Virus record (IMG/VR): IMGVR_UViG_3300037483_001170
Span: 42,781 to 106,780 of that record
DNA: 64,000 nt
From: a virus
Direction: 5' to 3' (one strand)
Shown: one piece after another, positions 1-64,000 of the stretch
Layout of the letters: each line of letters starts with the position of its first letter
How positions within the stretch are numbered: the first letter of the stretch is position 1
Program-made: the position numbers and the translations under genes
Notes under the pieces: model-generated
What the model saw: the letters and a program-made list of their open reading frames with translations, nothing else
Told to the model about the DNA's origin: nothing
Database searches by the model: none

Positions 1-598
1 CCACGTCAACGTTCCGTTCATCGCTTGAACGCGTGTCCGGTTCGTACTCGCCCATCAAACGTACCGCGATTCCCAGCGCCAACTCGGCATACGGGACTGG
101 AAGTGCCTGTCGAAACGTCAACGCCTCTTGCGATTCACTGACCGCTTCCCACGCTTCCGTTGCTGCGGTCCTAACCGAAATCGCCTTGCAGAGTGCCAAA
201 TACAAGGCGAACGACATGGCACGAGCGCGCTCGCTGTTGATGAACGCATATCTGGCGGCCTGATCGCGACGGAGATCGTCAATCTCCGCATGGCCATTGC
301 GCTCCGGCGTCACTTCGCGCGCCAACGCGTCAGTCAGCATGAGCATGGTTTCGTTGCACGATCGATGGTGCAAAAACGCCGCCCACGTTCGCGGATCTCT
401 CGCTACAAGCACACCAGCAACGTCAGCTGGCGTTGCTGTGCCAGCTAGAAAGTCGAGAAGAGTCGTGCGCAGCACGGCGCGCCACTGGTGCTCCTCGGTT
501 CTGAAGAATTCAACACACACCCACGGGCCCGGGTCTCCGTCTTCGGCCGCGTCCAGTCGTGCCTGGAGCATCGCGCCATCCATTGCCTGAATGTCCAT
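1..598 (-). CDS. hypothetical protein (3' end runs off window)
   Basis: Manual translation MDIQAMDGAMLQARLDAAED... stays open to position 1. The ATG overlaps the upstream TGA (TGATG). Confidence 0.6.
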   Translation of the reverse strand, partial: MDIQAMDGAMLQARLDAAEDGDPGPWVCVEFFRTEEHQWRAVLRTTLLDFLAGTATPADVAGVLVARDPRTWAAFLHHRSCNETMLMLTDALAREVTPERNGHAEIDDLRRDQAARYAFINSERARAMSFALYLALCKAISVRTAATEAWEAVSESQEALTFRQALPVPYAELALGIAVRLMGEYEPDTRSSDERNVDV

Positions 599-984
599 CA
601 GTCCTCCAGCGTCTGCTCACGCGTCCGACGCGTGAACTCGGCGAGCACTGCACTCGCTTCGCTCAGGTCCTTCGCCACGCCTTCGTAGCCGTCGGACTCC
701 ATCAGCTTCGCGTGCTGCTCCAGTCGCTTCCGAGTCCGGTCGATTCCACGAAGAGGCCCATCGGTCGTGAAGAAGAGCCGCTCGTTCGGCGCGACCCGCT
801 TCTTCTTGCCGAAGAACTTCTGCCAGAGCCAGAAGCCAACGGCCGCCGCCGCCAGAAGCAGGAGCAGCGTCCGAAGATCGAAGCCGCCTTCGCGCGCCAG
901 TGGAACCGGCGCCTGCGCGAGCGACAGCGGATAGAGCTGTTGCTGCGCGCGGCCCGGCGGCAAGACCGGCGCGTGATAGCTCAC
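598..984 (-). CDS. single-TM membrane protein, MSY/Asn-basic-tail family
   Basis: GTG start coupled to the upstream stop (GTGA). VSYHAP...LLLLLAAAAVGFWLW TM, then KKKRVAPN. Confidence 0.65.
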   Translation of the reverse strand: MSYHAPVLPPGRAQQQLYPLSLAQAPVPLAREGGFDLRTLLLLLAAAAVGFWLWQKFFGKKKRVAPNERLFFTTDGPLRGIDRTRKRLEQHAKLMESDGYEGVAKDLSEASAVLAEFTRRTREQTLED

Positions 985-1568
985 CGGGACGTGGCCTTCA
1001 TGTCGATGGTCATCATCGTCGCGCCAGACATGTCCGTCATCGCGATCGAATCCGTGACCTTCACGCACCACGAGTGGCAGTAGTCGCAGATCCATCGCTC
1101 AGGGCTCGACACGATCGCGATCTTGTCGTCCGACGCGGGCGCTCGACCGAGCTTGTTCTTGCAGTGCCAAGCCCAGTTAATCGCGAGGTGATTGCTGGGC
1201 GGCAGCTTGCCGTACTTCACCCAGTCGAGAGACATCGCCTTGTTGCCCTCCTGGACGTGGAAGAAATTCTGCTGACCGTGCTCGGTCCAGCAGACGGGGC
1301 ACTGTCCGACCAGCATGCACTCGGCACGACCGTCGCTGCCCTGGGTCATCTGAATCTCACACTCGATCGTGCAGATCTCCTCGCCCTTGTTGGTGGCCTT
1401 CCACAAGATCCACGTCTTCGGCGCGAGGTCTTCCGAGTCCACCGATGTGCCGGCGAAGCGGCCATCGCCGGGGCGACCCGCGCGATCCATCAGCGCGCGG
1501 CCCGCTGCCCACTCGCGCTCGCCCATCTTGCCGCCGAAAATGCCGCCGTCCTTCGAGATCTTTCTCAT
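981..1568 (-). CDS. hypothetical protein with Cys pairs (CPVC, CDYC), putative Zn-binding
   Basis: 195-aa ORF, SD-like GAGG upstream, coupled to the next gene. Confidence 0.7.
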   Translation of the reverse strand: MRKISKDGGIFGGKMGEREWAAGRALMDRAGRPGDGRFAGTSVDSEDLAPKTWILWKATNKGEEICTIECEIQMTQGSDGRAECMLVGQCPVCWTEHGQQNFFHVQEGNKAMSLDWVKYGKLPPSNHLAINWAWHCKNKLGRAPASDDKIAIVSSPERWICDYCHSWCVKVTDSIAMTDMSGATMMTIDMKATSR

Positions 1569-1574
1569 GCCCAG

Positions 1575-1955
1575 CTACCTCTTTCGCCGCCGCCGACGGC
1601 CATTCGCTTTGAGCTTCCCAGCTCGGAACTCCTGCAACACGCGATACGAAGCCCACATGCTCATCCCACTGAGCACGTAGAGCACGATCATCGGCGGCCC
1701 GAAGTAGGGGACGACGTACCGGCGGATCGTGGTGCGGATCGCCGGACCGACGATGTGCGTGTCGAGCGCCGCAACAATCCGCGGTCCCGCAGCAGCCAAC
1801 GTTCTATCCGGATTCGAGATCAGGCCGGCGGCAAGCGACGCGATGTTCGCCACGTCCTGGCCAGTGACCTGGCCCATGCCGTCGCCGCTGTCGTAGTTGC
1901 CGAGAGCGCGCGGACGACGACGCGGGCGCATCGCGAGCATGGTTGCCGCGCTCAT
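1575..1955 (-). CDS. small membrane protein with poly-Arg tail
   Basis: ATGA-coupled start; ALG and GMGQ motifs; hydrophobic C-terminal segment; ends LKANGRRRRRKR. Confidence 0.7.
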   Translation of the reverse strand: MSAATMLAMRPRRRPRALGNYDSGDGMGQVTGQDVANIASLAAGLISNPDRTLAAAGPRIVAALDTHIVGPAIRTTIRRYVVPYFGPPMIVLYVLSGMSMWASYRVLQEFRAGKLKANGRRRRRKR

Positions 1956-2260
1956 CGGTGGCTCCACCACCAGTAGCCACCAGCCGCGAGCGCCACTGCG
2001 CCGACAGCCCAGAGAGCGGTCGACGACGAGCCTGCGCTGCCGACCTGACTCGGCACGGTACTCTGCGTGGTCGTGATCGCGACCTCACTTCCCGTCGGCA
2101 CGCACTCGGGGGTCATGCCCACGCGGGCCGAGATCGACATGCCAGGAGGGCACATGTAGCAGCTCGAATCGGGAGGAATGTTACGACACTCCATCCGCGC
2201 GAGGTTGAGCCCAGGACGCACGGGAGTCGCCGTTCCGAGGCCAGACAGCGAATAGCTCAT
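1952..2260 (-). CDS. small Cys-containing protein with C-terminal TM
   Basis: MSYSLSGLG start; 4 Cys; ALWAVGAVALAAGGYWWW anchor. Confidence 0.7.
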   Translation of the reverse strand: MSYSLSGLGTATPVRPGLNLARMECRNIPPDSSCYMCPPGMSISARVGMTPECVPTGSEVAITTTQSTVPSQVGSAGSSSTALWAVGAVALAAGGYWWWSHR

Positions 2261-2712
2261 CGCCGCCTCCGGCGCGCACCGTTCGAGGTCACGCGCTTCT
2301 TCTTGCCTGCGAAGTAGCCGGCCGCCAGGGCGAGCGGGATCCCGACGAACGTGCCGACCGCGGTGATCTTCGCGTACTCCACGAGCTGGGCGTACGCGAC
2401 AGGCGCTGCCGCTGGACCGCCCCAGATGCTCGCAGCGGTCTGCGCGAATCGCGAGAGCACGGTGCCCTCCACGGCCTGCCCGAGCCCGAGAAGCGGCACG
2501 CCGCCGTTCCTGACGTAGTTCCCGTACACGTAGCGCGACCCGGGTCGAGCGCCGTCCAGGTTGATCTCCTGCTCCCCCCAGCGAAGCCGCGCCGGACTGT
2601 AGCCGGCGCCAGGAATCGGCGTGGTCGTGTCGTACGGATACGACCGGTACCGGCCGTAGTGACCCGGCAGGTACAACGCAGGCGTGTACGCCGGGAGCTG
2701 GAGCTTCGCCAT
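2257..2712 (-). CDS. membrane protein with GLGQ motif and poly-Arg tail
   Basis: MAKLQLP start; LLGLGQAVEGTV; TM; KKKRVTSNGARRRRR. Confidence 0.7.
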   Translation of the reverse strand: MAKLQLPAYTPALYLPGHYGRYRSYPYDTTTPIPGAGYSPARLRWGEQEINLDGARPGSRYVYGNYVRNGGVPLLGLGQAVEGTVLSRFAQTAASIWGGPAAAPVAYAQLVEYAKITAVGTFVGIPLALAAGYFAGKKKRVTSNGARRRRR

Positions 2713-2765
2713 GCCGAAAGTCTCGCGCACTCGGAGCCCAAGGGCAAGACCGAGGCGAACGACGA

Positions 2766-3062
2766 CTAGACCAGCTCGCCGACGATGTCCGACTCGTGCA
2801 CGACCAGGTGCTCGACCCCGTCGAGAACGATCTCGATGCCCGAGTACTGGCCGATCACCACACGGTCGCCGGCCTTGACGCTCGGCTCGATGCGCTTGCC
2901 CTCGACGAGCGCGCCTGGGCCACACGCGATGACCGTCGCCTCCAGCGGCTTCGCCTTCGCGGTGTCGGGGAAGATGATGCCACCTGCGCTCTTCTCTGGC
3001 GGCTTCTCTCGGCGTACGACGATGCGGTCGCCCAGCGGACGGATTTCGGTCTTCTTTTCCAT
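2766..3062 (-). CDS. groES: co-chaperonin GroES (Cpn10)
   Basis: IRPLGDRIVV, SAGGIIFPDTAKAKP, VKAGDRV motifs; GGAG SD upstream of the ATG at 3062. Confidence 0.95.
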   Translation of the reverse strand: MEKKTEIRPLGDRIVVRREKPPEKSAGGIIFPDTAKAKPLEATVIACGPGALVEGKRIEPSVKAGDRVVIGQYSGIEIVLDGVEHLVVHESDIVGELV

Positions 3063-3074
3063 GCTCACTCCTTC

Positions 3075-3671
3075 TTACGGGTTCCAGATGCCTGACGAGA
3101 CAGCCGGCGCCGACGCCGGCTTCGGCTTCTTCCTGCGACTCCCGCGCTTGCTCGTGCGCTTCGCTGGCTTTCCGGGCTCGACCGCAGCTGCCGGTCCGCG
3201 CTTCTTTCGTGACGTCCGCTTGGGCCCTGGAGCCTTCGGCTTCCGGCTCGTGCGCTTCGGCGACGCCTCAGCCGCCTGCTCTTCGGCCTCGCGTCCGCCG
3301 TCGGCGGCGAGCTTCGCGATCACGAGCTTCTTCAGGTCGGCGCTGGCGAACCGTCCGGTCTTTCCTGCGAGCAGGTAGACGAGCTTGCCCTCCTCGTCGA
3401 TGACGCCAACCGCCTGCGAGTCGAGCAGTTTCTTCGCCTCAGCAGAAAGGAAGCGGAACGTCGTCGACCGGTCGTAGACCGCGCGGCTCAGGTACTCCCT
3501 GAGCTGGATCCGGAAAGCACCGCCAGCGTCGAGATGACATTCGATGGTTCGGTACCATCGTCCGGTACTGGGCGGGCCGGCTGTGCCGGAGGTTGGGGCG
3601 GCGGCGAGAGCTGCTGGGGCACTGCGCTTGGCGCCGAACGCGCGACTGCCGTTGGAGCTGTTGTCGGACAT
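3075..3671 (-). CDS. basic protein with histone H1-like K/R/P/A-rich tail
   Basis: Three KRTS(R/K) repeats in the C-terminus; TATGCT 8 nt upstream of the ATG. Confidence 0.6.
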   Translation of the reverse strand: MSDNSSNGSRAFGAKRSAPAALAAAPTSGTAGPPSTGRWYRTIECHLDAGGAFRIQLREYLSRAVYDRSTTFRFLSAEAKKLLDSQAVGVIDEEGKLVYLLAGKTGRFASADLKKLVIAKLAADGGREAEEQAAEASPKRTSRKPKAPGPKRTSRKKRGPAAAVEPGKPAKRTSKRGSRRKKPKPASAPAVSSGIWNP

Positions 3672-4207
3672 CGGCCGGGAGCATACGCACGACTGTCGGA
3701 CACTGGCAAGACCGCAATGCGAGATCTGCGAGCCCAGATCGGCCACGCTCGGCTCAGGTCCGGCTCGACGTACCAACGCGCCGTCAGCTTGTCGGGACGC
3801 CAGAGCGCTGGGACGACGACGACGACGTAGTCCGCGACGCGCTGCCACTCGGCGAGGGCAACGTCTGGATGTTCCAGATGTTCGAGCACGTCGCACGCGA
3901 ACAGCGCGCCAAAGTAGCGGTCTGACCACGGCATCGTGTAGTAGTTGCTGTAGCTGACGACGTTCGGCCCCGGCACGCACACGGGCGCGCACTCGTCGAG
4001 GTTCACGTCGCCGTAGAGACGCGAGCCTAGGATCGATGCGCGTACGCTACGACCGCTCACGCCAGCGCCAAGGTTCACGAGCGGCTTCTGGCGCATCCGG
4101 GCGATCTTTCGCGCGATGCCTGCCATCTCGTACGGACGGGTGACGGCATCCCGCAGGTACGCCGCGCTGGCGATGCCGAGCCCCACCTTGATCAGTGCGT
4201 CGCGCAC
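3488..4207 (-). CDS. class I SAM-dependent methyltransferase-like protein
   Basis: LVNLGAG motif I and CDVLEHLEHP post-II motif; Pro-rich tail overlaps the next gene. Confidence 0.7.
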   Translation of the reverse strand: MRDALIKVGLGIASAAYLRDAVTRPYEMAGIARKIARMRQKPLVNLGAGVSGRSVRASILGSRLYGDVNLDECAPVCVPGPNVVSYSNYYTMPWSDRYFGALFACDVLEHLEHPDVALAEWQRVADYVVVVVPALWRPDKLTARWYVEPDLSRAWPIWARRSRIAVLPVSDSRAYAPGRCPTTAPTAVARSAPSAVPQQLSPPPQPPAQPARPVPDDGTEPSNVISTLAVLSGSSSGST

Positions 4208-4240
4208 GCTTTAGGCTACCAGTTGCAGCACGTGGCGGCC

Positions 4241-4567
4241 ATGAGCTACCATTTCCCCATGAGCTACCAGCGGATCGCCGGGATGAGATCGAACCGTTTC
4301 CCTCTCATGGGCCTCGGCTGCGCGGGCTGCAACGGGCGCTGCGCGGGCACGGCCCCTGGCACGTCCGGCCTCGGCTGCGGAGGTGGCTGTGCGCCGCCGA
4401 TCATGTCCGTCGCTGGCCTCGGGCACGCGCTCGGGCTCGACGTCGAAAGCGCTGCCTTCGGGCTCGGCATCGCGGCCGCAGGCTTCATCGGCCTCGGCGC
4501 CGGCTGGTTCGCACACGGCGCGCTCGCACCACGTCGTAACCGTGGGCGTCGTCGGCGCACGAACTGA
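4241..4567 (+). CDS. small Gly/Cys-rich membrane protein with five GLG repeats and Arg tail
   Basis: MSYHFP start; GLGC twice; TM; PRRNRGRRRRTN. Confidence 0.65.
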   Translation: MSYHFPMSYQRIAGMRSNRFPLMGLGCAGCNGRCAGTAPGTSGLGCGGGCAPPIMSVAGLGHALGLDVESAAFGLGIAAAGFIGLGAGWFAHGALAPRRNRGRRRRTN

Positions 4568-4575
4568 ACGCCCTC

Positions 4576-4875
4576 ATGAGCTACAAGCACGGCTTCGGAC
4601 AGGCGGTCGCCGAGGGCACCGTCTTCAGCCTCACCGATCCGGATGTTGCTGCTCAGCAGCCGCCGACGCCCGTGCCCTCCAGCAAGCCGAGCGGTGGCTC
4701 TCCAGCTCCGTACTACGGACCGCCCGCCACCGTCGGCAAGACCTCGGGCACGCCGATCACGAGCGCGAGCTTGCCGACGTACGCGGCTGGCGCGCCGAAC
4801 TGGATGCCGTGGGCGATCGGTGGAACGATCACCGTGGTCGGCATCGGGCTCGTACTGGCAGCGCTACGTCGCTGA
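4576..4875 (+). CDS. small Pro/Ser/Thr-rich protein with C-terminal TM
   Basis: MSYKHGFGQAVAEGTV; WAIGGTITVVGIGLVLAALRR. Confidence 0.7.
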   Translation: MSYKHGFGQAVAEGTVFSLTDPDVAAQQPPTPVPSSKPSGGSPAPYYGPPATVGKTSGTPITSASLPTYAAGAPNWMPWAIGGTITVVGIGLVLAALRR

Positions 4876-5079
4876 TCAGGTAGGCGCCGCGGGCGTTCGA
4901 CGCTCTGCACACAGCAGGCAGCAGGCGAAGCCCACCACGCGTAGCGCCGTCCCCGTCTCGTACAGCCACGTCCAGCGTGTAGCGAGGCCACACCGTGCGC
5001 ACTGGCCGACGTCGACGACTGCGACGCGGTACAGCGTCGATCCGTCAGCGTAGGTCGCCATAGGCTCGGGCGTCGTCAC
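4876..5079 (-). CDS. small hypothetical Zn-finger protein
   Basis: CARC and CLLC pairs. Confidence 0.45.
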   Translation of the reverse strand: MTTPEPMATYADGSTLYRVAVVDVGQCARCGLATRWTWLYETGTALRVVGFACCLLCAERRTPAAPT

Positions 5080-5160
5080 GCACGCCTCCGCCGTCGCGAC
5101 GAGCGCACGGGCACCGCGACGACGAGCGTCACCATCAGACCGCTGATCTCGACACGCGCT

Positions 5161-5463
5161 TCACCGTGGACATGCAGACGGCAGCCGAGGATGCCGCCAG
5201 CCCCGAAGTACGTCGGCTGGCATCTGCGCATGTGCAGCCATCTGGGCCCGATAGTCGTACCGACGTAGGGCACGAACCTCTTCCTCGATCTGCGCAGCTG
5301 GCCAGCGATGACGCAGGCCTCGCTCTCGTACGAGCTTCTCCATCTCAGCCTTTGCCTGCTCGACCGCCGACGCGGGCGACAGCGCATCGAGAACGAGTAC
5401 CGAGATCTCGTCGTACCACGTGATACAAACGGAGTACTCGACCGATGCGCCGTCTGCTTGCAT
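5161..5463 (-). CDS. hypothetical protein
   Basis: ATG coupled to the upstream stop; MQADGASVEYSV... Confidence 0.5.
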   Translation of the reverse strand: MQADGASVEYSVCITWYDEISVLVLDALSPASAVEQAKAEMEKLVRERGLRHRWPAAQIEEEVRALRRYDYRAQMAAHAQMPADVLRGWRHPRLPSACPR

Positions 5464-6605
5464 CAGACCGTCTCGTACACGTACGTGCCGCGCTCGCCGG
5501 TACGCGTCAGCTTGCCGGCCTTCACCAGGTTGTAGACCGTCTGCATGACGACGTCCTGATCGATGTGCGAGAGCTTCGCGATGAGAGCGCCCATCTTCAT
5601 CGGCGATCGGCACGCGTCGAGCACGGCGCCGACGCGAGAGCCAGGCGGCGCGATCTTCTTGGCCTTCTTGGTACCGGACTTCAGCGACACACCCTCGCGG
5701 GACGCTTCGGACTCGATCGCGCGATCCAGCTGCGCGCGCGCTGCCACGGCCGCCGCCTTCGCCTTGACCGGCTTGGCCGACGCCTTCGGAAGCGTGTAGA
5801 GGTACTGGTAGCGCGCACCCGTGCGCACCAGCCTGCCCGTGCGCACCAGTTCGCTGACCGCTGCGTTCACCGTGCTCTCCGTCGCCGCCGCGCCGACGCG
5901 TGCGCGAACGGCACCCATGTTCATCGGAACGTCGCCACACGCAGCCAGTATGGCGTCGCGCGCGGTCATCGGCGCCGGCAGCACGTTCACGACGGCTGAC
6001 GCCGTCGACTCGCTCGGCAGCGCGTAGAGGTACTTGCCAGACGAGCCGGTGCGCACCAGCAGCTTGGCCTTCACGAGCGCCAAGATCGCCGGTCGCACCG
6101 AGTTGTCGTCAGCGTCGATGCGCATGCGCTGACGAAGCTCGGTCGTCCCGATACCGACTGCGCGCCCGGCTGCGCGCACCGCCAGCAACACCTTCTCGCG
6201 CATGGTGCCCGGCGCAGCGATCACGCGCTCACGCACAGCGTTCGGCGCCTTCGTGGTCTCGGCCCCCTTGACGCTCTTCGTTACCAGCATCTTCGCGGCC
6301 GTGGCCGTGAGCTGAGCCTCGGGCGTGCCGATCTGCATCGAGCCGAAGTGGCTGGTCAGCACACTGATCGCGTCGTCGAGGATCGCGATGCCATCCACGA
6401 GCCGCTGCCGCTCCTCTTCCGTCGACACCACCGACGCTCGCAGCTCGTACAGACGCGCATCGCGTTCGCCGAGTAGCGCAGCTCGCTTCGAGCGCTCGCC
6501 CTGCATCTCGCCCAGAGCCTTCCGCGCCTGCGCGATGTGCTCGCCCATGGTGTGAGCGAGCTGTTGCGCCATCTTCGTCACGTCCACCGTCTTCGCTGTC
6601 GTCAT
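5463..6605 (-). CDS. coiled-coil plus triple winged-helix DNA-binding protein
   Basis: Three repeats: LVKAKLLVRTG..YLY, LVRTGRLVRTG..YLY, LVKAGKLTRTG..YVY; N-terminal heptads. Confidence 0.7.
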   Translation of the reverse strand: MTTAKTVDVTKMAQQLAHTMGEHIAQARKALGEMQGERSKRAALLGERDARLYELRASVVSTEEERQRLVDGIAILDDAISVLTSHFGSMQIGTPEAQLTATAAKMLVTKSVKGAETTKAPNAVRERVIAAPGTMREKVLLAVRAAGRAVGIGTTELRQRMRIDADDNSVRPAILALVKAKLLVRTGSSGKYLYALPSESTASAVVNVLPAPMTARDAILAACGDVPMNMGAVRARVGAAATESTVNAAVSELVRTGRLVRTGARYQYLYTLPKASAKPVKAKAAAVAARAQLDRAIESEASREGVSLKSGTKKAKKIAPPGSRVGAVLDACRSPMKMGALIAKLSHIDQDVVMQTVYNLVKAGKLTRTGERGTYVYETV

Positions 6606-6670
6606 CTTCCCAGTCTTTCTTTTCTTCTGCCCAGATCTGCCCAGAAGCGCGCCGTTCGGACGCGCCTCGC

Positions 6671-6964
6671 TTACCTGCCGTCCATCACACGGCGCCACTT
6701 GTCGAGTACGCGCTCGATCGCGTCTGGATCAGGCGTTGCCTGCTGGTCTGCCCAGGCCTCCAGCGCCTCCTGGAACACGTCCTGAAGCGCGAGCAGCGTA
6801 TCGATACGCTCGCCGTTGACCTTAGAGATCACGCGATCGATCGCTTCCAGCGCCCACTCTGCGTTGGCCGAACGATCCGCCTTACGAACGGTTTCCGCCG
6901 CCTCATCGTCGAGAAGAGCCGCACGCACACGCGCCCTGTACTGCCCCCGAGTCGCTGCGCTCAC
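6671..6964 (-). CDS. hypothetical protein
   Basis: Coupled ORF in the leftward cluster. Confidence 0.55.
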   Translation of the reverse strand: MSAATRGQYRARVRAALLDDEAAETVRKADRSANAEWALEAIDRVISKVNGERIDTLLALQDVFQEALEAWADQQATPDPDAIERVLDKWRRVMDGR

Positions 6965-7257
6965 GAAAGCCCCCACGTCGCCTCACGCGCCGAGACCGCC
7001 GAGTCGTGGATCACCTGCTGCGAGAGGCCATCGAGACCCGCCTCGAACATCGCGCGCAGCTCCGGATGATCACGCAACGCATCGGCCCGCGCGTGGCTCG
7101 GCCCTTCGAACAAAAGGGCGCAGATCTCACGCGCGACCTCCGCACGACGCTGATCGTCGCTGAGTCGGCGAAAACCGACGCCCCATCGCGTCGCCGCGCG
7201 AATCGCGCACTTGCGGCCAACCGTTCGAAGCAGGTCGTGCGTATGTTCGGTGAGCAT
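6961..7257 (-). CDS. hypothetical protein
   Basis: ATG downstream of the promoter/hairpin cassette and an AAGGA SD. Confidence 0.6.
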   Translation of the reverse strand: MLTEHTHDLLRTVGRKCAIRAATRWGVGFRRLSDDQRRAEVAREICALLFEGPSHARADALRDHPELRAMFEAGLDGLSQQVIHDSAVSAREATWGLS

Positions 7258-7273
7258 CTGAACGTTCCTTCCG

Positions 7274-7355
7274 GCCGGCATGGTCGCCAGCTCAACGAGC
7301 GTGATTCTAGTCAGCCATCGGTCGCTGTCAAGCGCCTAGCGCAACAAAGCGCAGC
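7274..7355 (-). promoter_or_regulatory. sigma70-type promoter plus leader hairpin (copy 1)
   Basis: TTGACA(7331-7326)-N16-TAGAAT(7309-7304); GCTGGC-GACCAT-GCCGGC; upstream GCTGCGCTTTGTTGCG. Confidence 0.75.
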
Positions 7356-7365
7356 AACGTCCGAC

Positions 7366-7701
7366 CTAGCGCCAGAAATAGATCGTCGAGTAGTTGCCCC
7401 CGGTCTTGCTCGCGAAGTTCGCCGCCGCCAGGATCTCCGCCGCGTCGCAGCACTTTCCGACGTCGCGCGTGGCGATGATGTCAAGCAGCACGCGCTTGGC
7501 CGAGTCGTGCAGCCAGCCCCCGTCGTCGAAGAGCAGGCTGGCAGCGGGTGACCGCGGAACATCGCGGTACGGGTCGCCGAGCGTTGGGCAGTTGCCTCGC
7601 GCGTCGAACAGCTCCGCCAACCTCTTCGCGTCGTCCACGGCCTTCTCCTCAGCTTCGTGCTCGGCCCACTCGCGATGATGCCGCTTCTCTCGGCGGCTCA
7701 C
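7366..7701 (-). CDS. hypothetical protein
   Basis: GTGA-coupled ORF. Confidence 0.55.
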   Translation of the reverse strand: MSRREKRHHREWAEHEAEEKAVDDAKRLAELFDARGNCPTLGDPYRDVPRSPAASLLFDDGGWLHDSAKRVLLDIIATRDVGKCCDAAEILAAANFASKTGGNYSTIYFWR

Positions 7702-7997
7702 GACTTCGCCGCCCGCTCGCCCATCAGCGGCATCACCGCCGCAGCGAAGCCCGCGTCCGTGTGCGTCTCGCGCTTCCGGATGCAGTCGGCTTCCGCTTGC
7801 TCCAGCGTGTCGCCGCCGCCGAACGTCTCGTCGCGGCGTCCGTGGGGACCGCGCGCCTTCGGCCTCAGCGTACGAACGCTGACCGTCCACGACGAACCGT
7901 CGCGCATGACGCCGAAGCGAACCTCTACGTCCTCCGCGTTGCAGCCGAACGCAGCGGCCACGCGCTTGACGGTGGCGATGAACTTCTGATCCTTCAT
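7698..7997 (-). CDS. hypothetical protein
   Basis: GGAG SD; follows a promoter cassette. Confidence 0.65.
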   Translation of the reverse strand: MKDQKFIATVKRVAAAFGCNAEDVEVRFGVMRDGSSWTVSVRTLRPKARGPHGRRDETFGGGDTLEQAEADCIRKRETHTDAGFAAAVMPLMGERAAKS

Positions 7998-8009
7998 GAC
8001 GCTCTCCCG

Positions 8010-8066
8010 AGCCAGCTTGTTGGCCGGCTTCCCAGCTCACACTAGCCATCGCCAGAACGGTGTCAA
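8010..8066 (-). promoter_or_regulatory. sigma70-type promoter plus leader hairpin (copy 2)
   Basis: TTGACA-N16-TAGTGT; AGCCGGC-CAACAA-GCTGGCT. Confidence 0.8.
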
Positions 8067-8067
8067 G

Positions 8068-8592
8068 CTACTTACGCTCTTCTGGTTTTCCGCAGAACAG
8101 GCAGTAGTCGTGACACGTGTCTTCGTCATCGTCGTAGACGCACTTCGGAAGGGGGTTCTCCGCAGCCGGGCACTCGTGATAGCCCACGAAAGGGTTCTCG
8201 ATCGATGCAGTCAGCTTCTCGACCGCCCGTGCGCCCAGGAGTGCGTACTGCTTGCTGCGCGCCTCACGGAGCCTCTCGATCTGAGCATCGAGCTTCGCGA
8301 TGCGCGCGAGAAGCGCCGCAGCCTCTGCCGACGGGACACGACGAACAGCCGGCTCGCCGCGTCGCACACGCCGACCCGACAGCATCTTGCCGATCTTCTT
8401 GGCCAGCTCAGCGTGCAGATCCCGATCGAGCACATCGCCAAGGCTGAGGCCGCCCCGCCCAAACGTGCCACTCGTGCGCGTCGTCCACCGACCGTCCGAC
8501 CTCACCTGCACCTTGACGAGCGCGGCGTCGTCATCGCAGCGCGACACGAGAGCCCGGTACTTCACACCATCGTGCTGAACCTGCGAAATCAT
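8068..8592 (-). CDS. hypothetical protein with C-terminal Cys/His cluster
   Basis: GAGGAG SD; HEC..C..C..CLFC. Confidence 0.65.
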   Translation of the reverse strand: MISQVQHDGVKYRALVSRCDDDAALVKVQVRSDGRWTTRTSGTFGRGGLSLGDVLDRDLHAELAKKIGKMLSGRRVRRGEPAVRRVPSAEAAALLARIAKLDAQIERLREARSKQYALLGARAVEKLTASIENPFVGYHECPAAENPLPKCVYDDDEDTCHDYCLFCGKPEERK

Positions 8593-8610
8593 GGTTTCCG
8601 CTCTCCTCTG

Positions 8611-8667
8611 AGCCAGCTTGTTGGCCGGCTTCAGCCAAGACAATAACACCTCCTCTCCGCGCGTCAA
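8611..8667 (-). promoter_or_regulatory. sigma70-type promoter plus leader hairpin (copy 3)
   Basis: TTGACG-N16-TATTGT; hairpin identical to copy 2. Confidence 0.8.
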
Positions 8668-9016
8668 GCGTCAGACCACAACAGATCGCAGCACAGCCAA
8701 GACAGTATCCATGCCAGCGGCCGTCCACCTCATCGCCAATTTCATTACTAGCGGACGAGGCCGGCGCCTGGAGGGAGATTCCAGTAGTAGCCTGTAGGAC
8801 AACGCGAAACCATTGGTTTTTTCTGCCATCGCCAGTTTCCGTGCCAGCCGGACAGGCCGAGCCCCAGCCCCTTCGGTGCTACCCGTGGTCGTCTGAAAAC
8901 GGCGGGGCGTAGACGGGCGCTGGCGGGCGGCAATCCACGTGGTCACGTATGGTTATTCCAGAAGGCTCGATATACCTCTCTCTATGCACGAAACAGCATC
9001 TTGTTGGACCCCGCGC

Positions 9017-9072
9017 TTGACACCGGTCTAACCATCGCTAGAGTCGTGGGGTGAGCCAGCAAACACGCTGGC
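9017..9072 (+). promoter_or_regulatory. sigma70-type promoter plus leader hairpin (copy 4)
   Basis: TTGACA(9017)-N16-TAGAGT(9039); GCCAGC-AAACAC-GCTGGC. Confidence 0.8.
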
Positions 9073-9089
9073 CGGACGGAAAGAGATAG

Positions 9090-9515
9090 ATGGCACAGTT
9101 CACCACGATCCAGTTCCGCAACCGCTTGGGCGGCATCGAGTATCCGGGCTCGCGCGAGGAAGCGACCTTCCGCGGACCGGACCAGCACCGTGATGCCAGC
9201 GACGTGCTCGACCGGCTCGTTGCGTCTGACCCCGAGACGTGGGCAGATGCTGGTCTGACGCTCGTGACGCACGAGATCGACGATGCGGCGATCGCGACCG
9301 GCGCCGACGCACCGCTGCATCCCGGGCACGCGGTCCTTCGCGTTCTGATCCCCGACACCGCCGCGAGACGCGCCTTCGTACAGAAGGCGTGTTCGGTTGC
9401 CGAGTGGTACCCGCCGCACCTCATCGCTGCCGTGGCCGAAGCGAACGGCCGCAAGCCGGTGAACGTGAGCCCCGAAGACGCGCGATCGGTGCGCGCCTTC
9501 ATCGAAAGCATCTGA
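9090..9515 (+). CDS. hypothetical protein
   Basis: First ORF after promoter copy 4. Confidence 0.65.
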   Translation: MAQFTTIQFRNRLGGIEYPGSREEATFRGPDQHRDASDVLDRLVASDPETWADAGLTLVTHEIDDAAIATGADAPLHPGHAVLRVLIPDTAARRAFVQKACSVAEWYPPHLIAAVAEANGRKPVNVSPEDARSVRAFIESI

Positions 9516-9525
9516 GGAGAGTCTC

Positions 9526-9849
9526 ATGCACAACAACACGGACGAAGACAAGATCGCGTACCTCATCGTGAGCGAACCCGGCGGTGTGGACGGCCGCGAT
9601 TCCGCGGACAAGGGCGGGCACATCCACACGGCGACGTTCGACAAGACCACGGCCGAAGCGCTGCACAAGAAGCTCGGACCGGGCTGGTACCGCATCGACA
9701 CGAAGATCGTCGTCGGCGTGGCCAAGTCGCGCGAGACCGCGATCAAGAAGCTCAGCGCGCTCGACCGGCTGCTCATCCTCGGCGAGAAGATCACCACGAC
9801 CCGTCGCGCGGTTCGGGAGCGGGACCATTCGGAAGGGAACCGCGGCTGA
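9526..9849 (+). CDS. hypothetical protein
   Basis: GAGGAG SD. Confidence 0.65.
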   Translation: MHNNTDEDKIAYLIVSEPGGVDGRDSADKGGHIHTATFDKTTAEALHKKLGPGWYRIDTKIVVGVAKSRETAIKKLSALDRLLILGEKITTTRRAVRERDHSEGNRG

Positions 9850-9854
9850 CGCCC

Positions 9855-10058
9855 ATGGCACACAACGAAGCGGACGACTACCGTCGAGCCGCCGCGCACT
9901 ACCGGGCGTGGACGCGTGTCGACGGTCTGCACAGCGACGAGCACTACAGCCTGGTCATGACCATCGAGGAGATGGTGAAGATGGCCAAGCAGTGCGAGCG
10001 TCGCGATACTGCAACGGAACGGTTTCTTGCCGGCGAAGACGAAAGCGAGGCTCCATGA
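9855..10058 (+). CDS. hypothetical protein
   Basis: Coupled ORF. Confidence 0.55.
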   Translation: MAHNEADDYRRAAAHYRAWTRVDGLHSDEHYSLVMTIEEMVKMAKQCERRDTATERFLAGEDESEAP

Positions 10059-10474
10059 ACAAGACCGCAGAAACGACCGTCCCCGACTCCGACGACCTTG
10101 CGTGCTGGGCACGCCCTGGCGTTGGCGCGTCGCCGTTCATCATGCTCATCAAGCGTCTGCGAGAGACGCGTGGACTCGGACTGCTCGACGCGAAAGTCCT
10201 GGTCGAAGCCTGGCAGCAGTCGGGGGCATTGCCGTTCCGAACGGACGTGCCCGCCGTACCGACGCACGTCCAGCTTCTGACCGGTCACCAAGTGCTCTGC
10301 AAGCTGGTGTCAAACACGGCCAAGCGCCGAGACGTCATCCGCATCGGCTGCGACGACCTGCTCTCCGGCGTGTGGAGCGCTTACCATCTGAAGTGTGCGT
10401 CGAAAGCGTGCATCGGCCGAGAGCCGACCGTCGGTGAGATCGCCGCCGTACGCGCGTTCTTCGAATCGCTCTGA
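10055..10474 (+). CDS. protein with ribosomal L7/L12 C-terminal-like motif
   Basis: IKRLRETRGLGLLDAKVLVE resembles IK.VR..TGLGLKEAK.LVE. Confidence 0.55.
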   Translation: MNKTAETTVPDSDDLACWARPGVGASPFIMLIKRLRETRGLGLLDAKVLVEAWQQSGALPFRTDVPAVPTHVQLLTGHQVLCKLVSNTAKRRDVIRIGCDDLLSGVWSAYHLKCASKACIGREPTVGEIAAVRAFFESL

Positions 10475-10484
10475 CGGGAACCGC

Positions 10485-10541
10485 TTGACAGCGCTTCGGT
10501 CGTAGCTAGAGTGTTCTTCGTGAGTCGCCCAACACGGCGGC
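10485..10541 (+). promoter_or_regulatory. sigma70-type promoter plus leader hairpin (copy 5)
   Basis: TTGACA-N16-TAGAGT; GTCGCC-CAACAC-GGCGGC; GGAGG SD follows. Confidence 0.8.
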
Positions 10542-10555
10542 CGGAGGGTGAGCGG

Positions 10556-10846
10556 ATGGCGAAGACGACGCACGAACAGGACATCGCGTGGCTCTGCGTC
10601 CAGGATGCCATGAAAGTGCTCGGAACGGGCTGGAACCACGTCAGCGACGACGTTCGCTGGGGTCTGGTCGCGTCGGAGATTCTCAGCGTCGTCGTCGGAC
10701 AGTCGGCGCTGACCGACGACGAGTACGCCACTGACAAGCGCCTCGGCGGCGTCGCGCTCTACACGCGAGAGCTGTGGCGCGTCGGCATGGCCATCAAGGA
10801 CAACGGCTGGAAGCGTCCGTGGGCGGTCAAGGCGGTGAAGTCGTGA
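10556..10846 (+). CDS. hypothetical protein
   Basis: GGAGG SD then ATG. Confidence 0.65.
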   Translation: MAKTTHEQDIAWLCVQDAMKVLGTGWNHVSDDVRWGLVASEILSVVVGQSALTDDEYATDKRLGGVALYTRELWRVGMAIKDNGWKRPWAVKAVKS

Positions 10847-11793
10847 CGCTGCGTGGAACGTGCCCGGCGTGCTTCCGGGACATGCCGGTCGGTCAGGTCG
10901 TCGCAGGCCCCGTGATGACGCGCCACGGCTGGCAGGAACAGGGCGGTCGCCAGGTCGGCGTGTACGGCCAGGCGTGGCATGCGGGTCAGTGCTTCGGCGT
11001 CGGCTGGACGCCGTTCGAACTCAGCACAGCGGGCACCGTCGCGTTCATCACGCAGGTTCTCTTCCCGCGTGCTCTCACACAGGAGAACGCACTCGCGCAT
11101 CTCGCGACGCGGCCCCCGCTCATCATCGACTTCGAGAACGAGGGCTATCTCCCGGGCTCGTCGCTGGTCGGAAAGTCGCGGGAGAAGTACAAGGCGCCGT
11201 ACCAGGCCCGACTCGTGGACGGCTTCCCGGGCGCACCGCGCACGACCCTCTACGTCGGCAACGAGAGCATCTACCTCGTCGGCCTTTCGTCGTACCAGGA
11301 TGCGCTTCAGAGCGAGATCGACCAGCATCGGGCTCTGCTCGGCTCGTTACGGCGCGAAGCGCTCGACTGCTTCGCCGCCATCTCCACGTGGAAGCTCGGG
11401 GAGCTTCGCGACGAAGAGCGCGTTCCGACGCGGCACTACAAGAACGAGGGCGCGCGGGTGCCGTTCTGCGGCTCACGGAGCCACGGCATCTTCTCGACCG
11501 ACGACGAGTCCATCGTGACGTGTTCACGGTGCAAGAAGGCGCTCGATGCGGACAAGGCCCTAGCCGCCAAGAACGCGCAGGTGCGAGCGGACAGCGCCGC
11601 GCTCACCGAGTGGCTCACGAAGCTCGGCAAGCACGCCAAGATCGCCGAGATCAAGAAGGGACTCGGATGGGACACCAAGCGCATCAACGCGGCGTTCGAC
11701 GTGGCGCGGCGCGCGAAGAAGGCGGATCACACCTTCTGGCTCGGCAACGCAACGGGGACGTGGTACTTCGCGCCGCCGCTGGTGCGAACGTGA
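10843..11793 (+). CDS. hypothetical protein with Zn-finger motifs
   Basis: GTCPAC..RHG..C and CSRC; GTGA coupling. Confidence 0.65.
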   Translation: MTLRGTCPACFRDMPVGQVVAGPVMTRHGWQEQGGRQVGVYGQAWHAGQCFGVGWTPFELSTAGTVAFITQVLFPRALTQENALAHLATRPPLIIDFENEGYLPGSSLVGKSREKYKAPYQARLVDGFPGAPRTTLYVGNESIYLVGLSSYQDALQSEIDQHRALLGSLRREALDCFAAISTWKLGELRDEERVPTRHYKNEGARVPFCGSRSHGIFSTDDESIVTCSRCKKALDADKALAAKNAQVRADSAALTEWLTKLGKHAKIAEIKKGLGWDTKRINAAFDVARRAKKADHTFWLGNATGTWYFAPPLVRT

Positions 11794-11803
11794 GGAGCGC
11801 GCG

Positions 11804-12016
11804 ATGAAGATCACGTCCGCAGACGAGAAGTACGTGCACATCATGCTCACCCAGTCGCCTGGGAAGCGGCGCGATCGCGCGATCGCAGAGCTGCTACGTC
11901 AGTCGGCCATCGCCATCGGCGAGGCGTGCGAATGCGGCTCGACGGACGTCGAGGAAGGCGCGCCGGGCCAGTACCGGTGCTGCGACTGCGACACGCGATG
12001 GGGACGGCACGAATGA
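11804..12016 (+). CDS. small Zn-ribbon protein
   Basis: CECGS..CCDC; GAGGAG SD. Confidence 0.6.
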   Translation: MKITSADEKYVHIMLTQSPGKRRDRAIAELLRQSAIAIGEACECGSTDVEEGAPGQYRCCDCDTRWGRHE

Positions 12017-12219
12017 CCCAGAGCGCGAACAAGGCGCACCCCAAGCGCGTCGTCCTGACCGCGGCCGCGCTCGGCGCGATGAACTCCGCAGTCTCCGCTG
12101 CGCTTTCCGGCGAAGAGGGCGAAGGCGACTGCGCCGACGTCACGTTTGCCGACCTCGAACGTGCGCAGGACTGGATTCACGCCGAATACGCCAGGCGCGC
12201 GAAGAGGCGGCGCGTCTGA
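12013..12219 (+). CDS. hypothetical protein
   Basis: ATGA coupling. Confidence 0.55.
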   Translation: MTQSANKAHPKRVVLTAAALGAMNSAVSAALSGEEGEGDCADVTFADLERAQDWIHAEYARRAKRRRV

Positions 12220-12222
12220 CAG

Positions 12223-12305
12223 CGCTGCGCTTTGTTGCGTCCGCTGCTTGACAGCGTACTGGCACATCGCTAGGATGGATCGAGTGAGCCGGCAAACACG
12301 CTGGC
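12223..12305 (+). promoter_or_regulatory. sigma70-type promoter plus leader hairpin (copy 6)
   Basis: GCTGCGCTTTGTTGCG; TTGACA(12248)-N17-TAGGAT; GCCGGC-AAACAC-GCTGGC; GAGGAG. Confidence 0.8.
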
Positions 12306-12316
12306 CGAGGAGACGG

Positions 12317-12664
12317 ATGATGAGCAAGAACCGACGCGTGGTGGTCTACGACTTCTCCTGGGACGACCAGGGTGATCTGGGCCTGTGGGTCTTCGACGGG
12401 CGCGAGGAAGTGCTCGTGGAGGCCATGGAGCGCATCTCGACGGAGGTCGAAACGCGCTACAACCGTCTCGGAGAGCCCAGCGGCGAGTACACGCTCGTCT
12501 CGGGCAAGCTACCGGAGGGCGCTGGCGTGCTGCTCCCGGGCGCGGCGAAGCCCGTCTTCGGCGTGGCCGCGGAGAGCGCGTGGGATCGCCTCGTGCGCGC
12601 TTCGCATGAGGGCGCGATGGTCGATAACGGTCGCGGCGTCGGCGGCATCGAGAGGGCGTCGTGA
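12317..12664 (+). CDS. hypothetical protein
   Basis: GAGGAG SD. Confidence 0.65.
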   Translation: MMSKNRRVVVYDFSWDDQGDLGLWVFDGREEVLVEAMERISTEVETRYNRLGEPSGEYTLVSGKLPEGAGVLLPGAAKPVFGVAAESAWDRLVRASHEGAMVDNGRGVGGIERAS

Positions 12665-13008
12665 GCAGCAACCTGGAAGACGTCGCCTGCTTCGTCGCCG
12701 TGCTCGCGCGCTACGCGCCGGCCGCGAAGCCTGCACAACTGATCGCGCGTGAGGCGCTCGCGATTCGCGATGATGCGGCTCGCCTGCACGCGCTCGCGGA
12801 GCACGAGTGCAACCGTGGGCTCACGGCGCAAGAGACCGCGCGCGAGCAGCGCATCCAGCAGCGTGTCGTCGCGGTGCTCGCCGAGTACGGGGTCACGCCC
12901 GACAACATCCGCTTCAACGGCGACCCGCGTGGGGCGGCGCTCAAGATTCGCTTCAAGAACGGCGAGACCCACGGCGACTTCGGCGGCGAAGGGCTCTGGT
13001 GCGTCTGA
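12661..13008 (+). CDS. hypothetical phage protein
   Basis: AEHECN..NGDPRG motif; coupled. Confidence 0.65.
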   Translation: MSSNLEDVACFVAVLARYAPAAKPAQLIAREALAIRDDAARLHALAEHECNRGLTAQETAREQRIQQRVVAVLAEYGVTPDNIRFNGDPRGAALKIRFKNGETHGDFGGEGLWCV

Positions 13009-13265
13009 TGAGCGACACAACCCCCATCGCGCTCATCGAGCGCCTCGCGGCTCGCATGGGCGTCTCCAAGCACCGCATCAACCTGGACTTCCGCATCTAC
13101 TCGGAAGAGGACGGCGGCCCCTCCTGGAGCATCTACGCGTCGATCCCGCAGAAGGACAAGCGCAAGGTCGACAGGACGCTGCACGCGGGCGGGCCGACGC
13201 TCGACGAAGCCGAGATCGAGATGCTGGAGACGTTCAGGCGCATGCAAGAGCGCGGAGAAGCCTGA
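13008..13265 (+). CDS. hypothetical protein
   Basis: TGATG coupling. Confidence 0.55.
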   Translation: MSDTTPIALIERLAARMGVSKHRINLDFRIYSEEDGGPSWSIYASIPQKDKRKVDRTLHAGGPTLDEAEIEMLETFRRMQERGEA

Positions 13266-13630
13266 TGGACAAGACGCCGAAGCCGATCGCGGCCGATCCG
13301 TATCTCAGCACCGATCGGACCGTACGCCGCGCGCTCATCCTCGACCAGGCGCGCGGCACGACGCTGGATCTGATCTCGGGGACCGCGAAGTGGGTCCGCA
13401 GCAGATTTCGAGATCTGGAACAGGATCTCCGCGAGATAGCCACCAGCGGCGCCGTCGATGCGAGCGATCTCATCCGCCAGCTGGCCTGCCTGCAAGGGCT
13501 GACGCATCAGCTCCACGCACAGAACACGGCGATGCTCGTGCTCTACGATCTGGCCACCGAGTGGCCGGCGGACGTCGAAGTCACGGTGCCTGCGTACACG
13601 GACTTCGTCCCCACGGAGAAGTCCACTTGA
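13265..13630 (+). CDS. hypothetical protein
   Basis: TGATG coupling, GGAG SD. Confidence 0.55.
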   Translation: MDKTPKPIAADPYLSTDRTVRRALILDQARGTTLDLISGTAKWVRSRFRDLEQDLREIATSGAVDASDLIRQLACLQGLTHQLHAQNTAMLVLYDLATEWPADVEVTVPAYTDFVPTEKST

Positions 13631-14040
13631 GCGACTTCTACGAGAAGCGGGCCGCCGAGTACGAGAAGCGGTGGCAGGACGAGATCGCCGCCGGCAAGAT
13701 CGTGCGCGCGGAGCGCGACGAGGCTCGACGCCTGCTGCGGCTCGCCGAGGCGACGCGCATGGAGGTCGACCGTGTTCACGCCGAGGCCGGCGCGCCGTAC
13801 GGAACGCCAGCCGACACGCGCGAGCTGGTGAAGCGTGTCATCGCATCGTGCGACGGCGACGGGCACACTTCGGTTCCGCAGACGTTCTGGGTGCTCAAGC
13901 ACCAGAGCGGCCTGTACATGAGGGACGGGCAAGGAGGCCCCGTCAGCAAGCCGCTCGATGCTGCGGCGTTTCACGTCAAGCCCGTCGCTCCCAGCGACTA
14001 CAAGGTCATGCGCGTCTGCGTCTACGAAGAGGAGGACTGA
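13627..14040 (+). CDS. hypothetical protein
   Basis: TTGA coupling, GGAG SD. Confidence 0.55.
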   Translation: MSDFYEKRAAEYEKRWQDEIAAGKIVRAERDEARRLLRLAEATRMEVDRVHAEAGAPYGTPADTRELVKRVIASCDGDGHTSVPQTFWVLKHQSGLYMRDGQGGPVSKPLDAAAFHVKPVAPSDYKVMRVCVYEEED

Positions 14041-14187
14041 CGTGCACTTCTGCACCGACGAAGCGCTCGCGCTCGCTGCGGCCGTGCCGATCATCGGCTT
14101 CGCGCTCCGTATGGGGCTCACGAGCCTGATCGGGCTCTACCGCCAGGCACGCACGCGGGTCACGCAGTTCCTAAACGGGAGAGACTG

Positions 14188-14862
14188 ATGAGCTACACCA
14201 TCAATCACTGGATCCTCATCAACGGCGGCATCGAGGAGGTTGCCTGGGCACACACCCTGGCCACGCAGATCTTCCCGCCCGAGCAGGTCTCGGCCGTCCT
14301 ACGCGCGGCCATCAACTACGGAGGCTACCTCAGCGTCGCACCAGACGGCAGCAAGGAGGGCTGGGACGTCTCGGACGATTTCGATCGGCGCCGAGCCGAG
14401 TTCATGGCCTCACTGCTCGTCGGCCGGCTGCTACATGACCATGTCATGTCGTGGACCGTCTTCGGGCTCGGTGAAGACGGCGAGGGGCCATCGATCATGG
14501 AGTACCACGACCCCCTGTTCTACGCGCTGCTCGAAGGCGAGCCCGTTCACGAGTACCACAACCTGACGCTCGCCCACGCGCTCACGCCTCTCGACATCCT
14601 CGTACCCGGACGGGAAAACGAGCGATGGCGCGGGTGCGTCAAGGCGCGGGTGGCCGCGATGTCAGACGCGGCCACAGGTCTAGTCGAGATCGTCTCGGCC
14701 GAAACAATGGTGCTAGCCAAGCTGCTCGATGCTCCCGACAAGTACGGAGCCATCGGCACGCCCGACAAGCTCAGCACGGGTGCGCGCGCGTTCTACGACG
14801 AACTCCTCGCCGATGCGCATCACGCCTTTCCCGGCGCTCACGCGAGCGTCCGATTCCGATGA
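14188..14862 (+). CDS. hypothetical phage protein
   Basis: APDGSKEGW motif; GGAG SD. Confidence 0.65.
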   Translation: MSYTINHWILINGGIEEVAWAHTLATQIFPPEQVSAVLRAAINYGGYLSVAPDGSKEGWDVSDDFDRRRAEFMASLLVGRLLHDHVMSWTVFGLGEDGEGPSIMEYHDPLFYALLEGEPVHEYHNLTLAHALTPLDILVPGRENERWRGCVKARVAAMSDAATGLVEIVSAETMVLAKLLDAPDKYGAIGTPDKLSTGARAFYDELLADAHHAFPGAHASVRFR

Positions 14863-15092
14863 CCGCACGCTCCACCACCGTCGTCCACGCCGGCCGGACG
14901 TGGCTCGTAGAGCTTCCGCCGGTCACGAGCCGGCACGAGTGCCCCCGCGTCGACGGGACGCCGGCTGACGACCCCGAGGACGTCCGGATGTTCGCGTACA
15001 AGCTCGGCGACCGCTGGCACTCGCCGGGCTACACGCACCCGGGGCTCGCTGCGGCGTTCAACACCGCGATCGGCGCGCTCGAAAGCAGCTGA
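14859..15092 (+). CDS. hypothetical protein
   Basis: ATGA coupling. Confidence 0.5.
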   Translation: MTARSTTVVHAGRTWLVELPPVTSRHECPRVDGTPADDPEDVRMFAYKLGDRWHSPGYTHPGLAAAFNTAIGALESS

Positions 15093-15119
15093 CTGTCAGA
15101 CAATCTTGCGCCCTGCCAC

Positions 15120-15176
15120 TTGCACTCGGTCGGTGGCGTGCTACATTGATTTCCGTTGAGCCCGCCGACAAGCGGG
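15120..15176 (+). promoter_or_regulatory. sigma70-type promoter plus leader hairpin (copy 7)
   Basis: TTGCAC-N16-TACATT; CCCGC-CGACAA-GCGGG; GAGGAG. Confidence 0.7.
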
Positions 15177-15193
15177 ACGAGGAGCGAGAGACC

Positions 15194-15490
15194 ATGGAGC
15201 GGACAAGCGACGACCTGGAGGCGGATGCGATCTTCGAGGAAGAAGATCGCGAAGACGAAGAGCGCCAGATGGAGCGGTACCTGCCGTTCGAGCGGCTCGT
15301 CGAAGAAGAGAAGTCCATGCGGGCGGAGATCATCGCGCTCCGGCGCCATGTGAGGCGGCTGGAGCGCGAGAAGGCCGCGCTCATGGGCAGCTGGCTCGCG
15401 GCTACCGAGCGCGCCAGTAGTAATATGCTGCTGGCAGCGCTCGCCGGTGCCTTCGACCAGAAGCCAGAAGCCGGAAAGGAGGGCGCATGA
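15194..15490 (+). CDS. acidic coiled-coil hypothetical protein
   Basis: ATG after the cassette. Confidence 0.6.
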   Translation: MERTSDDLEADAIFEEEDREDEERQMERYLPFERLVEEEKSMRAEIIALRRHVRRLEREKAALMGSWLAATERASSNMLLAALAGAFDQKPEAGKEGA

Positions 15491-15690
15491 CGACGTACGC
15501 CGCGCGCGACCTGTTCCTCTACGTGAAGGGCAGGCTCATCACCGCCCAGTCGTTCTCGCTCGTCCTCTCAGACAACGGCATCACCATCAAGCTGCCGAGC
15601 GGTACCGAGGTCACCGACTACGACCTGGACACTGCCATCAAGGTGGCCAACCACGTCCTCACGGAAGCCGGAAAGGTGGAAGCGCCATGA
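15487..15690 (+). CDS. hypothetical protein
   Basis: GGAGG SD, ATGA coupling. Confidence 0.6.
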   Translation: MTTYAARDLFLYVKGRLITAQSFSLVLSDNGITIKLPSGTEVTDYDLDTAIKVANHVLTEAGKVEAP

Positions 15691-15989
15691 GCACGTCGAA
15701 GACCCTCGGTAACGCCGAGCCAACCGATGCCGAGCGCCAGCGGATGATCGTCGTTCTCGACGGTCTCCGGGAGCGGTTGTTCAACGCTCGTGGCAGCAGG
15801 TTCCATCCCGCAGCCTTCAACGAGGACGACGGCACGGTCGAGCTTCGCCATGTCGATGGTGGCCGAGCCTTGATCTCGGCCTGGATCCACGGCGAGGGCA
15901 GCAGCCGTGCGCTGCTCGTGTGGCGTCATCCGACGTACCGCTACGAACAGGATGACGCGTACCTGCACGCGGCGAAGGTGACGAAGTGA
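15687..15989 (+). CDS. hypothetical protein
   Basis: ATGA coupling. Confidence 0.55.
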   Translation: MSTSKTLGNAEPTDAERQRMIVVLDGLRERLFNARGSRFHPAAFNEDDGTVELRHVDGGRALISAWIHGEGSSRALLVWRHPTYRYEQDDAYLHAAKVTK

Positions 15990-17446
15990 CCGCCCCGCAC
16001 TTCGAGGTCGACCGCGTCGGCCTCCGCAAGCTGCTCGCCCGGCGCGGCATCGAGTTCGCGGCGCTGGAGCTGCTTCAGAACGCGCTCGACGAGAAGTCGA
16101 CGTGCGTGCACGTGAAGCTCGAACCGCACGCGACGCGCGGCTCGTACGTGCTCACGGTCGCGGACGACAACCCCGATGGCTTCGCCGACCTGCGTCACGC
16201 CTACACGCTCTTCGCGGAGTCGGCCAAGAAGGGCAACCCCGAGCAGCGCGGCCGCTTCAACCTCGGCGAGAAGCTGGTCATCGCGGCGGCCACGCATGCG
16301 GAGATCGTGACCACGACGGGTCACATCGTCTTCGATGAAGACGGCCGTCGCAGCCAGCGCAGTCGCACGGAGTCCGGCAGCGTCGTCACCGCGCGCCTGC
16401 GCATGACGAAGGATGACGTCGAACGCACCGAGCGCGCGCTTCGCACCGTGCTCGTGCCGCCGGATGTCGTCGTGACGCTGAACGGGGGGCGCCTGCCGTC
16501 GCGCATCATGCAGGCCTCGTTCGAAGCGCGACTGGCCACTGAGATCGCCGACGACGATGGCTACCTCAGGCCGACCGAGCGCCTCACGCGCGTGAACCTC
16601 TACCCCGTCGAAGGTGGCGAGACGCCCACGCTCTACGAGATGGGCATCCCGGTCGTCACGCTCGACGGTGCATGGCACGTCGACGTCTGCCAGAAGGTTC
16701 CGCTCAACACCGACCGCGACAACGTCACGCCCGCATACGCGCGGCGCATCCGGGCGCTGGTCGTCAACGAGATGCACGGTCAGCTCGGCGAGCACGCGAA
16801 GGCTGCGTGGGTCGACGACGCCATCGAGAGCAAGCTCGTAAGCGACGAGGCGGTCACGGCCGTGCTCACCGAACGCTACGGCGAGCGGCGCGTCATCCGC
16901 GACCTGAACGACCCCGAGGGCACCAAGCTCGCGATGAGCAAGGGGTACTCGATCATCGAGCCCGGCAGCTTCTCGGGGCCAGCCTGGGAATCCATCCGCC
17001 GAGCAGGAGCTGCGCTACCCGCCGGCAAGGTCACCCCGAGCCCGAAGGTCGTGTTCTCCGCTGGTGGCGAGGACGTCAGCGTGGATCCGAGCACGTGGAG
17101 CGCGGGCATGCGCCGCGTCGTCGACTTCACCGATGCACTCGGCCCGAAGCTGCTCAACGGCGTGCGAATCCGCGTCGACATCGTCAACGACCCGAGGGGC
17201 TACGCCGCGTGCTTCGGTGACGGCACGCTGCTCTTCAACCTGCGCCGTCTCGGTCGCGTGTGGTTCGAGAAGGGGCCCCTCGACGAGGAAGTGCTCCAGC
17301 TCATCATTCATGAGGTCGGACATTTCTACGTTTCAGATCACCTCAGCGAGGGCTACCACGACGCGCTGTGCAAGCTCGGAGCGCGCCTCAGCCGCCTTGC
17401 ACTCGACGAGCCCGCGTTCTTCTCGCGCTGGCGGTGGGCGTCGTGA
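15986..17446 (+). CDS. GHKL (Hsp90/MORC/MutL-like) ATPase with C-terminal HExxH zincin-like motif
   Basis: ELLQNALD (N box), VADDNPDGF (G1), RGRFNLGEK (G2), IIHEVGH..H. Confidence 0.8.
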   Translation: MTAPHFEVDRVGLRKLLARRGIEFAALELLQNALDEKSTCVHVKLEPHATRGSYVLTVADDNPDGFADLRHAYTLFAESAKKGNPEQRGRFNLGEKLVIAAATHAEIVTTTGHIVFDEDGRRSQRSRTESGSVVTARLRMTKDDVERTERALRTVLVPPDVVVTLNGGRLPSRIMQASFEARLATEIADDDGYLRPTERLTRVNLYPVEGGETPTLYEMGIPVVTLDGAWHVDVCQKVPLNTDRDNVTPAYARRIRALVVNEMHGQLGEHAKAAWVDDAIESKLVSDEAVTAVLTERYGERRVIRDLNDPEGTKLAMSKGYSIIEPGSFSGPAWESIRRAGAALPAGKVTPSPKVVFSAGGEDVSVDPSTWSAGMRRVVDFTDALGPKLLNGVRIRVDIVNDPRGYAACFGDGTLLFNLRRLGRVWFEKGPLDEEVLQLIIHEVGHFYVSDHLSEGYHDALCKLGARLSRLALDEPAFFSRWRWAS

Positions 17447-17703
17447 CCCGGGGACGTCTATACGTCGACCGAGTCGATGACCTGCCGGATGATAACGCGC
17501 CGAAGGCCCGCTCGCCGATGAGCGACAAGACCGCCCTCGCGACGGAAGAGCGGATGACCGCGGAGTGCATCGCCCTGAAGAAGCAGATCGAGAAGCTCCA
17601 AAGGAAGTACTCGCTGCTCTCCAGCAAGCGCCTGAAGTTCATCTACAAACACGACATGTTCAACGTCCGTGCACGGGCGCTCGGACTCCCGGAGAAGCCG
17701 TGA
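17443..17703 (+). CDS. hypothetical protein
   Basis: GTGA coupling. Confidence 0.45.
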   Translation: MTRGRLYVDRVDDLPDDNAPKARSPMSDKTALATEERMTAECIALKKQIEKLQRKYSLLSSKRLKFIYKHDMFNVRARALGLPEKP

Positions 17704-17969
17704 GCCACTACCACTACAACGCGATCGCGGCGCTGGTCGGCGTCTATCCGGCGGAGGACCTTCGCGCGCTCGAAGTCTTCTTCGAGGAGCAAGAAGAGAC
17801 CGGCGACTACGACAACATGGACAACGTCCGCGTCGCGCGCAGCGCCGACGTCGTGCAATGCGGAGTGTACTGGGCTGCCGAAAACGACGGCTGCTGCGGC
17901 AGCTTCGACGACGTGTTCACGGCTCCATCGGGTGCCAAGTACCTCGTCGGCTTCAACTACGGACACTGA
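17700..17969 (+). CDS. hypothetical phage protein
   Basis: GCCGSFD..GFNYGH C-terminus. Confidence 0.6.
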   Translation: MSHYHYNAIAALVGVYPAEDLRALEVFFEEQEETGDYDNMDNVRVARSADVVQCGVYWAAENDGCCGSFDDVFTAPSGAKYLVGFNYGH

Positions 17970-18258
17970 CCATGCGCATTCATCACAAGCATCCGGACGT
18001 CCGATGGCTTCCGAACGGGCGCTGGATACTCAGCGTCCGTGAAGCCGGTCGCATCACACACTGGGGCGGCTACACGTCCGCGAGCGGCGAGCACCTGGCA
18101 GACGGCGTCTGCGCGTCCTGGCCCGTCGCGCACCGCAAGCAGGGCCGAGGTCTCGGCGCGCGCAAGCGCCGCATGCGCGAGGCTCGCGCACAGCGCGCGG
18201 CATGCACGCGCCAGCAACAGGGATGGCGCTAGCAGCGCAAGGCGTGCGGTCTGACACC

Positions 18259-18310
18259 GCTGTGCTTTGTTGCGCGCGCGCTTGACAGCGCGCTCGTGTG
18301 AACTCAGAAT
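18259..18310 (+). promoter_or_regulatory. sigma70-type promoter with upstream box (no hairpin)
   Basis: GCTGTGCTTTGTTGCG; TTGACA(18282)-N17-CAGAAT. Confidence 0.6.
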
Positions 18311-18336
18311 CCGGCAACTCGTTGATCCTTCTGCGA

Positions 18337-20142
18337 ATGGATGAGGCCACAGTGAAGAAGAAGGCAGCGCACGTTCGGCGCCCGGTGACCAAGGCGGCTT
18401 CGAAGAAGCTGCCCGCCATGATCTCCGGCAAGGGCTGGAAGATCGCCAACATCCACGCGCACGCAGAGTGCGTGCTGGTGATCACGAGCGAGGCGTTCTT
18501 CAACAAGATCAACTCGTGGGACAGCGACGTGCTCCCGTACCAGCAGCGCTGGCAGCTCAAGGAGTGCGGACAGGCCGCGATTTCGCTGAGCGCCGTCCTG
18601 GGAAGTCACCGCTACGCGGACCTGAAAGAGGCCGAGCCCGCGTTCGCGGTCGCCATCGGCCGCGTTGCCGGGCTGCGTCGCGCGGTGATCGACAAGCTGG
18701 TCGCGACTGACGCGCCGGTCCCGTTCGCACTCCTCGCCGAAACACTCGCGCGTTACAAGGGGCAACCGATTGTCCTGCACGTCCACGGCGCAGAGCTTGC
18801 CGTGACGATGGTCCATGCGACGGACGTCTACGAGTTCGGCAGCAGAAGCGTCGTCGTCGAGTACAATGTGCTGCATTGGATGCCGGGCTGCAATCAGCTC
18901 GCATGGGGCATCGGCCGTCGCAGCTTCCACGAATACACTGAGCCGCAGACGATCTCCCGACTGGGCATCGACACGTCGCTGTCGACCGCAACGCGAGAAC
19001 GGCTGATCGCACGCGGGCGACGTGCATGCGACCTCAACGCCACCACGGCGTACGTCCACCTGGACTCGACCATGCAGCAGAAGCTCTCCTGGGCGTGGCA
19101 CGACGTGGCAATGGCCCGTGGCCGCGTCGTCGTCGATCCGACGGGTCACGCGATGATCGATGCACACGACAGCATGAGCGACCTGGAGGGCCTGCCAGAA
19201 CGGGACCGCACGGACGCCATGCTCGACCACACGACGCTCACGGCCGCTCAGGCGCTGTGCGTGGAGCCCTGGCTGACGGTGTTCTCGTTCTCCGCGAAGA
19301 AGTGGGGTCGCACCTCGGTCGACAGGGTCTCGCTGATCAAGTTCCGGGACGATGCATTCGAGAAGCTCGTGCTGCCCGCGGCCGACAAGCGGCTGGTCAT
19401 GGCCCTCGTGCAGCACACGCAGGCTGCGGACGTGTCGGACATCATCGACGGCAAGGGCGGCGGATGCTCGCTGCTGTTTCACGGTGAGCCGGGCAGGGGC
19501 AAGACGCTCACCGCTGAGGCGGTCGCAGAAGACCTGCGCAGGCCGCTCTACGCCTTCGGCGTCGGCGAGCTGGGGACCGACCCGCAGGGCCTCGAACGGA
19601 AGCTGCACTCCGTGCTCCAGATCGCCGAACGCTGGAACGCGGTGCTGCTCCTCGATGAGGCCGACGTCTTCCTCGAAGCGCGTGCGGATGGCGACGTCGA
19701 TCGCAACGCGATGGTCACGACGTTCCTGCGCCTCATCGAGTACTACAACGGCGTACTGGTCTTGACGACGAACCGCGTTCGCAACATCGACAAGGCGTTC
19801 TACTCGCGCCTGAGCCTCGCCATCCAGTTCGAGGACTTCACGCTGGAGTCGCGGCAGCAGGTCATCCGGAACCTGCTGAGCGCGAACGGCGTGACGCTCA
19901 GCGACGACGAGATCTACGCGCTCGGCGAGATGGGCGTGAACGGGCGGCAGATCAAGAAGGCCATCATCGGCGCGCGCAGCCTCGCCCGGTCCGAAGGGCG
20001 TCCCGGCGTCATCAGTAACGCGGACGTCACCGAGCTGCTGAATCGGCTTCGCGACTTCGGGGCCGACAAGGACGGCGCAGAGCGCGGCGGGCCGAGCTGC
20101 AACTGGCGCGGGCACGTCACCGACGCGAACGGCGTCCAGTAG
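18337..20142 (+). CDS. AAA+ ATPase
   Basis: Walker A GEPGRGKT, Walker B LLLDEAD, FLRLIEYYNG, LTTNR, D.AF.SR Arg finger. Confidence 0.9.
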   Translation: MDEATVKKKAAHVRRPVTKAASKKLPAMISGKGWKIANIHAHAECVLVITSEAFFNKINSWDSDVLPYQQRWQLKECGQAAISLSAVLGSHRYADLKEAEPAFAVAIGRVAGLRRAVIDKLVATDAPVPFALLAETLARYKGQPIVLHVHGAELAVTMVHATDVYEFGSRSVVVEYNVLHWMPGCNQLAWGIGRRSFHEYTEPQTISRLGIDTSLSTATRERLIARGRRACDLNATTAYVHLDSTMQQKLSWAWHDVAMARGRVVVDPTGHAMIDAHDSMSDLEGLPERDRTDAMLDHTTLTAAQALCVEPWLTVFSFSAKKWGRTSVDRVSLIKFRDDAFEKLVLPAADKRLVMALVQHTQAADVSDIIDGKGGGCSLLFHGEPGRGKTLTAEAVAEDLRRPLYAFGVGELGTDPQGLERKLHSVLQIAERWNAVLLLDEADVFLEARADGDVDRNAMVTTFLRLIEYYNGVLVLTTNRVRNIDKAFYSRLSLAIQFEDFTLESRQQVIRNLLSANGVTLSDDEIYALGEMGVNGRQIKKAIIGARSLARSEGRPGVISNADVTELLNRLRDFGADKDGAERGGPSCNWRGHVTDANGVQ

Positions 20143-20144
20143 TC

Positions 20145-20423
20145 ATGGGCGCTACGCCGCTCCACTGGAAGTGCGGTAAGTGCAAACGCCGCACGATCAA
20201 CACCACGGGTCCAAACGGGCCTGACTTCTACCACGCGTCAGGGCGACCCGTGCCGACCGGGCGCGTATGGCACCCAGAGGCCTACCGGCCAGTCATCGAG
20301 TACCGCTGCGAGGAGTGCGGGCACGTCGGGCGCACACGGCATCCGCACGCCGTCTCCCGGGCGCGCGGCGCAGGGTTCTGCCCCGCGTACAGCCCGCGCA
20401 GCGGGAAGGCCAAAACGTCATGA
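20145..20423 (+). CDS. small Zn-finger protein
   Basis: CGKC..CEECG. Confidence 0.55.
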   Translation: MGATPLHWKCGKCKRRTINTTGPNGPDFYHASGRPVPTGRVWHPEAYRPVIEYRCEECGHVGRTRHPHAVSRARGAGFCPAYSPRSGKAKTS

Positions 20424-20601
20424 GCAAGCTCGACACGCGCGCACTGAGACTTCGTGCGGTTGCGCGCGATCTTGTCAGCGCCGCAGGCCGCGGCCAATCG
20501 GTGGGCGCGTCCCTCCGTAGGCTCACCCCAGGCGAGATCCTTGCCTACCGCCGCGCCGCTCGCGTACTACACGCCGAAGCGCGTCGAGTTATGCGAGACC
20601 T

Positions 20602-21294
20602 ATGACTACTCACGTCATCAAGAGTCCGGTGAAGACCCGCGTCTCGATGCCCGGCTACGCCAAGCTCGTGGGCATCCCGCTCGACAGGTGGGAGGGCAAC
20701 TGCTTCGCGGTCGCCAGCAAGCTCGCGCCGCACTTCGGCGGCACCGCAGTGTACGGCCACTGGCTCGGCGAGATCAGCCCAGACGCGAAGTTCTGGGCTA
20801 GCAAACGTGGAACGGGCTTCGCGCAGCACGGATGGATCGTGCTCCCGGACAAGCACGGCAAGTACTCGCTCGACGGAGAGATCGTCGACCCCACGCGCTG
20901 GTCGTTCGAGGCCAAGAAGCCGTATCTCTGGAAGGGCAAGAACGACGGCGCGTACGACGAAGGTGGAAACGGGTTTCGCATGGCGATGCGCGGCTCTAGG
21001 CCGCCGGACGTCGATGATGGCCGTGAGCCCGTCACGATCGAGCTGGGCTGCGAAGAGCTATACGAGAAGGTCCGCCACATCTGTCGCATGGGACCGCTCA
21101 CGGAGTTCTCCGATGAGTACCCGTTCCTCTACCACGCAGACGTCGCGTGGCTTGCGAACACGTCGCCAGAGAAGATCGGATGGTTCGTGGTCGCCGAAGT
21201 CTATGAGGCCATCGCGAAAGCCGGATGCCGTGGGTACATACCGATCGACAACTGGAAGATGGTCGACCGGCTCTGCGGTCTGAAGGATATCTGA
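20602..21294 (+). CDS. hypothetical protein (possible Cys-His-Asp catalytic-like motif)
   Basis: GNC..HGW..VDPT pattern; ATGA coupling. Confidence 0.6.
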   Translation: MTTHVIKSPVKTRVSMPGYAKLVGIPLDRWEGNCFAVASKLAPHFGGTAVYGHWLGEISPDAKFWASKRGTGFAQHGWIVLPDKHGKYSLDGEIVDPTRWSFEAKKPYLWKGKNDGAYDEGGNGFRMAMRGSRPPDVDDGREPVTIELGCEELYEKVRHICRMGPLTEFSDEYPFLYHADVAWLANTSPEKIGWFVVAEVYEAIAKAGCRGYIPIDNWKMVDRLCGLKDI

Positions 21295-21542
21295 TGCTGT
21301 CAGCTTCCGATACCGTGACCCGCGTCGCCGAAATCGACGAGACCGTCGCTCAGATTGACGATCACCTCGTCGCCGCCGAGCGCAGGCTCTACGAGATGAG
21401 GAGCTGCATCGAGACGATGGAGGTGCTCCTCGCACAGTCGCGCCACAAGATGGCCGAGGCAGAACAGAGACGAGAAGACATTCACGCGCAACGGCTCAAG
21501 CTCGTAGAGCTGCGCCGACGCACCATCGGAGGAAGCTCATGA
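21294..21542 (+). CDS. coiled-coil hypothetical protein
   Basis: TGATG coupling. Confidence 0.5.
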   Translation: MLSASDTVTRVAEIDETVAQIDDHLVAAERRLYEMRSCIETMEVLLAQSRHKMAEAEQRREDIHAQRLKLVELRRRTIGGSS

Positions 21543-21898
21543 CGAACACGCCGCAGTGGATGCTCGACGAGAAACTCTTGCCGGCCCACCTCTGGGAGAA
21601 GCGCGCGCGCGAGCAGACCGCGCGTGCCGAGGCTGCCGAAAATCGCGCTGCCAAGGCAGAAACCGCCCTCGGCGACGCCGAGTGGGCGGCGCCCAAGGCG
21701 GTCGGCAAGACGCCAGAAGACGCCATCAAGGCACTCTCGAAGGCCAAGGGCTGGGGCCAGGTCAAGATGGGCGAGCCGCTAGAGAATGGTCCAGACGCCA
21801 AGTACTCATGGGGCTTTCGTTTCCACGCTGGCGGCACGAGCTTCAAGGCCGCCGGCCATGAACTGCCTGGCGGTGTAACCCTCACATGGTGGAAGTGA
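21539..21898 (+). CDS. hypothetical protein
   Basis: GGAGG SD. Confidence 0.6.
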   Translation: MTNTPQWMLDEKLLPAHLWEKRAREQTARAEAAENRAAKAETALGDAEWAAPKAVGKTPEDAIKALSKAKGWGQVKMGEPLENGPDAKYSWGFRFHAGGTSFKAAGHELPGGVTLTWWK

Positions 21899-22599
21899 TG
21901 AAGAACGACGAGAAGACCACGATCGAATGGGACGGCGTATCCATCCCGCCTGCACGCTGGGGCCAAGATCACTGGTCGACGCTACTGTACATCGAGACGC
22001 TCATCGTCGATGGCAGAGGTGACGGGTACGCGCGGCCCGCCGTCGCGCGCATGCGACAGGACTCCAATCGCCCACGGCGCGGCCACGGGAAGGACGACCC
22101 AGGGCTCGACAGCTCGAAAGAGCGGTATCCGACCATACTGCTCGGTGGCCACGAGGTACTCGGGCACGACGACTTCGACTGTCTCGATGACATGGAGGTC
22201 GAGGGCGTCCTCATCGTCGATGGCACCGGCGCGCAGCCGCTCATCAGGCTCACCGACTACGGATACACCCTGGTCGCGGCCCTGCGCAGGCACCGTGGAC
22301 AGACCGGCGGAAGCGCGGGCTTCGCTCCGACATCTCGGCCACCCGAAGCACCCGTGCCCGCCAAGCGGCGGCCTCCCGCCGTCGGCGACGTGCTCGACGT
22401 CGACCATACCCGCAAGGGCTCGCTCGTACTGCGCGTCACGAAGCTCGACAAGACGTGGATGACCGGAACGATCGTCGAAGGCGTCGCCCGAGCCATGAAC
22501 CCGGACAACGTCCGCGAGGCCGGCGAAGAGGTCACGCTTCGGCGCTCGATGATCACGCGGCAGAAGCGCGTACTCGACAAGCCGGCGAGCGCCCCGTAG
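21898..22599 (+). CDS. hypothetical phage protein
   Basis: WGQDHWSTLLYIE..HDDFDCLDD motifs. Confidence 0.65.
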   Translation: MKNDEKTTIEWDGVSIPPARWGQDHWSTLLYIETLIVDGRGDGYARPAVARMRQDSNRPRRGHGKDDPGLDSSKERYPTILLGGHEVLGHDDFDCLDDMEVEGVLIVDGTGAQPLIRLTDYGYTLVAALRRHRGQTGGSAGFAPTSRPPEAPVPAKRRPPAVGDVLDVDHTRKGSLVLRVTKLDKTWMTGTIVEGVARAMNPDNVREAGEEVTLRRSMITRQKRVLDKPASAP

Positions 22600-22620
22600 T
22601 ATGTCGCAAGCGAGGACACG

Positions 22621-22992
22621 ATGACCGAACGCAGACTGCGCAGTCGCGCGCACATTCACGTCAACAAGTACATCAGCCTCAGCCTACCGCTCGACGAGAT
22701 CTTCGACGCGGCGCGCGAGATCGGCCGACGAGCCCTTGCCGCGGTCGCGCATCCCGGTCGAAGTCGCGACCGGCTGACGAAGGCGCGCGTGGACGATGAG
22801 ATCGTCGAGCACGCAGCAGCTTCCGAGAGGAAGCGGAAGTTCGCCGACGCAGAGAAGGCGCTCGTCGGCCTCGGGTTCAAGAAGGCCGAAGCGCGCGCTG
22901 CACTCGACAGCATGGGTCCGCTCTCTGATGAACAGCCGCACACCATCATGGCGGCGGCGCTCAGAGCGTCGAAGGCGCCGGTGCCGACATGA
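22621..22992 (+). CDS. protein with RuvA C-terminal-like domain
   Basis: DAEKALVGLGFKKAEARAAL..IMAAALR. Confidence 0.6.
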   Translation: MTERRLRSRAHIHVNKYISLSLPLDEIFDAAREIGRRALAAVAHPGRSRDRLTKARVDDEIVEHAAASERKRKFADAEKALVGLGFKKAEARAALDSMGPLSDEQPHTIMAAALRASKAPVPT

Positions 22993-23246
22993 TCACGCCA
23001 GACACGTCCGATCCGGATCACTTCCACCAGGTCTGCAAAGATGCTGCGGACCAGTTCGGCGTCGAGCTTGGCAACTCCAGCTTCTCGGCTCGGGTTCAGG
23101 AGATCGAGATCGTGGTGATGACCGACGAGAAGTTCCTCTCGGAGCGGGGTGTCGCACGCGTCGGAGGCGAGCAGAAGGCGCTGCACCGGTTCCGTGATGC
23201 CGTGCGCTTCTGGTGGCCCAAGTGCGCGATCACGGTGACCGCGTGA
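22989..23246 (+). CDS. hypothetical protein
   Basis: ATGA coupling. Confidence 0.5.
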   Translation: MITPDTSDPDHFHQVCKDAADQFGVELGNSSFSARVQEIEIVVMTDEKFLSERGVARVGGEQKALHRFRDAVRFWWPKCAITVTA

Positions 23247-23417
23247 GCACGTTCCTGTCCGACTCGCAGCGTGAGCATCTGAAGCGCTTCCTGCGCTTTC
23301 AACGGTGGCGCGCTCGTACGGTTGAGCCGCGCGACGTCAAGCACCTCATCTACCTCGATCCAGACTTCGTCATCGCCAAGTACGTCGCATGGCTGGAGGC
23401 CGGCGAGCCGGACGGGC

Positions 23418-23831
23418 TCAGCGCTTCGGAGGGATCGCGCGAGAGTTCCACGGATGGCTGGCGTCCGGACGGCGAGAGCTAGGACGCTTCTGGGTTGCTG
23501 CCGGCACGATCTCCACGTCCTCCGTGGGGCGCTGGCGTAGAGCTTCGTAGCGAGCTTGAAGGCTCGCAAGCTGGCTTTTGGCGCCGTCAAGATCCCGTCG
23601 CACGCCGATGGCAGCACGAGCCAGGGACAAGATCGCGTCATCGCTGACGGTCGACAGAAGCTGCTCGACGGCGAAGTCCAGTTCTGCGCGGAGACGCGTC
23701 AAGCGCTTCTTCACGGCAGCGCTTTGCTCGAAGATCTGCTCCTCTTCACTCGTCCGACGTCGACGCGCTGCGACCATTGGGCGACGGTAGTGGTCTAGTG
23801 CAAGCAGGTCAAGAACGGCGTACGGGGACAC
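23418..23831 (-). CDS. coiled-coil hypothetical protein
   Basis: 137-aa ORF at the strand convergence. Confidence 0.45.
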   Translation of the reverse strand: MSPYAVLDLLALDHYRRPMVAARRRRTSEEEQIFEQSAAVKKRLTRLRAELDFAVEQLLSTVSDDAILSLARAAIGVRRDLDGAKSQLASLQARYEALRQRPTEDVEIVPAATQKRPSSRRPDASHPWNSRAIPPKR

Positions 23832-23840
23832 GCCGGGCAG

Positions 23841-24539
23841 CTAGTTCGCGCCTGAATCAGGTCCAGGGCTCGCCTGCGTTGTCCAGTACCCGGGCATCCC
23901 GAACGGCGACCACTTCGACTGCGGCACCGTGAGAAACGAGAAGACCTGATCGCCGGTGACCGGTCGACCGTCCGCCGTCTTCACCGACAGCGTCCAGCCA
24001 GTCATGGGCCCGTTCGAGTGCGTGAGCACGAGATTCAGGCCGGCGACCGAGAGCGATGCGCCGCTTGTGGCCTGCATGGTTTCCAAGAATGCTGGCGGAA
24101 ACCCGGTGAGCGAGCCGCGAAGCTCTGGCGCGAACATCGCCGCTGCCTCTGGCTGCACGCTCGCCGGAGCTGACGAGCGTCTTGAGCGTTCGGCGGCGCC
24201 GGCATCAGCATGGCGGTCACCGTTCCAGCACCACTCTGGCCAGTAGAACATCGCCTGTCCGGTCGGAGTCTCGTTGGCAGTCGGGAAGCCGTGGGCCTCC
24301 GTGAGACCGGCGGTCGCCATGCGCGCACCAACGGCCGTTGCCCGCTCGCCGGCTGCGAGCTGTGGATCGAAGCCTACGCAGCCCAAGAACTCGACTGGAA
24401 AATAGCCAGCGCGTCGCACAATGGCCTTCAGGCCCTCTGACGTCGGCGCCTTGCGCTCAGCAGCGTCTGCCGCGAGGTGGCACTTCTTGTACTTCCTGCC
24501 GGACCCGCAGTGGCACTCGTCGTTTCTGCCTAGGCTCAT
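23841..24539 (-). CDS. SEC-C motif-containing protein
   Basis: N-terminal LGRNDECHCGSGRKYKKCH. Confidence 0.8.
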   Translation of the reverse strand: MSLGRNDECHCGSGRKYKKCHLAADAAERKAPTSEGLKAIVRRAGYFPVEFLGCVGFDPQLAAGERATAVGARMATAGLTEAHGFPTANETPTGQAMFYWPEWCWNGDRHADAGAAERSRRSSAPASVQPEAAAMFAPELRGSLTGFPPAFLETMQATSGASLSVAGLNLVLTHSNGPMTGWTLSVKTADGRPVTGDQVFSFLTVPQSKWSPFGMPGYWTTQASPGPDSGAN

Positions 24540-25030
24540 CACCGCACCGTTGCTGCGATCCAGACCACGCCGACCACCGCCGCTCCGATCACTGCCCAAA
24601 GCAGCGGAGCGTCGTACCACTGCCGTTCAGCTGCGCGACGCGCTTGCTCCTGCGTCGCCTGAACCTGCGTCACGAGTTCCGTCTGCCGCGCGGTCCAGAG
24701 GTCGTCGCGCAGCGTCAGGCGCTCCTCAGCGGCGAGAACGTGTGCGTGCTCGATCTGCACCCGCACGTCGCACCGCTCGGAATCGCGCTCGGCCGTGCGC
24801 GTCAGCAGGTAGCGCATGCGTTCGTACTCGTTGCGAATCTGAAGCAGATCAGCCGCTTCGATCAGAAGCCCATCGTGCGGCGCGGCCGCCCCGCGGCGAA
24901 GCGGCAGCACCTCTCCTGTCTCCGGCAGCTGGAACTGCTCGGGGGTGCCGGGGGCGATCGCGTCCTGTCCGGAAGCCACGGCGGGCACTAGGGCCATCGC
25001 GGCAAACGCGAGCGCGTGGAAGTACTTCAT
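24539..25030 (-). CDS. secreted coiled-coil protein with C-terminal TM (spanin-like candidate)
   Basis: Signal peptide MKYFHALAFAAMALVPAVASG; APHDGLL; coiled coil; terminal TM. Confidence 0.6.
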   Translation of the reverse strand: MKYFHALAFAAMALVPAVASGQDAIAPGTPEQFQLPETGEVLPLRRGAAAPHDGLLIEAADLLQIRNEYERMRYLLTRTAERDSERCDVRVQIEHAHVLAAEERLTLRDDLWTARQTELVTQVQATQEQARRAAERQWYDAPLLWAVIGAAVVGVVWIAATVR

Positions 25031-25425
25031 CGAACACCCGCTGCGACTTTCCAGGCGGACGGCTGATCTCGCCACGCGATTCGCTGTACTGCATCGCATT
25101 TGCCACAGCGGTAGATGTGTTCGTGCGATTCGTGCTTCAACGTCTCGTCCCACACATGACGCCGACCAACCGTGGGCCCGTCGAAGCACTCATCTGGGTT
25201 CGCGAACTGCGTCATCATCGTCGAGATGACGATGTCCTTCGCGGGCCCTCTGTACGGCTGCTCGCCTGCCGTTAGTACGGCACGAGCCGTGCGGCTGAAC
25301 CAGCCCTCACGCTCGTTCGTGTCGAAGATGTTCCAGCCGAGCGCGGTACGGCCGATCAGACGGCCAGCCCTGGACGGTAATTCGCGCTCCCAGGCGCGGC
25401 GCATCCCTTCCTCATTCGTCGTCAT
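25027..25425 (-). CDS. hypothetical protein
   Basis: Coupled ORF; CGKC. Confidence 0.5.
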   Translation of the reverse strand: MTTNEEGMRRAWERELPSRAGRLIGRTALGWNIFDTNEREGWFSRTARAVLTAGEQPYRGPAKDIVISTMMTQFANPDECFDGPTVGRRHVWDETLKHESHEHIYRCGKCDAVQRIAWRDQPSAWKVAAGVR

Positions 25426-25981
25426 CCGCAATGCCCCTGCTCCGCTTCCAGTCCGCGATGTCCATAACCTGTTTCAGATCGCGCGCCGCCACGAGACCGA
25501 GGTATCTCTTGGCCACTTCCAGCGTCTTCTTGCGATCAATATCCCAGCCAAGAATCGTCGCCACGTCGCTGTCGTCCTTGGGCCTCCCGGCCCAGATCTT
25601 CAAGACCAAAATGTACTCCGGCGGCACTACGCGCAGCGCGAAGCCTGAGACCTTGATCGCGGCAAGTCGCGCCTCCTCGTACAGGTCGGCCACCTCATCA
25701 TCGCGCGCGATGAAGTCGGTGGGTACGCCGCCCACGACGGCACGGATGCCGCCGAAGGAAAGGCGCTTAAGCGCCTTAACGTCATCCGGAACCTCAGCAA
25801 CCAGCACGTCCAGATCGCCGGTCAAACGGCGCGAACCGAATGCCTGGAGAGCGTAGCCGCCTACCAGGACTGCCTTCGAGTCGATCTTTGCGACCGCCTT
25901 GCAGGCGCGATGAAGCACTTCTGGCGATAGGAACTTCGCCTTCGGCTTGCTACCTCGCTTGCTACCGCGACGCTCCGTCAT
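25412..25981 (-). CDS. Pol-beta-superfamily minimal nucleotidyltransferase (AbiEii/DUF6036-like)
   Basis: LVGGYAL..RLTGDLD..LVLK..GRPKD..D. Confidence 0.8.
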   Translation of the reverse strand: MTERRGSKRGSKPKAKFLSPEVLHRACKAVAKIDSKAVLVGGYALQAFGSRRLTGDLDVLVAEVPDDVKALKRLSFGGIRAVVGGVPTDFIARDDEVADLYEEARLAAIKVSGFALRVVPPEYILVLKIWAGRPKDDSDVATILGWDIDRKKTLEVAKRYLGLVAARDLKQVMDIADWKRSRGIADDDE

Positions 25982-26000
25982 GATGCGCGCTGTAGCACGA

Positions 26001-26360
26001 TCACGTGCCGCCGTCTCTTCGCCGCGTCCGCGACCAGCTGCTGAGTAGCTCCGCGGCGGCCTCAAGATCGTCGCCGCCGCGAAGGGCTTCGTACTCAGCA
26101 TGCTGTCTGGCGTCGAACGCCGCAAGATCATCCGCGAACTTCTCCTCGATCGCTTCCATGCGTGCCTCGCCGGCCTGCACGGCGGCATCAAGACGCTCTG
26201 CGATCACAGCCTCGCCAGGACCAGCGTCGATGCCGGTCGTGATCGGCTCTCCGCCACCATCGTGCATGGGGCCGCAGCCACGGCCGGCGACGAACACGAC
26301 AAGCAGCAGAAGAACGGCCGCTACGGCGACAAGAATCAGCTGCGTGCGTGTGAGCGTCAC
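26001..26360 (-). CDS. N-terminally anchored or lipoprotein-like coiled-coil protein (spanin candidate)
   Basis: LILVAVAAVLLLLVVFVAGRGC then a helical domain. Confidence 0.55.
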   Translation of the reverse strand: MTLTRTQLILVAVAAVLLLLVVFVAGRGCGPMHDGGGEPITTGIDAGPGEAVIAERLDAAVQAGEARMEAIEEKFADDLAAFDARQHAEYEALRGGDDLEAAAELLSSWSRTRRRDGGT

Positions 26361-26428
26361 GTGAACACGTCCGACAGGAACGAGACCATCCAGACGAGAA
26401 GGAGATGGAAGAACCACAGGATGCTCAT
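26357..26428 (-). CDS. 23-aa hydrophobic peptide
   Basis: MSILWFFHLLLVWMVSFLSDVFT; coupled at both ends (ATGA, GTGA). Confidence 0.4.
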   Translation of the reverse strand: MSILWFFHLLLVWMVSFLSDVFT

Positions 26429-27015
26429 GGCGCGTTCTCCATCTTTCGCTTCACTTCGGCCTCCATGGCCTCGCGTTCCGCGTCGGCGTCGACGAGCGTT
26501 TCGGTCGACGAACTTGGATCCGAGGCAGGCTTGGGCGTGGCCGGAACTGCCGGAGGTGTCAAGGCGGGCGGTGGCTGGCTCTGCGACGGCAGTCCGAGCT
26601 TCGAGCGCACCCATGGAACAATGAGCGCGGCAACGCGCGGCACCTGCGCGGTGATCGACTCGACAAGCAGTCCCACTTGGCCGTTCAGCATCCCAGCAAA
26701 TCCACCGAACCATAGGACAGCGCTCGGCTGGCTACTGATGAACTCCGGACGTGGCAGGCCTGGGATGAACGCGACGGCGACGCCGACAAGCGCAGGATGC
26801 GCCGCACGTGTGATTGCCCAAGCGCGAAACAGGACCGGCCACTTCGGATCGCTTTCTTCGGTCTTTCCACGCAGGAAGCCCTTCGCCGACGGTACAAACG
26901 CCAGCGCGATTCGATTCGCGGTAACGCCGCCGCCATAGATGCCCAGCGCGATGACGAACGTCGGCCAGAGCTGCTCGAAGAACCACCAAAAATCCTTGGT
27001 CGCCTCGGTGTCCAT
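26425..27015 (-). CDS. multi-TM membrane protein (holin candidate)
   Basis: About 3 hydrophobic segments and a Pro-rich/charged tail; TACCCT 6 nt before the ATG. Confidence 0.55.
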   Translation of the reverse strand: MDTEATKDFWWFFEQLWPTFVIALGIYGGGVTANRIALAFVPSAKGFLRGKTEESDPKWPVLFRAWAITRAAHPALVGVAVAFIPGLPRPEFISSQPSAVLWFGGFAGMLNGQVGLLVESITAQVPRVAALIVPWVRSKLGLPSQSQPPPALTPPAVPATPKPASDPSSSTETLVDADAEREAMEAEVKRKMENAP

Positions 27016-27074
27016 GCCGACAGGGTACACCGGACGCGCTACGGTAGCCAAGGTCGTGGCAAAGCGCTGCGAGC

Positions 27075-27383
27075 CTAGAGCCAGCGGAGAATCCTCTCCG
27101 AGTGCTCCGGAAGTGTCGCCCGGACGTGCGTCGCGAAACGGCTGACCGCCGCGGCGCGGCTCGGCAGACGGTCACGCGCCGGCTTCGCCGTCATCAGCAG
27201 CGCCACCGCCAGATCGACGTCCAGCTTCTCGAAGTCGAGCGCGCGCAACGTACTGTCGACTTCCGCGAACTCGCCATCGCCCAGAGCATCGTCGAGCGCG
27301 CCCATCGCAACATCGAGACCGCGGTGGACCTCCCCGTCCGCTGCCAGGTGCTGCGCATACGCGATGTGGTCGACGAGCTTCAT
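27075..27383 (-). CDS. hypothetical protein
   Basis: ATGA-coupled to NAMPT. Confidence 0.6.
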   Translation of the reverse strand: MKLVDHIAYAQHLAADGEVHRGLDVAMGALDDALGDGEFAEVDSTLRALDFEKLDVDLAVALLMTAKPARDRLPSRAAAVSRFATHVRATLPEHSERILRWL

Positions 27384-28780
27384 CCTTCCGACGCGCGCCG
27401 CCTAACGTCCGCGAATGTCTGGCGCCGCAGCACCTCGCCGTTGCGGAAGACCGGCTCCAGCAGCGTCTGGCTCTGCGCTGTCTGACCGCGGAGTATGACG
27501 TCCTGCGGCACGGTCATGAACTCGCCTGCGTCGTTCCGCACGAGCGCCAGACGGCCGGCTTTCGACTTCTTACCCGGATCGGTGATCGGGTCCTTCAGCA
27601 CGTCGCGCCACTCGCCATTCACCTGAATCGCGGAGCACTTGATCGCGCACTTCTGCGTGTCGCGGTTCACCTTCTGAAGAAGACCGCCGCCGGAACCGAA
27701 CGCGACGTTGTCCGCGGACCACCCGTTCGCGGTCATCGCGCTGAGGATCTTGCAGATCATCTCGAAGTCGATGCCGTCGCCCTGGATCACGCGCACGTGC
27801 GGATCCAGCACCTTGAAGCCCTTCGCGTTCGTCGAGAAGCCGAAGCGCTCGCCCAGGATGTTCAGCACCTCGCACACGACTGCGACCGGGGGACCGCTGT
27901 CGGGGCGGATGACCAGGCAGCCGTCGCGGGCGAGGACGCGGTCACGCAGCTGCGTGCCCCACAGGTCGCGGCACGCTGCGTAGATGTCGTAGCTGTCTGA
28001 CACGCACGCGACGAGACCGGTCGGGAACTGATCGAGCAGGTTCCGATACGCGTCGACCTCGTGCTCGCGACCCCAGGACGTGATCGTGCTGTGCTCGCTC
28101 GCCGGAATCGAGTGGCCACCCATGGGCTCCTCGTAGTAGTCAGCGAGCAGATCCAGCGCAGGCGTCGTATCGGTGCCCCTGAAGCTGGTCATGTGAGCCG
28201 CGCCTCCGATAGCGGCCGACTCCACCGACGTGCTCCCACGGAAGCCGAAGTCATGGACCTTGTAGTCGATCAGCCCAGGGTCTCCCGTACGTTCTAGCGC
28301 GCCCAGCACGAGCTTGTGCATCGCGCGGCTCTGCGATGCGACCGTCATCGGGTACCACACCATGCTCTTGAGTGTTTCGAGCCAGTTCGACAGCCACGGC
28401 ACATGCGGATCTGTGTTGCAGATGGTCATCATCACGTTGCGCGTCGGAACGACCGTACCTTCAGGCACGGCGCAGATCTCGACCGGCAGTCGACCACCGT
28501 GCTTCTCGATGATGTACCTCCAACCGTCCACATTGAAGATCCTGTCAGTTCCGAGATGCGCTGCCCAGAACCGCTCCGCCCTTTGCAGGTCAGCTGGCGT
28601 AACAACGACGCCCTCAAAGTACTCCATCAGGTAGTACTGAAGTCCGAAGAAGACGGTCTCCGGGAACACGCCGCCACGGCTCTCGAAGAACGAGTAGACA
28701 TGCTCCGCACCAGGCGGGAGCTGACGATGATGGCTCGCCTTGTACGAGTCGGTGGCCGTCAGGAGATTCAACCGTTTCAT
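27380..28780 (-). CDS. nadV: nicotinamide phosphoribosyltransferase (NAMPT)
   Basis: TDSYKASH, HDFGFRG, F.GTDT, PASEHS, SDSYD, IRPDSG, IQGDG, FGSGGGLLQKVNRDT, DPGKKSK. Confidence 0.95.
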   Translation of the reverse strand: MKRLNLLTATDSYKASHHRQLPPGAEHVYSFFESRGGVFPETVFFGLQYYLMEYFEGVVVTPADLQRAERFWAAHLGTDRIFNVDGWRYIIEKHGGRLPVEICAVPEGTVVPTRNVMMTICNTDPHVPWLSNWLETLKSMVWYPMTVASQSRAMHKLVLGALERTGDPGLIDYKVHDFGFRGSTSVESAAIGGAAHMTSFRGTDTTPALDLLADYYEEPMGGHSIPASEHSTITSWGREHEVDAYRNLLDQFPTGLVACVSDSYDIYAACRDLWGTQLRDRVLARDGCLVIRPDSGPPVAVVCEVLNILGERFGFSTNAKGFKVLDPHVRVIQGDGIDFEMICKILSAMTANGWSADNVAFGSGGGLLQKVNRDTQKCAIKCSAIQVNGEWRDVLKDPITDPGKKSKAGRLALVRNDAGEFMTVPQDVILRGQTAQSQTLLEPVFRNGEVLRRQTFADVRRRASEG

Positions 28781-28946
28781 GCTCATCCTCCATTCAACCA
28801 TTCAACCATCTAGCTGTCGTAGGCCGACTGACCTGAGGGCACTGCCGAAGTCCGTCGCAACGACGAAGTGTCGACGTGAACACCTCGTCGTCCGCCAGCC
28901 TCCACTGTCGCCAGCAGCTCTTCCAGCTCAGCTCGTGCAGCAATGC

Positions 28947-29804
28947 TCACGGTAGAATCAACCCGTCTAGCAGCGCCTGCGGCAGATCGTTCTTCCAGCG
29001 TTCCGGCGCGAGCGCACCGAGGCCGAGCGCCAGAGCTGCTAGCGTGTCGACGTCTCCGCCGAGCGCCACACAGCCGATCAAGAGCTTGTGCAGCGAGTCG
29101 TGACGCAAGAGCATTCCGAGCGCAGCCTGCACAATGTCCTTGCCGCGCGTAGTGCCACGGGCCCACTGGGACGGAGACCACGCGTCCGGCGCTGGCCAGT
29201 CGACTATCCTGGTCGCGGTCGCCATGCACTCATCCGTCTTACCTGCGCCGTCGTTCAGGTCCCACGAAAGTCCTGCCACAACGATCGCGGCATCAATCGA
29301 ATCCGGATGGTGATGCGTTACCCGCGCCTGTTCTGTCGCGAGGGCCTCGACCAGTCCGGGGCCATACCCGCGGGCTTTTGCGAGCGTTCCACAGGGGAGA
29401 GCCCTCATGGCGGCGCCACACGTGTCGACCAGCCGCTCGCCGGCAACGACCACATCACGGCCAGCCGCGATCAGTGCTCGGCCGGGCTCAGGCTGCCGCA
29501 GCGACCACTCCAGCCGTTCCCTCATTCGGCTTCCATAACCGGGCGCCGGATTCGCCCGATACGCCTCGCAGAACTCATCGGCAAACCCGATGCGAAAACT
29601 GGCATGCTTCACGATGCTCGACGCGACGGCCAGCGTCATCTGCGTGTCGTCGGTGGTCATGCCCGGACAGTGGGCCTTGTCGAGCCCGTGCTGCCGGTAC
29701 GTCAGGCCGTCGTTGAACTCCTCGACGTACTCAGGCGGCTTCATCTCGAAGCCACTTCCATAAGCATCCCCAACCATGAAACACTCCAACCACGGCTCGC
29801 TCAC
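28947..29804 (-). CDS. ADP-ribosylglycohydrolase (DraG/ARH family)
   Basis: VGDAYG..FE, TDDTQMT, GAAMR, THHHP, GGDVDT; GGAGG SD. Confidence 0.9.
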   Translation of the reverse strand: MSEPWLECFMVGDAYGSGFEMKPPEYVEEFNDGLTYRQHGLDKAHCPGMTTDDTQMTLAVASSIVKHASFRIGFADEFCEAYRANPAPGYGSRMRERLEWSLRQPEPGRALIAAGRDVVVAGERLVDTCGAAMRALPCGTLAKARGYGPGLVEALATEQARVTHHHPDSIDAAIVVAGLSWDLNDGAGKTDECMATATRIVDWPAPDAWSPSQWARGTTRGKDIVQAALGMLLRHDSLHKLLIGCVALGGDVDTLAALALGLGALAPERWKNDLPQALLDGLILP

Positions 29805-29841
29805 GGTTCCTCCACTGTCCACGCACACGAAGGCTTCGTCG

Positions 29842-30501
29842 ATGAAAACGTTCGATCCTCAAGACATTGTCGGCTCTCAGTGCAACGCTCTCAGGATCCT
29901 CGCGTTGTCCAAGAAAGTGCCTAGGGCCAACCATCCTGGCGACTACATCTACTTCTATTCATGCCTCTGCGAATGCGGCGTAACCGTCGAAAAGCGCCGA
30001 GGCAACTTGGTTACGCACCACGTTTACTCCTGTGGCTGTAGACGTCGCCGTAGCGGCAACAAAAGTCCGTGTTGGACCGGCCACGGCGAGATCAGTCGAC
30101 GCTTGTGGACACACATCGAACGCCACGCAAAGGATCGTGGCCTCGCGTTCTCGGTATCTATTGAAGACGCCTGGGCCAAGTTCGAGCAGCAAGGCAGAAG
30201 GTGTGCGCTTAGCGGCGTCGCTCTGAGCATGACACTCCACAAGGCCGCGTATGCCATGCGAACCGCGTCCCTTGATCGCATTGACAACGCCAAGGGATAC
30301 ACGACCGGTAACATTCAATGGCTGCATAAGGATGTGAACCGGATGAAGGGCGCGTTTTCTACGGACCGATTTATCGAACTCTGTGTATCCGTTGCGATTC
30401 ACCCTCCTCAGGCGTTCACGGTGCCCGACGCAAACGTCGCCGCCGATGAGAGCGTAACCGGTCGCATCACCACCACCGCTCGCGCGCGGCATGCACGCTG
30501 A
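29842..30501 (+). CDS. HNH-type homing endonuclease
   Basis: CLCECG N-terminal domain; CALSG..SLDRIDNAKGY..GNIQW..VN.MKG. Confidence 0.8.
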   Translation: MKTFDPQDIVGSQCNALRILALSKKVPRANHPGDYIYFYSCLCECGVTVEKRRGNLVTHHVYSCGCRRRRSGNKSPCWTGHGEISRRLWTHIERHAKDRGLAFSVSIEDAWAKFEQQGRRCALSGVALSMTLHKAAYAMRTASLDRIDNAKGYTTGNIQWLHKDVNRMKGAFSTDRFIELCVSVAIHPPQAFTVPDANVAADESVTGRITTTARARHAR

Positions 30502-31381
30502 GCATCTTCACGAGCGGTCGGTGCTCCTCGACCAACTTTCCCTCGATGTCCGGGATCGAATGCCATGTCAGCGCGCCGTCCATGTCGTCCGACGCCTTTG
30601 GCGCGCCGAAGACGTGGGTCGCAGCGAACAGCGTCGTCATGATCGTGTCGCGCGTGTTCCGGTACCGCCAGTCGTCGACCTTCGTGGATCCGACGTACCG
30701 AAAGTCCGCCAGCTCCAGGCCGCCGGTCTCTTCGAATGCCTCGCGCTTCGCGGCCATTTCGAGGCTCGCGTCCGACGGGTCGACGAAGCCGCCCACGAAG
30801 CGGAGAAGACCCTCGTCCTCCAGCTTCGCGCCGAGCAGCACCTGCGAGCGGTCACCGTTCACGATGGCGATGTCCACGGTCTGGAAGACGAGCGGCGGAC
30901 GGGTCGTCGCCGTGTACACGACGCCTGCACGGAACTCGCGCGAGAGCGCAGGATGGTCGACGGCATCCTGACGCAGCGCCGTTCCGGAGAGGTCGTGCGT
31001 CTCCGGCAGCTCGATGCACGGGTACTTGCCGCAGTAGCTTGGGATGAAGCTGGCGCGCGATCCGTAGAGCGAGAACTCCGTCTGCTTCGGGTACGCCGCT
31101 GCGATCGTCGCGTCGAGCAGCTGGCTCCAGCGCGCGTTCGAACGGCAATCCCGATGCGTCACGATCTTCGCGGCGGGGTAGTGATGAAGCACCATCTGCT
31201 CGCGGCGAGCGACGTCCAGCGGATTGTGGAACGTCGGCACGTAGGTCCGGGCCACGCCGAGCACGACGAGCACGTGCCGGTGGCGTGCGCTCACTTCATC
31301 GAGTAGCGCGCGATGACCCGCATGCAGCTCCGTGGTCTGGAACCGCGCGATGACGACGCCGACGCCGGGCTGCTGGGTCAC
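30467..31381 (-). CDS. bifunctional NMN adenylyltransferase / Nudix ADP-ribose pyrophosphatase (NadM-Nudix, NatV-like)
   Basis: ARFQ...HAGH, SGT.LR, Nudix box GGFVD...AAKREAFEETG. Confidence 0.9.
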   Translation of the reverse strand: MTQQPGVGVVIARFQTTELHAGHRALLDEVSARHRHVLVVLGVARTYVPTFHNPLDVARREQMVLHHYPAAKIVTHRDCRSNARWSQLLDATIAAAYPKQTEFSLYGSRASFIPSYCGKYPCIELPETHDLSGTALRQDAVDHPALSREFRAGVVYTATTRPPLVFQTVDIAIVNGDRSQVLLGAKLEDEGLLRFVGGFVDPSDASLEMAAKREAFEETGGLELADFRYVGSTKVDDWRYRNTRDTIMTTLFAATHVFGAPKASDDMDGALTWHSIPDIEGKLVEEHRPLVKMLSVHAARERWW

Positions 31382-31632
31382 TGACGGCCCGATCTCGCAT
31401 CATCCACCGCATGGATGATGTCGCGCACGAACTCGATGGGGTGCACGGTTCCGCAGACGGCAGGGGCATCGCCGAAGCCGAACAGGCTGAAGCCTCCGCG
31501 CGCCACGGCCGCGTACAGAGCCCGATAGACGAGAGCTTCGTCTCGCGACAGGCCCTCGAACCACCTGCGGCCCGCATCGGAGGATTCGGGCCAAATTCCC
31601 TTCGGATACTTCCGCGGGTCGAGATCGTTCAT
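31378..31632 (-). CDS. hypothetical protein
   Basis: Coupled ORF. Confidence 0.5.
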   Translation of the reverse strand: MNDLDPRKYPKGIWPESSDAGRRWFEGLSRDEALVYRALYAAVARGGFSLFGFGDAPAVCGTVHPIEFVRDIIHAVDDARSGRQ

Positions 31633-31946
31633 CAGCCGGCCAGCCTGACGCACGTCTGCTCGTAGAAGGCCCGGAACAGGTCGGACGCGGCTCCCAGCTC
31701 GGCGAGATCGGCCGGCGGCTCGTTGAGCCGGTAGATGCCGGTGCCATCGTTCGCGCGGCGACAGAAGCGCTGCTGGAGCATCACGGCCTGGTCGTGCGTG
31801 TCCGTGCTGAACGTCGGCAGGGCTCCACGCGAAAGCGGCTGGTCACGCTCCCGGATGAAGACGGCGCCATCTGCGGTCACGCCGAGAAAGAAGCGGCGAT
31901 CCAGATCTGCGCGTTGCATCGGCATGAGCACCTCCCACGAGTACAT
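31632..31946 (-). CDS. hypothetical protein
   Basis: ORF in the leftward cluster. Confidence 0.55.
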   Translation of the reverse strand: MYSWEVLMPMQRADLDRRFFLGVTADGAVFIRERDQPLSRGALPTFSTDTHDQAVMLQQRFCRRANDGTGIYRLNEPPADLAELGAASDLFRAFYEQTCVRLAG

Positions 31947-31987
31947 AGCGCTTCATTCGCTGCGCGCAACAACAAATCGCAGCATCG

Positions 31988-32224
31988 TCAGACGCGTGTC
32001 TTCTTCAGATACGCCGTCGTCTCTTCCAGGCGCATGCGCGCGGCCGCTACGCGGATCGCGCAGAAGGCCTCTGCGTCGACGTCGCCGGAGTCGCGCGCGT
32101 GATCCTCGTCTAGTGCCTCCAGCAGTTCCGTGACAGCGTCGAGCAGCTTCTGGAGACGGCGCGACTCGCTGCGTGCGTCATCCTGGGCATCGCGCAACGC
32201 CTCGTCCCGGCTGTCGCCGTTCAC
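31988..32224 (-). CDS. hypothetical protein
   Basis: GTGA coupling. Confidence 0.5.
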   Translation of the reverse strand: MNGDSRDEALRDAQDDARSESRRLQKLLDAVTELLEALDEDHARDSGDVDAEAFCAIRVAAARMRLEETTAYLKKTRV

Positions 32225-32535
32225 GTTCGCGGAGCCACCCGGACCTCGAACGTTCGCTCGCCGGTCTCAGAGTCGGCAACACGCTCGTCGCAGGTCCACG
32301 GATAGCCGATCGGCAGCGCATCGAAGCGCTCGTGGTAACGCTGCGGCGCCGCCGCAATCTGCGAGAACGGCGCGTAGCCCGCGCGCAAGTCTACCGTCGA
32401 CTGCGCCAGCCACACGCCCGAGAAACCATTCAGCGCATCCGCCTCATCGGTGCCCTGGGCAACGACGTCAACGTCGAGACAGGTGGCAACCCATGCACAC
32501 GTGTCGTACATCATCAGAATCCGCAGTGACTTCAC
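32221..32535 (-). CDS. hypothetical protein, HicB-like N-terminus
   Basis: WVATCLDVDVVAQGTD..DAL; GGAGG SD. Confidence 0.55.
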   Translation of the reverse strand: MKSLRILMMYDTCAWVATCLDVDVVAQGTDEADALNGFSGVWLAQSTVDLRAGYAPFSQIAAAPQRYHERFDALPIGYPWTCDERVADSETGERTFEVRVAPRT

Positions 32536-32546
32536 GGGGCCTCCTG

Positions 32547-33410
32547 TTACTTCACGTCGATGCGGCGAACGTGTGTCCTGAACAACTCGCCTGCGCGCTT
32601 GCCGATCGCCTGGCGAGCCTCCTTGGTGTCGACGAACTCGCCCGCACCTTCGCGTAGGACATCCTCGGTCATCGCACGAATCACGTCGCCGGTCTTCTCG
32701 ATGCCGATGCCCTGCGGCAGCTTGTCGAGTACGTGCTGGAGCCTCGTCGAGGTGCACCACTCGGTCGCGATCGCCGACGCATTCGTCAGCACTTCGAGCT
32801 GGCTGGGATCGACGACCTTGCGCGGCGTCGCCGTCTCGCGTTCGTCGTCACGCTTGTGCTTGGCCACGATGCGATCGGTGCCGTATCGAAGCTCTACGAG
32901 CGGCCGCAGTACCACGCCCTCTCGTGGCTTGTCCCCCTCGACGCCGTTGCGCTTCGCTTGTTCAGACGGTGCGTCGCGCTCTGCATCAAGCACGGCGAGG
33001 TCGGTCGAACACCGAACGTAGTGCACGAACTCCAGGCCGAGCTTGCCAGCCACGTCCGCCGCCTCGGGAACAGAAAGCCAGACGTCGCCGATCTGCACCT
33101 CGAACGCCGCGAACTTCAGCGTCGGTCCGTAGCGCCACGCCTGCTTCTGGCAGCTACCACCGTACGCCTCGCCGTAGACGACCAGGGCCTGATGACCGAA
33201 CCTCTCGAACACGGCCGTGAGCGCCGGCTCGTCGAAGAGCGCCGCGAATCTGACCTGCGACTCTCCGCCCGGCGAGAACCACACCTTGCCCTGACGCCAC
33301 GACACGTGAGTTGACGTGCCGTGGAGCTTCTCCATGGCGTAGCACTCCCGGAACAGCAGGATCGTCTGCCCCTCCGGGCGGTACAGGTTTGCGATCGACG
33401 CGTATGACAT
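32547..33410 (-). CDS. RNA ligase, Rnl2 family
   Basis: Motif I EKLHGT, YGEAYG, FAAFEV, REGVVLRP, AKHK. Confidence 0.88.
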   Translation of the reverse strand: MSYASIANLYRPEGQTILLFRECYAMEKLHGTSTHVSWRQGKVWFSPGGESQVRFAALFDEPALTAVFERFGHQALVVYGEAYGGSCQKQAWRYGPTLKFAAFEVQIGDVWLSVPEAADVAGKLGLEFVHYVRCSTDLAVLDAERDAPSEQAKRNGVEGDKPREGVVLRPLVELRYGTDRIVAKHKRDDERETATPRKVVDPSQLEVLTNASAIATEWCTSTRLQHVLDKLPQGIGIEKTGDVIRAMTEDVLREGAGEFVDTKEARQAIGKRAGELFRTHVRRIDVK

Positions 33411-33413
33411 GAG

Positions 33414-33665
33414 CTACGCCTTTCCCGGCTTGTTGGCTGAATGATTCGGCTGGCCATGTGGCGCCACGACGTCGAGCTTCAGACGCGCGAGCGTCTCTTC
33501 GAGAGAAGCGATCATGTCTTCGCGCGTCGCTGTCGACATGTACGTCATGAAGCCCTTGTCGCCGTAGTCGAACAAGAACAGCGTGTAGCCCATGCTCGGC
33601 GGCAACATGCCCTTGAGCGCACGACCCAGCTCGCGCAACTTTGCTTCCAGGTCCAGCAGCGCCAT
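33414..33665 (-). CDS. hypothetical phage protein
   Basis: YTLFLFD..YMSTATREDM motif. Confidence 0.6.
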   Translation of the reverse strand: MALLDLEAKLRELGRALKGMLPPSMGYTLFLFDYGDKGFMTYMSTATREDMIASLEETLARLKLDVVAPHGQPNHSANKPGKA

Positions 33666-33666
33666 T

Positions 33667-34104
33667 TCAGACCCCCGCTCGTGACAGCCAGGACCGTAGC
33701 GTCGCGGCAATCTCGTCCCGATCTCCGTACCACGCCTGACGCGAGACTTCCGTGTACCCGCGCTCGCCCAGCAGCCGCTCCATGCGCGGCGACTCGACGT
33801 CGTTCGACGACCAGATCAACACGGGCGCGGTCAACACGAGCATCTGCTCGACCGCGTCGATCCCGTCGAGTCCGTCCGGATCCTGAAGGCTCACGGGCAT
33901 CGAGTAGCCGCCCAAGTCGTGGTCGAGCACGATGGCCTTCACGTCCGACGACACATGCCTCTGGCAGAGCAAGAGAAACTCACACACCAGCGGCGTCGAG
34001 TGCAACGTGCAGCCGTACGAGTCGCAGATCCCTCGCAGCCACCGGATACGAGACTCGGTGTCCTCCAGGCAGAGCACCACCTTCTTGTTCAGCTCGGTCT
34101 TCAT
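33667..34104 (-). CDS. cyclic-phosphate-processing receiver-like (cREC) domain protein
   Basis: CLED..R, LDHDLGG, G.D, IWSSN. Confidence 0.7.
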   Translation of the reverse strand: MKTELNKKVVLCLEDTESRIRWLRGICDSYGCTLHSTPLVCEFLLLCQRHVSSDVKAIVLDHDLGGYSMPVSLQDPDGLDGIDAVEQMLVLTAPVLIWSSNDVESPRMERLLGERGYTEVSRQAWYGDRDEIAATLRSWLSRAGV

Positions 34105-34120
34105 GGTCGCAACTCCTGAG

Positions 34121-34507
34121 TCAGTTCACGTACCGCGGAAACACAAAGCCCTTGCTCAACAACCCGGTTGCAAGCCCAGCCGCGCTCGTGCGCTTCAGAA
34201 AGCGCGCCTCGTACATGCGCTGCGCTTCCGAGTCCAAGAACTCACGAGTGTTCCACTTCTCGCAGAACACGTGCCAGGTCCGCAATGCCTCTTCAGGACT
34301 GAGCTTTCCGAGCGGCCCGATGTCTATCGAAAACTCCTTGCCCTGCGTCTTCAGCACAACGAATAGCCATGGGCCGCTCGTCGGAGCCTCGCCGTTCCCG
34401 GCGACGTGCACGAAGATGTCTTCGCTGGCGAACCCAAGCCGTCGCAGCGCCTCGTGCACAGCCCATGTATCTACGAGCACCTGCGGGTAGTCTTGCATTC
34501 GCTTCAT
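34121..34507 (-). CDS. hypothetical protein
   Basis: ATGA coupling. Confidence 0.6.
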   Translation of the reverse strand: MKRMQDYPQVLVDTWAVHEALRRLGFASEDIFVHVAGNGEAPTSGPWLFVVLKTQGKEFSIDIGPLGKLSPEEALRTWHVFCEKWNTREFLDSEAQRMYEARFLKRTSAAGLATGLLSKGFVFPRYVN

Positions 34508-34718
34508 CCGCAGCACTCCTGGCACATGCACGTCGGCGCGTGCGTCTCCCACAGAACACGCCGCTTCATGCGGTGAAGTTGCGCTCGACACCGCTCGTTG
34601 CAGAACAACAGACCGTCTTTCTCCGTGTATGCTTCCGCAAACAACAAGTCACCGCAGACCTCGCACGGATCCGCCAGAAACGCGAACGCGTTCGCGCGGC
34701 GACGGACCCGGTCGCCCA

Positions 34719-35159
34719 CTAGCGCTTCCTCAGCAGCCAGTCGACGAACGTCTGGTTGCCCAAGGAGTTGGCGCGGCGCTCTCGAATCCTTTCGATGACG
34801 GCGTGGGCCGGAAGGCCTGACTGGATGAGGTACTCGGCGACGACGGTTGCCGACCGATTCCTGCCGGCCGCACACGTCACGAGGACGCTGTGCCCGCACT
34901 GCCGCGCTTGCGCGACGAGCTTTACCGCACGCAAGATCTCTGGCACCTGCGGCTCGATGTCGCCATTGTCGTTGTCATCCAGTCGGGCGTGCTCCACGCG
35001 GCGCCCTTGCACGACATCGCCCGCCGACACCAGCTCCCAAGCCACGTTCATCACGAACCCGAATTCCTGAAGCGGCTCGCCATACGCGAGCAAGCCGCCG
35101 ACGGCGATCTCGTCGCTCACGAACGAGTACGGGGCAAATGGCATGAGCAGGCGCTTCAC
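34719..35159 (-). CDS. dual-specificity / tyrosine phosphatase family protein
   Basis: Cx5R loop VLVTCAAGRNRSAT; LDD acid loop. Confidence 0.85.
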   Translation of the reverse strand: MKRLLMPFAPYSFVSDEIAVGGLLAYGEPLQEFGFVMNVAWELVSAGDVVQGRRVEHARLDDNDNGDIEPQVPEILRAVKLVAQARQCGHSVLVTCAAGRNRSATVVAEYLIQSGLPAHAVIERIRERRANSLGNQTFVDWLLRKR

Positions 35160-35986
35160 GGGGCACCCCATCGCCGCGGCTTGTACCCTGTATCATCCAG
35201 AAGCGGCTCATCCGCTTCCAACGTCTCCGCAATCTCCAGCGCCAGCTCCGACGTGTCGAGCGCCGCCTGATGTGCGCGCTTGATGTCGCCGACCGTCAAC
35301 GCGGACGTCACGTCGTACGCGGCGCGCACGAGCGCCCAGGCCGTCCCAGCCACGGTACGCGCCGGTGCGACCGGCACGACTACCTTGGCAGGCGCCGTCG
35401 GCAAAACGATGCTTGCGAGCTGCGACGCCAGCGTCACCTTCAACGGCGGGTGACGACGGCTCGGCGGCACACGACGCTCGCGAATCTGCTCCAGAGTGAG
35501 ATCTTCATTCGCGCGCGCGCCGTTACACGGCGCACACATCGTTCGCATGTTTTCGAGCGTGCCCGGACCGCTCAAGCTCTTCGGACGGATGTGGTCTTTC
35601 GTCATCAAGACCAGAACACCGTCTTCCTCCGCGTAGAGATTGAAGTGTGCCGCATGCGCTGCCTTCTCGTCCGCTGGCGCGTCCAAGATCAGCCTGGTTC
35701 CTTCCAGGCCGCAGGCGACGCAGGCCCGGTTCTGCTTGAAGAGCCGATACCTCACGCTGCCCAGCTTCACCGAGTACACCCGACCGGCCACCGTGTAGTC
35801 CCGGCGCGGCTCGACGCGTCGTAGCTCGGGGGACTCCCGCCACTCGACCTCGTCAACGACAAACGGTAAGACGGCGTCAAGCGCGAACTCCGCCAGATGC
35901 GTCACGCCCGAAACGTGAACGCGGCCAGTCAGAGCGCTAGACGCGTCTGTGGCGGCGGCGCGACATTCGACAGCGCTGTCAGACAT
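35156..35986 (-). CDS. HNH endonuclease
   Basis: CVACG..TKDHIRPKS..G..EN...CAPCN; true start may lie further downstream. Confidence 0.8.
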   Translation of the reverse strand: MSDSAVECRAAATDASSALTGRVHVSGVTHLAEFALDAVLPFVVDEVEWRESPELRRVEPRRDYTVAGRVYSVKLGSVRYRLFKQNRACVACGLEGTRLILDAPADEKAAHAAHFNLYAEEDGVLVLMTKDHIRPKSLSGPGTLENMRTMCAPCNGARANEDLTLEQIRERRVPPSRRHPPLKVTLASQLASIVLPTAPAKVVVPVAPARTVAGTAWALVRAAYDVTSALTVGDIKRAHQAALDTSELALEIAETLEADEPLLDDTGYKPRRWGAP

Positions 35987-36687
35987 TGCACCCCGGGATA
36001 CCCCGAAAGACGGGCATGTGCAAGCTCAAGCGACTTCAGCGACAGATCGTTGCCCCAAAAGCTACGGCCGGCCTTGAGCGCCGCCTCGCCTGCCGATGCG
36101 CTCCCCATGAACGGATCGATGACGATCTCACCGGGCTGCGTGCTCTGCTCGATCAGGATGCGGTTCAGCTCGACCGGCTTCTCGGTCGGGTACCGTCCCC
36201 GCACCTTCGGCACTGGAAGGACGTCGCAGATCGAGAGACTATTCAGCTTTCGCTTCCCCTTCTCGAAGAAGAGGATGAACTCCCTGCTGGAGCGCCAGTG
36301 GTAACCGAGCCCAGGATCGAGCTTGCAGCGATTCTTCGAGCCTACCTTGACCCAGACGAGCGACTTCCAGAACGTGAACCCGGCGGCGCGGCCTAGTGGC
36401 TTCACGACGTCCGCTGTTTCTTCATCGCAGAAGAAGTAGAGATGGCGGTCCTTCTTTAGGACCCGGTAGCACTCGCGGAGAAAGCCTGGGAAGTAGCTGT
36501 TCTGCACCACGTCAAACCAGGCGTTGCTGCTTCCGTCGCTGACCTTCAGGCGCGTGGTCGTGCCAACCTTTCGGTGTTTTTCGAGCGAGGCGTATGCCGG
36601 ATCTGTGTCAATCAGGTCAACGCTGGCGTCCGGCAGCGTTCTCAGCCACTCCGTCGCATCGCCTTGATGCAGCCACAGATCGCTCAT
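35929..36687 (-). CDS. DNA N6A/N4C methyltransferase (beta class)
   Basis: TDPAY motif IV, PTEKP, DPFMGS motif I. Confidence 0.9.
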   Translation of the reverse strand: MSDLWLHQGDATEWLRTLPDASVDLIDTDPAYASLEKHRKVGTTTRLKVSDGSSNAWFDVVQNSYFPGFLRECYRVLKKDRHLYFFCDEETADVVKPLGRAAGFTFWKSLVWVKVGSKNRCKLDPGLGYHWRSSREFILFFEKGKRKLNSLSICDVLPVPKVRGRYPTEKPVELNRILIEQSTQPGEIVIDPFMGSASAGEAALKAGRSFWGNDLSLKSLELAHARLSGYPGVQCLTALSNVAPPPQTRLAL

Positions 36688-37106
36688 GGCGCCTGTCTCT
36701 GTTTCTCCGCAAAGATCTCGGCAGCACGGTTCACGCACGGCTCGCAGATGTACACGGCCTCTCCGCATACGAGCCGGGCTCGCTCTCCGCAGAACGAGCA
36801 GTGCCCGTCGACCAGGCGTACGCTGTCGTCCGCCGCAAACGCCTTTCGTTTCGCCCGCCACTGCTCTAGCGTCTGCGCATCGAACGGCGGACTTTCGCGG
36901 AGGTTGGTCTCCACGCCGCATGCCGCACACGTGAACGACCACATCTGGTCCAGGTCTCGACCCATGAAAGACCGCTCCCACGTGTACACGTCAGCCTGCT
37001 CGACAAGCAGAGTGGCGCCACAGCCGCCGCCGTCGCGGCCCTTGCCTGTGCACTCGAACTCCTTGGCCCAGCCCTTCTGCGCCCTACCAGGCTTCAGGAC
37101 CTTCAT
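36684..37106 (-). CDS. Zn-ribbon protein with ClpX C4-type zinc-finger tail
   Basis: GCGA..CAACG; CSFCG..LVCGEAVYICEPCV. Confidence 0.7.
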   Translation of the reverse strand: MKVLKPGRAQKGWAKEFECTGKGRDGGGCGATLLVEQADVYTWERSFMGRDLDQMWSFTCAACGVETNLRESPPFDAQTLEQWRAKRKAFAADDSVRLVDGHCSFCGERARLVCGEAVYICEPCVNRAAEIFAEKQRQAP

Positions 37107-37534
37107 TCGTTGGCCCTACCGTTCCCTGCATCCAGACGACGCTGCACGATCGCGCCCATACGTCTGAACTCCTCTTTCCTCTCTTCGAGGGCTGCGACCA
37201 TGCCATTGCAGAGCTGGACCAGGCGCTCTTTCGTGACGAAATCGTCTCCTTCGCGCGGTGGATACGATATGACCTGGCAGAAGTCCTTTGAAGTGCCAGT
37301 CGTGGCCGGATGGTCTGTCAGCCTGACCTTCAGACAGAAGACGAGATCGTACGACCTCACGTCCGACGCGAACTCGGCAACCAGATCTCTGCCATATCCA
37401 TGCGTGTAATGATGGTGCGTGTTGCCCAGCTTCATGCTGATGTCGTACGGACCTGTGGTCGGCAGGTCTTTCAGTACCGTATCGGCATCGGCGATGGTCT
37501 TGATGTCCTCGCCGTCAACCTTGATCTTCGTCAC
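37103..37534 (-). CDS. hypothetical protein
   Basis: Coupled ORF. Confidence 0.55.
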   Translation of the reverse strand: MTKIKVDGEDIKTIADADTVLKDLPTTGPYDISMKLGNTHHHYTHGYGRDLVAEFASDVRSYDLVFCLKVRLTDHPATTGTSKDFCQVISYPPREGDDFVTKERLVQLCNGMVAALEERKEEFRRMGAIVQRRLDAGNGRANE

Positions 37535-37734
37535 GAGCCGTCTCCCTTGTCGCCGCCGAGCAGCCCCACCTGGTTCAGGTTCGCATCCGGCGAGATCGCC
37601 TCCGCCAGCTCACGAATCGGCCGCTTCATCTTCAGGATGCGCTTGCCGGCCTCGGCGAGAACATGCACCGCGACCTTGTCGAGCCCTGATAGCTCCATCC
37701 TGGCCGCATGCTTCACTGCGTCGTCGAGGGTCAC
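37531..37734 (-). CDS. hypothetical protein
   Basis: Coupled ORF. Confidence 0.5.
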   Translation of the reverse strand: MTLDDAVKHAARMELSGLDKVAVHVLAEAGKRILKMKRPIRELAEAISPDANLNQVGLLGGDKGDGS

Positions 37735-38324
37735 TCTCCACTCCCCAGCATCGGCATCCAGGGCGCCGTTCCTGTCCGGTACGACTCCGCCAGTGCCGGC
37801 AGCGCCTGGGAGCCCACGGTCTTGCCGTTCGGCATCAGCATGTCCGCGAGGAACTCGCGCTCGACCGTCGAGTCGCCGGTCGCGATCATCTCCAGCTTCG
37901 CCTTCACGAGCAGCAGCTGTGCACGCCAGCGGCGGCGCTCTTCAGCCGCAATCCAGTGCGCTGCGCGATCGCCCTCGCTCTTCTCGTGCTTCGCCAGCTC
38001 GCGCGCGTACTCCGCAGCGAGCTTCCTGTCACGCTCTTCGCGCAGCGTTTTCTCCCGAGCGCTTTCCCACTTCTTCGGCTTCGTCAGCGCGGGCTCAACC
38101 GGCGCCTGCTTCTTTTTCGGCGCCTGCTCGCGGCGCGGCGTCCGCACTTCAAGACGGAACATTCGCTCCGCGAGCTTGAAGCCCACCATCGACGAGCCCG
38201 TCTTCTCATCCGAGGCGGAGAAGAATGCGGTCGCGCCGTTCTTCTTGAGCAACAGCTCGATCTCGGCGCGCGACTTCTCGACCGTCACCGATGTGCCGTC
38301 GGCGTAGCGCCTGGGTCCAGTCAC
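37731..38324 (-). CDS. conserved hypothetical phage protein
   Basis: YA.GTSV..EKSRAEIE..RRRWRA.LL.VKAKLE..EFLA motif. Confidence 0.7.
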   Translation of the reverse strand: MTGPRRYADGTSVTVEKSRAEIELLLKKNGATAFFSASDEKTGSSMVGFKLAERMFRLEVRTPRREQAPKKKQAPVEPALTKPKKWESAREKTLREERDRKLAAEYARELAKHEKSEGDRAAHWIAAEERRRWRAQLLLVKAKLEMIATGDSTVEREFLADMLMPNGKTVGSQALPALAESYRTGTAPWMPMLGSGE

Positions 38325-38785
38325 GACCGCTCCTTGAACGCGAGCTTTTCGCCGCATCCCAAGCGCAGGGCGTGCGGCAGGCACACCTGGTGCTCACCCG
38401 TGCGCGGCGGATAGTCCTCGTATTGAGACCAGGTGCAGCCCTCGACCTCGCACTTCGGGATCCGAGCGTTTTCTTCTGGCGTCCTACGCCAGTACCCCTG
38501 GTCGCCGCGGAACGTAATCGCTGGCGGCGGCGCGTTGCCTTCTGTACTCACCGGCGGCCTTTCATGAGGGACTGGATGACTTGCATGGTCAGCTCGCTAT
38601 CGTGACGTCGCCGCTCCAGCGCCGCCGGCAGATCTGGTTCATTCGCCAGCGCAATCAGCTTCGACGCCTGAGCGTGCTCGTACGCAGCGCGTTCTTTCTT
38701 ATCGCGTGCCCACAGCTCGTCTGCAAGCCTACGAAGCTCTGCCGCCTCAGCGCGTAGCTCTGCCCGCTTGACGGCGTGCGGATCG

Positions 38786-39142
38786 CTAGTCATCAAGGAC
38801 GACGACCCGCAGCTCGTCTCGAAGCCGCTTCAGGTACCCAGTGTCCGACAGTGCAACGCGGCCGACCTTCGGATCGTGGTACATCATCTTCGTTCGATAC
38901 GGCATGTTGTCGCCTGGAAAATCATCGTGGCCGTACCAGCGGGCTTGCTCCTCCTGATCTGGGCGCTCCGCGGTGGGCTCGTACGGCTCTGCCCACATTT
39001 TGAAACCGCGAGCGAATGCCTGGCACTGCCGGATCGCCTCCTCGTCTGTATAGGCCGTAATCCGGTACGCGTCCGGCGTCTGCTCGTTGTACTCGTCGGT
39101 CACGACGACGACGTAGTCTCTTGCCCGCTGCTCGTCCGTCAT
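38786..39142 (-). CDS. hypothetical protein
   Basis: GGAG SD, ATGA coupling. Confidence 0.55.
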   Translation of the reverse strand: MTDEQRARDYVVVVTDEYNEQTPDAYRITAYTDEEAIRQCQAFARGFKMWAEPYEPTAERPDQEEQARWYGHDDFPGDNMPYRTKMMYHDPKVGRVALSDTGYLKRLRDELRVVVLDD

Positions 39143-39534
39143 GCGCACTCCAGCTTCGGATCGTCGTAGTCCGACTCGGAACCGTGGTTCGCGTCGACCA
39201 GTGGGCCCGCCTTCGCCTCCAGCGCGCCGTGCTCGATCAGCCACGTCGTGAGGTCGTCCTGATCGGCCACGGTCACGGGTCCCACGTTCCTGTTCGTGCC
39301 GTATCGACGGTTGCACTGCGTGCACCGGCGACGGGTGCAGAGGCGATGGACGAACGCACCCGTATCAGGGCCGCCGCCGATACCAAGCTGACGACTTTCC
39401 ACGAAGTCGATCATGTCCATCAGCAGCGTATCGTGATGGTCCGGCGTCCACTCGATCGGGAACCGCGCGATGAGCATGAACCCGAACTCAGCGTACTCGC
39501 CGACCTTCCGCTTCTTTCGCAGCCGACGCCTCAT
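39139..39534 (-). CDS. YggL / DUF469-like 50S ribosome-associated protein
   Basis: RRRLRKKRKVGEYAEFGF..FVES..L.IGGG..WL..GPLVDA matches the YggL pattern. Confidence 0.75.
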   Translation of the reverse strand: MRRRLRKKRKVGEYAEFGFMLIARFPIEWTPDHHDTLLMDMIDFVESRQLGIGGGPDTGAFVHRLCTRRRCTQCNRRYGTNRNVGPVTVADQDDLTTWLIEHGALEAKAGPLVDANHGSESDYDDPKLECA

Positions 39535-39773
39535 GTCCGCCTCGCAATGCGCCTGAACAGCGCCTCCAGCGGATCGCACTCCAGAAAAAGCGCGAGCGTC
39601 TTGTTCCGTACATCACTAGCGCTCGTGAGCTGCGCAAGCGCCTCGCGTACCTCGGGCGACATGCGCTCCACGATCTCGCCCGGCACGCCGGTCGGCGGCC
39701 TCATCTTTGACTGGCGCGTCCGCCACCAGAGACCACGATCGATCGTCAGGCGAAGTGCGTCGTCAGGCCTCAC
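39531..39773 (-). CDS. hypothetical protein
   Basis: Coupled ORF. Confidence 0.45.
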   Translation of the reverse strand: MRPDDALRLTIDRGLWWRTRQSKMRPPTGVPGEIVERMSPEVREALAQLTSASDVRNKTLALFLECDPLEALFRRIARRT

Positions 39774-40102
39774 GTACTTGCCCCATACTTCTTCTGGAGC
39801 GCCGCGAGCGTGTCGCGTTCATCCTGCTCTTTTTTCGTCGCCCGTGCGGCTCTACGCGCAGCAGCGACCTCTTCGCGCCAGACGTCCAGCGGCACGAGAA
39901 CGCTCGCGCCTATCTCGTAGATCTCTACAGACTCGCGCTCCGACTCGCCAGACGTCCACTCGCTGACCTGATCTTTATCAGCGCGTAGCCGCTCCAGGCA
40001 GTCATCCATCGATTCGGCCCTCATCATGTCCACTCGGACGCCACAGCCGATCGTGTAGTCGCAGCCGTTCGCCTGTCTCTCGACGATCAGAAAGTTCTTC
40101 AT
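39770..40102 (-). CDS. hypothetical phage protein
   Basis: GCDYTIGCG motif; GGAGG SD. Confidence 0.6.
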   Translation of the reverse strand: MKNFLIVERQANGCDYTIGCGVRVDMMRAESMDDCLERLRADKDQVSEWTSGESERESVEIYEIGASVLVPLDVWREEVAAARRAARATKKEQDERDTLAALQKKYGAST

Positions 40103-40923
40103 CCGCACGCCCTCCGCACAATGCCCGGGCTTGGAGCGTCGAGGCCATCGCCCGTGAGCACCAGGCCCTTCGCGATCCACGGTCGCGCCAGCCGGCGCGA
40201 CAGTAGCGCAACGTCTTGGTGCGCTAGCAGCTTCGCCAGCTGGCCCTTGGACACCACTTCGGCGAGCGCCTGTACGCGAGCCGGATCGTAGACCTCGTCG
40301 AGCGTGTTGAAGTCGCGCAGCAGCTTCGCTGCCGTCTTCGCGCCAAAGCCAGGCACGCCGGGAATCCCGTCCGCCGTATCACCCACCAGGCCGAGATAGT
40401 CGTACAGCTGTCGCGGCTGGATGCCGAAGCGCTCCACGAATGTCTCGCGCGTGACGTCCGCGCCCTTCATCGGATCGTGGTAGCCCACGTTCTCGAACGC
40501 GAGACAGCCGAGCAGGTCCTTGTCCGACGACACGACGACATAGCGCGCGCCGGCCTCCTGGCCCAGAAGCGTGACGATCAGATCGTCAGCTTCGTACGCA
40601 TCACGTTCGATGACAGCAACGCTCACGTCCTTGAGCGCCTCGAAGAACCGCGGCGCCTGCGCCGCGAACACCGGATAGTGCGCCTTCCGCTCGGCCTTGT
40701 AGGCCGGATACTCAGCGCAGCGCAGCGATGGGACAATCGAATCCCGGACAACTGCCATGCGTTTCACGTCGAGCTTCTCCATCGTATTCGCGAGCATGCC
40801 GCACGCGTGAGCGATGAACTTGTCGTCAGTCGTCGGTGTCGTCGCAGCAGTGTCGCCGTAGACGACGTACATCGCGCGATGCAGGTAGGCTGCGATGTCG
40901 AAGAGGAAGATGGGGTCGGACAT
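40099..40923 (-). CDS. 5'-3' exonuclease / flap endonuclease (PolI N-terminal / T5 D15-like)
   Basis: YKAER, EADD, SSDKD, GDTADGIPGVPGFGAKTA H3TH. Confidence 0.92.
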   Translation of the reverse strand: MSDPIFLFDIAAYLHRAMYVVYGDTAATTPTTDDKFIAHACGMLANTMEKLDVKRMAVVRDSIVPSLRCAEYPAYKAERKAHYPVFAAQAPRFFEALKDVSVAVIERDAYEADDLIVTLLGQEAGARYVVVSSDKDLLGCLAFENVGYHDPMKGADVTRETFVERFGIQPRQLYDYLGLVGDTADGIPGVPGFGAKTAAKLLRDFNTLDEVYDPARVQALAEVVSKGQLAKLLAHQDVALLSRRLARPWIAKGLVLTGDGLDAPSPGIVRRACG

Positions 40924-41131
40924 CCCTACGGCACCCAGTCGGGAGTCCGGCCGACGTAGCCATCGACCGCGCTGGCGCTGACCGCGGACGATGGCTTCCA
41001 GATGACGATCGCGTCCTTCGGGCCGGTCTTGGCCTTTCGGATCACGGCGAGCGCCTCGTCGACGCTGACCGGATCGCGCTCGTCGAAGAACGCGTAGGAG
41101 CCGCCGCATCGGAAGTAGTTGTTCGTCGCCA

Positions 41132-41611
41132 TCAGCCGTCTTTCTTCTGTCGTCGAGCGTCGTCGAGCCCGTATGCCGCGATGAGTCGCACGTCGAACTC
41201 GCGCGCGGCGATTAGCAATGCTTGCGTGCCCTTGCGATCGCCCTTCGCCCACGCCTCATCGGCCTGCTTACGTCGGTCGGCAGCCTCCGTGCGCAGGCTC
41301 TCCAGATGATAGGAGTCGATCATCTGATTTAGCGCGCGGATGATCGTGTCCGAGTGACGCACGCATGGAAGCTCGCCTATCTCCCCTAGAGCTGCCATGC
41401 GCTCGGCGCGACGCTCGTCAGCGCTCAATGCGGCGGCCGTCTGTCCGTCCCGCATCTCCTCGTAACGCTGAAGAAGCACGATGAGCTTCTCGTCGATCCT
41501 GTATGTAGCCTGGCCCACCCGGTCGATGTCCTGCCGAAGCACATGGGTGTCTCCGCTCACAAGCGCGGCCCGGAGCGACGACACCCATGCGTCCATTTCG
41601 GCAGAGGTCAC
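41132..41611 (-). CDS. hypothetical helical protein
   Basis: ORF in operon context. Confidence 0.55.
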   Translation of the reverse strand: MTSAEMDAWVSSLRAALVSGDTHVLRQDIDRVGQATYRIDEKLIVLLQRYEEMRDGQTAAALSADERRAERMAALGEIGELPCVRHSDTIIRALNQMIDSYHLESLRTEAADRRKQADEAWAKGDRKGTQALLIAAREFDVRLIAAYGLDDARRQKKDG

Positions 41612-41615
41612 GCGT

Positions 41616-42026
41616 TCACTTCTTCGGAGCAGACGGGAAGTACTTCGTCGCGCGCTTCTGGCCCTTGCGGGAGATGAGCTTCGCCGCGAGCAGCTTCTTG
41701 ATCGGGAGAGCAAGGGCCGCGGTGCCGATCTTCAGGCCGGGGCCGATCTGCTCCACGCCCTGACCCGGGTTGGCCTTGATGTACTCGCCGGTCGCGTTCA
41801 CCAGCGAAGCGAGCGCCTCTGGATCGCGCTTCTGGCCCGTCTTCCCGGTCACCGCACGCTTTCCGTGACCGTTGCTGCCGTTCGTACGGTGAACCTTGCC
41901 AGTCGTCGGGCCGCCGATGGCCGAGAGCGCCTTCATCGCATCCTGGAGGCCCTCCTGCCTAGCGATGACGCTGAGCCTGGTAGCAAAGGACTCGATCTCG
42001 GCACGAATCTGAGAGGAAACGGTCAT
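41616..42026 (-). CDS. myxobacterial-type basic DNA-binding (winged-helix, nucleoid-like) protein
   Basis: KRDPE.L..L....YIKANPGQGVEQI...L..ALPIKKLL..K.ISRKGQKRATKYFP. Confidence 0.75.
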   Translation of the reverse strand: MTVSSQIRAEIESFATRLSVIARQEGLQDAMKALSAIGGPTTGKVHRTNGSNGHGKRAVTGKTGQKRDPEALASLVNATGEYIKANPGQGVEQIGPGLKIGTAALALPIKKLLAAKLISRKGQKRATKYFPSAPKK

Positions 42027-42077
42027 GGTCTGGAACTCCAGTCTTGTATGGTGTGCAACGCTTGCACGCTCGCGGCC

Positions 42078-42105
42078 ATCATAACCGCCATGATGGAACA
42101 TGCAA
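42078..42105 (-). promoter_or_regulatory. sigma70-type promoter
   Basis: TTGCAT-N16-TATGAT, followed by GTGCAA-GCG-TTGCAC inverted repeat. Confidence 0.55.
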
Positions 42106-42137
42106 GTTCCGTCTCGACTAACGGCCTCCCGCGCGCT

Positions 42138-42740
42138 TCAGAAGGGTATGGCAGCGCCGAGAATCTCCTTCATCTGGAGATCGCCGAGCGCCGCACGAAT
42201 GGTCGCCAGCTGACCTTCGGCACACCTTAGCTTCACGCTACTCTCCTTCAGTGCAGCACGGTGCTCCACGAGCGCGGCGTTAAGAGCGCGAAGGTTCGTG
42301 TCCGCGCGAGAGCGCTCGCGCTCCACCTGCTTCTCGGACTCCGCGAGCGCGTCGGCTACCTTCTCGCTGTCCTTGACGAGGGTTTCGATCTGCGCGTTCA
42401 GGCTGCGCGTGCAGTCTTCCAGGTCTTGAATCTTCAGACGAAACTCTGCCGCCTCGGTCTCGCGGCTCTTCACAAGAAGGAAGCGAAGCACCGTGCCGAT
42501 TTGCTCGCCGCGCACCTCAGGCGTGGTCGTCCAGCCATTCGACTGCGAGCTGTACTCCGCAGCCTTCACCACGTACGAAATAGGCGCAGAACACGGCAAC
42601 GGCCGCACAAGCCGCCAGCCGTCGCGCGTAAAACGCTCCAGGTTCCCCTCGTCCGTCACCGTGTGCGTGCCGTCCTCGTACACGATGCCGGCCCCGTTGC
42701 AGTCGTTCATGGCCTCGACCCTTGCACAGGTGTCCGACAC
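42138..42740 (-). CDS. coiled-coil hypothetical protein
   Basis: 200-aa ORF ending in IPF. Confidence 0.55.
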   Translation of the reverse strand: MSDTCARVEAMNDCNGAGIVYEDGTHTVTDEGNLERFTRDGWRLVRPLPCSAPISYVVKAAEYSSQSNGWTTTPEVRGEQIGTVLRFLLVKSRETEAAEFRLKIQDLEDCTRSLNAQIETLVKDSEKVADALAESEKQVERERSRADTNLRALNAALVEHRAALKESSVKLRCAEGQLATIRAALGDLQMKEILGAAIPF

Positions 42741-42792
42741 GCGTCAAGAGCTTCCGACACACTTTTCTGGGACCCGTGCTACGGTTGCCCGC

Positions 42793-43035
42793 ATGTCGAA
42801 GTACGCGATCATCCATCGCGAGCGCGGGCTGCTGGAAGTCGTCGACGGATCCCGCGCCGACGCCTTGCGAGCGGCCTCAGACCTAACGGACGGTCCGGTC
42901 TGGTTCGACTGCGAGAACGGCCAACAGCTGTTGGCCGACTACGTGAGCGGTGGGATCCCCTTCACCGCGTACGACATCGTCGTCATCCCCTGCGAAGACC
43001 GTAGCGGGCTTCTCGTGACGACCAGCCGCGGCTAA
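42793..43035 (+). CDS. hypothetical protein (leaderless)
   Basis: TACGGT 7 nt before the ATG. Confidence 0.55.
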   Translation: MSKYAIIHRERGLLEVVDGSRADALRAASDLTDGPVWFDCENGQQLLADYVSGGIPFTAYDIVVIPCEDRSGLLVTTSRG

Positions 43036-43041
43036 GATGCG

Positions 43042-44664
43042 TTAGGCCTCGCTCTCGTTGTCCGCTTCGCGAGTCAGCTCGTCAGCGTACGATTCGTCGT
43101 GCTGATCGGCGGTATCGTCCGGCTCGCCTGCGTCAGCGTCATCGTCAGCGTCGTCCATTCCCGTCAGGCACGCAAGACGCTTCAGGTCCACGGTAGAACT
43201 GGCGCTTGTAGCGACGACCTGAGCAAGGATCTGAGCGCAATAGTCGCCCGCTTTGTACGTGGGGTCCGGTATGCCGAGGCTCTTCTCCCACGACCGCATG
43301 TACGACTCGATGTTCTCCCGGCCGACGGGATTCGCCGAGTGCACGTACCACCTGGGCACGCCATAGCCATTCTCGAACAGCCAGCGCAGAAACCGTACCG
43401 CGTCGTAGCGTTCGTCCGGGCGCTTGGCGTCACATCCGAGATCGTGATCCAGCGCCATCGTGTTCGGCAGCCCGTACTCCTCGACCATGCGGATGGCGTG
43501 GTCGACCGACTTCGCCCAGCGCCAGTCGACGTCTAGCAGGCCGTTCTCGACATACTGCGCGTACCGGGTGCCGAGGCATGCCTCGCCATTGTCCGGAGCG
43601 AGTACGACGCGCGGGTCGCGCTCGTCATCGAGCCACAGGTACCACGTGCCCTGCTCGCGCTTCACGCGCTCGGCATTCCGCGTCGACTCCTTCTCGCAGA
43701 GAACGCGTGCGGCGGAAATGCCCGCCATGATGCCGTCCCGCGTCATGGCGCGGTCGGCGATCGTGCCGTCATTCACGAACGCGCGAAAGATCTCAGAGTC
43801 GGTCATGAGCTGGAACGCAGGCAGACGCGTGCGCCAGCCGGCAGGCGCCGACCAATGACGGTCCTGAGCGTGCTGCCATCGCCACCGCTGCGTCGAGAGA
43901 CGCTCCTCCGGCGACATCAACCGCCCATAGTCCGAGAGCACTTCGGCCGCAAACGCGTCCAATCCAGGAACGCCGGGGCCATCGAGACGCGAGTCCACGA
44001 GAGAGACATTCGAGAGCCAGCCGTCCACAACCGCTCGCACCGTATCAGGCGGCGGCGGCTTACCGCTCACCTGGTCGCACGCGCTCAACAGCATCGCCGA
44101 CAGCTCTCGCAACGGCAGACTGAACACGGCCGACGGCACTGCCTGGCGCCAAGGGTTCTCAGTGGCCAGAGGTTCGCCGTCGACATGAACGCGAATCCGA
44201 CCGCGCGGCCGCTTGTCCGATCCCTCCACCACCACCAGGTACTCACCGCCGCCGAACCTCTTGGCGATTTCCTTCTCTGTGGTCAGCCGATCTCGATAGC
44301 CCTCGCGATGAACCGGCCCATGGTCGAGCCAGTCCCTCTCGACGAAGCCGGGACGAGCGCTCGGCAGCGACCGCTTGTAGCCTGGCACGCGATACAAGGT
44401 CCATTCGAGGCCAGGCCCCTCGTAGCCATCCAGGAAATCGGCGAGTGTCTTAGGCCCGAAAGCCTCGGCCTCCATCTCGCACGTCTTCTCCGGCCACAGA
44501 GCGCCGAGACGCCTGGCAGTCCTGTCCCAGCCCAGCTCATGGTCTCCGCTGTCTTCGAGCGCCGAGATCGCCTCCGTACTGTCCCAGGCCGGCAAGAACT
44601 TGTCTCGCCCGCCGAAGATGCTGGACGAGAAGATCCCGCCGTAGTCGTCATCCCAGTCGGTCAT
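43042..44664 (-). CDS. multidomain protein with C-terminal cyclic-phosphate-processing receiver (cREC) domain
   Basis: YLWLDDERDP..ALDHDLG..VHSANPVG; GGAGG SD; acidic tail. Confidence 0.8.
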   Translation of the reverse strand: MTDWDDDYGGIFSSSIFGGRDKFLPAWDSTEAISALEDSGDHELGWDRTARRLGALWPEKTCEMEAEAFGPKTLADFLDGYEGPGLEWTLYRVPGYKRSLPSARPGFVERDWLDHGPVHREGYRDRLTTEKEIAKRFGGGEYLVVVEGSDKRPRGRIRVHVDGEPLATENPWRQAVPSAVFSLPLRELSAMLLSACDQVSGKPPPPDTVRAVVDGWLSNVSLVDSRLDGPGVPGLDAFAAEVLSDYGRLMSPEERLSTQRWRWQHAQDRHWSAPAGWRTRLPAFQLMTDSEIFRAFVNDGTIADRAMTRDGIMAGISAARVLCEKESTRNAERVKREQGTWYLWLDDERDPRVVLAPDNGEACLGTRYAQYVENGLLDVDWRWAKSVDHAIRMVEEYGLPNTMALDHDLGCDAKRPDERYDAVRFLRWLFENGYGVPRWYVHSANPVGRENIESYMRSWEKSLGIPDPTYKAGDYCAQILAQVVATSASSTVDLKRLACLTGMDDADDDADAGEPDDTADQHDESYADELTREADNESEA

Positions 44665-44701
44665 CGCGATCCTCCGGCGAGCGCCCAGCTCGCGCCCGAG
44701 A

Positions 44702-45061
44702 CTACTCGCCCAGAATCTTGCCTACTAGCACGCCGAGTCGGTCGAGCTTTTCGTGCGCCAGCAGGTGTTCGAGAGCGAGCCGGTGCCATTCTTCGGCGAC
44801 ACACCAGGCACGACCCACCGCGAGGGCCTCGGCGCACTCCTCGAAGATCGGCATGCTCCAGAGCGACGGCTTGGCCTCGGTGCCCGTAACGCCTGGAGCC
44901 ACATCAACAAACCGCCAGACCTCAACCCGCCACCGCCGCGCGCCGCCGTATCGGTTCAACGTCAGCTGGGCTTGCACCAGCCACTCGCCTCGCGTCTGAC
45001 TGCGATCGCTGACCCACGTCCAGTCGTCACGGCATGGCACAACACTGTCTGACACGGCCAT
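44702..45061 (-). CDS. hypothetical protein
   Basis: ORF in operon context. Confidence 0.5.
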   Translation of the reverse strand: MAVSDSVVPCRDDWTWVSDRSQTRGEWLVQAQLTLNRYGGARRWRVEVWRFVDVAPGVTGTEAKPSLWSMPIFEECAEALAVGRAWCVAEEWHRLALEHLLAHEKLDRLGVLVGKILGE

Positions 45062-45063
45062 GG

Positions 45064-45261
45064 CTACGCCGCAACCTCGACTGCGTCCTGTGGCCGCACC
45101 TCGACGAGCTTTCGGCCGATCTTCAGCACAAGGAGAACCTTCCGGCCGTCCGCCCGAAAGCGACGGAACTCGCCGATGACGTCGTCGCCACCCTTGCTGC
45201 GTACCTTCACCCTGAGCCCAACGCGAGGCGACCCATCAGCCATGAACTCCGCGATCTTCAT
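45064..45261 (-). CDS. small SH3-like/beta-rich hypothetical protein
   Basis: 65-aa ORF. Confidence 0.45.
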   Translation of the reverse strand: MKIAEFMADGSPRVGLRVKVRSKGGDDVIGEFRRFRADGRKVLLVLKIGRKLVEVRPQDAVEVAA

Positions 45262-45321
45262 GATGGGGCAGGATGTCGGACACTGGCCAGAGAGTCAACA
45301 GGCGTGGCACACTCGGGCCCG

Positions 45322-46356
45322 ATGGCACAGCCGCTGGCGCACATCGTCCCCACTCCCACCGACCGCGGTCTCGTGCTCAGTCTCGGCGGCGATGACCCGC
45401 GGCGTACGCGCGAGATCATCATGGCGATGTACGCGTACCTGATCGACAAGCCGATCAACACGCGACGCACGTACCGACAGGGCATCCGACAGTTTCTCGA
45501 TCTGACGCGGTGGAGGGACGTCCGGCAGATCTCGCTCGCCGACGCGGCGCACTACAAGCAGTGGCTCATCAACCAGAACTACAGCAAGAGCACCATCTGC
45601 ACGCGGCTCGCTGCCGTCGACGGCTTCTTCGGCTACCTCGCTCGGAAGCAGATCCTCACGCAGAACCCGTTCGACCTCGTCACCCGAAAAGACGTCCTGC
45701 CGACGCCGGTCCCCTGCGTACCGGTCGAGGATGACGACTTCCAGAAGATGCTCGATGCACTGCCCACAGATCCGATCGGCATGCGCGACCGCGCCGTCCT
45801 CATCTTCCTGGCCTACACCGGACGCCGCCGCTCCGAGGCCGCGGCTCTGCGCATCGCTGACCTGAACATCAACACGAGCCCCCGCACCTACCGCGTAACC
45901 ATGAGGGACGGTCAAGAGAAGACGTTCGAACTGCCGGACGAGGTCTACCAGGCGATGCGCTCGCACTGGCTCAGCTCGCAGCGCCTGAAAGACCTAGGAC
46001 CCGACAGCGCCGTCTTCGGCGAAGCGAAGCCCTGCCCGATGGCAGCCGGCATGAATCCGGAACGAGTCCTACACCACGACCTCATCTGGCAGATCGTGAA
46101 CCGCGCAGCCGTACGCGCCGGCCTAGAACCGTCGAAGATCAAGATTCACGGCCTGCGACACATGGCGGCGCGCGATCTTGGCAAGAGCGGCGCACGTCTT
46201 CGAGACGTCCAGGCGTTCCTTGGCCATGCGTGGCCCAGCGCTGCGCAGCGCTATCTTGGACAGCTCCGTGAACCGCCCGCCGTTCTCCGTGATGCGCTAC
46301 GGAGCGTACGACGCGCGGCCGCACAGAGCGCCGAGCCGATCGTAGACGTCGCCTGA
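45322..46356 (+). CDS. tyrosine recombinase / integrase (XerC/D-like)
   Basis: SAM-like N-domain; RDRA..YTGRR.SE, HGLRH, LGH....RY catalytic set. Confidence 0.9.
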   Translation: MAQPLAHIVPTPTDRGLVLSLGGDDPRRTREIIMAMYAYLIDKPINTRRTYRQGIRQFLDLTRWRDVRQISLADAAHYKQWLINQNYSKSTICTRLAAVDGFFGYLARKQILTQNPFDLVTRKDVLPTPVPCVPVEDDDFQKMLDALPTDPIGMRDRAVLIFLAYTGRRRSEAAALRIADLNINTSPRTYRVTMRDGQEKTFELPDEVYQAMRSHWLSSQRLKDLGPDSAVFGEAKPCPMAAGMNPERVLHHDLIWQIVNRAAVRAGLEPSKIKIHGLRHMAARDLGKSGARLRDVQAFLGHAWPSAAQRYLGQLREPPAVLRDALRSVRRAAAQSAEPIVDVA

Positions 46357-46403
46357 CTGACCCGTCTGCGCCCTTGCGCCACCTTCAGTCGACGGGACCG
46401 GTC

Positions 46404-47213
46404 TCACGTCTTCAGCTTCGGCTGCCGCGCTGCCCAGATCGCCAGGCCACCCATCAGAAGTGCGCCACCGCCACCCGCCACAACCCACGGAACCCAGCTA
46501 GGTACGCCAGCAAAAACGCTCCGCTGAGCCGTGTGCCCCTCATGTTCAATCGTCACGTAGTTCTCGGGCCAACCGATTGAACCCCCGCGGGGCGCACTGT
46601 CACCCCCCTCCGAGAGGTACCAGTTTCCGTCTCGCATCACGATGCGTGACTGCGGGTTCCGGCGCATGAAGCTGGCCGACACAGTCGCGTCGGCGAAGTC
46701 CGTCGCACGTGGCACAGCGTTCGGCGTGCGCGCCTGCGCCCAGCGAAGCACCGTCGGCGCAGACGGCAGACTGTCCCACGAACGGCTTGCTGCTTCCTGG
46801 CGGCGCGCCAGCTGCGACGGCGTACACCGATCTGGATGTGCCACACAGCCCGATCCGGACATCGAAGCCCAGATCGGATTCACCGGCTGACTGTGCGCGC
46901 GCACGAGTGAGGCGAGGTTCGAGCCCTGACGGTTCGCCAGCCGCTGCGCGTACGTCCAGAGCGTCGCGTTCTTATTGCCGCCCTCGTACTGGATCGAGCG
47001 TGCAAGCCAGAGCGCGTCCTCCGGTGTGATCTGGTACGACCAGCCGTCTGCCGTTCTGATGCGACCCAGCTGGGAAGCAACAGGCGCCGCACCCAGGCCC
47101 ATCGCCTCGCGCGAGATGCGCCAAGACGGAATTGGCACAGCTTTCACCGTGCGAAAAGACGAGCCCCGATGCAGATCGAGGTCATACAGCGGTACTCCGG
47201 CGCGGTAGCTCAT
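46404..47213 (-). CDS. putative SleB-like cell-wall hydrolase with C-terminal TM
   Basis: MSY start, AMGLG, DALWLARSIQYEGG catalytic-Glu-like motif, WVPWVVAGGGGALLMGGLAIW. Confidence 0.55.
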   Translation of the reverse strand: MSYRAGVPLYDLDLHRGSSFRTVKAVPIPSWRISREAMGLGAAPVASQLGRIRTADGWSYQITPEDALWLARSIQYEGGNKNATLWTYAQRLANRQGSNLASLVRAHSQPVNPIWASMSGSGCVAHPDRCTPSQLARRQEAASRSWDSLPSAPTVLRWAQARTPNAVPRATDFADATVSASFMRRNPQSRIVMRDGNWYLSEGGDSAPRGGSIGWPENYVTIEHEGHTAQRSVFAGVPSWVPWVVAGGGGALLMGGLAIWAARQPKLKT

Positions 47214-47303
47214 GTGCAAAGCGTAGCGCATCACGAGCAAAACTTGCCAGTGTCCGACACTTGTGGCAGTGTGTCGTATGCTCCATCAGCACGAGGAATG
47301 TTC

Positions 47304-48716
47304 ATGACCGGTCGCGAGGTAAGCGAGAGGGCCGCCTACGTCACCGAGAAGGCCCGAGCCGACGCCGCCGAGGCCGAGCTGGCGGCGCTGCGTGAGACGG
47401 CACGCGAAGTTCTCGACTCGGACGTGGCGCTCTCGTGCGCCCGCTCGTCCAACATGGACGTCGGCGGCGCGACCGACGAACAGGTCCGGGAGACGCAGCA
47501 CAGGGCTGACCGCGCGCTCGGCTCGCTCCGCGCCGCCCTCACCGCCCCCGCCGCGCCCGAGCACAAGGCGAGCGAGCGAGAGGTGGTCGCCGACGCGCAG
47601 CCGTTCGACCGCGAACTGCGCGCGCTGATCAACAAGCACTCGCGCGAGAACGGCAGCGACACGCCCGACTTCATCCTCACGGCGTTCCTCATGCAGTCGC
47701 TCGCGGCGTTCGACCACGCGACGAAGAGCCGCAGCGAGTGGTACGCGCCGCCGGTCGAGGCGAGCGAGATGGACATGGACGCCGCTGGGCCCGCCACCCC
47801 ACCCACGACCTCGGCGCAGCGCGTACCACACGCCGCGACGACCGACGCCGTGCTCGCGAAGCTCCGCGCGATGACGCCGGACGAGGCGCTCGCGACGTTC
47901 GTGGCTGCGGGCACCCACAACGCCGACGGCTCGCTGACGGCGACGTACGGGGGCGACGCGCAGCGCGGAGGGGATGCGCTGGGGGAGTGGCTGTTGAAAC
48001 TGTGCAGCGTCGAACACGCCCACGGGCACAGCGTCGGCCAGCGCGCCGACGCCATCCTCGCCCGCGTCGGCCCGCCTCCCTCGCCCGCGCGAGACGACGG
48101 GGCGCCGCTGCACTGCGATGCGCTGGCGACGTGCATGCGCTCGCGCGGACACGATGGCCCGTGCATCTCCCCTGACGACGTTCGCGGGTCCCCTGCCGAT
48201 CGGAACTACCTTCGCGGCGTCGTGACGCTGGCGCGCGCGGAGCCATCGCTACCCGTCGAGTCGGTCATGTACCAAGCGGGCGTGCCGGGCCGTGTCGGCG
48301 ATGCGGAGCACGAAGCCGCGTACGCCCTCGGCCATCCTTCCGGCCCGCCCCCCTCGCCCGCGTTCACCGAGGCGGACCTGGACGCACACGTGGAGAGCGC
48401 GGCTGTTGCGTTTCTCGCAGCATGGGACAACGACGGCGACGTTCTCGGCGCGCGATGCGATCTGCGGTCTGCGATCGACCGCGCACAGTTTGCCCGCCGG
48501 CTTCCCGATCGTGCAGGCCACGTGTTCTTCGCCGAGGCCGATCTGATCAAGGTGGCAACGAAGGCGCGAGAGACGACGCTGGACGCCGTGGAGTGGATCG
48601 CCAAGGAGGCCGCACGCACGGTTCGCCACAACGCCGACGAGGACCCGTACATCACGGCCCGGTCGAACATGGGCCTTCTCGTCGCCGCGTACGTGGCGGA
48701 GCGGGGTGCGAGGTGA
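47304..48716 (+). CDS. mosaic hypothetical phage protein
   Basis: GAGGA SD; INKHSRENGSDTPDFIL domain; GPPPSPA twice. Confidence 0.65.
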   Translation: MTGREVSERAAYVTEKARADAAEAELAALRETAREVLDSDVALSCARSSNMDVGGATDEQVRETQHRADRALGSLRAALTAPAAPEHKASEREVVADAQPFDRELRALINKHSRENGSDTPDFILTAFLMQSLAAFDHATKSRSEWYAPPVEASEMDMDAAGPATPPTTSAQRVPHAATTDAVLAKLRAMTPDEALATFVAAGTHNADGSLTATYGGDAQRGGDALGEWLLKLCSVEHAHGHSVGQRADAILARVGPPPSPARDDGAPLHCDALATCMRSRGHDGPCISPDDVRGSPADRNYLRGVVTLARAEPSLPVESVMYQAGVPGRVGDAEHEAAYALGHPSGPPPSPAFTEADLDAHVESAAVAFLAAWDNDGDVLGARCDLRSAIDRAQFARRLPDRAGHVFFAEADLIKVATKARETTLDAVEWIAKEAARTVRHNADEDPYITARSNMGLLVAAYVAERGAR

Positions 48717-49096
48717 GCACTAAGACCAACGCGTGCGATGCGTGTGGCCGGTCGCCCTCTATGCCGGTCGTCGAAGGCGCCCCGTGCATCGCGTTCGGCG
48801 GCGACTGCGGCGGGCGATTCGCGCGCATGTTCCCGGTGCACGAGGGATCGCGTCGTCGTGTCCCCAGCTGCCCGAGGTCGGTCCCGTGGGGAGTGCTCGC
48901 GTCGCACGAGCGGCAGGCCGTCCAGAACCACAGCCAGTCGCTAGAGCGCCTCGCCGAGCGCGGCGGGCTCGACCTCGTGGAGATGGTCTGCGTGCTGACC
49001 GACGTTCCGTGGCGCGCCGTGGAGATGACCGAGCGCGAGGCGTTGCCCGTCGTGCTGGCCGCCGTCGCTGAGTACGTCGCCCGGAGCCGCTCATGA
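48713..49096 (+). CDS. hypothetical phage protein
   Basis: PW..HE.QA..NH.QSLERLAERGGL motif. Confidence 0.65.
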   Translation: MSTKTNACDACGRSPSMPVVEGAPCIAFGGDCGGRFARMFPVHEGSRRRVPSCPRSVPWGVLASHERQAVQNHSQSLERLAERGGLDLVEMVCVLTDVPWRAVEMTEREALPVVLAAVAEYVARSRS

Positions 49097-49437
49097 CCCG
49101 CCCCACGACTCGCCGCGCGAAGCCCGCGCTGGTGAAGCACAAGGCCGGATGTGAGCGCCGCCGCTGCGACGGCTGCGAGTGCGTCTGCACATGCGGCGCG
49201 ACGGTTCCGCCGTGGGCCGCCGACCGCGTCGCGAAGCCCGTGAACCTGAGCCACCCGCCTGTGACGCGGAGAGGGCCTCGGGGCGTCGAGTTCAACGACG
49301 CGATCGCGAAACTGAACGCTGAGAAGGCGGGGCTGGTGAAAGCACCTAGTAGAGGCGGCATGAAGAAGCGCGCGAAGCTCGTGAAAACATATCCCCTCCG
49401 CTCCGTCCTCGCCGCGCCTCGTCGGGGTGCGCGGTGA
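49093..49437 (+). CDS. Cys-rich basic hypothetical protein
   Basis: ATGA coupling. Confidence 0.45.
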   Translation: MTRPTTRRAKPALVKHKAGCERRRCDGCECVCTCGATVPPWAADRVAKPVNLSHPPVTRRGPRGVEFNDAIAKLNAEKAGLVKAPSRGGMKKRAKLVKTYPLRSVLAAPRRGAR

Positions 49438-49621
49438 CGGCCAGGTGCGCGGTGTGCGGGTGGAAGCGGTTCTACCCCATGCCGCAGAAGAGCACGATCC
49501 GCGAGGGCCACCTCCGGACGATCTACTGCTTCAACGCCGAGGCGCGCGACCGGCACACGCTCTGCGCTTGGTGCCTTGAACGGCGCGGCTTCTCTCCCCT
49601 CAGTCGATCGACGGTGACGCC

Positions 49622-49831
49622 ATGACCCGCGTCACGCTGACATCGGACCGCGGGTGGAAGCCCGGCGAGCCGCACGACTGGAAGCCGCAGGAGCGCGTGC
49701 TCGTCTTGCTCGAAACGCCCGGCCGCGCTGGCACCGTCGTGTTCGCGGGGGCCGCGCCGCACGACATCGCCGCCGCGCAGGGCATCCACGCCGCCGTTTC
49801 CGCCGTTCTCGACAAAGCAGACCGCGCATGA
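49622..49831 (+). CDS. hypothetical protein
   Basis: ATGA coupling. Confidence 0.45.
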   Translation: MTRVTLTSDRGWKPGEPHDWKPQERVLVLLETPGRAGTVVFAGAAPHDIAAAQGIHAAVSAVLDKADRA

Positions 49832-50544
49832 GCATGCGGCGCATGTATTCCAACGGTCAGCGCTTCGGAAAGTGGACGATCACCGAAGCGTACCTGCCCG
49901 ACCAGCCGAACTACGCGCGCTGTCAATGCGACTGCGGAACCGTTCGCGTGCTGTCGCGGTCCGCGCTCCAGGCCGGCCGGACCACGCAGTGCCGCCGCTG
50001 CTGGATTCCGCAGTCTCGTGAGTACTTCAACGGTCAGCGCTTCGGGAGCTGGACCATCATCGAGGCGTACGCGCCTGCTCCGCCAGAAGGGCAGGCCGTC
50101 TGTCAGTGCGACTGCGGTACGGTGAAGCGCATCCAGCGCGGCCAGTTGCGGCACGGTTTAACGAAGCGATGCATGCGCTGTAAGCTAGCGTGGTCGGAAC
50201 GGCTGATCGGCAAGAAGTTCCGGTCGCTCGTGATCACCGAGGTCGACGTTGCCGGTAGAATGGCGACGCTGAAATGCGAACGGTGCGAGCGATGTATCGT
50301 GCGCGACCTGCAATACGCCCGCGGCCGTAGTGACAGGAACAGGGTCGGTCGCTGCCCGTACTGCGACGTGGTCGGGAACCCCACCGCGCTTCTTCGCACC
50401 GGTGTTACGCGGCAAGCCGTCTTCGCTCGCATCGAGCGCGGCTGGACACGGGAAGAGGCGACGACGTATCCAAAGGGACAGGCTCCTGAGCGGATCAAGG
50501 CGCTGTGGAGCAAGCGGGGGCCGAAGCCAGGGAGCCCGGTGTGA
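49828..50544 (+). CDS. repeat Zn-binding protein (homing-endonuclease-type CxCxCG modules)
   Basis: NGQRFG.WTI.EAY..CQCDCGT twice plus a degenerate third; C-terminal RIERGW..EEA motif. Confidence 0.7.
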   Translation: MSMRRMYSNGQRFGKWTITEAYLPDQPNYARCQCDCGTVRVLSRSALQAGRTTQCRRCWIPQSREYFNGQRFGSWTIIEAYAPAPPEGQAVCQCDCGTVKRIQRGQLRHGLTKRCMRCKLAWSERLIGKKFRSLVITEVDVAGRMATLKCERCERCIVRDLQYARGRSDRNRVGRCPYCDVVGNPTALLRTGVTRQAVFARIERGWTREEATTYPKGQAPERIKALWSKRGPKPGSPV

Positions 50545-50891
50545 ACAGGCCGATCCATCTCAAGCCGTTCGTCTCCAGCGGTGAGGTCTTCCTCGTGCCA
50601 GGCGAAGCCACGCCCATTATCGTACCGATGCAGCTGTTCCAGACATCGGGCGGCGCGGTCGTGCTCCGCATCGGCGATACAACCTACTGGTTCGACGCGA
50701 ACGGGAAGTACGACGGCCCGGAGATGAACGTGCGTGCGGTTCCGACGCCTGAGAAGATCGCCGAGATCGCACAGCTACTCGATGACTGCGTGCCCAACAA
50801 GGGCCAGGCGCCTGCTACGTCGTACTTCGGACCAGGTTGCCCAGGCTACGACGCGGAAGTCGCAGGCTGGCCACGAAAGCTGGACTCGTGA
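50541..50891 (+). CDS. hypothetical protein
   Basis: GTGA coupling. Confidence 0.55.
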   Translation: MNRPIHLKPFVSSGEVFLVPGEATPIIVPMQLFQTSGGAVVLRIGDTTYWFDANGKYDGPEMNVRAVPTPEKIAEIAQLLDDCVPNKGQAPATSYFGPGCPGYDAEVAGWPRKLDS

Positions 50892-51301
50892 AGAAGAAGA
50901 TCAAGAAGACGCCCGCGGTTGTGAAGGGCAAACGCGCCGGCAAAGTGCGCGACTCGTCGCACAAGGGCAAGAAGCGCAGCGGTAGGCTCGTTGCCAGCTC
51001 GCCCAAGGCCAAGGAAGTCTCGAAAGAAAAACTGCGGGGCCAGGACTTCCTGAAGAAGCTGCGGGCGCAGGGTAGCGCATGGTGGACAGATCGCGCCGCA
51101 GACACGCGATGCCTCATCACGTCAGAGGCGCCGAATGCAGACACCTACTCCAGGGTGCTCGTTGTCGTGGGCAACAAGCTGCGCGTCGGCGCCATCGCCG
51201 ACAAGCAAGGCCTCCTCGTCTGCTGCACGGACGGCATACATGCGTTCGTTCCATGGAAGAACGTCGTCGGTCTCGTTCTGGAGACCAAAAAGCGCATGTA
51301 G
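50888..51301 (+). CDS. Lys-rich basic protein
   Basis: Highly basic N-terminal half. Confidence 0.55.
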   Translation: MKKKIKKTPAVVKGKRAGKVRDSSHKGKKRSGRLVASSPKAKEVSKEKLRGQDFLKKLRAQGSAWWTDRAADTRCLITSEAPNADTYSRVLVVVGNKLRVGAIADKQGLLVCCTDGIHAFVPWKNVVGLVLETKKRM

Positions 51302-51348
51302 TCGAGAGCCACTTGCAAGACGGAGCGGGCCATGCTCATCCTCCCGGC

Positions 51349-51600
51349 ATGGCCAACACGCGTACAGCAACACTCATCCGTGACGAGTTCGAACAGTGGC
51401 TCGACGACCACCGTGACGAGGTGATGGATCACCTCGATCAGCGGCCTCGCAGTCTCGGCAACTGGATCATGGCCTTCAGCAAGGCGATGGCAGCCACCGC
51501 CGAGGAGCACGGTCACGAGGATGACGAGGGTATCGACGGCGCCTTCGGCAATGAAGAGGGCGACGTGCCCAGCATCTTCGGCGACCTCGACGAGGGCTGA
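51349..51600 (+). CDS. acidic small protein
   Basis: TTGCAA..CATCCT-N6-ATG; D/E-rich. Confidence 0.6.
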   Translation: MANTRTATLIRDEFEQWLDDHRDEVMDHLDQRPRSLGNWIMAFSKAMAATAEEHGHEDDEGIDGAFGNEEGDVPSIFGDLDEG

Positions 51601-52436
51601 TGCGTTTTCGTCTAGGTGAAGATGAGCATCGGTACCTCACGCTACGCAGCGAGGTCTACCTACGTCTCTTGCCGCACCTGCCGCAGAAGACGCTCGTAGA
51701 GGTCATGCGCAACCTCGGCAAGCTCGAAGCCATGAGCTACGGCGAGGGAATCAAGCAGGGCATGGCGGTCGCGTACCTCGGCACGGCCGAGCTAGATGCG
51801 ATGATGCCGATCGCGGCGCACTCCGTCTTCTATGGAGATGCGTCGACGCCGCTCGGACGCGTCGAGAGCGCTCTCGCCCACGCGGACGACGCCGCTCATC
51901 CGTGGCTCACGCAGAAGCCGGTGGAGTTTCCTCCTCAGACGCTCGCCGAGGCGCTCGCCGCGTACGGTCCGACGCTGGACGCTGCTCCCAACGCAGAAGC
52001 GCCGGCACCGCGTACCCGTCCCGGATGGGTGCGCGTCGAACCGGACCCTGGCGCCGAGCAGGTTGTAGCAGCCCTCGCTGCCCTCGATGAGCTACCGGAA
52101 GAGGGCGACGCGCCCGATCCGTTCGAAGAGCAGATCGCACAGGACACTGCTGACGCGAAAGAGCGCGGAGAAGATCGCGCGCAGAGCCCTGACTACCTCG
52201 ATCGCGCTCGCTCGACGATCCAGACGGAAATGAAGAACGGCTGGGAACCGAAAACCTGGACCGACCTCATCTTGCGGCTGATGGCCGTCATGCAGGTCGA
52301 CGGCGGATTTCTCGACCTTCAACTCGGCGGAGAGCAGGGACGCGCAGTACTCGATCAGTGCGGACTGCTCAACATCAACCCAGGGGCCGGCGTACTGGTC
52401 GATGCCGAAGGGAAGTTCAAGGGCGTGCGTACGTGA
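51600..52436 (+). CDS. hypothetical protein
   Basis: TGATG coupling, 278 aa. Confidence 0.65.
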   Translation: MRFRLGEDEHRYLTLRSEVYLRLLPHLPQKTLVEVMRNLGKLEAMSYGEGIKQGMAVAYLGTAELDAMMPIAAHSVFYGDASTPLGRVESALAHADDAAHPWLTQKPVEFPPQTLAEALAAYGPTLDAAPNAEAPAPRTRPGWVRVEPDPGAEQVVAALAALDELPEEGDAPDPFEEQIAQDTADAKERGEDRAQSPDYLDRARSTIQTEMKNGWEPKTWTDLILRLMAVMQVDGGFLDLQLGGEQGRAVLDQCGLLNINPGAGVLVDAEGKFKGVRT

Positions 52437-52726
52437 AGGGCCGGCGTGTGACGGAAATACGCGAGGCGCTCGGCCTGAACCGTGGCCAGTTCGCAGAACT
52501 GATGGGCGTCCACTCCGCTTCGGTCTACCGGTGGGAATCCGCGCGCGGAGAGCTGATTGTCGACCCCTTCCATGGCCGCCTGCTCGCGCTGATGGACAGC
52601 ACAAAAGCAGGTGCACTTCCGCGGCTAGGACGGCGCGTTATACCCGCGCTGATGACGCGCGGGCCGCTATACGCGCTGCACCGGTTGTTGGCGGGCCTGT
52701 TCAAGCCTAGTACGCTTCGGGGATGA
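52433..52726 (+). CDS. XRE-family HTH transcriptional regulator
   Basis: IREALGLNRGQFAELMGVHSASVYRWE. Confidence 0.8.
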   Translation: MKGRRVTEIREALGLNRGQFAELMGVHSASVYRWESARGELIVDPFHGRLLALMDSTKAGALPRLGRRVIPALMTRGPLYALHRLLAGLFKPSTLRG

Positions 52727-53688
52727 AACGAGCAGGCCGGCTGCGGCGAAACGGCGACGACGAAAAACGCCGCATCTCAGCGTCCGACGCTCGCGCCATC
52801 TGGCGCGATCTCGGCAGGCCAGACGTCGATCTGGAGCAGCTTCGGATCGGCATCGAGATCGAACAGGAACACACGGACGACCTGCGCGACGCCGGACGCA
52901 TCGCGCTCGATCACCTGAACGAGTTCAGCGACTACTACACGCGGCTCACGAAGATGGAAGCGCGCGCGAAAGCGGGCCTCCCTCCGAATCCGCAGCTTCA
53001 CGTGAAGCTCACGCGCGCACAGGAAGATCTCATCGGCGAGTTCGATAACATCAACTGGCTCATCGAGGTGGGCCTCACGTACCAGGACGGAACGATCTCA
53101 GGCGACCGGGATGCGATGCGCATGCTCCTCGGCGCGTACGAAGACCGAGCCGATCCGGACGGCGACTGGGACGGCATCGGGGCGCCAGAGCGCCGGACGG
53201 CGAGAGCCGCCGTCGCCAAAATCCGCAAGGCCATGACGCCGCTTACGCCGAACGGCCCCATGCTTCCTCGCGCGCGCGAGTGCTTCGACGAGTGCTTCGA
53301 CGTTCTCTCCAGGCAGTTCCCGGACTTCGGTGAGCTAGAACTGCATCATGATGAGGCAGCCGGAGGAGACAACGGTCACGGCTCCGAGCGGCAGTTCGGG
53401 TTCTGCACCGTCGATCCGCCCTTCCAGATCAGCTTCGCCCAGAAGATCGAGGGTCTGCCCGACAAGTACATCCGCGGCCTGATGCGCCACGAGATGGGCC
53501 ACGCGCTCGATCACCGTTACGGTACGCAGCTGCCGAAGCTGCTTGGCAAGCGCCTGCCCGAGAGTGTAGAGCGTAGAGCCGACATGATCGCCGAACACGT
53601 CTTCGGCGACCCAGTCCGCTACGGAGACCTCGACGTGCAGTGCGTGCAGTGCGAGGGCAAGCCACGACGGCCCAGGAGGCTCGGTTGA
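52723..53688 (+). CDS. DUF5661-like domain plus zincin (HExxH) multidomain protein
   Basis: QLRIGIEIEQEHT..IALDHLNEFSDYYTRL; RHEMGHALD..ERRAD. Confidence 0.7.
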   Translation: MKRAGRLRRNGDDEKRRISASDARAIWRDLGRPDVDLEQLRIGIEIEQEHTDDLRDAGRIALDHLNEFSDYYTRLTKMEARAKAGLPPNPQLHVKLTRAQEDLIGEFDNINWLIEVGLTYQDGTISGDRDAMRMLLGAYEDRADPDGDWDGIGAPERRTARAAVAKIRKAMTPLTPNGPMLPRARECFDECFDVLSRQFPDFGELELHHDEAAGGDNGHGSERQFGFCTVDPPFQISFAQKIEGLPDKYIRGLMRHEMGHALDHRYGTQLPKLLGKRLPESVERRADMIAEHVFGDPVRYGDLDVQCVQCEGKPRRPRRLG

Positions 53689-53966
53689 CGAAAATCGGTG
53701 TGTTCAAGCGTCGGGTGTACGGCCAGCCCGAAGTGCTCTCCACTGCAACGTACTCGGTCGGCAGCCTGCTCGCCGAAGACGATGAGTGGACGCGCGTCGA
53801 CATGCACGAAGGCGCGATCGCGAACATCCGACGCGCGCTTGCTGCCGGTGAAGCGGCGCTCGCGATCGAGATGGCCGCCACCGTGCGCGACGGGGAGGTC
53901 ATCGACGTGGCCGTCATCGTCCGGACCGGCGAGGTACCGGACGTCTTCGTACGCGAGAAGGCCTAG
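53685..53966 (+). CDS. hypothetical protein
   Basis: TTGA coupling, GGAGG SD. Confidence 0.5.
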   Translation: MTKIGVFKRRVYGQPEVLSTATYSVGSLLAEDDEWTRVDMHEGAIANIRRALAAGEAALAIEMAATVRDGEVIDVAVIVRTGEVPDVFVREKA

Positions 53967-54013
53967 CTGCTGGAGTGCCGCAACCTCCTGGTCCTTCTCG
54001 TCGTCGGACACGC

Positions 54014-54385
54014 TCAGAATTCGTAGTATTCCAGCTCGGCGAACGATAGGTCGAACACGCGCTCGGGCTCGATGTTCTTCACGATCGCGCGCAGGCGCGC
54101 CTGGTCCTGACGCTTTCTCTGGAGATCGTCCATCTCCTCTCGAAGAGCAGCGCTGATCTTCGGCTCGCGTCCACCACGCTGCACGCGCAGAAGAAGCTCG
54201 GCAGCGTCTGCTACGCCCAGCTCTTTTGACAGACTCCTGATGCGGCCCTCACGCTCCTCGATCAGCCCATCGACTTCCTTCAGAAGGAGCGTGGCCTGCT
54301 CTCGGATCATCCCGCCTGTTTTCTGAAAGCGGATCGACGTGTAGCGGTGCTCGTCGAAGTTCGCGTACCCACTGATCTTCGGCAT
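54014..54385 (-). CDS. coiled-coil hypothetical protein
   Basis: GGAG SD. Confidence 0.6.
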   Translation of the reverse strand: MPKISGYANFDEHRYTSIRFQKTGGMIREQATLLLKEVDGLIEEREGRIRSLSKELGVADAAELLLRVQRGGREPKISAALREEMDDLQRKRQDQARLRAIVKNIEPERVFDLSFAELEYYEF

Positions 54386-54394
54386 CTTCTTCTC

Positions 54395-54883
54395 CTAGTT
54401 CCGTTTTGCGCGCAATTCAAGAATCTCTGACAGCGTCTGCGCGAACGCCTCCAGCTCCTCGCCTACAAACGGCACGCAGGCGACGCCGTCCAGCCCTCGC
54501 GACTTGAAGCTGAGCGTGCCACGGACATCGGGGCCCAGACCCAGATCGGTAGGGGAGGCCGCGCGATCTGCGACGTGAATAGCACCGATGTCGTCGTCGA
54601 AGTTGAACGTCATCCCGAGCCCTTTCGACTTGCTCATGAGATAGCGCTCTCCGGCAGTCACCGGCTTCTTCGGCACAGGCTCAGCGACGATAGACATCAG
54701 CTTGTCTCGCATCTGCACCGACAGCGCTTCGTTCAGCGCGAACACGAACTTCATCGCGGTCTTCTCTTCATGGAAAACGACGACGGTTGCGGCATACGAC
54801 TCGATCACGAAATCGAGCGCCTCTGGCGAGCCCATCCACACGGGTCCCATCCGAACACCGAGACCCTTCGGTGCGATCGCCAT
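54395..54883 (-). CDS. hypothetical protein
   Basis: ORF in operon context. Confidence 0.55.
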   Translation of the reverse strand: MAIAPKGLGVRMGPVWMGSPEALDFVIESYAATVVVFHEEKTAMKFVFALNEALSVQMRDKLMSIVAEPVPKKPVTAGERYLMSKSKGLGMTFNFDDDIGAIHVADRAASPTDLGLGPDVRGTLSFKSRGLDGVACVPFVGEELEAFAQTLSEILELRAKRN

Positions 54884-54887
54884 TTGC

Positions 54888-55148
54888 TCAGGTCTTCTTC
54901 CTGAAGTATTCACGCGCCACCCAGACGGTGTTCGGCCTGCCGCGGCCGCCCATGCGCGTGAACCCGGAATCGAACACGAGGCCCTTCAGAACCAGCTCGC
55001 GACGCCGCGCGCTCGCGCTCTGATGCGAGATCGCAAGCGCAGTCTCTGTCTGCCAGTCACTCGCGCCCTGGAACTTGAGCCCCCGAATGTACGCGATCAC
55101 CTTCTGCTGAAGACGCGCAAGCTTTTCCGTTTTCTTGTCGTCCATCAT
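54888..55148 (-). CDS. winged-helix DNA-binding protein
   Basis: HQSASARRRELV.KGLVFDSG..R..GR...VW. Confidence 0.7.
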   Translation of the reverse strand: MMDDKKTEKLARLQQKVIAYIRGLKFQGASDWQTETALAISHQSASARRRELVLKGLVFDSGFTRMGGRGRPNTVWVAREYFRKKT

Positions 55149-56047
55149 AGGTCCTTTGGCATCAGTCGGCGCGCCATCGCCGAGTCCCACAGGTCGCACT
55201 TCCACACCGCCATGCGCGTGCGGTCGTAGCGGTTATTCCCGTCGCCAGGCTCGTCCTGCCATCGACCGAACGGCGTCTTGCCCAGTCGGCGGATGAGACC
55301 ACGAGCGAAGACCTCCGGAGAGAGCGTGAGGCTCAAGCCTTCGAGCGCCTTCGCAGCCGGTGTCGGCGCGTTCACGCTGAAGGAGTGGTACACGGCCATC
55401 GCCAGGTCGACCTCAGGCGGCAGCGCCGATGACGCGAGTCCAATCGGCGAGTCGAGCGTCGGCTGTCCCGTGAACTTCTGATACACCGGAAGCTCGACGC
55501 TCGACTTGCCTCGCGCGAGCCACTCGGCCGCGAACACCGTCTGCGCACGATGCGCTTCGGGCCCAGACGCGAAGAGGTCTGAGAGCGCCGTCGCCCACGC
55601 GAGCGCCTTGTCGTAGTTCGATCCGGACTTCGGTACGACGCCGTTCAGAGGCGAGACCACGTCGCGGATCGCGCGGCCGCCGACCTTCAGGCCGCTGGCC
55701 GTACGCAGCACACCGTCCGGCGTGATCGACCAGCCAGCGCCAGCCAGTAGGTCCAGCATCACGTCGCGTGCTGGCCGAGCCGTCGCATCGAGCACGCGGC
55801 GGATCAGCTTCCACAGATCGCCCTGCTCCATCGTCTTCGGCAGCACCGCGACGTTGTGCAGGAGGCCACCAGAGATGCCAGCCCCGTCGTAACCCTGCAC
55901 CGATCCGTACTTCGGCGCTTCCAGCTGCGCGGTCAGCCAGACGACGCGGTCCATGTGCATCGCACGGTTGAAGCACGTCACGGGCTCGTCGCCGGTGATC
56001 GCGATGCCCGAGTAGTCGTGGAACTGGAACCAGCGGGTTTTCGGCAT
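55145..56047 (-). CDS. putative lysozyme-fold endolysin
   Basis: TAQLE...YGSVQGYDGAGISGGLLH resembles the E..x..YD...S.G..Q pattern of phage muramidases. Confidence 0.55.
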   Translation of the reverse strand: MPKTRWFQFHDYSGIAITGDEPVTCFNRAMHMDRVVWLTAQLEAPKYGSVQGYDGAGISGGLLHNVAVLPKTMEQGDLWKLIRRVLDATARPARDVMLDLLAGAGWSITPDGVLRTASGLKVGGRAIRDVVSPLNGVVPKSGSNYDKALAWATALSDLFASGPEAHRAQTVFAAEWLARGKSSVELPVYQKFTGQPTLDSPIGLASSALPPEVDLAMAVYHSFSVNAPTPAAKALEGLSLTLSPEVFARGLIRRLGKTPFGRWQDEPGDGNNRYDRTRMAVWKCDLWDSAMARRLMPKDL

Positions 56048-56105
56048 GGTGTGTCGCAAGCTACAGGAGTCGCACGGCCACGTCTAGCCTGATACTCTCG
56101 GGTCC

Positions 56106-56651
56106 ATGAGCAGAGTCCTCATCGTCGGCGATAGCCAGAGCGGCGCGCCCGGCTCCGTGGCGCAGCGTAAGCTCCAGACCCTCGGTCACATCGTGCAAAA
56201 AGTCGAGAACGACGGCCGCGGGCCGTACGACTACGTGCGAATGCCCGACCTCTGGGCCCAGTACACGGGGGCCATCGCGGCGTTCCACCCCGACATCATC
56301 TTGCTCATCTTCGGCCACAACGACGCGCCGAACCAGAACCTCCGCGACGCGCTCGTGCGCATGAAGCAGAACGTGCGACCGAAGGTCGTGCTCAGCGGCC
56401 CGCCACAGTATGCAGACCCGACGGCGCAGGCTCACGGCGCGCAAGTGAAGGCGATCTACTCCAGCGTCTTCGGAAGCGACTTCCTCGACGCGTACCCGTT
56501 CACCAGCACAACGCTCCCGCACGCGGCGCCTACGGCGGCCTTCCCGATCAACCCGCACTTCACGCTGGCCGGAGCGGAGCCATGGGGCACGGCCATGGCA
56601 GACGAGGTGCACCGGAGACTTTCCAACCCTCTTCGTTCTGGCCGCGCATAA
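56106..56651 (+). CDS. SGNH/GDSL hydrolase
   Basis: VLIVGDS block I, FGHND block III, PHF catalytic His. Confidence 0.75.
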   Translation: MSRVLIVGDSQSGAPGSVAQRKLQTLGHIVQKVENDGRGPYDYVRMPDLWAQYTGAIAAFHPDIILLIFGHNDAPNQNLRDALVRMKQNVRPKVVLSGPPQYADPTAQAHGAQVKAIYSSVFGSDFLDAYPFTSTTLPHAAPTAAFPINPHFTLAGAEPWGTAMADEVHRRLSNPLRSGRA

Positions 56652-56771
56652 CCCCCTCGGCTGGGTTGGCGTGGCCATCGCGGGTGTAGCCGGAGTAGCG
56701 CTTCTCGGCGGAGCGACATGGTGGGCGGTCAGACAGCGACCGCAGAAGAATAGAAAACGGAGACGGCTGCG

Positions 56772-57233
56772 GTGAACTTCAACTTCGACTGGGTGGTGCC
56801 CAACCGCCTCGCTCAGGGAGCCTTTCCTGGCAAGACCATCGCGGTCTTCAACGACTGGGACGTCGTCGTGTACTGCGCCGAGGAGCTTCAGCCGAAGTTC
56901 AGTGTCATGCCGAACGGCAAGCACGTCTATTACTGCCCGATGGATGATGACATCTACCGGCCGGTCCCACAACGCGATGTGCAGAAGCTGTGGCCGCTCG
57001 CCGGCAAGGTCGCCGATCACGCTCGGCGCGGACATCGATGCCTCGTCACGTGCGCGATGGGCGCGAACCGCAGCGGCTTGCTGATGGGCCTGACGCTGAT
57101 GCGCCTGAATGGAATGAGCGGATCTGCCGCCGTCGACCTGATCAAAGCTCGACGCAGGAGCGGGGACCAGGAAGCGCTCTCGAACCCGATGTTCGAACAG
57201 TTTCTGCGCGCGTCCCTCGTCCACCGTCGATGA
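56772..57233 (+). CDS. dual-specificity / tyrosine phosphatase family protein
   Basis: LVTCAMGANRSG Cx5R; MDDD loop; N..F motif. Confidence 0.85.
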   Translation: MNFNFDWVVPNRLAQGAFPGKTIAVFNDWDVVVYCAEELQPKFSVMPNGKHVYYCPMDDDIYRPVPQRDVQKLWPLAGKVADHARRGHRCLVTCAMGANRSGLLMGLTLMRLNGMSGSAAVDLIKARRRSGDQEALSNPMFEQFLRASLVHRR

Positions 57234-57682
57234 TCGGCCGCGCGCACGACGAGGACGAAGACTTCGTCGATGACGAAGTGTCGGCGCACGCCAAAATCAG
57301 CGTGCCGAAAACAGCGCGCGGCGTCTCGGCCAAGCCGTTCATGGCTTCATGGAAGCTGATGCGCGAGCAGCTTTTCATGGAGCAGCGCGTGCCGTACACG
57401 AAGCTGCCGAAGTACGTCGAGAAGTACCTTCGGCTTCTTTTTGACACGACCGAGGGCGCGGCGCTGAGGGCGATGAAGATCGGTGACGTGCCCTTCTTTA
57501 TCGGCTGGATGTTCAGGCTCGACGCGATCGATGTCGCCATGATCGACGGCGGCTTCCAGCTCGCCGACCGCGCGGCCCTCATCCGCTTCCGAGCAGCAGT
57601 CGACGGCTACCGGGAGGTGGCCGAGAAGCGACTGCGAAAACTCGGGGGACGGTGGCCGCCGGTCGCGAAGAACGAGCGTTAG
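57230..57682 (+). CDS. hypothetical protein
   Basis: ATGA coupling. Confidence 0.55.
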   Translation: MIGRAHDEDEDFVDDEVSAHAKISVPKTARGVSAKPFMASWKLMREQLFMEQRVPYTKLPKYVEKYLRLLFDTTEGAALRAMKIGDVPFFIGWMFRLDAIDVAMIDGGFQLADRAALIRFRAAVDGYREVAEKRLRKLGGRWPPVAKNER

Positions 57683-58509
57683 CTGGACCGCGGCTGCCTT
57701 ACGGCGGCCTCGCGCTCCAGAGTCTCAAGGCTCTCGTGACGGCGTTCCCACTCCGCGTGCGCCAGGTCTGCAATCTCGGAGACCTGGTCCATGTCGAGCG
57801 CGCCGACGATCTGCTCCCAGTACGCACGGATGCTAGAGGGGACCGTAGGCTCCGCCGCGTTGACCTCGCCCACGGGGACCGCGGGCGAGGTCGTGTAGGT
57901 CACGCTCGATGTCCATGGAGCAGGATGCGAGGAGTACGAGCCTGGGTAGGCCGGGCCCATGGGGCCCAGTCCCACCATACCCGCGCGCCGCGCCTCACAC
58001 GCGCACATGGACGGCGCGGGCGGCGGCGCCGAGCGCGCTGCGACCAGACCGGCCAAGGCCATCGTGAACGCCGGCATGTGCTCTTCCAGAGCCGGCAAGA
58101 GCCGATCGGCGAGCGTCTCAGGCCGCGCGTAGAAGTGCGCGCGCAGTGCGCGCAGCACGTGATCGCGAGCATCGTCGATCTTGACGGCGTCGCCGGCCTC
58201 GCTGCCCTCCGCGATGCCTTCGAGAGCCTCCAGGCAGGTGACCAGCGCTCTCATCTGGCGAGACCCGATCGCCTGCTCACGTTTGTAGGCACGCGCTTCG
58301 GCGGCGGCCATCGCAGCGTCCGCGGCCTCTGCCGCCTCGTCCGCCGCCTGCTGCTCCGCCTTCGCCTCAGCGCGAGCGTGTGCCTCGCGCTCCACCAGAA
58401 GGCGCTGGTTGTCGCGCTGCATCTCCAGCAGCAGACGCTGATGCTCTAGCTCCAGTCGGCGGATCGCTTCCGGCGTCTCGACCACGGGGCCCGTCTCGTT
58501 CGTGTTCAT
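57679..58509 (-). CDS. coiled-coil hypothetical protein
   Basis: GGAG SD; 276 aa. Confidence 0.6.
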   Translation of the reverse strand: MNTNETGPVVETPEAIRRLELEHQRLLLEMQRDNQRLLVEREAHARAEAKAEQQAADEAAEAADAAMAAAEARAYKREQAIGSRQMRALVTCLEALEGIAEGSEAGDAVKIDDARDHVLRALRAHFYARPETLADRLLPALEEHMPAFTMALAGLVAARSAPPPAPSMCACEARRAGMVGLGPMGPAYPGSYSSHPAPWTSSVTYTTSPAVPVGEVNAAEPTVPSSIRAYWEQIVGALDMDQVSEIADLAHAEWERRHESLETLEREAAVRQPRSS

Positions 58510-58518
58510 CCGCTTCTC

Positions 58519-58929
58519 CTACTTTTTCTGGCCATGCATGACGTCGAGGATGTCGCGCTTCAGCGCCTGCCGACGAACGCCGTCGTCGACGTACCGCGTG
58601 ATCTCGGGCCACGTGATCAGCACGCGCGTCGGCTTCTGGCATCCGCCGCAGCGCACGTTGTAGTAGACGCCGCTTGTCGTGGGCTGCGTGCCCGGAAGCG
58701 GCTGGCCGAGCACGAAGCACGCGACCTCGCCCCACAGGATGATGTGCTTGACCTGCGCCGAGCAGTACGGGCAGTTGCTGACGAGCAGAGCCCCGTTCTT
58801 GACGACGTGCTCGCTCATCTTCTCGTCGTCCGGGAAGAGGTGCTGGCTGCCCTCGATCGAGACGACGGAGTCGAGAACGATGCCCTTGTCCTCGGTCCAG
58901 GTGTTCCGCGGGTTCCCGTTGTTGCTCAT
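58519..58929 (-). CDS. Zn-ribbon hypothetical protein
   Basis: CPYC..CGGC; TACCGT 8 nt before the ATG. Confidence 0.65.
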   Translation of the reverse strand: MSNNGNPRNTWTEDKGIVLDSVVSIEGSQHLFPDDEKMSEHVVKNGALLVSNCPYCSAQVKHIILWGEVACFVLGQPLPGTQPTTSGVYYNVRCGGCQKPTRVLITWPEITRYVDDGVRRQALKRDILDVMHGQKK

Positions 58930-59015
58930 GACGTCCGACGGTAATGCTTCCGCCGCCCTGAAACAAGTGGGGTCCGACAGGGACGCCCAGCGACACCCGC
59001 GCTACCATTGGGCCC

Positions 59016-59192
59016 ATGAGCTACAGAAAGCCCGCACGCCTCGGCGACTGGTCTAGCGATGCCCAGCGCGCCATGACCGACAACCCGAGCTACTTCGTCT
59101 GGTGGTACAGCGCGAAGAGCCTCGGGCTCGTCGCGGCGATCGGCGTCGCGGCGTACTACGCCGGAAAGGATGCGGGGCGACGGTCAGCTTGA
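59016..59192 (+). CDS. 58-aa membrane protein, MSY family (absent from ORF track)
   Basis: MSYRKPARLGDW..LGLVAAIGVAAYYAGKDAGRRSA; TACCAT 7 nt before the ATG. Confidence 0.65.
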   Translation: MSYRKPARLGDWSSDAQRAMTDNPSYFVWWYSAKSLGLVAAIGVAAYYAGKDAGRRSA

Positions 59193-59702
59193 TGCGGGCG
59201 TCCGACACTTCACGTCGGTCGCGTTGTACGCGGCTTCTTCCAGATGGTTTCCGCGGTACGCGTTCGGCTCCGAGCGAAGCCATGCAGCGAACGAGGCGCC
59301 GATGTACGCGAAGGCACCGCTGAACATCCAGCAGGCGAAGAACGCGACCAGGCCGCCCCAGCTGTGCGTGATGGCCAGCACGAGCAGGCCGAAGAGGAGG
59401 CCGCCGATTGCCGCAGCCATCCCCTGCTCAACGTGGACTTCCTCGTGCTGAAGAACGACGTCGCTCTGACCAGGCGCGAGCATGATCCCGAATCCGAAGC
59501 ACGTGCCACCCCAGTTCCGGTACCAGCCGCCCCACTTCTTCTGCGGGTTCATGGGCCAGCTCGTCGGCGATAGCGTCGTGACAAGCACGCCGTTCGCCCA
59601 CTTCTTCGTGTCGCCCCAGAGCGCGTGAACGATGCGGGCGATGAGCGTGCCGAAGTAGAGCGGCCAGCAGAGAGAACGGAGGACGACGGTCTTCGTGTTC
59701 AT
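59184..59702 (-). CDS. membrane zincin-like protein
   Basis: HEEVH..2 TM..YRGNHLEEAAY. Confidence 0.7.
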   Translation of the reverse strand: MNTKTVVLRSLCWPLYFGTLIARIVHALWGDTKKWANGVLVTTLSPTSWPMNPQKKWGGWYRNWGGTCFGFGIMLAPGQSDVVLQHEEVHVEQGMAAAIGGLLFGLLVLAITHSWGGLVAFFACWMFSGAFAYIGASFAAWLRSEPNAYRGNHLEEAAYNATDVKCRTPASS

Positions 59703-60670
59703 GCTGCCCTCGCACGACGACGACGATTCGGTTGCATGCGACTGCGCATCGCGAAGAACGCGCCGCCACCGGTGAGCACGACTGCGCCGACGCCGATCGC
59801 GGCCCACTCCATCGGTGTCAGACCGAAGCGGACGTCTCGCTCGAACTTCACCGGCTCGTAGCCACCGGGCACGAACTTTCCCGGCTCGACGGGGGACACG
59901 CCGGCGCTGACCAGCGGAGACGCCGGGCTGGCGGCCCAGATGTCACCGCTGGCCTTGCCGGCGTCGGCTGCCTTGCCGGAATCGGCCACCGCGTTCGCCA
60001 CGCCGAGGCCTGCCATCGACGTGCTCGCGGAGATCAGCGGCTGCCAGCTCGCCTGACTCTGGGCGGCCTCGCTGCCGGGCGCGATCGAGACGCCGCCGCG
60101 CGAGGTGAAGACGATGCCCTTGCTGCGAAGCCAGTCGCTCGGGTTGATGTTGTACTGGGCGTCGGCGGCAGACGTGGGGTAGCGCCCGGGGAACGGTGAT
60201 CCGCCGTCCGGTCGCCGCCTGACCTCGACATGGAGGTGCGGCACCATGGGCCCACTCCGATATCCACGCGCACGAGCTTCACGTGCCCACGCCGCAGCAT
60301 CCTGTCCGGGCATCGGAGAGAATTGGCCATTAGAAGAATTTCCCATGCGGCCAACCGTCTGACCCGCGCGTACCATCTGACCCTCCGCAACCGTCGCCTG
60401 ATCGAGGTGCGCGTAGAGCGTGTACGTGTTGTCCGGGTGCCTGATGACGACCGCGGTCCCGTAGCCGGCAAGGCCTGCTGGCGACTCGTTGCGGCCGACC
60501 ATGGCGACAACGCCGTCGTCCATCGCGAAGACCGGCTCCCCGCGACCCCTGGAAGTCGACAAGTCGAGTCCGCCGTGGAAGTGCGCTGCGCCATCGCGCC
60601 GGCTCGGGCGCTCGCCGTAGCGACTCACTACCCTGGCTGTCGACGGATTGATAGGCGGCGAAGCGGACAT
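59699..60670 (-). CDS. M23 family peptidoglycan peptidase with C-terminal TM and Arg tail
   Basis: HGGLD, GYG..V.I.H, YAHL, PHLHVE; MAGLG; TM; MQPNRRRRARAA. Confidence 0.9.
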   Translation of the reverse strand: MSASPPINPSTARVVSRYGERPSRRDGAAHFHGGLDLSTSRGRGEPVFAMDDGVVAMVGRNESPAGLAGYGTAVVIRHPDNTYTLYAHLDQATVAEGQMVRAGQTVGRMGNSSNGQFSPMPGQDAAAWAREARARGYRSGPMVPHLHVEVRRRPDGGSPFPGRYPTSAADAQYNINPSDWLRSKGIVFTSRGGVSIAPGSEAAQSQASWQPLISASTSMAGLGVANAVADSGKAADAGKASGDIWAASPASPLVSAGVSPVEPGKFVPGGYEPVKFERDVRFGLTPMEWAAIGVGAVVLTGGGAFFAMRSRMQPNRRRRARAA

Positions 60671-60717
60671 GCCCGAAGCATACCGTGAGGCACACGTGCG
60701 CCGCCACTGTCCGACAG

Positions 60718-61272
60718 CTACTCCAGTCGGCCAGCCACGAGCGGATCTGCGAGGTCTCGTTCGCCCTTGATCCAGATCCACACGAACGGCTCGCCAGCAA
60801 GAAACGCCGCAAACGCACGGTGGTTTCCGTTTCGCAGACTGAACACGAGCGTTCCCAGATCGCCCTTCGTGAACGCGCGTGTCATGCCCGCATACTTGAA
60901 CAGCTCGCCATCGGCCTGGTAGCTCTTCGTGTCGTCGACAAACGCCTCGTCCACGACGCCGTCCACGCGCGCTGGCGGCGCCTCGAACACGGCACCACCT
61001 TCCTTCATGTACGTTGCGGTCGCAACGAGCTGGGACAGGTCGAACAGGTTGTCGGGAGTCGCCCGCAGCTCGTCGGCCGTCACGCGAACCATCTCGCCTG
61101 CCCTACCGAGCCAGATGACCTTCTTGCCCACGTACACGTCGCCGCTGCCCGGCTTGGGAGCTTCGACGCCACTCTCCAGACGCTTCAGAAGCCGCTGCGT
61201 CTCGCTCGGCTTGTATGGGAACGTCTCTGCTGACGCGGGGAGCAGGTCTGGAGAGAAGAGGGGTCTGCCCAC
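60718..61272 (-). CDS. ParB/Srx-like domain protein
   Basis: LRNGNHRAFAA resembles the ParB-like dGhHR motif. Confidence 0.45.
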   Translation of the reverse strand: MGRPLFSPDLLPASAETFPYKPSETQRLLKRLESGVEAPKPGSGDVYVGKKVIWLGRAGEMVRVTADELRATPDNLFDLSQLVATATYMKEGGAVFEAPPARVDGVVDEAFVDDTKSYQADGELFKYAGMTRAFTKGDLGTLVFSLRNGNHRAFAAFLAGEPFVWIWIKGERDLADPLVAGRLE

Positions 61273-61324
61273 CGCAGGTATTTACCGGAAGACAGCAGCT
61301 GCCGCCACTGTCCGACGGTCGCGC

Positions 61325-62107
61325 CTACTGAGTATCCGAGACCTCTTCGACCTGCGCCTGACGAGCACGAATCCGCGATGGGTACGCAAATCCTGTGTTG
61401 GCAGAGGGGTCGCATTCGATCTCTACGAACCCCATCATGGCCGCGTGCTCGTGGTCCATCGTGCCCCCCCAAGAATCGACCGTTCCGCCGCCGCATCGGG
61501 ACCAGTCGTCAGCGTCCGCTAGCTCGTGCGTTACGATCTCTTCCGTCAGCTCCCACACGAAGGTCAACGCATCGCGCTGTCGCTGGCCGAACGCATGCCC
61601 TCCGGGCGCTGGCCGCATCGAACAGATGCCGTCCTCGCACACAGGAATCAGCCGGGTCCACGACGGCGGCCTCGTGCGGAACGGCGGATACAGCTCGCGA
61701 GCCCACACGTTCACATCACCAGGGCTCGGGGAGAACACGGCTTCCGAATGGCGCAGCGCGAAGCGGACGTACAGCTCAGCGAAGTGCGGGTTCGTGAGCA
61801 CCTCCTCGAAGCGCGACTCTCGGTTCAGGAAGTGCGCGCCGTTGAGGAACACCTCGTGGATCAGCCAGCAGTCCGCGCCGTACTCGATGCCGTGATCGCC
61901 AGTCCGCGCCCAGAACGTGTAACCGTACTCGTCCTCCGCCGGGACGGGAATCGAGGTCTCGTGGACGCACGTGTGAAAGAGGACTGACTGCGGCGTGTGG
62001 CGATCGCGTCCCTGTGCTAGCGCCGATGCCGGCAGAAGCAGGAACGTGACCGTGCAGAGCACGAGAGCGGACAGGAGCAGACCGGTACCCATGGTTCGGT
62101 TTCGCAT
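61325..62107 (-). CDS. secreted hypothetical protein
   Basis: Signal peptide LLLSALVLCTVTFLLLPASALA; several Cys. Confidence 0.6.
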   Translation of the reverse strand: MRNRTMGTGLLLSALVLCTVTFLLLPASALAQGRDRHTPQSVLFHTCVHETSIPVPAEDEYGYTFWARTGDHGIEYGADCWLIHEVFLNGAHFLNRESRFEEVLTNPHFAELYVRFALRHSEAVFSPSPGDVNVWARELYPPFRTRPPSWTRLIPVCEDGICSMRPAPGGHAFGQRQRDALTFVWELTEEIVTHELADADDWSRCGGGTVDSWGGTMDHEHAAMMGFVEIECDPSANTGFAYPSRIRARQAQVEEVSDTQ

Positions 62108-62193
62108 AGCCGGCCGGTGTAGACGACACGCGCTGAACACGCAAGCATCTCGCGAAAAAAGTATGTCGCAAGCTGACGATGGCACGCGGCTTG

Positions 62194-63390
62194 CTAGAGC
62201 AGCTCGCGCCAGTTGATCGAGGCTATCCATGTGTCGAGGGCTATGGACGTCAGGCGGAGGGTGAGATGATCTCGAACTGCTCCGGTAAAGCTGGAGGCAA
62301 GAGTGGCGGCCGGCTCGTCGGCAAATGCTAGCTGCACAGATCCAGCGTCCTGTCCGATGGATCCTGCTGCGATTACGTGACCACCCACGGCGGTGGTCGC
62401 CGCGATGTCCACTTCGATTGCCGAGTTGGCCTGCGGCAGCGCGAACGTAGCACCAGCCAGCGTCGGATTGAGCACCAGCTCGATGCTTCCGCGGGCCGTG
62501 GCCGTGGTGGCGGCAGCGAAGAATCCGGTCGGGAAGATCGTCGCGCGCTCATACCCGGCCTTGAGCCGAATGGATAGTAAGGCGGTTGTAACGCCCGCAC
62601 CGATGACAGCACCTGTAGTCCGCGCAAACGCCCTCTGGATGCCCACCGCTTCCTGTCCGCCCTCGCTCGTCACCGAGCAGCAGATAGCATCCAGCGTGGG
62701 CGAGGCCGGATTTACGCCGGTACCCACGATTTCCCACCGAATCGGATAGTTCGGTGACGAGGTGTAAACGAACGTGCCCACATTCGCTGTGTAGAACTCG
62801 TGGGCGTAGTAGAGAATGTTACCACTCCAAAAACCGCATCGCACTACGCCCATCGCTAGCCACTGAAAATCGATGGCGAGGATCTGGCCTTTGTTCAGAT
62901 CCATCGTAACGCCCGATGGTCCAGTACCGTCGAAGTTGTCGATGTTCCATGCGCCTTGGACTGCGGAGACCGTGCCCGCTCCTGACGACGATCTGACGAA
63001 GAACGCCGGAATATTGGTGGCCGGGAGCGCTAGATAGACACCGTTCGTGTTGTCGAAGATGCCCACACGCTTCTCGCAGTTGGCCTCGGCTCCATGCAGA
63101 TTGAACGTGATGGCGTAGAGCATGCTCTTGCCACTCTGATAGTTGAAATAGCGCTTTGTCTGGCGCGTCGCACGTCCTGCGGCTGTTGTTCCGCAGGTCA
63201 GAATCGTACGGGCGTTGATCTGGTCATAGGTGAATATGGCCCCGGCGCCCACCGCGTCTTCGACGAAGAACAGCGGCACGCCGTTATCGAACACCTGTTT
63301 ATGGTCGAAGATGTTGCGCGGCGAGGACACTCGTTCGCGGCCGAACGCGTCAAACGACGAAGGCGCAAGCAGGCGTCCAACGGTTGTCAT
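62194..63390 (-). CDS. phage virion structural protein (beta-rich)
   Basis: DAFGRERVSSP..FD, RQTKRYF.YQ.GKS, WNID..DGTGPSG, IDFQWL..G.VR.GF, a pattern I recall from phage virion proteins. Confidence 0.75.
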   Translation of the reverse strand: MTTVGRLLAPSSFDAFGRERVSSPRNIFDHKQVFDNGVPLFFVEDAVGAGAIFTYDQINARTILTCGTTAAGRATRQTKRYFNYQSGKSMLYAITFNLHGAEANCEKRVGIFDNTNGVYLALPATNIPAFFVRSSSGAGTVSAVQGAWNIDNFDGTGPSGVTMDLNKGQILAIDFQWLAMGVVRCGFWSGNILYYAHEFYTANVGTFVYTSSPNYPIRWEIVGTGVNPASPTLDAICCSVTSEGGQEAVGIQRAFARTTGAVIGAGVTTALLSIRLKAGYERATIFPTGFFAAATTATARGSIELVLNPTLAGATFALPQANSAIEVDIAATTAVGGHVIAAGSIGQDAGSVQLAFADEPAATLASSFTGAVRDHLTLRLTSIALDTWIASINWRELL

Positions 63391-64000
63391 AAAGGCCTCA
63401 TTGAGAGATAGACGCTCAGATCGCGCGCTCCGACTGGCACCTGCGCTGCGACAGAGACGAAAAATAGATCATCCACGAGTACGTCGGCTGGCACCGGCAC
63501 AGCCATGGCCGTACTAAATGCGTTCGGCGCCGCCGTTGTAACACCAAGCACGCCGAGCGATGCCACAACACCTGAGCGGACTCGATAGCATTCGACACTC
63601 ACGGTACCCGTAACAAGCGGCGGCGTCCGCAATAGAAGTCGCATTGCATACAAGCTGCCTGACTGCTCTGCGTAACGCGTGCCATCGAACGGGCCATCTC
63701 CAGACAAGGCAGGATTTGTCACCAGGAACCCGTCGAAAGTTGCAGCCTGCCATGACGCGAACTCCAGCTGCTCGTTCAGATTCCATACAAACGGCGTGGC
63801 CGCTGTGATAGGAGACCACGTGGCGTCACCGCCACCAGCGGTGCCGACGACGGTGCACAGGTAGAGACCGACACCCGTCACGTCAGCGATATGGCCGACG
63901 CGCAGGTTCACGAACTTGTCCGCAACGAGAATGTTGCCCGCGCCGTTCGGCAGCGTCGCCGCCGTGGCATACACGCCCCAGTGCACCTGGAACTGCTGAA
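63387..64000 (-). CDS. putative virion/tail-associated protein (5' end beyond window)
   Basis: Frame open to the window end; beta-rich; ATGA-coupled to the structural gene. Confidence 0.55.
   Translation of the reverse strand, partial: QQFQVHWGVYATAATLPNGAGNILVADKFVNLRVGHIADVTGVGLYLCTVVGTAGGGDATWSPITAATPFVWNLNEQLEFASWQAATFDGFLVTNPALSGDGPFDGTRYAEQSGSLYAMRLLLRTPPLVTGTVSVECYRVRSGVVASLGVLGVTTAAPNAFSTAMAVPVPADVLVDDLFFVSVAAQVPVGARDLSVYLSMRPL

Follow-up and report, generated by a model that had tools for sequence, protein, structure and literature searches.

Two short modular tags shared by otherwise unrelated proteins of an uncultured large virus lineage may label components of a membrane-containing virus particle

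Introduction

Why should about ten otherwise unrelated proteins of one virus carry the same short tags? The question is raised by a window of 64,000 nucleotides (the whole stretch of DNA analysed here, numbered from its first nucleotide), which is part of a 107-kb virus fragment from sediment metagenomes. Five relatives of the fragment were found, namely a 298-kb genome, with 70–80% identity to the fragment in conserved genes, three genomes of 160–171 kb and a 66-kb fragment; within the lineage, three genomes are rated 100% complete and one 90%. The lineage is one of uncultured large bacterial viruses (160–300 kb) from sediment and other metagenomes, and the genome has a G+C content of 65%, with abundant Gly, Ala and Arg. 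Here we report that the tags are real and kept in related viruses, and that they may label proteins of a membrane-containing virus particle. No published description of the tag system was found.

Results

A set of late proteins carries two modular tags, an N-terminal leader and a C-terminal anchor. The leader consists of M-[ST]-Y, a spacer of about 0–50 residues and then G-[LMF]-G, mostly followed by Gln and often with L, M, F or Y two residues ahead of the first Gly. The anchor is a Trp-/Gly-rich hydrophobic helix, followed by a juxtamembrane [KR][KR]-x-V-x-x-N and then 4–10 arginines. Each genome encodes some 20–25 tagged proteins. The main cluster lies within a conserved late block, alongside the most conserved proteins of the lineage:

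598..984, minus strand: g65, 128 aa, GTG start, reads VSYHAP; helix at about aa 39–55, then KKKRVAPN and a 70-aa C-terminal extension
1575..1955, minus strand: g67, 126 aa, without an MSY start; DGMGQ at aa 25–29, helix near the C-terminus, then the tail KLKANGRRRRRKR
1952..2260, minus strand: g67b, 102 aa, MSYSLSGLG start, C-terminal helix, only a short basic end (SHR)
2257..2730, minus strand: g68, 157 aa, LLGLGQAVEGTV at aa 80–91, helix at aa 120–138, tail KKKRVTSNGARRRRR
4241..4567, plus strand: g71, 108 aa, MSYHFPMSYQ start, LMGLGC in a Cys/Gly-rich region, VAGLG, then helix and tail PRRNRGRRRRTN
4576..4875, plus strand: g72, 99 aa, start MSYKHGFGQAVAEGTV, Gly motif HGFGQAVAEGTV, Pro/Ser/Thr-rich linker, Gly-rich helix with W-x-IGG, RR end

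Tagged enzymes and other members are located downstream, together with two copies of a palindrome:

46404..47213, minus strand: g155, 269 aa, MSYRAG start, 48-aa leader ending in AMGLG, conserved uncharacterised hydrolase-like domain, helix, end ARQPKLKT
47251..47259, no strand: palindrome TGTCCGACA, 38–46 nt upstream of the g155 start
56106..56651, plus strand: g172, 181 aa, esterase-like, GDS motif (SGNH type at a sub-threshold score)
56626..56772, plus strand: helix and RQRPQKNRKRRRLR tail, frame +1 with respect to g172
59016..59192, plus strand: g177, 58 aa, MSYRKPARLGD start, helix, end KDAGRRSA
59699..60670, minus strand: g179, 323 aa, M23 peptidase domain, MAGLG linker, helix, tail SRMQPNRRRRARAA
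60708..60716, no strand: palindrome TGTCCGACA, 38–46 nt upstream of the g179 start, the same spacing as at g155

An additional member, MSYRAPIRRPGLGQ, is encoded outside the window (contig 31739–32581).

A six-frame search located every motif string quoted in the first-pass annotation where it had been placed, and six of the six quoted tails are present. MSY or VSY starts occur at 984, 2260 and 47213 on the minus strand and at 4241 (again at 4259), 4576 and 59016 on the plus strand. The window contains eight MSY starts against 0.16 expected from residue shuffles that keep composition (none of 2000 reached eight), and G[LMF]G falls within the first 90 residues of 7 of 14 C-terminally anchored proteins (1.4 expected; 0 of 1000 shuffles). 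For Asn directly ahead of a basic run, the window alone is a small, underpowered sample (2 versus 0.6 expected), and across five genomes the count is 37 of 104 (10.6 expected; 0 of 2000 shuffles). The grammar proposed from the sequence is thus non-random.

Co-occurrence was assessed on 1355 proteins of five genomes, the 107-kb fragment and four large relatives (G0 to G4), where more proteins begin with MSY than with any other tripeptide. Its co-occurrence with [LMF]GQ, with a membrane helix at the C-terminus and with the [KR][KR]xVxxN-RRRR tail has odds ratios of 13–33: 16 for MSY with LGQ (P = 3e-18), 13 for MSY with the helix (P = 2e-23) and 33 for LGQ with N-polyR (P = 2e-22), where pooling of orthologues and paralogues makes the P values overstate independence. 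By itself, MSY does not mark the set specifically, because 31 of 75 M[ST]Y proteins, for instance a helicase and an exonuclease, lack a C-terminal helix; anchor-less MSY starters include those at 14188 and 33410 and a helicase outside the window. MSY is a feature of the protein rather than of the DNA, as its Ser codons vary (AGC, TCG, AGT, TCA, TCC), two MSY starts lie within ATGA/GTGA overlaps with the preceding gene, and relatives have MTY in its place.

The grammar is also conserved in homologues: in orthologue alignments MSY, G[LM]GQ and N-Arg are retained whereas spacers and linkers diverge, and genomes with only 30–60% identity still share the Asn position and the Gln that follows GLG. 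Orthologues of g65 start with MSYH in G003 and G004 and have [KR]P-x-x-x-N after the helix in G002, G003 and G004. The g67 orthologues G2_154 and G3_91 start with MSYA, and five of five genomes keep the G[LM]GQ of g67 and its A/P-N-R(4-5) tail. P-L-[LR]-G-[LM]-G-(Q) and N with poly-Arg are kept in orthologues of g68, as are PLMGLGC, MAGLGQ and PRRNRGRRRR in the g71 orthologue of G001; in the same genome the g72 orthologue has an MSYHGEGFGQ start and the same helix, with a divergent linker. For g67b, which has an ATGA overlap with g68 and a GC3 of 0.76, above the G+C content at its other two codon positions, no orthologue was found in the relatives at E ≤ 1e-3. The original observation is confirmed and stronger than first claimed; the interpretation attached to it is partly supported.

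As first noted, the tags sit on unrelated cargo: an M23 peptidase, a hydrolase-like domain, an esterase and small Cys-rich or Pro-rich proteins. The peptidase assignment of g179 is secure (PF01551, E 6e-21), and its orthologues in G002 and G003 keep SRMQPNRRR. By contrast, the SleB-like label found no support in Pfam, PHROG or PDB sequence searches. The hydrolase-like protein g155 has 118 metagenomic homologues, many of which start M[ST]Y..GLG and some directly at GLG; the leader is long, short or reduced to the GLG start, and all those read keep the anchor and terminate in the helix and basic residues. The tags are modular, since homologues of one cargo enzyme are found both with the leader and without it. 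The SGNH esterase call retains its GDS motif, but the score is sub-threshold (21.7 bits, cut-off 27.2), and PQKNRKRRRLR, described as its tail, is actually encoded in the +1 frame, beyond the stop codon at 56651. That frame terminates in a GTGA overlap with the following gene. The split is not an assembly error because G001 has the same architecture; the anchor is in frame in the orthologues of G003, G004 and G005. The palindrome occurs 12 times in the window (1.0 expected), and the TGTCNGACA site at equal distance from two start codons suggests co-regulation of the two enzyme genes.

The leaders are hydrophilic and have no Sec or Tat signal, so that neither the N-terminal domain nor a tail of 6–12 arginines would be an obvious candidate for passage through the host membrane; a classical signal peptide is present on g113 of this virus. 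The same PN-RRR tail also terminates non-membrane Arg/Ser-rich basic proteins in relatives.

A search for a cysteine protease had been suggested, and a candidate exists in relatives: a transglutaminase-like protein whose gene directly precedes the main tag cluster and whose C119/H157/D174 triad is invariant in 26 sequences. Its orthologues match PF01841 at a sub-threshold 17–19 bits, and precomputed PF01841 matches exist for two homologues; the 107-kb fragment itself lacks the gene. The adenain-type site consensus fits only partly, with L, M, F or Y at P4 in only 17 of 30 GxGQ sites, and clan-CE protease models, including Peptidase_C48, gave no match.

Models of Terminase_6N/6C, portal and HK97 capsid had no match in five genomes, A32 and FtsK models were likewise unmatched, and a PHROG scan of about 70 proteins returned no head, tail or packaging family. 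The sole structural-category match in that scan was that of the window's last full gene to phrog_1645, which is annotated as 'virion structural protein' and comes from T4-like cyanophages. A jelly-roll is the predicted fold of G3_246 (pLDDT 74.8), the late protein most conserved in the lineage. Its best fold matches, with the SPV1 capsid protein (Z 7.4 over 134 aligned residues) and with VP17 of P23-77 (Z 6.6), are weak and below significance (all Z < 8, Foldseek E ≥ 0.009), and the HK97 fold was not among the matches listed. Tailed phages, too, have jelly-rolls, in decoration, turret and fibre domains. The lipid-containing large phage of the first-pass annotation agrees with the searches for HK97, portal and terminase, with the jelly-roll model and with the Cys-His-Asp protein beside the main cluster of relatives, but the fold matches are sub-significant and no FtsK/A32 packaging ATPase was found. 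A membrane-containing virion is plausible, but no packaging ATPase of a kind that would fix the particle type was recognised.

Discussion

We tentatively favour, at somewhat less than an even chance, the possibility that the tagged proteins are membrane or core proteins of the virion and that the leader is a removable or assembly signal; virion presence, a lipid layer, cleavage and DNA binding are what we infer for them. As components of the virus particle, they would have their helix within a virus-associated lipid layer, and the Asn-poly-Arg tail would putatively face the packaged DNA and neutralise its charge, as suggested by the same tail on non-membrane Arg/Ser-rich proteins. The N-terminal cargo might supply cell-wall enzymes for entry, by analogy with P7 of PRD1, a membrane-associated transglycosylase. 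The leader could act in assembly or maturation, as a signal with G-L-G as its recognition point, and is possibly removed by the candidate Cys-His-Asp protein. In PRD1-like budding the vesicle lumen is topologically periplasmic, which makes DNA-facing poly-Arg tails an awkward fit.

Modular leaders of variable length with a fixed end motif could instead be capsid-targeting propeptides, like that of T4 internal proteins, cut by a prohead protease; the tagged proteins would then be internal or ejected components of a highly diverged tailed jumbo phage, and once ejected their hydrophobic segment would enter the membrane of the host, while the Arg tails would bind head DNA and the wall enzymes would act at entry. 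M23 and hydrolase-like cargo is typical of ejected proteins, the phrog_1645 match points the same way, and phiKZ-like phages show paralogue expansions among processed head proteins. We nevertheless consider this unlikely, given that three complete genomes and one 90% complete yielded no terminase, portal, HK97 capsid, sheath or tail family and that a jelly-roll, not HK97, is the fold predicted for the most conserved late protein. To a similar degree improbable is action on the host envelope rather than in the virion, in lysis, wall remodelling or superinfection exclusion, with poly-Arg as a positive-inside signal that keeps the C-terminus cytoplasmic and a leader that promotes unconventional export of the N-domain. 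The peptidase, hydrolase-like and esterase cargo is wall-acting, basic residues behind a helix are the usual positive-inside arrangement, and the suggested co-regulation of two enzyme genes would fit; yet Sec and Tat signals are missing although g113 has a signal peptide, co-translational export of a 200–480-aa N-domain could not be driven by an anchor at the C-terminus, topology alone fails on the nearly invariant Asn and on the PN-RRR tails of non-membrane proteins, and the number of tagged proteins per genome is far above that of known lysis cassettes.

Common descent of fast-evolving paralogues, combined with the composition bias of a G+C-rich genome, might mimic a signal: members stand in tandem (window 598–4875; G3 genes 222–236), likeness extends beyond the motifs (GLGQAVEGTV and GFGQAVAEGTV), and Gly-rich helices and Arg runs are low-complexity. 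However, composition-keeping shuffles never match the observed counts, the cargo folds are unrelated, the tags come and go independently of cargo among homologues, and the Asn and post-GLG Gln withstand the divergence noted above, which leaves this explanation quite improbable. We give very little credence to the C-terminal module as a sortase/exosortase-type signal cut near Asn, from which a transpeptidase would attach the cargo to wall, lipid or protein. The layout of helix and basic residues resembles LPXTG, PEP-CTERM and GlyGly-CTERM, and the nearly invariant Asn adjoins the basic cluster, but NCBIfam sorting-domain models gave no match to nine members at E ≤ 1, the conserved residue follows the helix, opposite to all known signals, and the scans brought up no family of sortases, exosortases or rhombosortases.

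Comparison with known systems

The logic of LPXTG, PEP-CTERM and MYXO-CTERM signals, invoked in the first-pass annotation, is not borne out, as the proteins have no conserved motif directly ahead of the helix in addition to matching no model. Likeness to these signals and to GlyGly-CTERM lies in a three-part layout with a hydrophobic helix and basic cluster at its end. Known C-terminal signals have their signature residue before the helix, whereas the Asn here follows it, on the basic side, and unlike them the tags have no cognate sorting enzyme seen in the scans. Judging from sequence, the tags appear to correspond to no described sorting signal.

The internal-membrane phages are, to our knowledge, not described as having a shared sorting tag, and their genomes are below about 50 kb, compared with 160–300 kb here. 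Unlike in these phages, an FtsK/A32 packaging ATPase was not detected here. Membrane-anchored virion proteins are found in PRD1, PM2, P23-77 and SPV1 (PMC6356626). Shared with them would be small virion membrane proteins, virion wall enzymes and jelly-roll capsids; capsid proteins of SPV1 and P23-77 are among the weak, sub-significant fold matches of G3_246.

Internal proteins of T4 have a capsid-targeting leader, and the gp21 serine protease of this tailed phage cuts it at L/I-x-E. A gp21-type protease, portal and HK97 capsid were not found here; the likeness would be that unrelated cargo shares a conserved N-terminal leader of small size, which ends in a protease site and directs incorporation into the particle.

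In adenoviruses, the protease AVP matures the precursors pVI, pVII and pX/Mu. AVP has the clan-CE His-Glu-Cys order and the candidate here Cys-His-Asp (transglutaminase/papain-like), Peptidase_C48 is unmatched and P4 fits only in part; adenoviruses are not known to have membrane anchors or an MSY start, and the host here is bacterial. The two systems would resemble each other in hydrophobic-x-G-x-G sites near the termini of several unrelated structural proteins, in arginine-rich DNA-condensing core proteins, with a hydrophobic segment beside Arg runs in pX, in cysteine-protease processing, for which there is a candidate here, and in the jelly-roll capsid lineage.

Virus record and relatives

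The source record (106,780 bp, 65% G+C, no terminal repeat; the window covers its bases 42781-106780) is approximately 47% complete according to CheckV. As spurious open reading frames are abundant at 65% G+C, genes were called with a purpose-built codon-usage caller, yielding 184 genes, among which 4-bp overlaps and GGAG-type ribosome sites are frequent. The recognisable functions comprise helicases, ParB, NAMPT, an AAA ATPase, a glycosyltransferase, GroES and one 'virion structural protein' (phrog_1645), the last being only ~33% identical to proteins of cyanophages and HMO-2011. Neither megablast (5.8 kb) nor tblastn with the small tagged protein g68 turned up a close relative among isolated phages, and no description of such viruses or of their tags was found in the literature searched. 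DNA of this stretch is carried by sediment metagenomes; no RNA data sets are listed for it. A search with g155, the hydrolase-like gene of the window, retrieved an IMG/VR genome of 297,749 bp (G001), which is syntenic with the entire contig and 66-81% identical in nucleotide sequence in conserved genes. Through an alignment of 118 metagenomic g155 homologues, three further genomes (161.5, 171.5 and 159.9 kb) came to light, along with two smaller records; direct terminal repeats are present in two of the three genomes. The sequences of all relatives were retrieved and then gene-called. Host assignment from the MAG labels of related contigs was abandoned, the labels being discordant (Armatimonadota, Gammaproteobacteria, Planctomycetota, Patescibacteria and Hyphomonadaceae).

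Two terminal tags on unrelated proteins

Otherwise unrelated proteins of these viruses share an N-terminal leader of the form MSY...G-[LMF]-G(-Q) and a C-terminal helix followed by an Asn-poly-Arg tail. The members of the window considered here, together with a representative tail, are as follows:

2257-2730, small tagged protein g68
4576-4875, small tagged protein g72
46404-47213, hydrolase-like protein g155
56106-56651, esterase-like protein g172
59699-60670, M23 peptidase g179
KKPVTSNRRRRR, Arg-tail peptide, putative DNA binder

A six-frame search of the window recovered every peptide quoted in the first-pass annotation where it had been placed, and the six MSY/VSY starts are genuine, two of them lying in ATGA/GTGA overlaps with the upstream stop codon. 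Typical members begin with MSYAGLGQ..., MSYRGLGQ... or MSYRQPARARRLPGLHGLG... and end with ...WAIGGAVAVVGLG..., followed by KKPVTSNRRRRARRRR, KKSTPNRRRVRRNRRRR or SPNVRRRRRRK; an additional tagged member (MSYRAPIRRPGLGQ...) lies outside the window. In the relatives, PN-RRR tails also terminate Arg/Ser-rich proteins devoid of the helix. A gene for a GroES-like co-chaperonin, recognised by eye, is located within a block of tagged small membrane proteins (window 2766-3062, minus strand).

The motifs had been predicted to exceed chance expectation and to persist in homologues, and both expectations were borne out. MSY starts occur eight times in the window versus 0.16 in residue shuffles, and G[LMF]G lies near the N-terminus of 7 of the 14 anchored proteins versus 1.4 in shuffles; no shuffle reached either count. 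In the contig, as in each of the four large relatives, MSY ranks first among N-terminal tripeptides (8/184, 18/468, 8/221, 19/258 and 13/224 proteins, respectively), with binomial p-values of 1e-5 to 1e-16 relative to the product of the Ser2 and Tyr frequencies. Given that the Ser codon varies and that MTY is found in relatives, MSY is conserved at the protein level; leaderless mRNA fails as an explanation, because 52 of the 66 MSY genes are preceded by a Shine-Dalgarno-like site. The four tag features strongly co-occur across 1355 proteins (odds ratios 13-33), with p-values that are inflated by the pooling of orthologues and paralogues. Of 65 tails, 21 have Asn immediately before the first Arg run and 36 have it no more than three residues away; an Asn before the basic run was observed 37 times, compared with 10.6 after tail shuffling.

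In orthologue alignments, six window families retain M-S-Y, G-[LM]-G-Q and N-Arg, with spacers and linkers varying in both length and sequence; SRMQPNRRR, for instance, is kept in the M23 orthologues. The leader of the g155 family consists of 48 residues, of 5-15 residues or is missing altogether, the protein then beginning at GLG, and the anchor is retained in all 21 aligned sequences. One homologue, P0118, is a fusion of a g155-type domain to a g172-type esterase. The tags are thus separable modules on unrelated cargo.

Enzymes carried by the anchors

Of the three enzymatic activities proposed for tagged proteins, only the M23 peptidase is firmly assigned (PF01551, E = 6.2e-21, 74.8 bits, with the HxxxD and HxH motifs present in the translation as HFHGGLD and HLH). 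The SGNH esterase yielded a sub-threshold match, and its assignment is not firm. The SleB/Hydrolase_2 identity of the 46404-47213 product could not be upheld: Pfam and PHROG gave no match at E <= 0.01, and 21 homologues combined into a profile retrieved no PDB chain at E <= 10, so that its SleB likeness is confined to one Glu-containing motif. The tail PQKNRKRRRLR, formerly attributed to the esterase, is not in the esterase frame; it is encoded beyond the stop codon, in the +1 frame. Several features were noted around these genes:

Window 56600-56772, esterase gene stopping at 56651, the helix-plus-Arg tail continuing in the +1 frame
G001 14290-15033 (minus strand), the same split, the +1 frame being open for just nine codons ahead of the stop
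Window 59184-59702 (minus strand), 172-aa protein with 2-3 hydrophobic helices and an HEEVH (HExxH) motif, adjoining the M23 gene
Window 47251-47259 and 60708-60716, also 3662, 3694, 15094, 19433, 27994, 35977, 38842, 42731, 45046 and 45274, palindrome TGTCNGACA

The esterase tail is in frame in three other relatives, and the split could represent a programmed +1 frameshift producing soluble and anchored forms, or a micro-ORF lacking a start codon. The HExxH protein was dismissed as the core processing enzyme, having an orthologue in G003 only (one of the 160-171-kb relatives) and no family match. The palindrome occurs at 12 sites in the window versus 1.0 expected; two of these precede the anchored hydrolase-like and M23 enzymes, 38-46 nt from their start codons, which suggests a common regulator.

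Comparison with sorting signals and maturation sites

The tags had been likened to LPXTG, PEP-CTERM and MYXO-CTERM signals. As in sortase- and exosortase-type signals, a helix is followed by a basic cluster; however, in those systems a signature motif precedes the helix, whereas in the tagged proteins the conserved Asn follows it. Immediately ahead of the helix there is no signature motif, and only a loose P/W-x-x-IGG helix start recurs. NCBIfam models of sorting domains (LPXTG, PEP-CTERM, MYXO-CTERM, GlyGly-CTERM and others) matched none of nine tagged proteins at E <= 1, and no cognate sorting enzyme was detected among ~70 proteins scanned. The leaders are hydrophilic and carry no Sec/Tat signal, in contrast to g113 of the same virus (window 24539-25030, minus strand), a protein conserved in relatives that combines a classical signal peptide with a C-terminal helix lacking the Arg tail.

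Adenain-type cleavage sites follow the consensus (M/I/L)-x-G-x-G or (M/I/L)-x-G-G-x. In these viruses G-[LMF]-G is enriched, and 17 of 30 GxGQ sites carry L, M, F or Y at P4. Gln follows G-[LMF]-G in 30 of 163 sites. Peptidase_C48, the sole clan-CE family searched, was unmatched at E <= 1 across the five genomes. The relatives encode a candidate processing enzyme with a Cys-His-Asp triad, directly upstream of the main tag cluster:

L049:3545-4141 (G003) and L019:7996-8571 (G001), candidate Transglut_core-like protein, 198 aa

This protein has 162 homologues at E <= 0.001 (57-94% identity among the 120 listed), and Cys119, His157 and Asp174 are invariant in 26 of 26 sequences. Its matches to PF01841 (17.3 and 18.6 bits) span nearly the whole model and remain below the cut-off of 23; two homologues carry precomputed PF01841 matches. 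The gene is not on the 107-kb fragment that contains the window, and a predicted complex of the protein with a 45-residue leader scored 0.02, which gives no verdict. The protein might cleave at G-L-G as a protease or, as a transglutaminase, modify the conserved Gln.

Candidate particle proteins

Five genomes, of which three are rated 100% complete, were searched in six frames with Pfam models; Terminase_6N and Terminase_6C (E <= 0.1) as well as Phage_portal and Phage_capsid (E <= 1) were unmatched, though very divergent versions may escape such searches. Pox_A32 likewise had no match, and FtsK_SpoIIIE had just one, of 16 bits, inside a 956-aa ORF of G002. When ~70 large or core proteins were scanned against PHROG and Pfam, replication and metabolic functions emerged but no head, tail or packaging families, the sole structural-category match being phrog_1645 at the end of the window.

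The main tag cluster (genes 222-236 of G003 and 371-398 of G001) lies in a conserved block that also contains the best-conserved proteins of the lineage. Two late proteins stand out as the most conserved, with these coordinates in G003:

L050:2554-3429, G3_246 (gene 246 of G003), ~265 aa, best conserved of the block
L050:3604-4563, its neighbour, helical over the N-terminal 65 residues and beta-rich beyond them

G3_246 has 252 homologues at E <= 0.001 (66-99% identity among the 120 listed). A first fold from a shallow alignment was unusable (pLDDT 43.9) and was superseded once the alignment had been deepened with 50%-cluster representatives; the resulting model is a single jelly-roll (pLDDT 74.8). 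In the VIA comparison the model scores highest against the nucleoplasmin core (Z 7.7); the SPV1 capsid protein (Z 7.4 over 134 residues) and P23-77 VP17 (Z 6.6) come next, ahead of STIV, PR772, HHIV-2 and HCIV-1 proteins, and SPV1 is also the top PDB Foldseek match (E 0.05). The HK97 fold is absent among the structure matches listed. As the structure scores fall below the significance guide of the tool, they establish the fold class rather than kinship. An Atlas search with G3_246 gave a weak pointer (0.76) to PM2 P2 families. Nothing usable came from PDB sequence searches with G3_246, G3_247 and G3_221, from Pfam on 50 G3_246 homologues or from an Atlas search with G3_247. Genes 244 (924 aa) and 245 (245 aa) of G003 (L049:18770-L050:2425) share a C-terminal motif, GG-x-FARHLF-x-GM, which may be a further shared assembly tag.

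Interpretation

The interpretation that we favour, while holding it at somewhat short of even odds, is that the tagged proteins are membrane and core proteins of the virion whose leader can be recognised and might be removed. It best explains how many members there are, where they lie in the late block, the entry-type enzymes on anchors, the identical tails on non-membrane basic proteins and a topology for which ordinary insertion into the host membrane gives no account. The tagged proteins might instead be ejection proteins of a tailed phage that has diverged very far, which we consider unlikely given that none of the five genomes matched a terminase, portal or HK97 capsid model. That they are effectors of the host envelope also seems improbable, because their leaders lack a Sec/Tat signal. 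Mere paralogy and composition would be a poor explanation of counts that no residue shuffle reached, and a sortase-like signal, despite the shared succession of helix and basic cluster, is very hard to reconcile with an Asn placed after the helix and with the absence of any curated sorting-model match in the nine tagged proteins scanned.

The assignment to virion membrane and core proteins can be extended, as a distinctly speculative proposal, to an undescribed lineage of tailless bacterial viruses of 160-300 kb with an internal membrane. The MSY..G-L-G-Q leader would be cut by the transglutaminase-like cysteine protease, and about twenty proteins of membrane and core, including entry enzymes, would be tied to the packaged DNA by the helix and Asn-poly-Arg anchor. 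Even under the alternative explanations, the conserved leader ending in G-L-G-Q and the invariant Asn ahead of the poly-Arg tail, both short, would be new. If they constitute a code for virion assembly and maturation, structural proteins could be listed from sequence alone in a widespread, never-cultured lineage without recognisable head, tail or packaging genes. To our knowledge, the known membrane-containing bacterial viruses have genomes below ~50 kb; should the lipid and the jelly-roll shell prove true, the size range of such viruses would increase several-fold, to 160-300 kb. The proposed logic resembles the maturation of adenoviruses, and this lineage would then provide its bacterial counterpart, in a giant virus.

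Follow-up and report, generated by a model that had tools for sequence, protein, structure and literature searches.

A shared promoter–hairpin cassette heads small ORFan genes of an uncultured virus-like element and may tag their messages

An uncultured virus-like element of ~300 kb and its relatives carry many small ORFan genes headed by one shared cassette. What does the hairpin in this cassette do, and does it act as RNA or as DNA? We analysed a stretch of 64,000 nucleotides (the window), positions 42,781 to 106,780 of IMG/VR record IMGVR_UViG_3300037483_001170 (106,780 bp; G000). An earlier note had described seven copies there, suggesting a 5′ stabiliser, a boxB-like antitermination site or the binding site of a phage RNA-binding protein.

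Results

The cassette consists of (G)CTTGACA, 16–17 nt, TAnnnT, 9–13 nt with GA at the end, a 6-bp G+C stem enclosing a 6-nt loop (N-R-A-C-A-H), 1–4 nt, a Shine–Dalgarno (SD) tract and ATG, the distance from SD to ATG being more variable than that from stem to SD. By its sequence it is a predicted self-contained expression unit with a host sigma-70-type promoter. From these motifs we infer promoter activity and the position of the transcription start site (TSS).

All seven hairpins in the window have the coordinates, sequences and strands first reported. On the minus strand, cassette 1 (7255..7333; covariance-model score 61.5 bits, as for the bit scores below) has −35 TTGACA at 7331-7326, −10 TAGAAT at 7309-7304, hairpin GCTGGC-GACCAT-GCCGGC at 7291-7274, SD GGAAGGA and the ATG (7257-7255) of a 98-aa ORFan (6961-7257). 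Cassette 2 (7995..8068, minus; 69.6 bits) has TTGACA at 8066-8061, TAGTGT at 8044-8039, (A)GCCGGC-CAACAA-GCTGGC(T) at 8029-8010 and SD GGGAG before the ATG (7997-7995) of a 99-aa ORFan; the same hairpin recurs at 8630-8611 in cassette 3 (8590..8669, minus; 60.9 bits), between TTGACG at 8667-8662 with TATTGT at 8645-8640 and SD GAGGAG with ATG at 8592-8590, heading a 174-aa ORFan. On the plus strand, cassette 4 (9015..9092; 71.5 bits) combines TTGACA at 9017-9022, TAGAGT at 9039-9044, GCCAGC-AAACAC-GCTGGC at 9055-9072 and a purine-rich SD with ATG at 9090 (141-aa ORFan), and cassette 5 (10483..10558, plus; 72.1 bits) has TTGACA at 10485-10490, TAGAGT at 10507-10512, GTCGCC-CAACAC-GGCGGC at 10524-10541 and SD GGAGGG with ATG at 10556 (96-aa ORFan). 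Cassette 6 (12246..12319, plus; 64.4 bits) has TTGACA at 12248-12253 and, after a 17-nt spacer, TAGGAT at 12271-12276, followed by GCCGGC-AAACAC-GCTGGC at 12288-12305 and SD GAGGAG with ATG at 12317 (115-aa ORFan). Cassette 7 (15118..15196, plus; 49.6 bits) has a weak −35, TTGCAC at 15120-15125, with TACATT at 15142-15147, CCCGC-CGACAA-GCGGG at 15161-15176 and SD GAGGAG with ATG at 15194, heading a 98-aa acidic ORFan.

The main features described earlier thus recur in every copy: a TTGACA-like −35 (TTGACA in five, TTGACG and TTGCAC in one each) and a TAnnnT −10, separated by 16 nt in all copies but cassette 6 (17 nt); an SD-like tract and ATG after each hairpin; and a loop fixed at 6 nt with ACA in six of seven (GACCAT being the exception). 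The distance from promoter to hairpin, given as 10–12 nt, had to be widened, the gap from −10 to stem being 9–13 nt. The count of seven was too low for the record as a whole. A covariance-model scan of its full length, a check that the note had proposed, returned 11 matches with E values from 1e-17 to 1e-11, the next candidate being above 0.1. Four of the 11 lie ahead of the window, and a 298-kb relative (G001) carries 12 copies. Besides these four, the earlier list lacked a copy without a promoter and a precedent in T4-type phages, both described below. A strict whole-cassette pattern matched five times in the window, against 0.00 expected from 100 dinucleotide shuffles. CTTGAC-N16/17-TAnnnT sites are followed by the hairpin in 10 of 11 cases in this record and 8 of 12 in the 298-kb relative. 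Copies lie on both DNA strands, and in every one the hairpin is oriented as its gene. No Rfam family matches the hairpin, and across the viral and prokaryote collections scanned the cassette occurred in this lineage only.

Neighbouring elements recur as well. Upstream of cassette 6 (12207..12240, plus) lies a GTCTGAC palindrome within a terminator-like hairpin, followed by GCTGCGCTTTGTTGCG, and some version of this element accompanies about half of all cassettes, for example before cassette 1 (7340-7366, minus) and cassette 3 (about 8670-8700, minus). Another (18244-18275, plus) precedes a TTGACA promoter without a hairpin. The element may either terminate the unit before it or serve as a DNA operator. 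A conserved non-coding block of about 210–250 nt (8777..8987, plus) adjoins cassette 4 upstream at the divergence point of the island, and it recurs ahead of one further cassette in this record and three in the 298-kb relative.

The genes behind the cassettes are not shared in this way. No two first genes of the 11 cassettes are paralogous, and only two of the 11 have an orthologue in G001. The island at 49.5–58.7 kb of G000 is syntenic with 60.5–66.6 kb of G001, with cassettes kept and genes replaced. Both genomes also have a promoter-less copy: ahead of a ParB-like gene stands GCGCGC-GGACAT-GCGCGC, with C and then an SD after it, as the sole block of that intergenic region conserved between them. 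Because its arms form a perfect palindrome at the DNA level and it stands before a gene of the parB type, this copy could instead be a DNA site.

To characterize the hairpin, we aligned 29 copies from four contigs. In support of the note's claim that stems change while pairing is kept, 97.1% of stem cells are paired and five of six pairs show double-sided changes. The covariation score of 0.51 (0.22 ± 0.02 in shuffles) was reached by none of 500 shuffles, and slid controls gave at most 55% pairing. In a 17-copy set, 99% of cells are paired, with double-sided changes at four of six pairs, matched by none of 500 shuffles. On the sense strand there are 149 Watson–Crick stem cells, 20 G·U and no A·C; with the outermost pair set aside, every non-Watson–Crick cell is a G·U on that strand, and the G·U pairs occupy at least eight distinct positions or orientations. 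A direct repeat of a palindromic hexamer was ruled out by non-palindromic stems such as GTCGCC/GGCGGC, GCAGGC/GCCTGC, CCCGC/GCGGG and ATCGCC/GGCGAT. Single-sequence folding energies are unremarkable (z −1.9 to +0.7), and SD accessibility shows a slight excess in a rough comparison (0.53, against 0.43 in the record's other genes).

The loop is more constrained than the stem. All 29 copies have C4 and A5, and 27 have A3; the length is 6 nt throughout, and the loop sequence is kept across relatives with 45–62% protein identity. At orthologous sites before a conserved 305-aa gene (no Pfam family, no fold match), the NRACAH loop is kept while the stem has changed: GCCGGC-AAACAC-GCTGGC in G000, GTCGGC-AAACAC-GCCGGC in G001, GTCGGC-CAACAA-GCCGGC in L053 and GGCGGC-CAACAA-GCCGTC in L054. 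Loop positions 1 and 6 are linked (A..C in 10 copies, G..U in 8, C..A in 7), with mutual information of 1.13 bits reached in 0 of 10,000 permutations, a value uncorrected for relatedness of the copies. Because the copies are related, part of the loop conservation and of the association of positions 1 and 6 could come from shared ancestry within three cassette subfamilies and not from selection.

Discussion

Stems that covary, G·U pairs found only on the sense strand, orientation that follows the gene and a conserved loop make a cis-acting RNA on the transcribed strand the best reading of these sequences, in line with the note's preference for RNA over a DNA palindrome. That the hairpin lies inside the RNA and near its 5′ end is predicted from promoter geometry alone; both its presence in the RNA and its distance to the 5′ end therefore depend on the predicted TSS. 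We give roughly even credence to a more specific proposal, that the hairpin is a 5′-leader RNA tag beside the ribosome site whose loop is read by a trans factor; no candidate loop-binding protein was identified.

The main rival to a tag that is read is a passive 5′-terminal stem-loop, possible but the less expected outcome. With the loop unread, such a structure would block 5′-end-dependent decay (by RppH and RNase E, or RNase J) and insulate the ribosome site from upstream sequence, as in the ompA, papA and T7 gene 10 leaders. By promoter geometry, only 1–6 unpaired nucleotides would precede the stem, and mRNA is stabilised by 5′-terminal stem-loops, RppH requiring unpaired 5′ nucleotides (PMC3997798). 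A T7 gene 10 stem-loop upstream of the SD raised expression 1.5- to 3-fold in high-GC C. necator (PMC6146998). Here, too, pairing alone is kept while stem sequence is free, and the SD is unpaired in predicted folds; most of the data would also fit a stabiliser that acts passively and favours one stable loop. A mere clamp, however, has no need for a fixed loop length or an ACA conserved across such diverged relatives, and the promoter-less copy at the ParB-like gene is internal, away from any primary 5′ end, though it might become exposed by processing.

The loop of boxB in lambdoid phages is read by a phage protein, and that of P22 boxB is GACAA. An antitermination site of this kind, at which RNA polymerase takes up an N-like virus protein (or, as in HK022 put, the RNA alone) and then reads through downstream terminators, is unlikely here. 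The hairpin is likewise small, G+C-rich, A-rich in the loop and near a promoter, the loops CGACAA and AGACAC contain the GACA of P22, and terminator-like elements lie between cassette units. Yet among the three functions first proposed boxB fits worst, because the loop is a hexaloop and not a GNRA-like pentaloop, the alignment holds no conserved boxA-like block between −10 and stem or after the stem, and each promoter has a single hairpin. With its own promoter in every unit, read-through is less needed; moreover, the hairpin abuts the SD, one promoter-less copy precedes an internal cistron, and no N-like protein was identified.

We consider it similarly improbable that the cassette is a DNA-level element with no RNA role, whether as an operator that overlaps +1 to +20 and binds a dimeric repressor or as a hot spot of recombination for gene shuffling. 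Cassettes do persist while island genes are swapped, as in shuffling mediated by the T4-type cassettes discussed below (PMC2839356), the commonest arm, GCCGGC, is itself palindromic, and a repressor could well act from a site directly after the −10. A sequence-specific binder, though, would keep arm sequence and not complementarity, whereas these arms vary and covary; the 20 mismatches, each a G·U on the sense strand, would without exception be A·C on the opposite one; and conservation falls on the spacer, which is not palindromic. Any repeated 75-bp cassette could undergo homology-driven shuffling as a side effect, which is compatible with an RNA role. Least probable by far is that the exposed ACA serves an ACA-specific endoribonuclease of the MazF type as target or decoy, which would tie expression of the ORFan set to the host's toxin–antitoxin or defence state: the conserved ACA is single-stranded and just upstream of the SD, and the E. 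coli enzyme cuts unpaired ACA, leaderless mRNAs being reported as products of its cleavage ahead of start codons (PMC3997798), but the idea is pure inference and leaves conserved loop positions 2, 3 and 6 unexplained.

Among known systems the closest appear to be the PeSL (promoter-early stem-loop) mobile regulatory cassettes of the T4-type phages RB49/phi1, PST and nt-1 (Arbiol et al. 2010, PMC2839356; Comeau et al. 2014, PMC4122927). In both, a strong promoter of sigma-70 type is joined to an SD and to a stem-loop that includes G·T pairs, and both are concentrated in hyperplastic regions and head ORFans that differ between close relatives; as a whole, the present cassette seems to behave like PeSL, as the constant element of a gene-exchanging island. 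The PeSL stem-loop lies between or over −35 and −10, or upstream, and downstream of −10 in one subclass only; it is read as a terminator or attenuator plus recombination site, and its conserved part is a G-run/C-run stem. The present hairpin, in contrast, is always downstream of −10, in the predicted transcript and without a U-tract, its stem varies and covaries while the loop is invariant at C4 and A5, and a separate terminator-like element lies upstream. Membership in PeSL was rejected on the position downstream of −10 and the lack of a U-tract. No T4-type hallmark genes were found in the carrier, and five tailed-phage hallmark Pfam families had no match in this record or in a 90%-complete relative. 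The labels 'phage' and 'early genes' in the note are assumptions.

Other leader elements share parts of this design. In the ompA and papA (E. coli) and T7 gene 10 leaders, a hairpin likewise lies a few nucleotides from the predicted 5′ end and upstream of the SD, with decay protection and higher expression expected (PMC3997798; PMC6146998); such stabilisers act by structure alone, whereas here loop length and sequence are conserved in 29 copies, and the element is a multi-copy regulon tag with one copy internal to an operon. The boxB of the lambda and P22 nut sites is similar in its short G+C stem, its A-rich loop and its place close to where early transcripts begin, but its 5-bp stem, GNRA-like pentaloop, boxA partner, two sites per genome and distance from the SD all differ from what is seen here. 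The HTH proteins Aca2 and Aca1 bind conserved 5′UTR hairpins of phage operons, Aca2 repressing translation, and these acr-aca hairpins of phage early or anti-defence operons are small and covarying, as ours are (PMC13551039). The RNA motifs of the Aca systems resemble the DNA inverted repeats to which the same HTH protein binds, and arm sequence is accordingly conserved, whereas arms are free here; they occur at one or few operons, against 11–12 copies per genome here, where no Aca-like gene was identified. T4 uses translational operators (PMC3014915). These (RegA sites, gene 32, gene 43) are RNA elements at or beside the ribosome-binding sites of many early messages through which a phage protein shuts translation off in step; RegA sites are unstructured and A/U-rich, and for gp43 the operator is one hairpin, present once, whose loop has 8 nt. 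None shows evident sequence similarity to the present hairpin.

If the hairpin is indeed a tag that is read, the transcript would begin 1–6 nt before the 6-bp G+C hairpin, with the SD 1–4 nt 3′ of the stem and then the start codon, giving the messages of many unrelated small ORFan genes a common leader. Stem sequence would be free provided that pairing holds and the loop held to N-R-A-C-A-H with C4 and A5 invariant; from this pattern we infer a trans-acting factor, virus-encoded or host, that would read the loop. Adjoining the ribosome-binding site, it would set translation and/or stability jointly for the whole gene set, and the 5′-end stem would also protect each message against 5′-end-dependent decay.

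Anatomy and copy number of the cassette

The leader hairpin that follows promoter-like sites at seven places in the window (7274-15176) is real and conserved. Direct reading of the region bore out the sequence, coordinates and strand that the earlier note had given for each hairpin. All seven copies carry a TTGACA-like -35 and a TAnnnT -10, mostly separated by a 16-nt spacer (17 nt in one), and each hairpin is followed 1-4 nt past the stem by a purine-rich SD and then an ATG. The hairpin does lie downstream of the -10, as described; the gap between them, which had been put at 10-12 nt, is really 9-13 nt and closes with GA(G). Judged by sequence, the repeated intergenic unit is a sigma-70-like promoter, of predicted activity, together with an SD heading the next gene. 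With the transcription start predicted at the seventh nt after the -10, 1-6 unpaired nt would precede the stem. The promoter consensus, CTTGAC-N16-CTAnnnT, is similar to the alphaproteobacterial sigma-70 consensus CTTGAC-N17-CTATAT (PMC2873474), a hint as to the possible host of this high-G+C genome.

Matching to a strict whole-unit pattern gave 5 sites in the window vs 0.00 expected (100 shuffles), and a simple sigma-70 scan independently recovered five of the cassette units. The window is the final 64 kb of a 106,780-bp linear IMG/VR-type virus record (G000; CheckV completeness 47%), and the count of seven claimed earlier holds for the window; the whole record contains eleven, the additional four lying upstream. 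A covariance model of the cassette (R1), built from 17 copies, matched 11 sites in G000 and 12 in a related contig, G001 (E from 1e-17 to 6e-6; next-best E > 0.1). Addition of two shorter relatives, L053 and L054, brought the total to 29 copies (alignment A3). Strong CTTGAC-N16/17-TAnnnT sites are accompanied by the hairpin in 10/11 cases in G000 and 8/12 in G001.

Stem covariation and the RNA strand

In the 29-copy alignment, 97.1% of stem cells are paired, both sides have changed in five of the six stem pairs, and the observed covariation was reached by 0/500 shuffles. As a control, sliding the partner by 1-3 columns reduced pairing to only 10-55%. The 174 stem cells comprise 149 Watson-Crick pairs, 20 G·U, 0 A·C and 5 others, these last confined to the outermost pair. 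Numerous stems are non-palindromic (GTCGCC/GGCGGC, GCAGGC/GCCTGC, CCCGC/GCGGG, ATCGCC/GGCGAT), so the signal is a true inverted repeat; a direct repeat of the palindromic hexamer GCCGGC is thereby ruled out.

The suggestion that stem changes preserve an RNA structure rather than a DNA palindrome is upheld by the strand on which the wobbles fall. Copies occur on both DNA strands, always in the orientation of the gene, and the 20 G·U pairs lie on the sense strand and would read as mismatches on the opposite one. Sense-strand wobbles and gene-matched orientation are as expected of an RNA structure and unlike a protein-bound DNA palindrome, and action at the RNA level is the best reading of the alignment. 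Thermodynamic z-scores of single-sequence folds were weak. In a comparison too coarse to serve as evidence, predicted SD accessibility was 0.53 in the cassettes vs 0.43 in other genes of the record. Two further candidates were rejected: an intrinsic terminator, as there is no U-tract on either strand, and an RNase III site, for which the stem is far too short.

The loop

The fixed loop length of 6 nt noted for the window copies extends to 29/29 copies, with the consensus N-R-A-C-A-H. C4 and A5 are present in 29/29 and A3 in 27/29. Positions 1 and 6 combine as A..C (10 copies), G..U (8), C..A (7), C..C (2), A..U (1) and U..C (1). Their mutual information is 1.13 bits; 0/10,000 permutations reached this value, which is not usable as a probability because the copies are related. 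The pattern suggests that three loop classes are maintained or, alternatively, that positions 1 and 6 form a wobble-type closing pair under an R-A-C-A tetraloop. A free stem with a fixed loop is characteristic of elements that are read by something.

The genes behind the cassettes

The eleven first genes behind the cassettes of G000 encode small proteins that belong to no Pfam or PHROG family and include no paralogues of one another. Just 2/11 have an orthologue in G001, vs 68/124 ORFs overall. The two genomes are collinear, and the island that holds the seven copies of the window (G000 49.5-58.7 kb) corresponds to G001 60.5-66.6 kb; almost all of its genes have been replaced between the two, and 6-7 cassettes are retained in both. 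The genes that flank the island, at window 5463-6698 and 15986-17446, are conserved.

The largest protein headed by a cassette (305 aa) has homologues at 43-62% identity. Its protein alignment retrieved G001, a 297,749-bp virus contig that is 90% complete, and the metagenome contigs L053 (13.7 kb) and L054 (4.5 kb). In all three, the 305-aa orthologue is preceded by a cassette whose stem differs but whose loop is of the same kind; a more distant homologue locus (L057) has no cassette. The predicted fold of the 305-aa protein (mean pLDDT 72) had no PDB match at E <= 0.001.

The viral status of the record is the classification of its source. We found no DNA similarity to 50,697 deposited phage genomes, and the tailed-phage hallmark families Terminase_6N, Terminase_6C, Phage_portal, Phage_capsid and Phage_sheath_1 (Pfam) had no match in G000 or in the 90%-complete G001. 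Most large proteins of both genomes are without a PHROG. The proteins that were found include an M23-type peptidase/endolysin-like protein, a ParB-like protein, an integrase, an exonuclease, TnpB, helicases and a nicotinamide phosphoribosyltransferase (NAMPT; window 27380-28801, minus strand) with both Pfam domains; the SNF2 helicase had distant matches only (<= 33% identity), in phages and plasmids. The carrier may be a very divergent jumbo phage, another type of virus or a large plasmid-like element. Separately, a 1047-aa UvrD-type helicase (plus strand, G000 26264-29407, or 6264-9407 of the stretch L002) has an intein-like interruption, with weak Intein_splicing and Hint_2 matches, and the 903-aa RtcB-like RNA ligase of G001 appears over-long.

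Distribution in sequence collections

The exact hairpin gave 48 single matches in IMG/VR, which we regard as chance because all lack the promoter and lie in coding or terminator contexts. A scan of IMG/VR with the cassette pattern returned only G001, plus two weak chance matches; with a degenerate pattern, the matches listed after filtering included the G001 copy and a lone look-alike in three related low-G+C contigs. Among 596 Gb of prokaryote genomes, the cassette pattern had 26 scattered matches, none of which scored with the R1 model. Single-protein searches of IMG/VR recovered no relatives, nor did the protein alignment when run against prokaryote genomes.

The three look-alikes (L134:3807-3881, L158:1384-1458 and L133:936-1009) each have one TTGACA-17-TATAAT promoter, then GAA-ATTAGC-GAACAC-GCTRAT and an SD, and their layout and loop class are as in the cassettes. 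Their best R1 E was 4e-4 and, with a single copy per contig, the resemblance may be chance or convergence.

Comparison with described systems

The cassette was not found described in the literature searched, and the Rfam comparison proposed earlier matched it to no family: the 64-kb window gave 0 matches at gathering score and, at a relaxed E <= 5 over 7000-16000, the sole match was unrelated, sub-threshold and located elsewhere. PeSL cassettes of T4-type phages combine a sigma-70 promoter, a stem-loop with G·T pairs and an SD ahead of ORFans, and are shuffled by recombination in hyperplastic regions (PMC2839356; PMC4122927). Their stem-loop, a terminator or attenuator of upstream transcription, has a conserved stem sequence and in most cases sits inside the promoter or upstream of it (PMC2839356; PMC4122927). 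The present unit shares the architecture, as far as its sigma-70-like promoter and SD can be judged by sequence, and the tie to ORFans in regions that differ between related genomes. Unlike in PeSL, every hairpin here lies downstream from the -10, with a free stem and a fixed loop. A C and the purine-rich SD come next, and neither strand has a T-run; the carrier, unlike a T4-type myovirus, gave no match to phage DNA or to the five hallmark Pfam families. The cassette is thus not a PeSL member, though PeSL is the closest described system: it departs from it on two defining points.

Aca2 and Aca1 bind hairpins in phage 5'UTRs (PMC13551039); in Aca-type systems the arms match a conserved DNA inverted repeat of the same regulator, whereas the present arms differ among copies and covary. 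T4 translational operators are another functional analogue (review: PMC3014915).

Elements beside the cassette

A hairpin-only scan yielded one clear promoter-less case, inside an operon in both genomes. This hairpin (GCGCGC-GGACAT-GCGCGC; G000 24167-24184, L002:4167-4184; G001 92777) is followed by a C and an SD before a ParB-like gene, and is the sole block of its intergenic region conserved between G000 and G001. Its position links the hairpin with the ribosome site or with processing of the message, not with the promoter as such. As a perfect palindrome next to parB, this one copy could possibly have a DNA role.

A separate element lies upstream of roughly half of the cassettes and stops ~10 nt before the -35. 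It consists of a GTCnGAC palindrome, often enclosed by a terminator-like hairpin, then GCTGCGCTTTGTTGCG, with the tail GCTGCG(C/A)TTTGTTG(C/T)G. Window copies lie at 12207-12240 (+), 7340-7366 (-), ~8670-8700 (-), 15090-15102 (+) and 18244-18275 (+), with many more in G000 and G001. The element also precedes other promoter-like sites without a hairpin, including TTGACA-17-CAGAAT at 18282-18310 (+), which lies before a 614-aa AAA-ATPase gene and belongs to the small number of strong sites that lack the leader hairpin. The TTGTTG in the tail of the upstream element has complements in the CAACAA/AACA loops of leader hairpins, which may or may not be meaningful.

Five cassettes in the two genomes have a conserved non-coding block of ~210-250 nt, constant in orientation, immediately before them (window 8777-8987 (+); L001:8120-8330, in another stretch of G000; and upstream of the G001 cassettes at 100926, 64728 and 254061). 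Its invariant stretches include ATTCCAGTAGTAG, CGTGCCAG, CTTCGG, TGGTCACGTATGGTCA and TACCTCTCTCTA. The block is predicted to form a single long imperfect hairpin with an energy no better than that of shuffles (z = -1.0) and sparse covariation, and it had no Rfam match.

Possible functions of the hairpin

The hairpin may be an RNA leader tag, read through its loop, that would act on the translation and/or stability of cassette-driven genes; we judge the balance for and against this reading to be about even. Its main rival, which we consider unlikely, is a passive 5' stabiliser and insulator. Stem-loop stabilisers at 5' termini are a functional analogue (PMC3997798), and the T7 gene 10 stem-loop before an SD raises expression in a high-GC host (PMC6146998); function in that family depends on pairing, not on the sequence of the loop. 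Here the pairing is under selection and the loop is conserved as well, although the family has no need of the latter. Such stabilisers begin within about 0-4 unpaired nt of the primary 5' end; the start predicted here would leave 1-6. Two minor alternatives are a DNA-only role, against which the sense-strand wobbles speak, and a link to an ACA-specific RNase, which would concern the A-C-A of the loop. Also minor, and the worst fit, is boxB-like antitermination: the lambdoid nut boxB has a 5-bp stem and a GNRA-like pentaloop, whereas the present stem is 6 (5-7) bp under a hexaloop in 29/29 copies, boxA is absent (the columns from -10 to stem in A3 are unconserved except for GA(G) before the stem), each unit carries a promoter of its own, and the hairpin lies against the SD.

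Tentatively, the leader tag could be the address label of a post-transcriptional regulon, in which an RNA-binding factor, encoded by the virus or hijacked from the host, would read a fixed apical fold, with a wobble-type 1/6 closing pair (G·U, A·C, C·A) under an R-A-C-A tetraloop, and switch all cassette-driven orphan genes together by turning their translation or decay on or off jointly. New genes would enter the regulon merely by landing behind a cassette. A lineage-specific 'loop code' for early messages of phages could be widespread, with the cassette as one example.

For work in high-G+C hosts, the cassette supplies a promoter-leader-RBS part that is compact and insulated by nature, and the covariance model is a marker for relatives of a lineage with almost no recognizable proteins. 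Should a factor indeed read the loop, a large uncultured virus-like element would govern a fast-evolving set of orphan genes post-transcriptionally via a 20-nt RNA tag. A gene recombining behind the cassette would gain both promoter and tag, and an RNA layer would be added to the PeSL idea, which has hitherto comprised only promoter, terminator and recombination site.
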